From IMG/VR virus record IMGVR_UViG_3300020047_008750: DNA of 20,000 nucleotides. The stretch is one strand, 5' to 3'. Under the pieces are notes generated by a model. That model saw only the letters and a list, made by a program, of their open reading frames with translations. It was not told the DNA's origin and did no database searches. The translations under genes were made by a program, and so were the position numbers. The DNA comes from an uncultured virus (IMG/VR IMGVR_UViG_3300020047_008750) (Duplodnaviria > Heunggongvirae > Uroviricota > Caudoviricetes). This document shows, in pieces, positions 1 through 20,000 of the stretch (position 1 is its first letter; every line of letters begins with the position of its first letter).

Positions 1-1
1 C

Positions 2-634
2 ATGAAGTGGAAGAATGAACCTGCACAGATTCAGAAGGTTCGAGAGTTCAAACAGAAACGAATCGAAATCCTTCTTGAAAAATCAAATGTCTGAAACAAG
101 TTTCGAAGCAAGCGGATCAAAGATCTCTCGGATATTCCCGAACTGGAAAAACTCTGTCGATCCTATGTTGACGGATTCAAGACACACAAAGAAAAAGGTT
201 GGTGACTATACTTCTGGTGAAACATAGGATCAGGAAAGACACACAGCGCAACAGCGGTCTGCAATGAATTGATTGAAGCGCATTCAACAGAAATCTTGTT
301 CGTGAATATGTCAGATGTTTCGAACCGCGTCAGAAGCAGTTTCGATTCTGCATGAAACGATTCAGAACTGTTTCAGGACATGAAGAAGGTTGAACTGCTT
401 GTCATTGATGACATAGGCGTCGAGAAGGTCACAGAATGGTTGTCAGAACAGTTGTTTCTTGTCGTCAATTACCGATATGAAAACAATCTTCCGATAATTA
501 TCACAAGCAATCAATCAATTCAGGATCTCGCGAAGATACACAAACCGCAGATCGCGTCGCGTCTCGATGAAATGTGCAAGTCAGTCAGGTTCAAAGGTGA
601 AGACAGGCGAGTCGACAGGCGTCCGCGTTTCTAA
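2..634 (+). CDS. DnaC/IstB-like AAA+ ATPase (helicase loader); probably 5'-truncated by the window edge
   Basis: With TGA=Gly the frame is open from 2 to TAA 632-634. Walker A GLYFW-G(TGA 218)-NIGSGKTH, Walker B LLVIDDIG, then VNYRYEN..PIIITSN and IASRL..MC..V.F.GEDRR. Confidence 0.92.
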
Positions 635-662
635 AATTATTTATTTTTTACCTTTTTACACT

Positions 663-740
663 ATGAAAGAAACATTCGAAAAATGTTCAATGTTGCCTTT
701 GAAAAAGGGTGTCAGTATGAAATTTTGTTTGGTCTTATAA
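663..740 (+). CDS. Putative 25-aa small protein (MKETFEKCSMLPLKKGVSMKFCLVL)
   Basis: The ATG sits in the same TTTTTACACT-ATG context as two longer genes (2316, 17411). Ends TAA. No recognisable homology. Confidence 0.35.
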   Translation: MKETFEKCSMLPLKKGVSMKFCLVL

Positions 741-776
741 ATAGTCACTATTTTTTATTTTTTTATTTTTTTTATT

Positions 777-1235
777 ATGTCAAACAGCTTGAACAAGGTT
801 CAGTTGATCGGGAATGTCACAGCTGATCCTGTCGTCAGAAAAATCGGTGAATCTCGCACCGTCGCAAACTTCAGCATTGCGACAAATCGGACATGGAAGG
901 ATTCGGACGGAAAGAAACAAGATGTCGCTGAATTTCACAATATTGTGATCTGGTGAAAGCTTGCTGAAATCGTCGAAAAGTATGTCACGAAATGAAAAAA
1001 GATCTATGTTGAAGGACGCCTTCAATCGAGTTCGTGGGAAGATGAACAAGGCGTCAAGCGATACAAGACAGAGATCGTCGCAGATCAGATGATTCTTCTT
1101 TCAGGTGGTGAAAAGAAGTCTGACAACAGCGACGGAATGATTCAAGAGGATCCTGAAGACACAGAGATTGTCACAAAGGAAGAGAAGAAGAAATATTCAG
1201 AATCAAGTGTTGACATACTTGATGTTCCATTCTAA
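777..1235 (+). CDS. ssb: Single-stranded DNA-binding protein, 152 aa
   Basis: MSNSLNKVQLIGNVTADP...FSIATNRTWKD...EFHNIVIW-G(TGA 954)-KLAE..EKYVTK-G(TGA 993)-KKIYVEGRLQ, acidic tail ending DVPF. Absent from the ORF track because of the TGAs. Confidence 0.97.
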
Positions 1236-1259
1236 TATATAAAATATAATCTTTCAAAT

Positions 1260-1850
1260 ATGAAAAAATTCCCTTGCTCGCAAACCGCGTCAAACCGTTC
1301 ATTCATCGCACTTGATGAAGCCATTTTCTTGATTCTCTTGACGGTGGCTGTTGTATATATTGCAATCCCGATGTTCGATTTCAGCAATCAGAAAATTGAA
1401 ACACCTGAAACAGAAAAGATTCAGCTGATTTCAAAACCTGCTTGCATAAATATTCAATACAGCGAAACAACAATCCTGCGTCAAAAGTCATGGCGCGACA
1501 AGCGATTTCTTGAAAATGTTCATGTTCAACATGCCTATGAAATCTCTGAAGGCGACATGAATTTCGTGTTGACTGTCGAAGCTGAATCAAAGTTCGATCC
1601 GCAAGCAGTCGGTGACAATGGAAACAGTCGATGATTCTGTCAATGGCACTATAAATGGCACAAGGAAACGCGGAACAATCCGAACTTCAACGATCCTGTT
1701 TGGCAAATGGAAGAATGCTTCAAATACTACACACAAGTTTTGAACAACGGAACAATCAATTCGCGTCTGTACTGATACAAAGTCAGAAATCTGATGAAGG
1801 ATCGCTTCATATTCAAAGCAGAAGAAAAAACACTTCAAATCTGCGAATAA
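1260..1850 (+). CDS. Membrane-anchored lytic transglycosylase/lysozyme-like (SLT-type) protein, 196 aa
   Basis: N-terminal hydrophobic helix. Catalytic-type motif VEAESKFDPQAVGDNGNSR-G(TGA 1632)-FCQW matches SLT ES.F.P.A...G..Q. Stop TAA 1848-1850. Confidence 0.75.
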
Positions 1851-1860
1851 TCTTCTTTCT

Positions 1861-2298
1861 ATGAAAAAAAAATCACCTCTCGAAGATGTCGAATCGACAC
1901 TGTTCACTTCATGGCTGCGCTGAAACAATCTTCTGAATGGTCATGTTCCGAATGAAACACCGACAAAACGAAAGATTGTCACACCTGAATGAAAAACCTT
2001 GTGGGTTGGTTGACACAAGCGAAACATGCGAAATCGCGCGGTGTGAGTCACAAAATGAATCCCTGATCACTTCTGCTTCATTCCTGCTGATCGTTGCACT
2101 GAAGGTCGTCAGGTGTGTCTTGTTGTCGAAATGAAACGCGAAGACGGTGTTCCTTCCGATGTCAGCGAAGAGCAAGAAGAATGGCTTCAAGCTTTCAATT
2201 CTGTGAAAGATGTCGAATCATTCGTCGCATTCGGTGCGAAGCAAGCAATTCTTTTTGTCTCGCAATACCTGATCAATCCGAAAAAATACGATTTTTAG
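1861..2298 (+). CDS. VRR-NUC family PD-(D/E)xK nuclease (Holliday junction resolvase-like), 145 aa
   Basis: HVPNE...GVTKGIPD (both G are TGA)...VEMKR...SEEQEEW. Five in-frame TGA. Stop TAG. Confidence 0.88.
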
Positions 2299-2315
2299 TC
2301 TTTTATTTTTACACT

Positions 2316-2705
2316 ATGAAACAAAAATCTTGTCACCTTCAGCGTCGTTTTTCATGAATGCACGATGACTGCATATATTACACAAACGAATGCAGCTGCT
2401 GACGGTCCTTCACAGACTGGTTTGCAGACAGATCAGAAATGCTTTTCGAAACACACCTGAAAGCGAATTTCTATCCTACAGTTTCGGAACTGAAAGAAAA
2501 ATGATTCCGCGAAGACGGTCTTTCGAACTTCAAAAGAAATGTCGCACGGAAAAATCTTCGATACAGAAACGATATATGACTTTTGGAATACAATCGCAAT
2601 CACTACATTGCTTTTGAATCAAAGGAACAATTTGAATACTTCTTCCTGCACCTGAAAGAAAGTCTTGCACCGTTCGACGCTCTCGATCTCAAAAATAATT
2701 CATAA
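2316..2705 (+). CDS. Hypothetical protein, 129 aa
   Basis: Open in code 25 (4 TGA), U-rich leader, stop TAA, tight packing with neighbours. Confidence 0.75.
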
Positions 2706-2716
2706 TCTTTTTTCTT

Positions 2717-2926
2717 ATGGTCAAAATCGAAAAACAATTCCTTGCGCGTGAAATGCAGTGACTTCTTTGAAATGTCATGTCACTGAAAGGCGACAGCACT
2801 GATGATCTTGTCGAAATTCTCGAAAAGATGAAAGTCGTCACGGAAAAGATCGAAGAAGATCTATACTATCATTCAGCACCGTTTCACAAACAGGAAAGAA
2901 ACTATCAGTTCCGATTCATAAAATAG
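2717..2926 (+). CDS. Hypothetical protein, 69 aa
   Basis: Open in code 25 (2 TGA), U-rich leader, codon usage like its neighbours, stop TAG. Confidence 0.7.
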
Positions 2927-2929
2927 CAC

Positions 2930-2946
2930 TATAATGAAGTCATTAT
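2930..2946 (+). promoter_or_regulatory. TATAAT -10-like hexamer overlapped by a perfect 7-2-7 palindrome (ATAATGA-AG-TCATTAT)
   Basis: Seen directly in the intergenic gap upstream of the ATG at 2965. No good -35 found. Confidence 0.4.
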
Positions 2947-2964
2947 TTCATAATTTTCCGCAAC

Positions 2965-3162
2965 ATGAAAAAGACGCTTCAACAGAAGAAACGCAATTCG
3001 CGTTCTCTCTGGGAAAAACAGAACCGAATCTTTGAAAATAGGTTCAAGCGAAATGAAAAACTTCACAAGAAGAACCTGAAACGCCTTGCACTTTGCTTCC
3101 TTGTCTTCCTTCTGGTTCCTGTCATGATCACAATCGTCGCTTTTATCTTTTATCAACTCTAA
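2965..3162 (+). CDS. Small basic protein with a C-terminal transmembrane helix, 65 aa
   Basis: K/R-rich N-terminus followed by about 25 hydrophobic residues. Stop TAA. Confidence 0.65.
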   Translation: MKKTLQQKKRNSRSLWEKQNRIFENRFKRNEKLHKKNLKRLALCFLVFLLVPVMITIVAFIFYQL

Positions 3163-3258
3163 AATGAAAAACCTTTCTGCAAGGTGTCGCGGTGATCCTG
3201 TCAGTGAATGGCGCCTGTTCAACTCTCTATTCCGTCAGCAATGTAAAAATTCGCCTAT

Positions 3259-3504
3259 ATGGTCACTTCAAAATGAAACACAAAAACAAAACCGAAAGAC
3301 TGGAAGCAAGAGAATGCAAACATTTTCTTCATAGGTAGGAAAGAAGTTCCTTGATTCAACTTCCCTTTGCTCGAAGGAAAGATAATCAAAGACAACCTTG
3401 ATTGAACCTTCACTGTTCGTGTCTTCTGCAAAACAAAGTGAGCGCCTGCGAATCCGATGACTCTGTCAATCGAATCGAACCGTCTCTGTCGTGGCAAGTC
3501 ATAA
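3259..3504 (+). CDS. Hypothetical protein, 81 aa (possible small beta-barrel)
   Basis: Code-25 ORF MVTSKGNT...GKIIKDNLDGTFTVRVF. The TGAs fall at turn-like positions. Stop TAA. Confidence 0.6.
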
Positions 3505-3530
3505 CTCTATTATTTTTTTTCCTTTCTCTT

Positions 3531-3980
3531 ATGAAAACAATCAGCGCAACAAATCAGACAATGCAATATTTGTATTCAATCGCACTCGACGCGAATGTCG
3601 AAACAATCGTGAAACTTCGAACGGTCCGTGCTATACTTCAGAAGTCATTCCCTGTTGTGAATGCCTATGAACTCGAGAAGAAGCAACCTATGGAACAAGT
3701 CAGAGCAATCGAGAAACAAATAGACAGCATTGTTCAGCTTGGAAAGCAAGACGCACAAGCAGATCAAATGAAACAGCTTCAGGAATCTCGAACAAAGATC
3801 CTTGATGAAGTCATTGCAACCTTCGCGAATGCTGAAGTCACTCTTGAACTCGAAGAATCAGAAATTGCTTTCCTTCTCAATGAACTGACTGAAGTTCTTG
3901 CAGAAGCAAAACGATTGAAGACTTCTGAAGAAATGGTGTATTTCGACAACCTATTCACAGCACTCGAAAACGCTGCATAA
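3531..3980 (+). CDS. Hypothetical alpha-helical/coiled-coil protein, 149 aa
   Basis: The ATG at 3531 follows a U-rich leader. The track's start at 3402 overlaps the upstream gene. Stop TAA. Confidence 0.8.
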   Translation: MKTISATNQTMQYLYSIALDANVETIVKLRTVRAILQKSFPVVNAYELEKKQPMEQVRAIEKQIDSIVQLGKQDAQADQMKQLQESRTKILDEVIATFANAEVTLELEESEIAFLLNELTEVLAEAKRLKTSEEMVYFDNLFTALENAA

Positions 3981-4045
3981 TTCTGTTGACGAATTTTTCT
4001 TTCGTCATAGACTGCTTTTCGTCTTGCAGTGTAAAAAGACAACAG

Positions 4046-4073
4046 AAAGAGAATCCTTCGGGGTTCTCTTTTT
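4046..4073 (+). terminator. Rho-independent terminator ending the early/middle block
   Basis: AAAGAGAATCC-TTCG-GGGTTCTCTTT stem with a C(UUCG)G tetraloop, running into a T-tract. Confidence 0.85.
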
Positions 4074-4079
4074 GCATTG

Positions 4080-4110
4080 TTGCAATCTGTGGATTTCTGA
4101 ATATATTTAT
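4080..4110 (+). promoter_or_regulatory. Putative sigma70-like late promoter (TTGCAA-N16-TATATT) upstream of terS
   Basis: Lies immediately after the terminator. The same TTGC-N18-TATATTTAT layout recurs at 9329-9359. Confidence 0.55.
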
Positions 4111-4142
4111 TGCAATTATTGCGTGGTCATTCATACACTTTT

Positions 4143-4769
4143 ATGATCGAAAAGAAAAAAGACATTCCCTTGAAGAAAAAGAAAAAAAAGACTTGAAAAA
4201 ACAAGCGCTCTTCATGGAACAAAATTGAAGAAGGTTGAATCGCAGTCACAGACAACAGAAAGAAGCTTCAGGAAAAGCTTTTGAAGGAAGAAGCACAAGA
4301 AGACAATATTGTCAAGGCACACTTGAAGACACTTGAAAATCATACAATGACTATCGGAATGCGGATTGAAAAAGTGGCTTTTGCGATTTTTCTTTGACTT
4401 CCTGAAGCAGTTCGATGAACGCAAGGTGACTTTTCTCGCGAGTGGTGAATCAGTGAACAAGCGCTTTCTGGTTGGAAGTACCTTCCCGAAATTCAAAAGC
4501 TTCGGTTGGTGATCATGAAATCAGTTCTGATTGAAAGAACACCTGCAGTCATGGAAAACCTTTTCACTGCAGCTTCGAAAGCAAATTCATTCTGATCAGT
4601 GAATGTCGGTGCGGTGAAGTTGTGGCTTCAGTTCGTCGAAGAATGGAAGGAAGCAAGCACGGTTGATCTGAATGCTACAGGTTGATTTCAAATCAACTTC
4701 GGTGCGTGAAAGAGTCAATTCATAAATCCGACAGACGAACAACCTGTGAAGGAATCAGAGAAGACATAA
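4143..4769 (+). CDS. terS: Terminase small subunit (HTH, phBC6A51-like), 208 aa
   Basis: HTH-like GTQGDFSREWGISEQALSGWK, C-terminal AVKLWLQFVEEW, position upstream of terL. Open only in code 25. Confidence 0.8.
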
Positions 4770-4780
4770 TCCTTTTTTTT

Positions 4781-5149
4781 ATGAAATATCGAATCAGCAA
4801 CTTTGATTGATTATCTGTTTTCATTCCTTTGGATAAAGATGCAAAAAGATTCAGGAAAAAAACAATACAAAATCTTTCAGCAGAAAATTGAGTTATAAGA
4901 AAAAGAGATAGAGTTGCATTGTGATATTCTTCAAAAGATTTTTCTGAAAAAAGAAAAATTCTATTGTCTGAAGCTCGAAACAATTCATGATGTTCAGATT
5001 GTTCTTCAAAACAGTTTTTGCAGGTTCACCATAAAGACAAAGACATATTGAATAATGAATATGAAAATCTGCAAGTATTATGTTTCTATTGTCATGCAAA
5101 ATATCATAAGCATATGCAAAACAAAAATCCACCTTCTTGGCTAAAATAA
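4781..5149 (+). CDS. HNH endonuclease, 122 aa
   Basis: CSDC...LQVHHKDKDILNNEYENLQVLCFYCHAKYH. Four in-frame TGA. Visibly more AT-rich than the flanks. Confidence 0.92.
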
Positions 5150-5151
5150 AT

Positions 5152-6567
5152 ATGACCGTTCTCAATCTTTATCCTTTGCAACCTGTTCAACAAAGAGCTT
5201 CAGCAAGCACTGCGCGATTTCGGTTGATGTGAGGTGCAAAAGGCGGTTGAAAATCATATTGGATCCGTTCGGAAAGTGTTCGTGAATGTTTGTCTGCTCG
5301 AAATGTTCGATGACTTGCCTTGCGTCGAACTTCACCTGAAATCAGCGAGAACATGATCATTCCGCTTCAAAGGGAACTTCCACCGACAAGAACTTGATTC
5401 TATAATTTCAACAAGACAGACAAGATCATGCAGTTTTTCAACGGTTCGACACTGCGTTTTTCCTATTGTCAGAATCTTGCCGATGTCATGAATTATCAAG
5501 GAATCGAATATGATTTCATCGCGATTGAAGAGCTGACACACTGGACCGAACTTGAATGGAAACTTTTGATGTGATCCCTTCGAACAACTCGCGACGGAAT
5601 CAAACCGAACTTCTTTGCGTCAACAAATCCGTGATCAATCGGTCACCAGTGGGTGAAGCGTCTTTTCGTGAAGCGAGAGTTTCAGGAATGAGAAAATCCC
5701 GATGACTATGACTTCATTCCTGCGCGTGTGTGGGACAATGAAATTCTTATGCGGACACAACCGCAATATTATCAACTCTTGCAAGCACTCCCCGAAAAAG
5801 AGCGTCGCGCCTTTCTCGAAGGTGACTGGAATGTCTTTGACGGTCAGTTCTTCACCGAATTTCGAACTGACCTTCATGTCATTCAACCCTTTGTTCCGAA
5901 AAACTGAATCAAGAAGCGAATCATCTGTCTCGATTACTGATATTCTGCACCGTCTGCTGTCTATTGGTTGGCGCAGGATAACAACGACACTGTGTTCGCA
6001 TACCGTGAACTGTATGTCAAAGGCAAGACATACAAACAACTTGCAGCGCAGGTCATGGCAATGACTCCCGATGATGAAAAGATTGATGTCACGATTGTCG
6101 ATCCTGCAATCTTGAACAAACCTTCAGAGACGACAGGAACTTCAGGAAGCGACGAAATGAAAGCGGTTTGACTCAAAGTAAAATGAGCAGATAATAGTCG
6201 CGTTGCAGGTTGGCAAGTCTTCAGACAATTTTTGCAACCGTTTGAGGATCAGAACACAAGAAAGATTTCTGCGGGATTTTATATCACTTCGAACTGCACA
6301 AATTTGATTCGAACACTCCCCGAAATGGTTCATGACAAAGTCAATGTTGAAGATATCAACACCAAACTTGAAGATCATGCTTGTGACGCGATTCGATATT
6401 GACTGAAATATTTCGGTGCGCGAACAAGTTCACTTTCCGAAATAAAAACGATGAATGATGTGTTCAACAAGAAGTTCGAACAAGAAGTTTGAAACATGGC
6501 TTCTTTTTTACAAAAAAAACCTACAATAAAGACAACAAAAGGTTGAATCCTGACGCTCGAATTCTAA
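5152..6567 (+). CDS. terL: Terminase large subunit, 471 aa
   Basis: Walker A G(TGA 5230)GAKGG-G(TGA 5248)-KS, Walker B QGIEYDFIAIEELT, STNPG..GHQWVK, RRAFLEGDW, nuclease motifs CLDYG and EDHACDAIRY. Stop TAA. Confidence 0.96.
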
Positions 6568-6586
6568 TATTTTTTATCTTTCATAT

Positions 6587-9280
6587 ATGACAAAGAAAGA
6601 AACAATCAAGTCAACAGAATCAACTGTTGAAAAAGTTCCTTCACAGATTTCAGAGACGAAAACAAAAAAGCATTCGAGCGACAAGAAGGACCTTCTGAAC
6701 ACTTTCGGTGCTTCAGGAACTTCACTTGTTGAAGGATATATTCTTGAAGAATACAACCCGAAGCTTGCATGATCTGCAGGTCTTCTTGTATATGAGAAAA
6801 TGCGAAAGTCTGACGCACAAGTTTTCGCGACACTTCTCGCAATGGAACTTCCGATTCGCTCGACAAAGTGGGACATAATGCCTGCAAGCGATGAAAACGG
6901 TGAAACAGGTGATCGAGAACATGAAATTGCAGACTTTGTTCGAAAAGCACTTTTCGAGAAAATGGAAACACCGTTCGACGATTTCTTGCGAGAGGTTTTG
7001 ACAATGCTTCCGTTCGGTTTCTCTCTTTTCGAAAAAGTTTGGACCGCTGACAGCAAATATATTTGGTTGAAGAAACTCGCTTCGAGAAAACAGAATTCAA
7101 TTCACAAGTGGCAACAACTCGACAGAACTGCAGGCGTTCAACAGATTCTTCCGCAGACAGTGGTTGAATGAGTCAACGCATGATTGAACCTTGTGTCGAT
7201 CCCTGCTTCAAAACTTCTTCTTTTCTCTTTCCGTCGTGAAGGTGAAAACTATGAAGGCGTTTCTGTTTTGCGTTCTGCATACAAACACTGGTATTTCAAA
7301 GAAACAATGTATAAATTCGACGCGGTCCGTCATGAAAGACAATCCGTCGGAATTCCTGTCATATATCTTCCGTCAAGCGCTACACCTGAAGACAAAGAGC
7401 AAGCAAAGATCATCGTCGCAAACATTCGAGCAACAGAACAGACAGGTGTTGTCATGCCTTGACCAAAGGAAGACGGTTGGCTGTTCGAATTCGCGGACAT
7501 GAAGTCAGGTCAAAGCACAAATCTTTTTGAATCAATCAAACACCATAATCGCGAGATTGCGAAGAACATTCTTGCGCAGTTCCTTGAACTCGGTGACACA
7601 GAATCAGGATCGAAGGCACTTTCAGAAGATCAATCAGATCTATTCCTTCTTTCTCTTGTCGCTGTCGCGAATCAAATCAAAGACACTATCAATCGTTTTC
7701 TGATTCCCGAACTGGTTGACTACAATTTCGACGATGTGAAGGAATATCCGAAACTCACTTTCGAAAAACTCGGTGTTGTTGACTATGAAAAAATTGCAAA
7801 CATTCTTTCAAGTCTTGCAGGTTCCGAACTTCTCACAAAAGATGAAGATCTTGAAGACTATCTTCGAACAACACTGAATCTTCCTGCTCGGAAGAAAGAT
7901 GAAGGCACTGATGACGATTCTAAAGATGATGAAACAGGCGGTGTTCAGAAAAAAGACACTCCTGAAAATCCAGAACCTACACCAAAAGAAACAATTCAGA
8001 AAGAAATCATTGATGAAAAAGAAGAAGAGAAATTTCATGAACACGGTCCCGATTGCAATCATGAAAAGATTCACGATGACGCACAAGTGTTCTTTGACGC
8101 GAGCTTTCTCGGAATGTCTCGAATGTTCAACAACAAATTCATCATTGAATTGCAGAATGAATGTCGGACCGCTGATGATTATGCTCGCTTGAAACAGAAG
8201 GGATTCAAGTTCAACGATTATGAGAAAGAAGCGTTTCGTCCGATGACCTTTTCAGAAAGAAAGGTTAACTTTGTTTCTCTGAAGCGTTCAATGGAAACAT
8301 TCGAAAAAATCCTTCAAGACAATGTCGATTCAATCATTCAGAAACAGCGTGAAGACATTCTGAAGCAGATCAAGAAAGCTGTCGACAGCAATGACATTGC
8401 AGCAGTCGGAACAATAAAAGCAAAATACACAGCGGATCTTTCACAGGCGTTGACCGATGTTCAGAAAGAAATGTTCGAAATCTGAAAGAAGTCTGCAGCG
8501 GTTGAAATGTCAGTTCAGGTTCCTGCAACGAAAGCTGAAGTTCGATGAGCGATGAGAGTTCAGAATGACGCAATGATTGAATGAATGGTCAATGACATGG
8601 AAGTCACCGCAAAGAAAGCAGCAACACAGGTGATCAACAAGAATGGCGGTTCAATCACGACAACAAGCAGTTCTGAAGCGGTTGCAGCTGCTTGATCATC
8701 TATCGACAAAGTGATGACAGGTCAAGTCAACACACTGAAGACGCTCGGAATCACAGGTTCTGTCAATCTCGGACGCTCTTCGATATTCGAAAGATATCCT
8801 GAAAAAATATATTGATTTCAGTTTTCTGCGATTCTCGACAGTTCAACAACGCAAACTTGTCGATCTCTCGACGGAAGAGTCGTCAAAGCATGATCGCGCG
8901 AATTCTATGACTACGCACCACCGCGACACTATGGTTGTCGCTCGATCTGGGTTGAAATCCTGAATGAAGAATCATTCAAACCTGAATTCACCTGAATTCC
9001 TTCTTCAATCCCTGCGAATCAGACAATCGAAACTTTCAAGGATATCAAAGCACCGATTGTTCTGAAGTGATCACCTGTCATGACAGTCATTCAGAAGGAA
9101 CTTGACGAAACTCGCGAGAAATTGAAACAGCTCGAGATTTCTTGAAAATATAAAAATCGCGCTGACTGATATCGAACAAGAATCGCTGAACTCGAAAAGA
9201 GTCTTCAGTGAACTTTCAGCGAATATTGTCGTGAAGTTCTGATTGCTGACTGAATATCATTCAAAGAGGTTTCTGAATAG
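6587..9280 (+). CDS. Portal protein (DUF935/Mu gp29-like) fused to a MuF/SPP1 gp7-like head morphogenesis domain, 897 aa
   Basis: One frame with no TAA/TAG. Portal motifs YEKMRKSD, FGFSLFEKVW, GVSVLRSAY, LIPELVDYNF. Acidic/His linker at about 7890-8080. MuF motifs FSAILD..TT..CRSLDG and PPRHYGCRS at about 8820-8945. Confidence 0.92.
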
Positions 9281-9326
9281 TTTCTGCAGCAGAAATCGAA
9301 TTTCTGTGACAGAAACGCTTCAGAAA
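9270..9326. repeat. Nested palindrome array of six TTTCTG/CAGAAA half-sites
   Basis: TTTCTG-N3-CAGAAA at 9281-9295 and 9301-9315, enclosed by TTTCTGAA (9270) and TTCAGAAA (9319-9326). Confidence 0.85.
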
Positions 9327-9328
9327 TA

Positions 9329-9359
9329 TTGCTTTTATATCTGAAATATCTATATTTAT
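9329..9359 (+). promoter_or_regulatory. Putative late promoter (TTGCTT-N16-TATATT) for the head operon
   Basis: Same TTGC-N18-TATATTTAT pattern as 4080-4110. Intergenic. Confidence 0.55.
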
Positions 9360-9370
9360 ATCAACACAGA

Positions 9371-9697
9371 ATGAAACAAGCAATCCTTTCAATCTCTATC
9401 GACGAAAATCATTCTGTTGAAGTCCGATTCGAAGGTGAAATCATGTTCGAAATTCCGATGTTGTGAGCGCTCGAACTTGGCAAGAATTGGTTGACGGATA
9501 AGATCAAGAATGATCAGAACCTTTCAACCGCTTGAACAGCAAAGGAAGAGCAGTCAGAAACAATCGTCACAAAGTCCGAAGCAATCAATATTTTCCTTGA
9601 CGCTCGAACAAAGATTGAAAACAGACTGCAGGCAATCGCAAAGTCAGACGATTCACAGAAGTTCCGAATTGATTCAGAAATAATTTCTAAAATCTAA
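9371..9697 (+). CDS. Hypothetical protein, 108 aa
   Basis: Open in code 25 (2 TGA). Stop TAA lies 2 nt before the next ATG. Confidence 0.8.
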
Positions 9698-9699
9698 AA

Positions 9700-11319
9700 A
9701 TGAAAAAGAAATACAAAATCAACGCAGAAGAAATTTCAACAAAGTTTTCTGACGAAAACAATCTTCCGAAAGAAGTTGCAACAAAGATCATAAATGCTCT
9801 CTATGAGAAAGGCAAGGACGCGAAACAATTTGAACGCGTCTTGTGGAAAATGGAAACTTTCATTCGAAAGAATTCTGTTCCTGCTCTTATGAAAGCAATG
9901 ACACCTGAACAGGTCTGACAGCTTGTCGATGAAATGATTGCAGACGATTCACCTTGTGAAGATCAAAACTGCTCTTCACCTGTTTGTTGCGCTGAAAACT
10001 TTCATGTTTGGTGATTCACCGAAATGACAGGTGAACAGTTCGCTGAAAAAACATTCGAAGCAGGTGACACAGTCGAACTTCAGATTGCGCGTGTCGGAAA
10101 ATGGAATCACCCTATGTATTGAGAAATTGAAATCACGAAAGAATCTATTGACGACATGAAAAGCAACTTCGATGACAATTCTCGCTGAATTGAAATCGCT
10201 GTTGATGAAAATCACGAATGAAATCACCGTGCGCTCGGTTGGTTTCGAAAGGTCACAAAGAAAGGCGAAGATGCTCTTTTCGCAACTATCGAACTGACAA
10301 AGAAAGGTGCGGAACTTCTGACAGAGTGAGCATATAAATATTTCAGTCCTGAAATAATTTTCAACAAACATGATGAAGAATCATGAGAAATCATAAAAAA
10401 TTTGTTGATTGGTGGTGCGTTCACAAACCGTCCGTTCTTCAAAGCAATGCAACCCCTGCTTGCGAATGAAGACTTCGCGAGTGAAGCAGCCAACCGTCAC
10501 CAAAAAAATGGCGAATTCTCTGATCCCGATTCAGACAACATTTTATTTTTTAGCACCTCAAAGAGTATGAAAACACTTCTTGAACTTCTCGCACAATTCT
10601 GCGAGTTGTCAACAATCAACAAGGCGCAACTCGAACAACTCGAAGCTGCGTTTTCTGAAGTCAAACCTGACTATGTCACACCCGAAATGACAGCAGCAGT
10701 TGACGAAATCAAAGCAAAATTCACAGAAGAAGCAGCACCTGAAGCAACACCTGTTGCTGAAGATCCTGCGACGCCTGCTGAAGCTGCACCTGTCGATCCT
10801 ACGCCTGCAGAAGATCCTGCACCAACGGACACGACGGATCCTGTTCCTGCTTCTGACACCGTTCCTGCTTCTGACGCTGAACCTTCTGAAAAGAAGATTG
10901 AAGCAAACGAAAAAGGCGAGGTCACTTTGAAATTTGCAGAATATGAGTCTCTCAAAGGACTTGCTTCAGAAGCTTGAAAATTGGTTCGTGAAGCACGAAA
11001 GAACAAAATCGACGCGCAAGTCAGCTGATTCACTTTCAGCGAAACAAACAAAATCGGTGTTGCTCTTCCAAAAAACAAACAAGAAATTGTTGATTTTGCA
11101 ATCTCTCTTTCAGAGAAGCAAGCAGACAAATTCTTGTCAATCGTCAGCAAACTTCAAACAGTTGCTGCAGGTGAAATCGGATCTGCTGAAGCAGGTGACG
11201 CATTCTCTGAAGCTGAAGCAGAACAAGTTTCTTTCTTCACTGAAAAAATGGGAATGACACCAGAACAGGCAACCGAAGCAGTCAAGAACGCGAAAGCAAT
11301 TCTTTCTGCAAAAAAATAG
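9700..11319 (+). CDS. Mu gpI-like prohead protease/scaffold protein, 539 aa
   Basis: LQIARVGKWNHP, VDENH...ALGW, ELTKKGAELL...YKYFSPE, GGAFTNRPFF, followed by an Ala/Glu/Pro-rich scaffold region. Stop TAG. Confidence 0.92.
10567..11319 (+). CDS. Putative nested in-frame scaffold protein (Mu gpZ-like), 250 aa
   Basis: In-frame ATG preceded by an intergenic-style U-rich tract (ATTTTATTTTTTAG) just after the protease domain. Confidence 0.6.
10729..10880 (+). repeat. Low-complexity Pro/Ala/Asp/Glu coding repeats in the scaffold, including GTTCCTGCTTCTGAC x2
   Basis: Encodes EAAPEATPVAEDPATPAEAAPVDPTPAEDPAP...VPASDTVPASD. Confidence 0.7.
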
Positions 11320-11348
11320 TCTCTTTTATTTCTTAGCATAATTTTTTT

Positions 11349-11810
11349 ATGACAGCAAAAACCGCAGATTCAGAGGTCACAAGGAAGGACGGTCAAATGA
11401 TCTCTACACCTATGATCGCAGCTGAAATCATCTATAAAGGCGCGAATGTATTCGCAAAAGCCGCAGGTGACGCATTCAGCAATGACGGGACAACAAACAC
11501 TCTTGCAGTTGGTGATGTATATCTTGGAGTTGCAGTCGAAGGTGTCGACAATTCCGCAGGTGCTGCACAAGCAAAAGATGTTCGAACCTACATTGAAGGT
11601 TCATTCTTGATGACTTTCAGTGACACAATCACGAAAGCAAATCAAGGCGATGATGTCTATGTCAACAATGCTTCTGACGATTCTGTCGTCACAGTCACAA
11701 CTGACACAGGCAATCCGCAAGTGACAATCGGAAAGATTGCACAGTTTGTTTCAGCAAATACTGCTTGGGTAAAACTCACAGGCGCGCTGACAAAAGCAGC
11801 AAACGCGTAA
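11349..11810 (+). CDS. Capsid cement/head decoration protein, 153 aa
   Basis: IYKGA...YLGVAVEGVDNSAG...QGDDVY...IGKI..FVSANTAWV. Lies between the protease and capsid genes. Confidence 0.8.
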   Translation: MTAKTADSEVTRKDGQMISTPMIAAEIIYKGANVFAKAAGDAFSNDGTTNTLAVGDVYLGVAVEGVDNSAGAAQAKDVRTYIEGSFLMTFSDTITKANQGDDVYVNNASDDSVVTVTTDTGNPQVTIGKIAQFVSANTAWVKLTGALTKAANA

Positions 11811-11861
11811 TAGTCTTTTTTCTACACTGCAAAACAACTCTATTTTCTCATTTTCTCTTTT

Positions 11862-12767
11862 ATGCTTACCAGAAAAGACATTTCACGCTTGCTGACAGTT
11901 GGTCTGAAGACTATCTTTCAAGCAGCATATGACGGTGTTGCTGTTCTCTATCCAGAGATCACAACAGAAGTCAAATCGACAAACGCTTCTGAAGACTACG
12001 GTTGGCTCGGTTCAACTCCTTGACTCACAGAGTGGAAGGACGAACGCGCACCGAAGGCACTTCTTCAGCAAGGTTTCAGTCTCACGAATAAAGACTATGA
12101 AGCGTCAATCGCTGTTGATCGCAATGCGATTGATGATGATCAGACAGGAATGGTCAAAAGTCGTGTTCAAGCAATGGCGGTCAAAGCTCGCAAGTCATAT
12201 GATCAGCTTCTCGCGACAGTAATCGAAGCAAACGGTCTGTGTTATGACGGACAAAATTTCTTCGACACTGATCATTCAGAAGGTCTTTCAGGAACACAGG
12301 GCAACTACACTTCAAGTTCAGCTGCTCTTGCTATTGATAAGGTCAAGACAATCATTCAGACAATGCGAGGTTTCAAAGATGATCAAGGTAATATCGCAGG
12401 AATCAATCCTTCGCATATCATGGTCCCTTCAGGTCTCGAATTCACAGCGAAAGAACTTTTTGATCCGATGTATGTTGCAGTCACAACTGATCCTTCAAAG
12501 GCAACTCTGAAAGGTCTCTTGAAAGTGATTGTCAATCAGTATCTCACAAATGCAGGTACTGTTGCGAATTCTGCATATTATGTCATGGACATGACACAAC
12601 CTGTCAAACCTTTCATTTTTCAGAACCGCAAGGAACTTGAATTCGTTGCGCTCGACGATCCTTCAGATCAAGATTTTTTCATGCGAAAAACTCTTTACTA
12701 TGGTGTTGACGCTCGATTCGCATTCGGTTTCGGTGACTGGCGAACAGCGTTCAAAGCACAAGGATAA
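11862..12767 (+). CDS. Major capsid protein, Mu gpT-like, 301 aa
   Basis: YGWLGSTP-G(TGA 12021)-LTEW, NKDYEASIAVDRNAIDDD, CYDGQNFFDTDH, KPFIFQNRK, YGVDAR..FGFGDWR. Confidence 0.96.
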
Positions 12768-12776
12768 TTCCTTTCT

Positions 12777-12833
12777 TTGAAACTCTTCATGACAGACAAG
12801 CTTCAACGCTTGTCTGTCACACAAGTGTTTCAA
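12777..12833 (+). terminator. Long stem-loop after the capsid gene (terminator, processing or stabilising hairpin)
   Basis: Perfect 12-bp core TGACAGACAAGC/GCTTGTCTGTCA (12790-12819) extended by TTGAAAC/GTTTCAA. No immediate U-tract. Confidence 0.6.
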
Positions 12834-12874
12834 TGTCTACACTGCAACACTTTTTATTTTTTCACCTTTATATT

Positions 12875-13384
12875 ATGACAGAAAAAAAATCACTGATCGT
12901 TGCTGCGGTCATGCCGAATCACCCTTCAGGAACTCGACGACGCGCAGGATTCGTCTTCACTACTGAAGCGCTTGTCTATGAAGTGACAGAAGAACAGAGA
13001 AAAGAAATCCTTGCTGATCAGTTCCTTCGAATTGTGACAAAGGGAACCGCACTTGATGACGCAATGCAAGCTTATAAAAAAAAATGCGAAGGTTCTTCAG
13101 ACTCTTCAGACATAGAATCAGCACCTTCTGCAGAAAGTTCAGATAATGCTTCAAATCTCGCGCCTGTTGCGTCAACTGATCCTTCAACTGATGAAGACAA
13201 GGGAAGTGATCCTTCAACCGCACCTGCGTCAACTGAAAGCGAACCTGAAACTGAAAAACCTATTTCACGAATGAACAAAGCAGAATTGATTGCTGAACTC
13301 GAGAAGAAAGGTCTTGTTGCAGGAACAGACTTCGAACCCGAAGCATGAAACAAAAAACTTGCTGCTCTTCTCTCTTCACTATAA
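12875..13384 (+). CDS. Mu-like post-capsid protein (FluMu HI1506-like N-terminus, S/D/E linker, small helical C-terminal domain), 169 aa
   Basis: RRRAGFVFT...V.EEQ...ILADQFL, then ISRMNKAELIAEL. Reads through TGA 13346 to TAA. Confidence 0.75.
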
Positions 13385-13410
13385 ATTCTATTTCATAACA
13401 GCTTCATTGT

Positions 13411-14061
13411 ATGGAAAACCTGAAAGCAATGCTTCAATCTTTAGCAGATTTTTGATTTCAATCAGTTTTCACAGCAATGGTGCTGTTCCTATGATATAAA
13501 TATTTTGACAAGAAATTCTTTTCAAAAAAGTTCGTTGAGAAGACACGACAAATCAATCGTGACCTTGACGAAAAGGAAAATGAAGAGTCAAAGCGAATGA
13601 TCAAGCGTGTTCAGACATATCTGAATTGAAACAGTGAGAAACTTCACAAAATGTGAATTGATCGTGCTTCAGTTTGGATCAATCACAACGGAATGCGCAA
13701 CGGAAAGATTCATTTCATATTTTATTCATTGATTGCTGAATTTTCTGCATACTGACTTTCGAAATTTGCAGACACACCTGTCGGAAGTCAAAAACTTCCC
13801 TATTATATTTTTGCGGAATATGAAGAAATGATTCTTCAGAAAAAATGAACTGTTTTTGTCTCTGATCAAGTCACACTTTCAGAAACAAGCAGAGCGATTG
13901 CACACGATCAATGAACGCAAAGTCTTGTGATTGCGCCTGTCTACAATATGAACTGAAAAATCGAAGGAATGATTTTCTTTTCAAGCGTATTTTCAAAACT
14001 CGAAAAGCAACCTATGGTCGATTATATGGTCAACGATATTCGCGCACTGTTCATTTCATAA
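13411..14061 (+). CDS. Single-TM protein with a C-terminal GAF-like domain, candidate holin, 216 aa
   Basis: TM FGFQSVFTAMVLFLGY. GAF-like GIDRASVWINHNG and GTQSLVIAPVYNMNGKIEGMIFF. Eight in-frame TGA, so it is absent from the ORF track. The ORF is well supported; the function is inferred. Confidence 0.65.
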
Positions 14062-14070
14062 TTTTTTTAT

Positions 14071-14529
14071 ATGGCGTATACAACAGCAACACAGGTCAGG
14101 AATGAAGCATGATTCGAAGGGAACACAAATGTTCTTGAATCTCTTGTCGACAAGATGTTGCTTCAAGCGCACGGTGTTGTTCAAAGTTATGTTTCTGCAG
14201 CATACAATGTCGCAGACTTCACAGGCGCTCTTTTCACAGGTTCACAAGCTGAAGGAATGCTTGCACGCGCTGAAGAATTGATCGGTGCATGATTCTTGCT
14301 GATCAAACAATATTGACTCGAAGGAATCGGAACAGAAGCGGATTGATACAAGAAGAAAGCAGAAGGTGAAAATCTTTTGAAATCTCTTCTTGATCCGAAG
14401 CGTCCTTTGCGTCTTCTCAATGTGAACGGTGTTGAATTCACTCGCGTCAGCGCTTCACCTTCTGGTTGACTCTATGCGTCAGGTGTCGTCGTTGATTGAA
14501 ACAAATTCAGCGTCGATGAAACTTTCTAA
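14071..14529 (+). CDS. Head-tail adaptor, Mu gp36-like, 152 aa
   Basis: MAYTTATQVR...LLQAHGVVQSYVSAAY...LL+SL pattern and gene position. Confidence 0.75.
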
Positions 14530-14540
14530 AAATTGATAAA

Positions 14541-15023
14541 ATGCAAATTCAATTTTCAGTCAATGGTCAAGTTCAGCTTTCACGAAATCTTCGCGTTTTA
14601 GTGACAAAGCTTTCGAATATGTCTGAATTTTATTCGGAAGCAATCGGTCTTGTCGCTGACAAATCTGACAGAATTTTCAGGAATGCAGGAAACAATGTCG
14701 AGAAATCCCCGACATGGAAAACTCTTGCGCCTTCAACACTTCGAGCGCGCGAAAAGCGTTGGTGATATTATAAAAACACACCGAAGAGTCCTTGAACTAT
14801 GCGTTGGACCTGAAATCTTCAGGAAAACAGAACAATCAATGTCACCGACAAGCAGTGATCATTCACCTTCAATGCACCATATGCAACATTTCATCAGGAA
14901 TGATGAAAGCGTCTTCCGAAGCGTGCGATTCTCGATGTCGACAACACGACAGGCGCAGAAATAGTCAGGTCAATGCAGAAGAAAATCAATCGCGACATAT
15001 GAATTTCGTGACTGCAAGCGTAG
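14541..15023 (+). CDS. Virion morphogenesis/tail completion protein (Mu gpG / P2 gpS-like), 160 aa
   Basis: WKTLAPSTLRAR, MRWTGNLQ, PYATFHQE-GG(TGATGA 14901-14906)-KRLPKRAIL. Stop TAG. Confidence 0.88.
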
Positions 15024-15124
15024 AAAGAAAATAATTGTTTTTTGCTCTCTTCTTCATATCATTATTTCAAGCAAACACAGTCAGGTTCCTTCCTCTTGCT
15101 TATTTACTTATTTTTTGAAGGAAA

Positions 15125-15865
15125 ATGAAAAATGTTATTTTAGCAATCAAGGGGCTTCTTGAAGCTTCTGTCGCAGACTCTGAATCACCTCTTTATTGAA
15201 TAAAGAAGGTGTTTTTCGGTGATCCGATGATCATTCCAGAATCAGATCTTCCTGCAATAGCGATTCAACCTGTATCGACAGATTATGTCATGCGCGGTTC
15301 TCGCTACGATCAAAAACAACACACGGTTGAAGTTCGTCTTGTCTATAATCAAAAGCAATATTTCTGACAGAATCTTGCGACAGGCGTTTCAATCACAGCA
15401 GGTTCATTTTCCGTCAATTCAATGAGTTTCACAGCGACAGCACACGGTCTTTCAGTTGGTGACAGCATTGTCATTTCAGGTGTTCTTCCTGAAGCATACA
15501 ATGGAACCTATTTGGTCGCAACTGTTCCTGACGCAAACACCTTCACAGTTTCAAAATCAGTTGATCCTTGAACCTTCGCGACAGGTGGGATCGTACAAAA
15601 AGCAACAAACGACAAAGTTTTCGCAATCGAAGACGCAATCAACAAAGTCGAATCTGTAAATTCTGACCACAGCACAGCAGCATTGTCTGTGTGTGGCAAG
15701 ATCCAAAGCAATTCGTCGCTTCCTTATACAGTGGGGGCTGTCACAAGGAATGCAGCTGAAATTGCGCAAATTCGATCTGTCAGCTACACTTTGAGCGAGA
15801 ACCGTTGATTCCCTTCTTTCGAAGTGGTGACAACCGTTGTCGCGACGGTGATCGGTGACAGATAA
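15125..15865 (+). CDS. Putative tail terminator/neck protein with an inserted FCCH-like beta domain, 246 aa
   Basis: IKKVFFGDP...LPAIAI N-terminus. Insert TAHGLSVGDSIVISGV...YNGTYLV..VPDANTFTV. Positioned before the tail tube. Confidence 0.65.
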
Positions 15866-15890
15866 TCCTTTATTTTTTCACTTTCTCTCT

Positions 15891-16085
15891 ATGAGCAAAA
15901 CAGTCAAACTGAAAAACGATTCAAACGAAAATCTTGCTTTTGCAGGGTTTCCGATGATCGGACCGAATCAGACTTTCGAAGCAACTGAACAAGACGCTGA
16001 AATTCTTTTGCGAAATAGCAATGTCAAACTTGCTGAACCTGCAAAAGAAGAAAAGTCTGAAAGAAAAGTTCGCGGTGTCGAATAA
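15891..16085 (+). CDS. Small hypothetical virion-associated protein, 64 aa
   Basis: ATG after a pyrimidine-rich leader. Stop TAA. Typical small gene before a major tail protein. Confidence 0.75.
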   Translation: MSKTVKLKNDSNENLAFAGFPMIGPNQTFEATEQDAEILLRNSNVKLAEPAKEEKSERKVRGVE

Positions 16086-16112
16086 TTATTCTATTTTTTA
16101 CCTTTCAATTTT

Positions 16113-17348
16113 ATGGCTTCAACACGCCTTTCATATCTCGCAATCAAGCGAGAATCAACCGCAGCACTCGCAGTCAAACCTTCACACTTCCTTCGATTCA
16201 AAGACGGTGATGTGATGTTCAAGCAAGATATCATCGCAAACAACCCGATTCAAAATAATCGTTGGAATGCGTTGAATGCAGTCAAAGGAAAAGCAACAGC
16301 AGAATGAACATACAATGTCGATCTTGACGCGAATGAATGTGTTCACTTTCTCGCGCCTGCTCTCGGTGGTCTTGCGACAACCGATGTTTCTTCAAATACT
16401 GCAGCATATCGTCACGACATAACAGTCGCGAACACTCTTCCGACAGTTTCAATCGAACAAGGAAAAGGCAACCTGACAGACACTTCGAACAACTATCAAA
16501 ATTTCGTTGTTCATCGTGCATATGGTGTCATGATTGATTCATTCACACTTTCAGGATCAGACGGAATCTTGAATCTCGCAGTCAGTGTCAAAGCACACGG
16601 TCTTTTGATGAAAAGAAATCTTGTTTCTGATATCACTTCAGGTTCAACAAAAGTTCTTTCACTTGATTCAGCTGAAGGTTTTGTTTCTGGTGATTCTGTC
16701 TTGACTTATGACGAAACACCGCACAGCGAAGTCGACACTTTGACCGCAATTTCTATTGCGAACAAGACAGTTTCAATCGCAACACTCTCAAATTCATATA
16801 CTGTCGCGAACAAAGCGAAGGTTGAACTTCAACCGCAGTCACCTTCCTATGGAACCGATGCAAAAGTGTTTTCATTCATTCATGCTCGATTTCAGTTCGG
16901 TGCAGATCTCACTGCAGCCGCTTCAGCTTCTCTTGAAAATATTGAAGACTGGGAACTGACATTCATGAACAATCTTGAAGAGCGTCACGGATCACTTCGC
17001 GAGACACCTTCTGTCATAGCACCAAAGGGCGCAAAATGTACTTTCAAATATACAAAATACTTTGAAAATTCAGTTGAGCGTGATCGCTATTTGAACCAGA
17101 CAAAGCGCGCAGGAATCTTGACAATCACAAATGATGAAATCATTTCTGCAGGCGACACCAACAGTTCGAAATATAAGATTGTTGTTCAGATGTCAGATGT
17201 CAGATTCATTTCTGAAGAAATGCCGACAGGAACAGACGAACTGTATGCAATCAGCGTCGAAGCTGAATGCTACTATGACACTTCTGACGGTCAAGCAATT
17301 CAGATCAAGGTCACGAATGCAAAAGCAGGCACAGAATACACAGCGTAA
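16113..17348 (+). CDS. Major tail tube protein with an inserted accessory domain, 411 aa
   Basis: YLAIKRES, E-G(TGA 16305)-TYNVD, YRHDITVANTLPTVSIEQG, AYGVMIDSFTLS, IEDWELTFMNNL. The single TGA joins two track fragments. Confidence 0.88.
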
Positions 17349-17410
17349 TTCACAAAAGGTTTTCGAGCTTTCCTTCATAAAAGCTTCACTTATTTTTTTA
17401 TTTTTACACT

Positions 17411-17809
17411 ATGTCAGGAACAAAGAAAATCGAGTTCAACCTTGATTCGCGTCAGACAAAAACCGTTGAACTTCCTTCATTCCCTTGAAGCGAAGTCATT
17501 GTCTATCCTTCACTTTTGGTCAGTGATCAGAGAGAAATCGAAGGCAAGTTCAAAGGACCTGACAACAAGGTTGATGAATCAAAGATTCAAGATTTCAGTC
17601 TCGCACTTTTGGTCAAGTCAATCAAGTCATGGAACTTCACGAAAGACGGTCAAGATCTCGCAATCACAGCTGAAATTCTTCAAAGCTTTCCTTCGATTGA
17701 TTTTCTTGTTCTCAATGAAGCAATCACAGGCAAGAAATTGACGCACAAGAATGACGCAGGTGACCTTGTTGCAGGTGCAGGTGATGATTCTGACAGTAAA
17801 AAAAAATAA
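17411..17809 (+). CDS. Tail assembly chaperone (gpG-like), 132 aa
   Basis: IKSWNFTKDGQDLAITAEILQSFP motif. Lies between tube and tape measure genes and ends in an A9 run plus TAA. Confidence 0.85.
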
Positions 17810-18051
17810 TCGCAAAGAACAAGGTTTTTGACGCATTGATTCAGTGAAAGGGATTCACAGCGACAAATGAAGATGAAGCAGACGCGGTTGCAAGATACTT
17901 TGATCTGACTCTTGCGAAGGAATACGGTTGGACACAGACGGACATTCTTCACAGGACGACACAAGATTTCTACAATGACGCGGTTCTGAAAATGCAAAAG
18001 GAAGCATTCTTCAATCAAAAGGAAGCAGAAAAAAGGAAAAACAGTAAATAA
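17798..18051 (+). CDS. -1 frameshift extension of the tail chaperone (gpGT-like C-terminus)
   Basis: A9 slippery run at 17798-17806. The -1 frame is open to TAA 18049-18051, contains LAKEYGWTQTDIL, and has no early ATG of its own. Confidence 0.8.
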
Positions 18052-18060
18052 TTTTCTATT

Positions 18061-20000
18061 ATGGCAACAAACAAAGTCGAATTCATAATTTCTGCAAAAG
18101 ATGAAGCAAGTCAGGTCATAAAAAATGTTGATCAGAATGCGCAAGAAATGTCGTGAAGCGTTTCAAAAAGCTTCAACAATCTTGTGTGACCTTCTGCAGC
18201 ATTTCTTTGAGTTTTGACCGCTGTCGGTGCATGAATGGTTGTTCTTTGAAAAAATGGTTTGACTGCTGCTGCTGATCTCGAGACTGCTGAAATTGGTTTG
18301 ACAACACTTCTGAAATCTGCTGATGAAGCAGGAAAGACAGTCGCGCGAATCAAGGAAGAAGCGTCAAGAACACCTTTCGAACTTGTCGGACTCTCGCAAG
18401 CTGTTCAACTTCTCGCTTCCGTGACAAAAGACGGAAACAAAGCAATCGACATTGTTCTTGATGTCGGTGAAGGTCTTGCAGCAATGGGAAAATGACAACC
18501 TGAACTTGACCGAATCATCGTGAATCTTCAGCAAATCGCAGCTGTCGGAAAAGCGTCAATGCTCGATATCAAACAATTTGCGTTTGCAGGAATACCGATT
18601 TTTGAAATGTTGCAAGAGCAGACTTGATTGTATGGTGAAGAACTCGGTGATCTGATCACCGACGGTGGTGTTTCTTTCGATATGCTGACAACGATGTTCG
18701 ACAGAGCAAACGACGAATGATGAAAGTTTTTCAACGCATACAAAAATCAAGCGTGATCATTCAATCAATCCCTTTCGAACATGAAAGATTCAGTGACTAT
18801 TTTTCTTTCTGAATTAGTCAAGCAAACAGGCGTCTTTGACCTTATGAAAAGAGTTTTCATGACGGTCACTGAATCACTTCCGAAACTCATGACAGCAATG
18901 CAGTGACTCGCGCAGACTCTGAAGGAAAATCCGAACATTGTTCTTTGAATCGCGACAGCAATCACTGCAATGCTTGTTCCTGCTCTCTATGCAGCCGCTG
19001 TTGCTGCTCTTCCTTTTATCATCGCAGCAGGTCAACTGATTTTGATTTCAGCTGCTGTCGGTGCTGCAGTCTATCTTCTTGCGGAAGCTTGGACGAATAA
19101 TTTTCTTTGAATACAAACTGCAACAATGGCGGTCTTCAATGCAATAAAAGCGATTGTCGAAGCGTTCATTCCTATATTCAAAGGCGTCTGGGATATGCTC
19201 GCAGGATATTTTCAAATAACTTTCTGATCTATTATCGGAATTTTCAAAGCGTTCTTTCAGCTTTTATCAGGTGACAGCGCGTGAGCGTGGGAAACAATCA
19301 AACAAGTCTATGTCAACGCGTGGGAATGAATCATTCGTTTTTTCGGTGGTCTTGGCGCTGTTCTCGGTTGAATCTTCTCGCTTCTCTGGGAAGGTATCAA
19401 ATACGGTGCGGAATTGGCTTGGAATGCAATCATCGAAGTTCTGAAGCTTGCTGTCACTGGTCTGACGCTTGTCATTGTCGGGTGGGTTGATCTGATCATG
19501 ACAACCTTCAAGGCATTTTGGGCGCTTCTCACTGGTGACTGGAAAGGCGCGTTGAATATCCTTTCTGGTTTGTGGTGAGGTGTTTTTGAAAAAATCAAAC
19601 AAATCGGAATGACTATTTTGACAGAAATCGGAACATTCATAATCAAGAAAATCGTTGATCTGGTCAACTGGTTCACGAATGACGGTCAGCGTTCATTCAC
19701 AGAATGATTCGCAGCGATGATCTGATGAATCGCGAATGTCGCGAAGAATGTCTTCAATGGTGTGATCGGAACAATCGAAAGTTTCATAAATTATGCAATC
19801 AACGGTCTGAATCAACTGATCAGCGCTTCGAACAAAGTGAATCCGCTTTTTCAGATTCCGACAGTTTCACCGATTGCAATTCCGCGATTCGCACACGGTG
19901 GTCTTGTCTGAATGGCTGAAGGTGGCGTCGTATCGGGCGCAGGTTGAATCGACAAGGTTCCTGCAATGCTTTCTGCAGGTGAGATTGTTTTGAACGCAGC
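18061..20000 (+). CDS. Tail tape measure protein (3'-truncated by the window)
   Basis: VEFIISAKDEAS N-terminus, tape-measure domain (LTTLLKSADEA...ASRTPFEL...AFAGIPI), periodic W/F helical repeats, PRFAHGG and DKVPAMLSAGEIVLN near the window end. Confidence 0.95.

Follow-up and report, generated by a model that had tools for sequence, protein, structure and literature searches.

Strong support for UGA as a glycine codon in a tailed phage with a likely Gracilibacteria-type host

The window, that is, the whole stretch of 20,000 nucleotides that was analyzed, represents about half of a tailed phage of roughly 37 kb. Judged from its predicted genes, it carries a replication module, an HNH endonuclease paired with a terminase, head genes of the Mu type, tail genes of the tube type, and a tape measure gene. 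The features are as follows:

2..634, + strand: DnaC-like helicase loader (phrog_50, E 2.3e-55; Pfam IstB_IS21, 55.4 bits with TGA read as glycine); four in-frame TGA codons, including the first glycine of Walker A (218)
777..1235, + strand: single-strand DNA-binding protein, SSB (Pfam SSB); two TGA codons (954, 993)
1260..1850, + strand: membrane-anchored lysozyme-like protein (weak match, Phage_lysozyme2 below cut-off); two TGA codons (1632)
1861..2298, + strand: VRR-NUC nuclease (Pfam VRR_NUC, 24.2 bits; phrog_824, E 2e-18); five TGA codons
4077..4769, + strand: protein in the small-terminase position (32% identity to its prophage counterpart, see below); nine TGA codons
4781..5149, + strand: HNH endonuclease adjoining the terminase (Pfam HNH, 24.8 bits; phrog_119, E 9.8e-9); four TGA codons
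5137..6567, + strand: terminase large subunit, TerL (Pfam Terminase_3 and Terminase_6N); 14 TGA codons (Walker A, 5230 and 5248)
6587..9280, + strand: portal of the Mu gp29 type fused to a MuF-like head morphogenesis domain; 16 TGA codons
9700..11319, + strand: Mu I-like head protease/scaffold (Pfam Mu-like_Pro, 68.8 bits); nine TGA codons
11349..11810, + strand: virion structural protein (phrog_1731, E 2.9e-20); the only gene without TGA
11862..12767, + strand: major capsid protein of the Mu gpT type (Pfam Mu-like_gpT, 235.8 bits); one TGA codon
14541..15023, + strand: tail completion/neck protein (phrog_26, E 4.7e-8); eight TGA codons, including TGATGA at 14901
16113..17348, + strand: tail tube-like protein (Pfam Phage_tube_2, E 2.6e-11); one TGA codon
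18061..20000, + strand: tape measure protein, running off the window (Pfam TMP_3, 80.2 bits); 23 TGA codons

The nearest relative among prophages (L022) is a standard-code element. It resides in a "Candidatus Peribacteria" genome, on a contig of 499,835 bp, and its head module is syntenic with that of the phage, with identities of 52% for TerL, 55% for the portal, 47% for the protease, and 54% for the capsid, in addition to five further shared genes. Unlike the phage, it has no in-frame TGA and shows long code-11 frames, and its genome encodes release factor 2 (RF2) and no tRNA(UCA) among 41 tRNAs. The portal gene, aligned to the prophage over 891 residues, matched Portal_Mu (187 bits) and Phage_Mu_F in Pfam. 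No Pfam or PHROG family matched the 4077..4769 product, the prophage counterpart of which sits immediately upstream of TerL. A homologue search with TerL returned 593 sequences at E ≤ 1e-5 and no solved structure at E ≤ 0.001; for VRR-NUC, solved structures gave only chance-level matches of the ETS family (E 0.06 to 0.1). Two family labels given in the earlier note hold only in a looser sense. For its "SLT" gene, Phage_lysozyme2 reached 20.0 bits, below the cut-off of 28.2, and did so only with TGA as glycine, tryptophan giving no match, and its "gpG-like" gene matches tail completion/Neck1 proteins. Its description of the phage as intact fits a 37-kb relative and cannot be applied to the 20-kb window.

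Likeness to phage Mu is confined to the head module (gp29-type portal, MuF domain, Mu I protease/scaffold, and gpT capsid). Unlike Mu, the phage has a tail with a tube and tape measure, and its 95% identical relative, a 37,263-bp IMG/VR record rated 100% complete (G001), carries 121-bp direct terminal repeats. Given these differences, and with no transposase family found among the genes scanned, a transposable Mu-like phage was rejected.

In-frame TGA occurs at 126 codons in 21 of the 22 genes of the window and accounts for 95 of the 329 glycine codons in the 16 genes tallied. Early genes are recoded like late ones: the DnaC-like, SSB, and VRR-NUC genes carry four, two, and five TGA codons, respectively, which bears out the earlier statement that replication genes are recoded too, and the early genes of G001 carry 2 to 11 each. 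With TGA taken as a sense codon, 17 of the 21 complete genes terminate in TAA and 4 in TAG. The exclusive use of these two stops, also pointed out previously, follows by construction from that reading; the gene ends nevertheless agree with those of the prophage, alignments to which reach within 2 to 13 residues of the protein ends. The dinucleotide TA is extremely depleted (observed/expected, 0.28), and the sequence lacks several 4-base palindromes. Reading TGA as sense leaves almost all six frames open, the + strand having 49 frames of at least 150 codons and the - strand 43. Because TA depletion opens almost every frame, coding density alone is invalid here as a test of the code and was dropped; homology is needed.

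Comparison with standard-code proteins strongly supports the reading of UGA as a glycine codon, as in genetic code 25; UAA and UAG would then probably be the only stops. At 49 TGA sites aligned with the Peribacteria prophage, the residue was glycine at 30 and tryptophan at none, against a glycine background of 5.7% (binomial P of ~3e-25 for 30/49). Among control codons, GGT fell on glycine at 40 of 65 sites, GGA on glycine at 23 of 32, and TGG on tryptophan at 21 of 27, the last as expected from the claim that tryptophan is encoded by TGG. The share of TGA sites with another residue in the prophage (19/49) is similar to the 36% observed for GGN codons. Across 78 further standard-code TerL genes, TGA sites corresponded to glycine in 408 of 893 alignment cells and to tryptophan in 25. 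The columns at Walker A, NPG, and DYG were glycine in 78-79 of 78-79 of these homologues, with 78/78 and 79/79 at the two Walker A sites (5230 and 5248). In alignments to solved structures from the PDB, SSB site 993 was glycine in four of four proteins, SSB site 954 was glycine in two and asparagine in the other two, and site 218 of the DnaC-like protein was glycine in the three loaders shown. The single capsid TGA site aligns to methionine. Eight coordinates at which the earlier note had seen TGA in place of conserved glycines (218, 954, 993, 1632, 5230, 5248, 14901, and 14904) are all in-frame TGA codons of homology-supported genes; conservation held in all aligned homologues for 218, 993, 5230, and 5248 and in half of the solved structures for 954.

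Profile scores point in the same direction. Reading TGA as glycine rather than tryptophan raised the Pfam score for 8 of the 10 top families; with TGA as glycine, X, and tryptophan, respectively, SSB scored 133.7, 125.5, and 122.3 bits, Mu-like_Pro 68.8, 63.0, and 58.3, and TMP_3 80.2, 75.7, and 71.8. The VRR_NUC cut-off of 23.8 bits was passed only with glycine (24.2, compared to 18.5 with X and 19.2 with tryptophan), in keeping with the glycines previously proposed for this nuclease. Terminase_3 displayed a slight counter-trend (41.0 with glycine, 42.0 with tryptophan, and 45.1 with X).

A search for a tRNA-Gly(UCA) or release factor gene, suggested in the earlier note, was run on G001. Both ARAGORN and Rfam reported zero tRNA genes, a count that describes the relative's genome rather than the window's own, and no release factor or synthetase was found among the 12 scanned G001 genes outside the window. 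As read from this relative, the phage would itself encode neither a tRNA nor a release factor or synthetase, and both its early and late gene classes would need a cell that supplies tRNA-Gly(UCA) and is without RF2. Since every gene class would need such decoding, the phage would infect a bacterium that reads UGA as glycine; recoded early genes together with a complete relative devoid of tRNA are most simply read as dependence on a code-25 host.

The best explanation of codon meaning and host, to which we assign a probability of roughly 0.85, is that this is a code-25 phage of a UGA=Gly bacterium, likeliest from the Gracilibacteria (BD1-5-type) order. After phage relatives, the organism-named SSB matches were four "Candidatus Gracilibacteria bacterium" and one "bacterium," the Gracilibacteria label resting on the NCBI names of similar proteins. 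The phage SSB shares only 52 to 59% identity with cellular SSB genes, a family that is exchanged between phages and hosts. In a 401-genome sample of the class, one order accounted for at least 10 of the 13 best SSB matches; TGA occupies the same glycine sites in the SSB genes of that order (L160), and its genomes contain in-frame TGA. A genome of this candidate order (G228) encodes a tRNA(UCA) with a Gly-type acceptor stem beside tRNA-Gly(GCC), and its G+C content is 39%, with 41% for the phage. For prfB (RF2), there was no match over the cut-off in four of four candidate-order genomes tested; the standard-code genome G003 has one. Short DNA matches in 204 candidate-order genomes mostly involved an A+T-rich spacer upstream of SSB, and none of the 15 others examined lay in a CRISPR-like array. 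No prophage was found in a code-25 genome, the integrated relatives that were found all lying in standard-code genomes; these host searches covered 204 and 401 genomes, one representative per species, and were not exhaustive. The host named earlier, Gracilibacteria or Absconditabacteria, thus fits in that SSB points to Gracilibacteria-type genomes, with neither a spacer nor a code-25 prophage as a link.

Reassignment of TGA to tryptophan (code 4) is known from Mycoplasma-type hosts and from gut phages whose recoding sets in late in infection. In its favor, a minority of database homologues have tryptophan in TGA columns (17/120 at Walker A), and TerL codon 257, a TGA, stands opposite tryptophan in 25 standard-code homologues. 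However, a glycine column of Walker A could not credibly hold tryptophan, and the residues in question belong to relatives whose DNA has TGA there (L023); the simplest explanation is therefore that gene callers translated them with code 4. Tryptophan also lowers the score of 8 of 10 Pfam families, and its absence from all 49 prophage-aligned sites, 30 of them glycine, is the opposite of the predominance of tryptophan that the earlier note had named as contrary evidence. We reject code 4 here as extremely improbable. A standard-code host in which the phage itself switches UGA meaning, by its own suppressor tRNA or another factor, has precedent, since the available text of two papers (10.1101/2021.08.26.457843; PMC10746230) indicates that most recoded phages in print work so, and the nearest prophage relative lies in a standard-code genome. 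Against it stand the complete, 95% identical relative without a tRNA gene and the TGA codons in the DnaC-like, SSB, and VRR-NUC genes and in the relative's early genes, none of which would be producible before a switch. Moreover, recoding of 21 of 22 genes fits the level of about 90% given for code-25 phages in the published material available, versus 26 to 71% for switchers. Self-switching is thus very unlikely.

An Absconditabacteria (SR1) host would leave the codon reading unchanged. Published assignments, as far as the available text extends, favor it by placing 44 of 50 clearly code-25 free phages in Absconditabacteria and 4 of 38 in Gracilibacteria. The four taxon-named cellular SSB matches are nonetheless all "Candidatus Gracilibacteria" and none Absconditabacteria, and the phage G+C content of 41% is near that of G228. 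We consider an SR1 host doubtful; on the sequence comparisons, Gracilibacteria of the BD1-5 type appear the most likely hosts, with Absconditabacteria as second choice.

Phages and prophages with code 25 have been published for both Absconditabacteria and Gracilibacteria (Borges et al., preprint 10.1101/2021.08.26.457843; Liu et al., mBio 2023, PMC10746230). The novelty suggested by the earlier note, that few such phages are described, was overstated, because the available text of these papers describes dozens, and the principle of a phage sharing the UGA=Gly code of its host is already in print. The present lineage may itself be in their phage lists, given that the near-identical relative comes from IMG/VR. 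According to the same text, published code-25 phages likewise have dense in-frame TGA=Gly in nearly all genes and need no suppressor tRNA, and sharing of the host code was inferred for them as it is here. They differ in that the phage described here has no spacer-based host link. Recoded gut phages (code 4 and code 15; Lak and crAss-like) also use a stop codon as sense inside genes. In what is available of the published accounts, those phages read TGA as tryptophan or TAG as glutamine, often carry suppressor tRNAs, recode mainly late genes, and infect standard-code hosts, whereas here TGA is glycine, the complete relative has no tRNA, and early genes are recoded.

The window provides a clean and well-controlled case of a virus bound to UGA=Gly decoding. 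Its annotation must use table 25, since table 11 breaks 21 of the 22 genes and table 4 puts tryptophan in Walker A motifs, as appears to have happened in some database translations of relatives. The small set of viruses linked to Gracilibacteria-type bacteria would also gain a lineage that lacks a close GenBank phage relative; the best TerL identity in 50,697 GenBank phage records was 40%. Comparison with the standard-code prophage could reveal how phage genomes keep up with a code change in their host. Tentatively, the lineage may straddle the code boundary, with a standard-code prophage branch in Peribacteria and sister branches, the phage and L023, in which 30 to 60% of glycine codons are TGA. 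If so, it would constitute a natural series for virus rewriting after a host code change, and TGA avoidance in the capsid gene would mean that the host still decodes UGA as glycine slowly or at a cost.

The genes for the most abundant virion proteins avoid TGA, which makes up 1 of 22 glycine codons in the major capsid gene, 1 of 23 in the tail tube-like gene, and none of 13 in the gene at 11349..11810. The corresponding fractions for capsid versus TerL are 1/22 versus 14/30 in the phage and 3/26 versus 14/25 in L023. Recent import of the capsid gene from a standard-code phage was rejected as the cause, because its identity to the prophage (54%) is not raised relative to that of the portal (55%) or TerL (52%). 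Scanning IMG/VR with TerL alignment identified one standard-code relative at 54% (L179; 64% G+C), other matches being at 31 to 40%, and a scan of metagenome contigs gave relatives at only 33 to 38%. Cluster look-up of ten TerL relatives returned one organism name, a Calditrichia MAG, and a TerL relative at 83%, which may belong to a prophage flanked by host DNA, lies on a 77-kb contig.

When TGA was read as a sense codon, 22 genes accounted for 91% of the window (G+C content of 41%), and every recognisable gene was located on the + strand. No tRNA genes were found in these 20 kb. The main features are as follows:

2-634, + strand: DnaC-like helicase loader, beginning at the window's first bases
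777-1235, + strand: single-stranded DNA-binding protein (SSB)
1260-1850, + strand: membrane protein, weakly lysozyme-like
1861-2298, + strand: VRR-NUC nuclease, with small unknown genes downstream
4077-4769, + strand: gene in the small-terminase position
4781-5149, + strand: HNH endonuclease
5137-6567, + strand: large terminase (TerL)
6587-9280, + strand: portal protein of Mu gp29 type, fused to a MuF domain
9700-11319, + strand: protease/scaffold of Mu I type
11349-11810, + strand: virion protein
11862-12767, + strand: major capsid protein of Mu gpT type, followed by neck and tail-completion genes
16113-17348, + strand: tube-like protein
18061 onwards, + strand: tape measure protein, running off the window end

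In-frame TGA was present in 21 of the 22 genes, amounting to 126 codons. The positions at which the earlier note had placed such codons (218, 954, 993, 1632, 5230, 5248, 14901, and 14904) were all confirmed to be in-frame TGA. The length of open reading frames could not serve as a test of the genetic code, because TA depletion and the frequency of TGA, which makes up 3.4% of all trinucleotides in the window, leave many frames open: with TGA as sense, the + strand had 49 open frames of at least 150 codons and the - strand 43. The meaning of the codon was therefore determined by homology. To keep the searches unbiased, query proteins were translated with TGA as X.

A scan with a TerL alignment, restricted to one genome per species, yielded 80 loci. 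The best of these was the prophage L022, carried by a 499,835-bp contig from a standard-code 'Candidatus Peribacteria' genome; the L022 head module is syntenic with the window and contains no in-frame TGA. Nine window proteins aligned to it with identities of 32 to 55%. TGA sites were matched by glycine in 30 of 49 cases and by tryptophan, the meaning of the codon in table 4, in none. Given that glycine represents 5.7% of aligned residues, the probability of such an excess is about 3e-25. The conventional glycine codons GGT (40/65), GGA (23/32), and GGC (9/16) met glycine in L022 at the same rate as TGA, and TGG was opposite tryptophan in 21 of 27 cases. In the 78 other standard-code loci, compared for TerL only, 408 of 893 cells paired TGA with glycine, and the invariant TerL columns contained glycine in 78/78, 79/79, 78/79, and 79/79 standard-code loci. 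Several sites, however, run counter to the glycine assignment. TerL codon 257 was opposite tryptophan in 25 of these 78 loci, codons 59, 146, and 350 were opposite mainly Cys/Ile, Ala, and Ala/Lys/Pro, respectively, and the sole capsid TGA was aligned with methionine in L022.

Solved structures and database relatives were compared in the same manner. Glycine occupied the position of SSB site 993 in all four solved structures shown and that of the DnaC-like Walker A site 218 in three of three, whereas SSB site 954 corresponded to glycine in two of the structures shown and to asparagine in two. For TerL, column tallies were based on the best 120 of 593 relatives with an E value of 1e-5 or less. 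Among these 120, TGA columns showed a glycine majority and a tryptophan minority; both Walker A sites displayed 95 glycines, 17 tryptophans, and 8 gaps. This minority is most simply explained as an artefact, arising from TGA-bearing relatives that were translated with table 4. One relative of this kind is L023, a recoded locus whose DNA carries TGA at these TerL glycine sites. At the invariant glycine of the TerL DYG motif, tryptophan was present in 39 of the 120 listed public homologues (P0001 to P0120). It appears that table 4, and not table 25, was used to translate many of the protein records for this phage family in public databases.

Pfam bit scores with TGA translated as glycine (G), X, or tryptophan (W)
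SSB: G 133.7, X 125.5, W 122.3
Mu-like_Pro: G 68.8, X 63.0, W 58.3
TMP_3: G 80.2, X 75.7, W 71.8
IstB_IS21: G 55.4, X 51.3, W 50.4
VRR_NUC: G 24.2, X 18.5, W 19.2
Portal_Mu: G 187.0, X 186.0, W 185.8
gpT: G 235.8, X 235.3, W 233.9

The Pfam scores of the seven tabled families point the same way, towards glycine. A match to Phage_lysozyme2 was obtained with G only, and G and W scores were equal for HNH. Terminase_3 was slightly opposed to the glycine reading (G 41.0, X 45.1, W 42.0).

TGA was not used evenly among genes. In the capsid, tube, and 11349 virion protein genes, it accounted for 2 of 58 glycine codons, compared to 93 of 271 in the other tallied genes (Fisher P = 1.5e-7). This pattern was repeated in the independent recoded relative L023, where the fraction of glycine codons represented by TGA was 3/26 for the capsid (7021-7918), 14/25 for TerL, and 38/61 for the portal. 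Genes for the most abundant virion proteins avoid TGA as a glycine codon. Among candidate hosts, TGA counts in the EF-Tu gene also differ, with none in G228 and G136 and 10 to 17 in G216, G289, and G252.

The remainder of the genome could be evaluated in G001, an IMG/VR relative (same record as G002) that matches window positions 753-20000 at 95% and 1-657 at 98% DNA identity. This record spans 37,263 bp, is flanked by direct terminal repeats of 121 bp, and has a completeness rating of 100%. Beyond the window, it encodes an AAA_24 ATPase, an RNase T-type exonuclease, a PD-(D/E)XK nuclease, a SET-domain protein, a Lin1244-type replication protein, tail fibre-sized proteins, and an amidase endolysin, all with in-frame TGA. 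Neither ARAGORN, run on the L001 portion of 21,428 bases, nor the Rfam tRNA model, run on the whole record, detected a tRNA, and the genes scanned beyond the window included no release factor or synthetase. Since no decoder gene was found in this relative and the earliest genes are already recoded, the simplest reading is that UGA decoding as glycine is supplied by the infected cell and not by the phage, the absence of tRNA being seen in a 95%-identical relative. The SET-domain protein of the G001 early region (L021 3255-3896, - strand; Pfam SET, E value of 5.3e-16) would be a lysine methyltransferase, an enzyme that is unusual for a phage.

The Peribacteria genome harboring L022 (G003) uses the standard code: its prfB match was above the cut-off, and none of its 41 tRNAs has the anticodon UCA. 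TerL relatives were present in 8 of 401 sampled genomes of the same taxonomic class. Because a weak TerL match in one genome, G136, contained in-frame TGA, the 204 genomes of its order were searched with the window DNA, and 147 of them matched (E value of 0.01 or less). All strong matches fell on the SSB gene, with 64 to 74% DNA identity, and the matched genes contain in-frame TGA; in one of them (L160), TGA is found at the two glycine sites where the phage SSB has it. At the protein level, the phage's own relatives ranked first (68 to 98% identity), and the next organism-named matches were four from 'Candidatus Gracilibacteria bacterium' (contigs of 4 to 353 kb) and one from 'bacterium'. In the 401-genome class sample, the G136 order, which by hand count contributes only about 55 of these genomes, took no fewer than 10 of the top 13 SSB positions.

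Decoding components in this order were consistent with UGA as glycine. G228 contains a tRNA with the anticodon UCA, 42 bases from tRNA-Gly(GCC); this tRNA has the same acceptor stem (GCGGG...CCCGC) as both tRNA-Gly genes and the same base preceding CCA, whereas tRNA-Trp differs. G228, G136, G216, and G252 each gave a single release-factor match, which was below the prfB cut-off, and three of these four matches carry TGA. None of the 15 short DNA matches examined in genomes of the order lay within a repeat array. As no CRISPR link was found, the host assignment is based on code compatibility and the affinity of one gene, SSB, from which we infer that the host is probably a bacterium of this Gracilibacteria-type order.

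Phages of this kind have already been published. The preprint by Borges et al. (10.1101/2021.08.26.457843) describes code 25 in a subset of recoded phages, some with predicted Absconditabacteria hosts, and in-frame TGA in about 90% of code-25 phage genes compared to 26 to 71% in phages of standard-code hosts. In Liu et al. 2023 (PMC10746230), phages were assigned by matching spacers to IMG/VR and GVD; among those above 20 kb, 44 of 50 from Absconditabacteria and 4 of 38 from Gracilibacteria were clearly code 25, as were prophages. The window phage is of the same kind as those in both studies. Its best TerL match among GenBank phage records showed 40% identity. A closer TerL relative, at 83% identity, lies on a 77-kb contig. 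The nearest relatives beyond the recoded group, L022 (integrated at 114512-135864 of the Peribacteria contig) and L179 (IMG/VR, 64% G+C), share 52 to 55% protein identity and use the standard code; the hosts of this phage lineage therefore differ in genetic code. The recoded L023 is an 11,654-bp contig (29% G+C) with a TerL that is about 60% identical and has TGA at glycine sites. It was assigned to a 'Candidatus Neomarinimicrobiota' MAG, probably through a binning error that placed the contig of a code-25 phage with a standard-code genome.

The dinucleotide TA was extremely depleted in the window (observed/expected ratio of 0.28) and likewise in L001 of the near-identical relative; in 164 other loci of at least 4 kb, the lowest ratio was 0.46 and the median 0.80. 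Depletion extended to all three codon phases (0.47, 0.14, and 0.21, the last value being that of codon junctions). It does not reflect host mimicry, because the ratio is 0.71 in DNA sampled from the candidate host order. The palindromes ACGT, CCGG, CTAG, and GGCC were absent from the window (28.5, 18.8, 10, and 3 expected), and TTAA occurred once (17 expected), whereas GATC and TCGA were not depleted. This pattern resembles the avoidance of several restriction systems, superimposed on a broader avoidance of TA. In a 59-kb sample of G228, ACGT, CTAG, GGCC, and TTAA were apparently low and GATC and TCGA apparently high, as judged by rough hand-made expectations.
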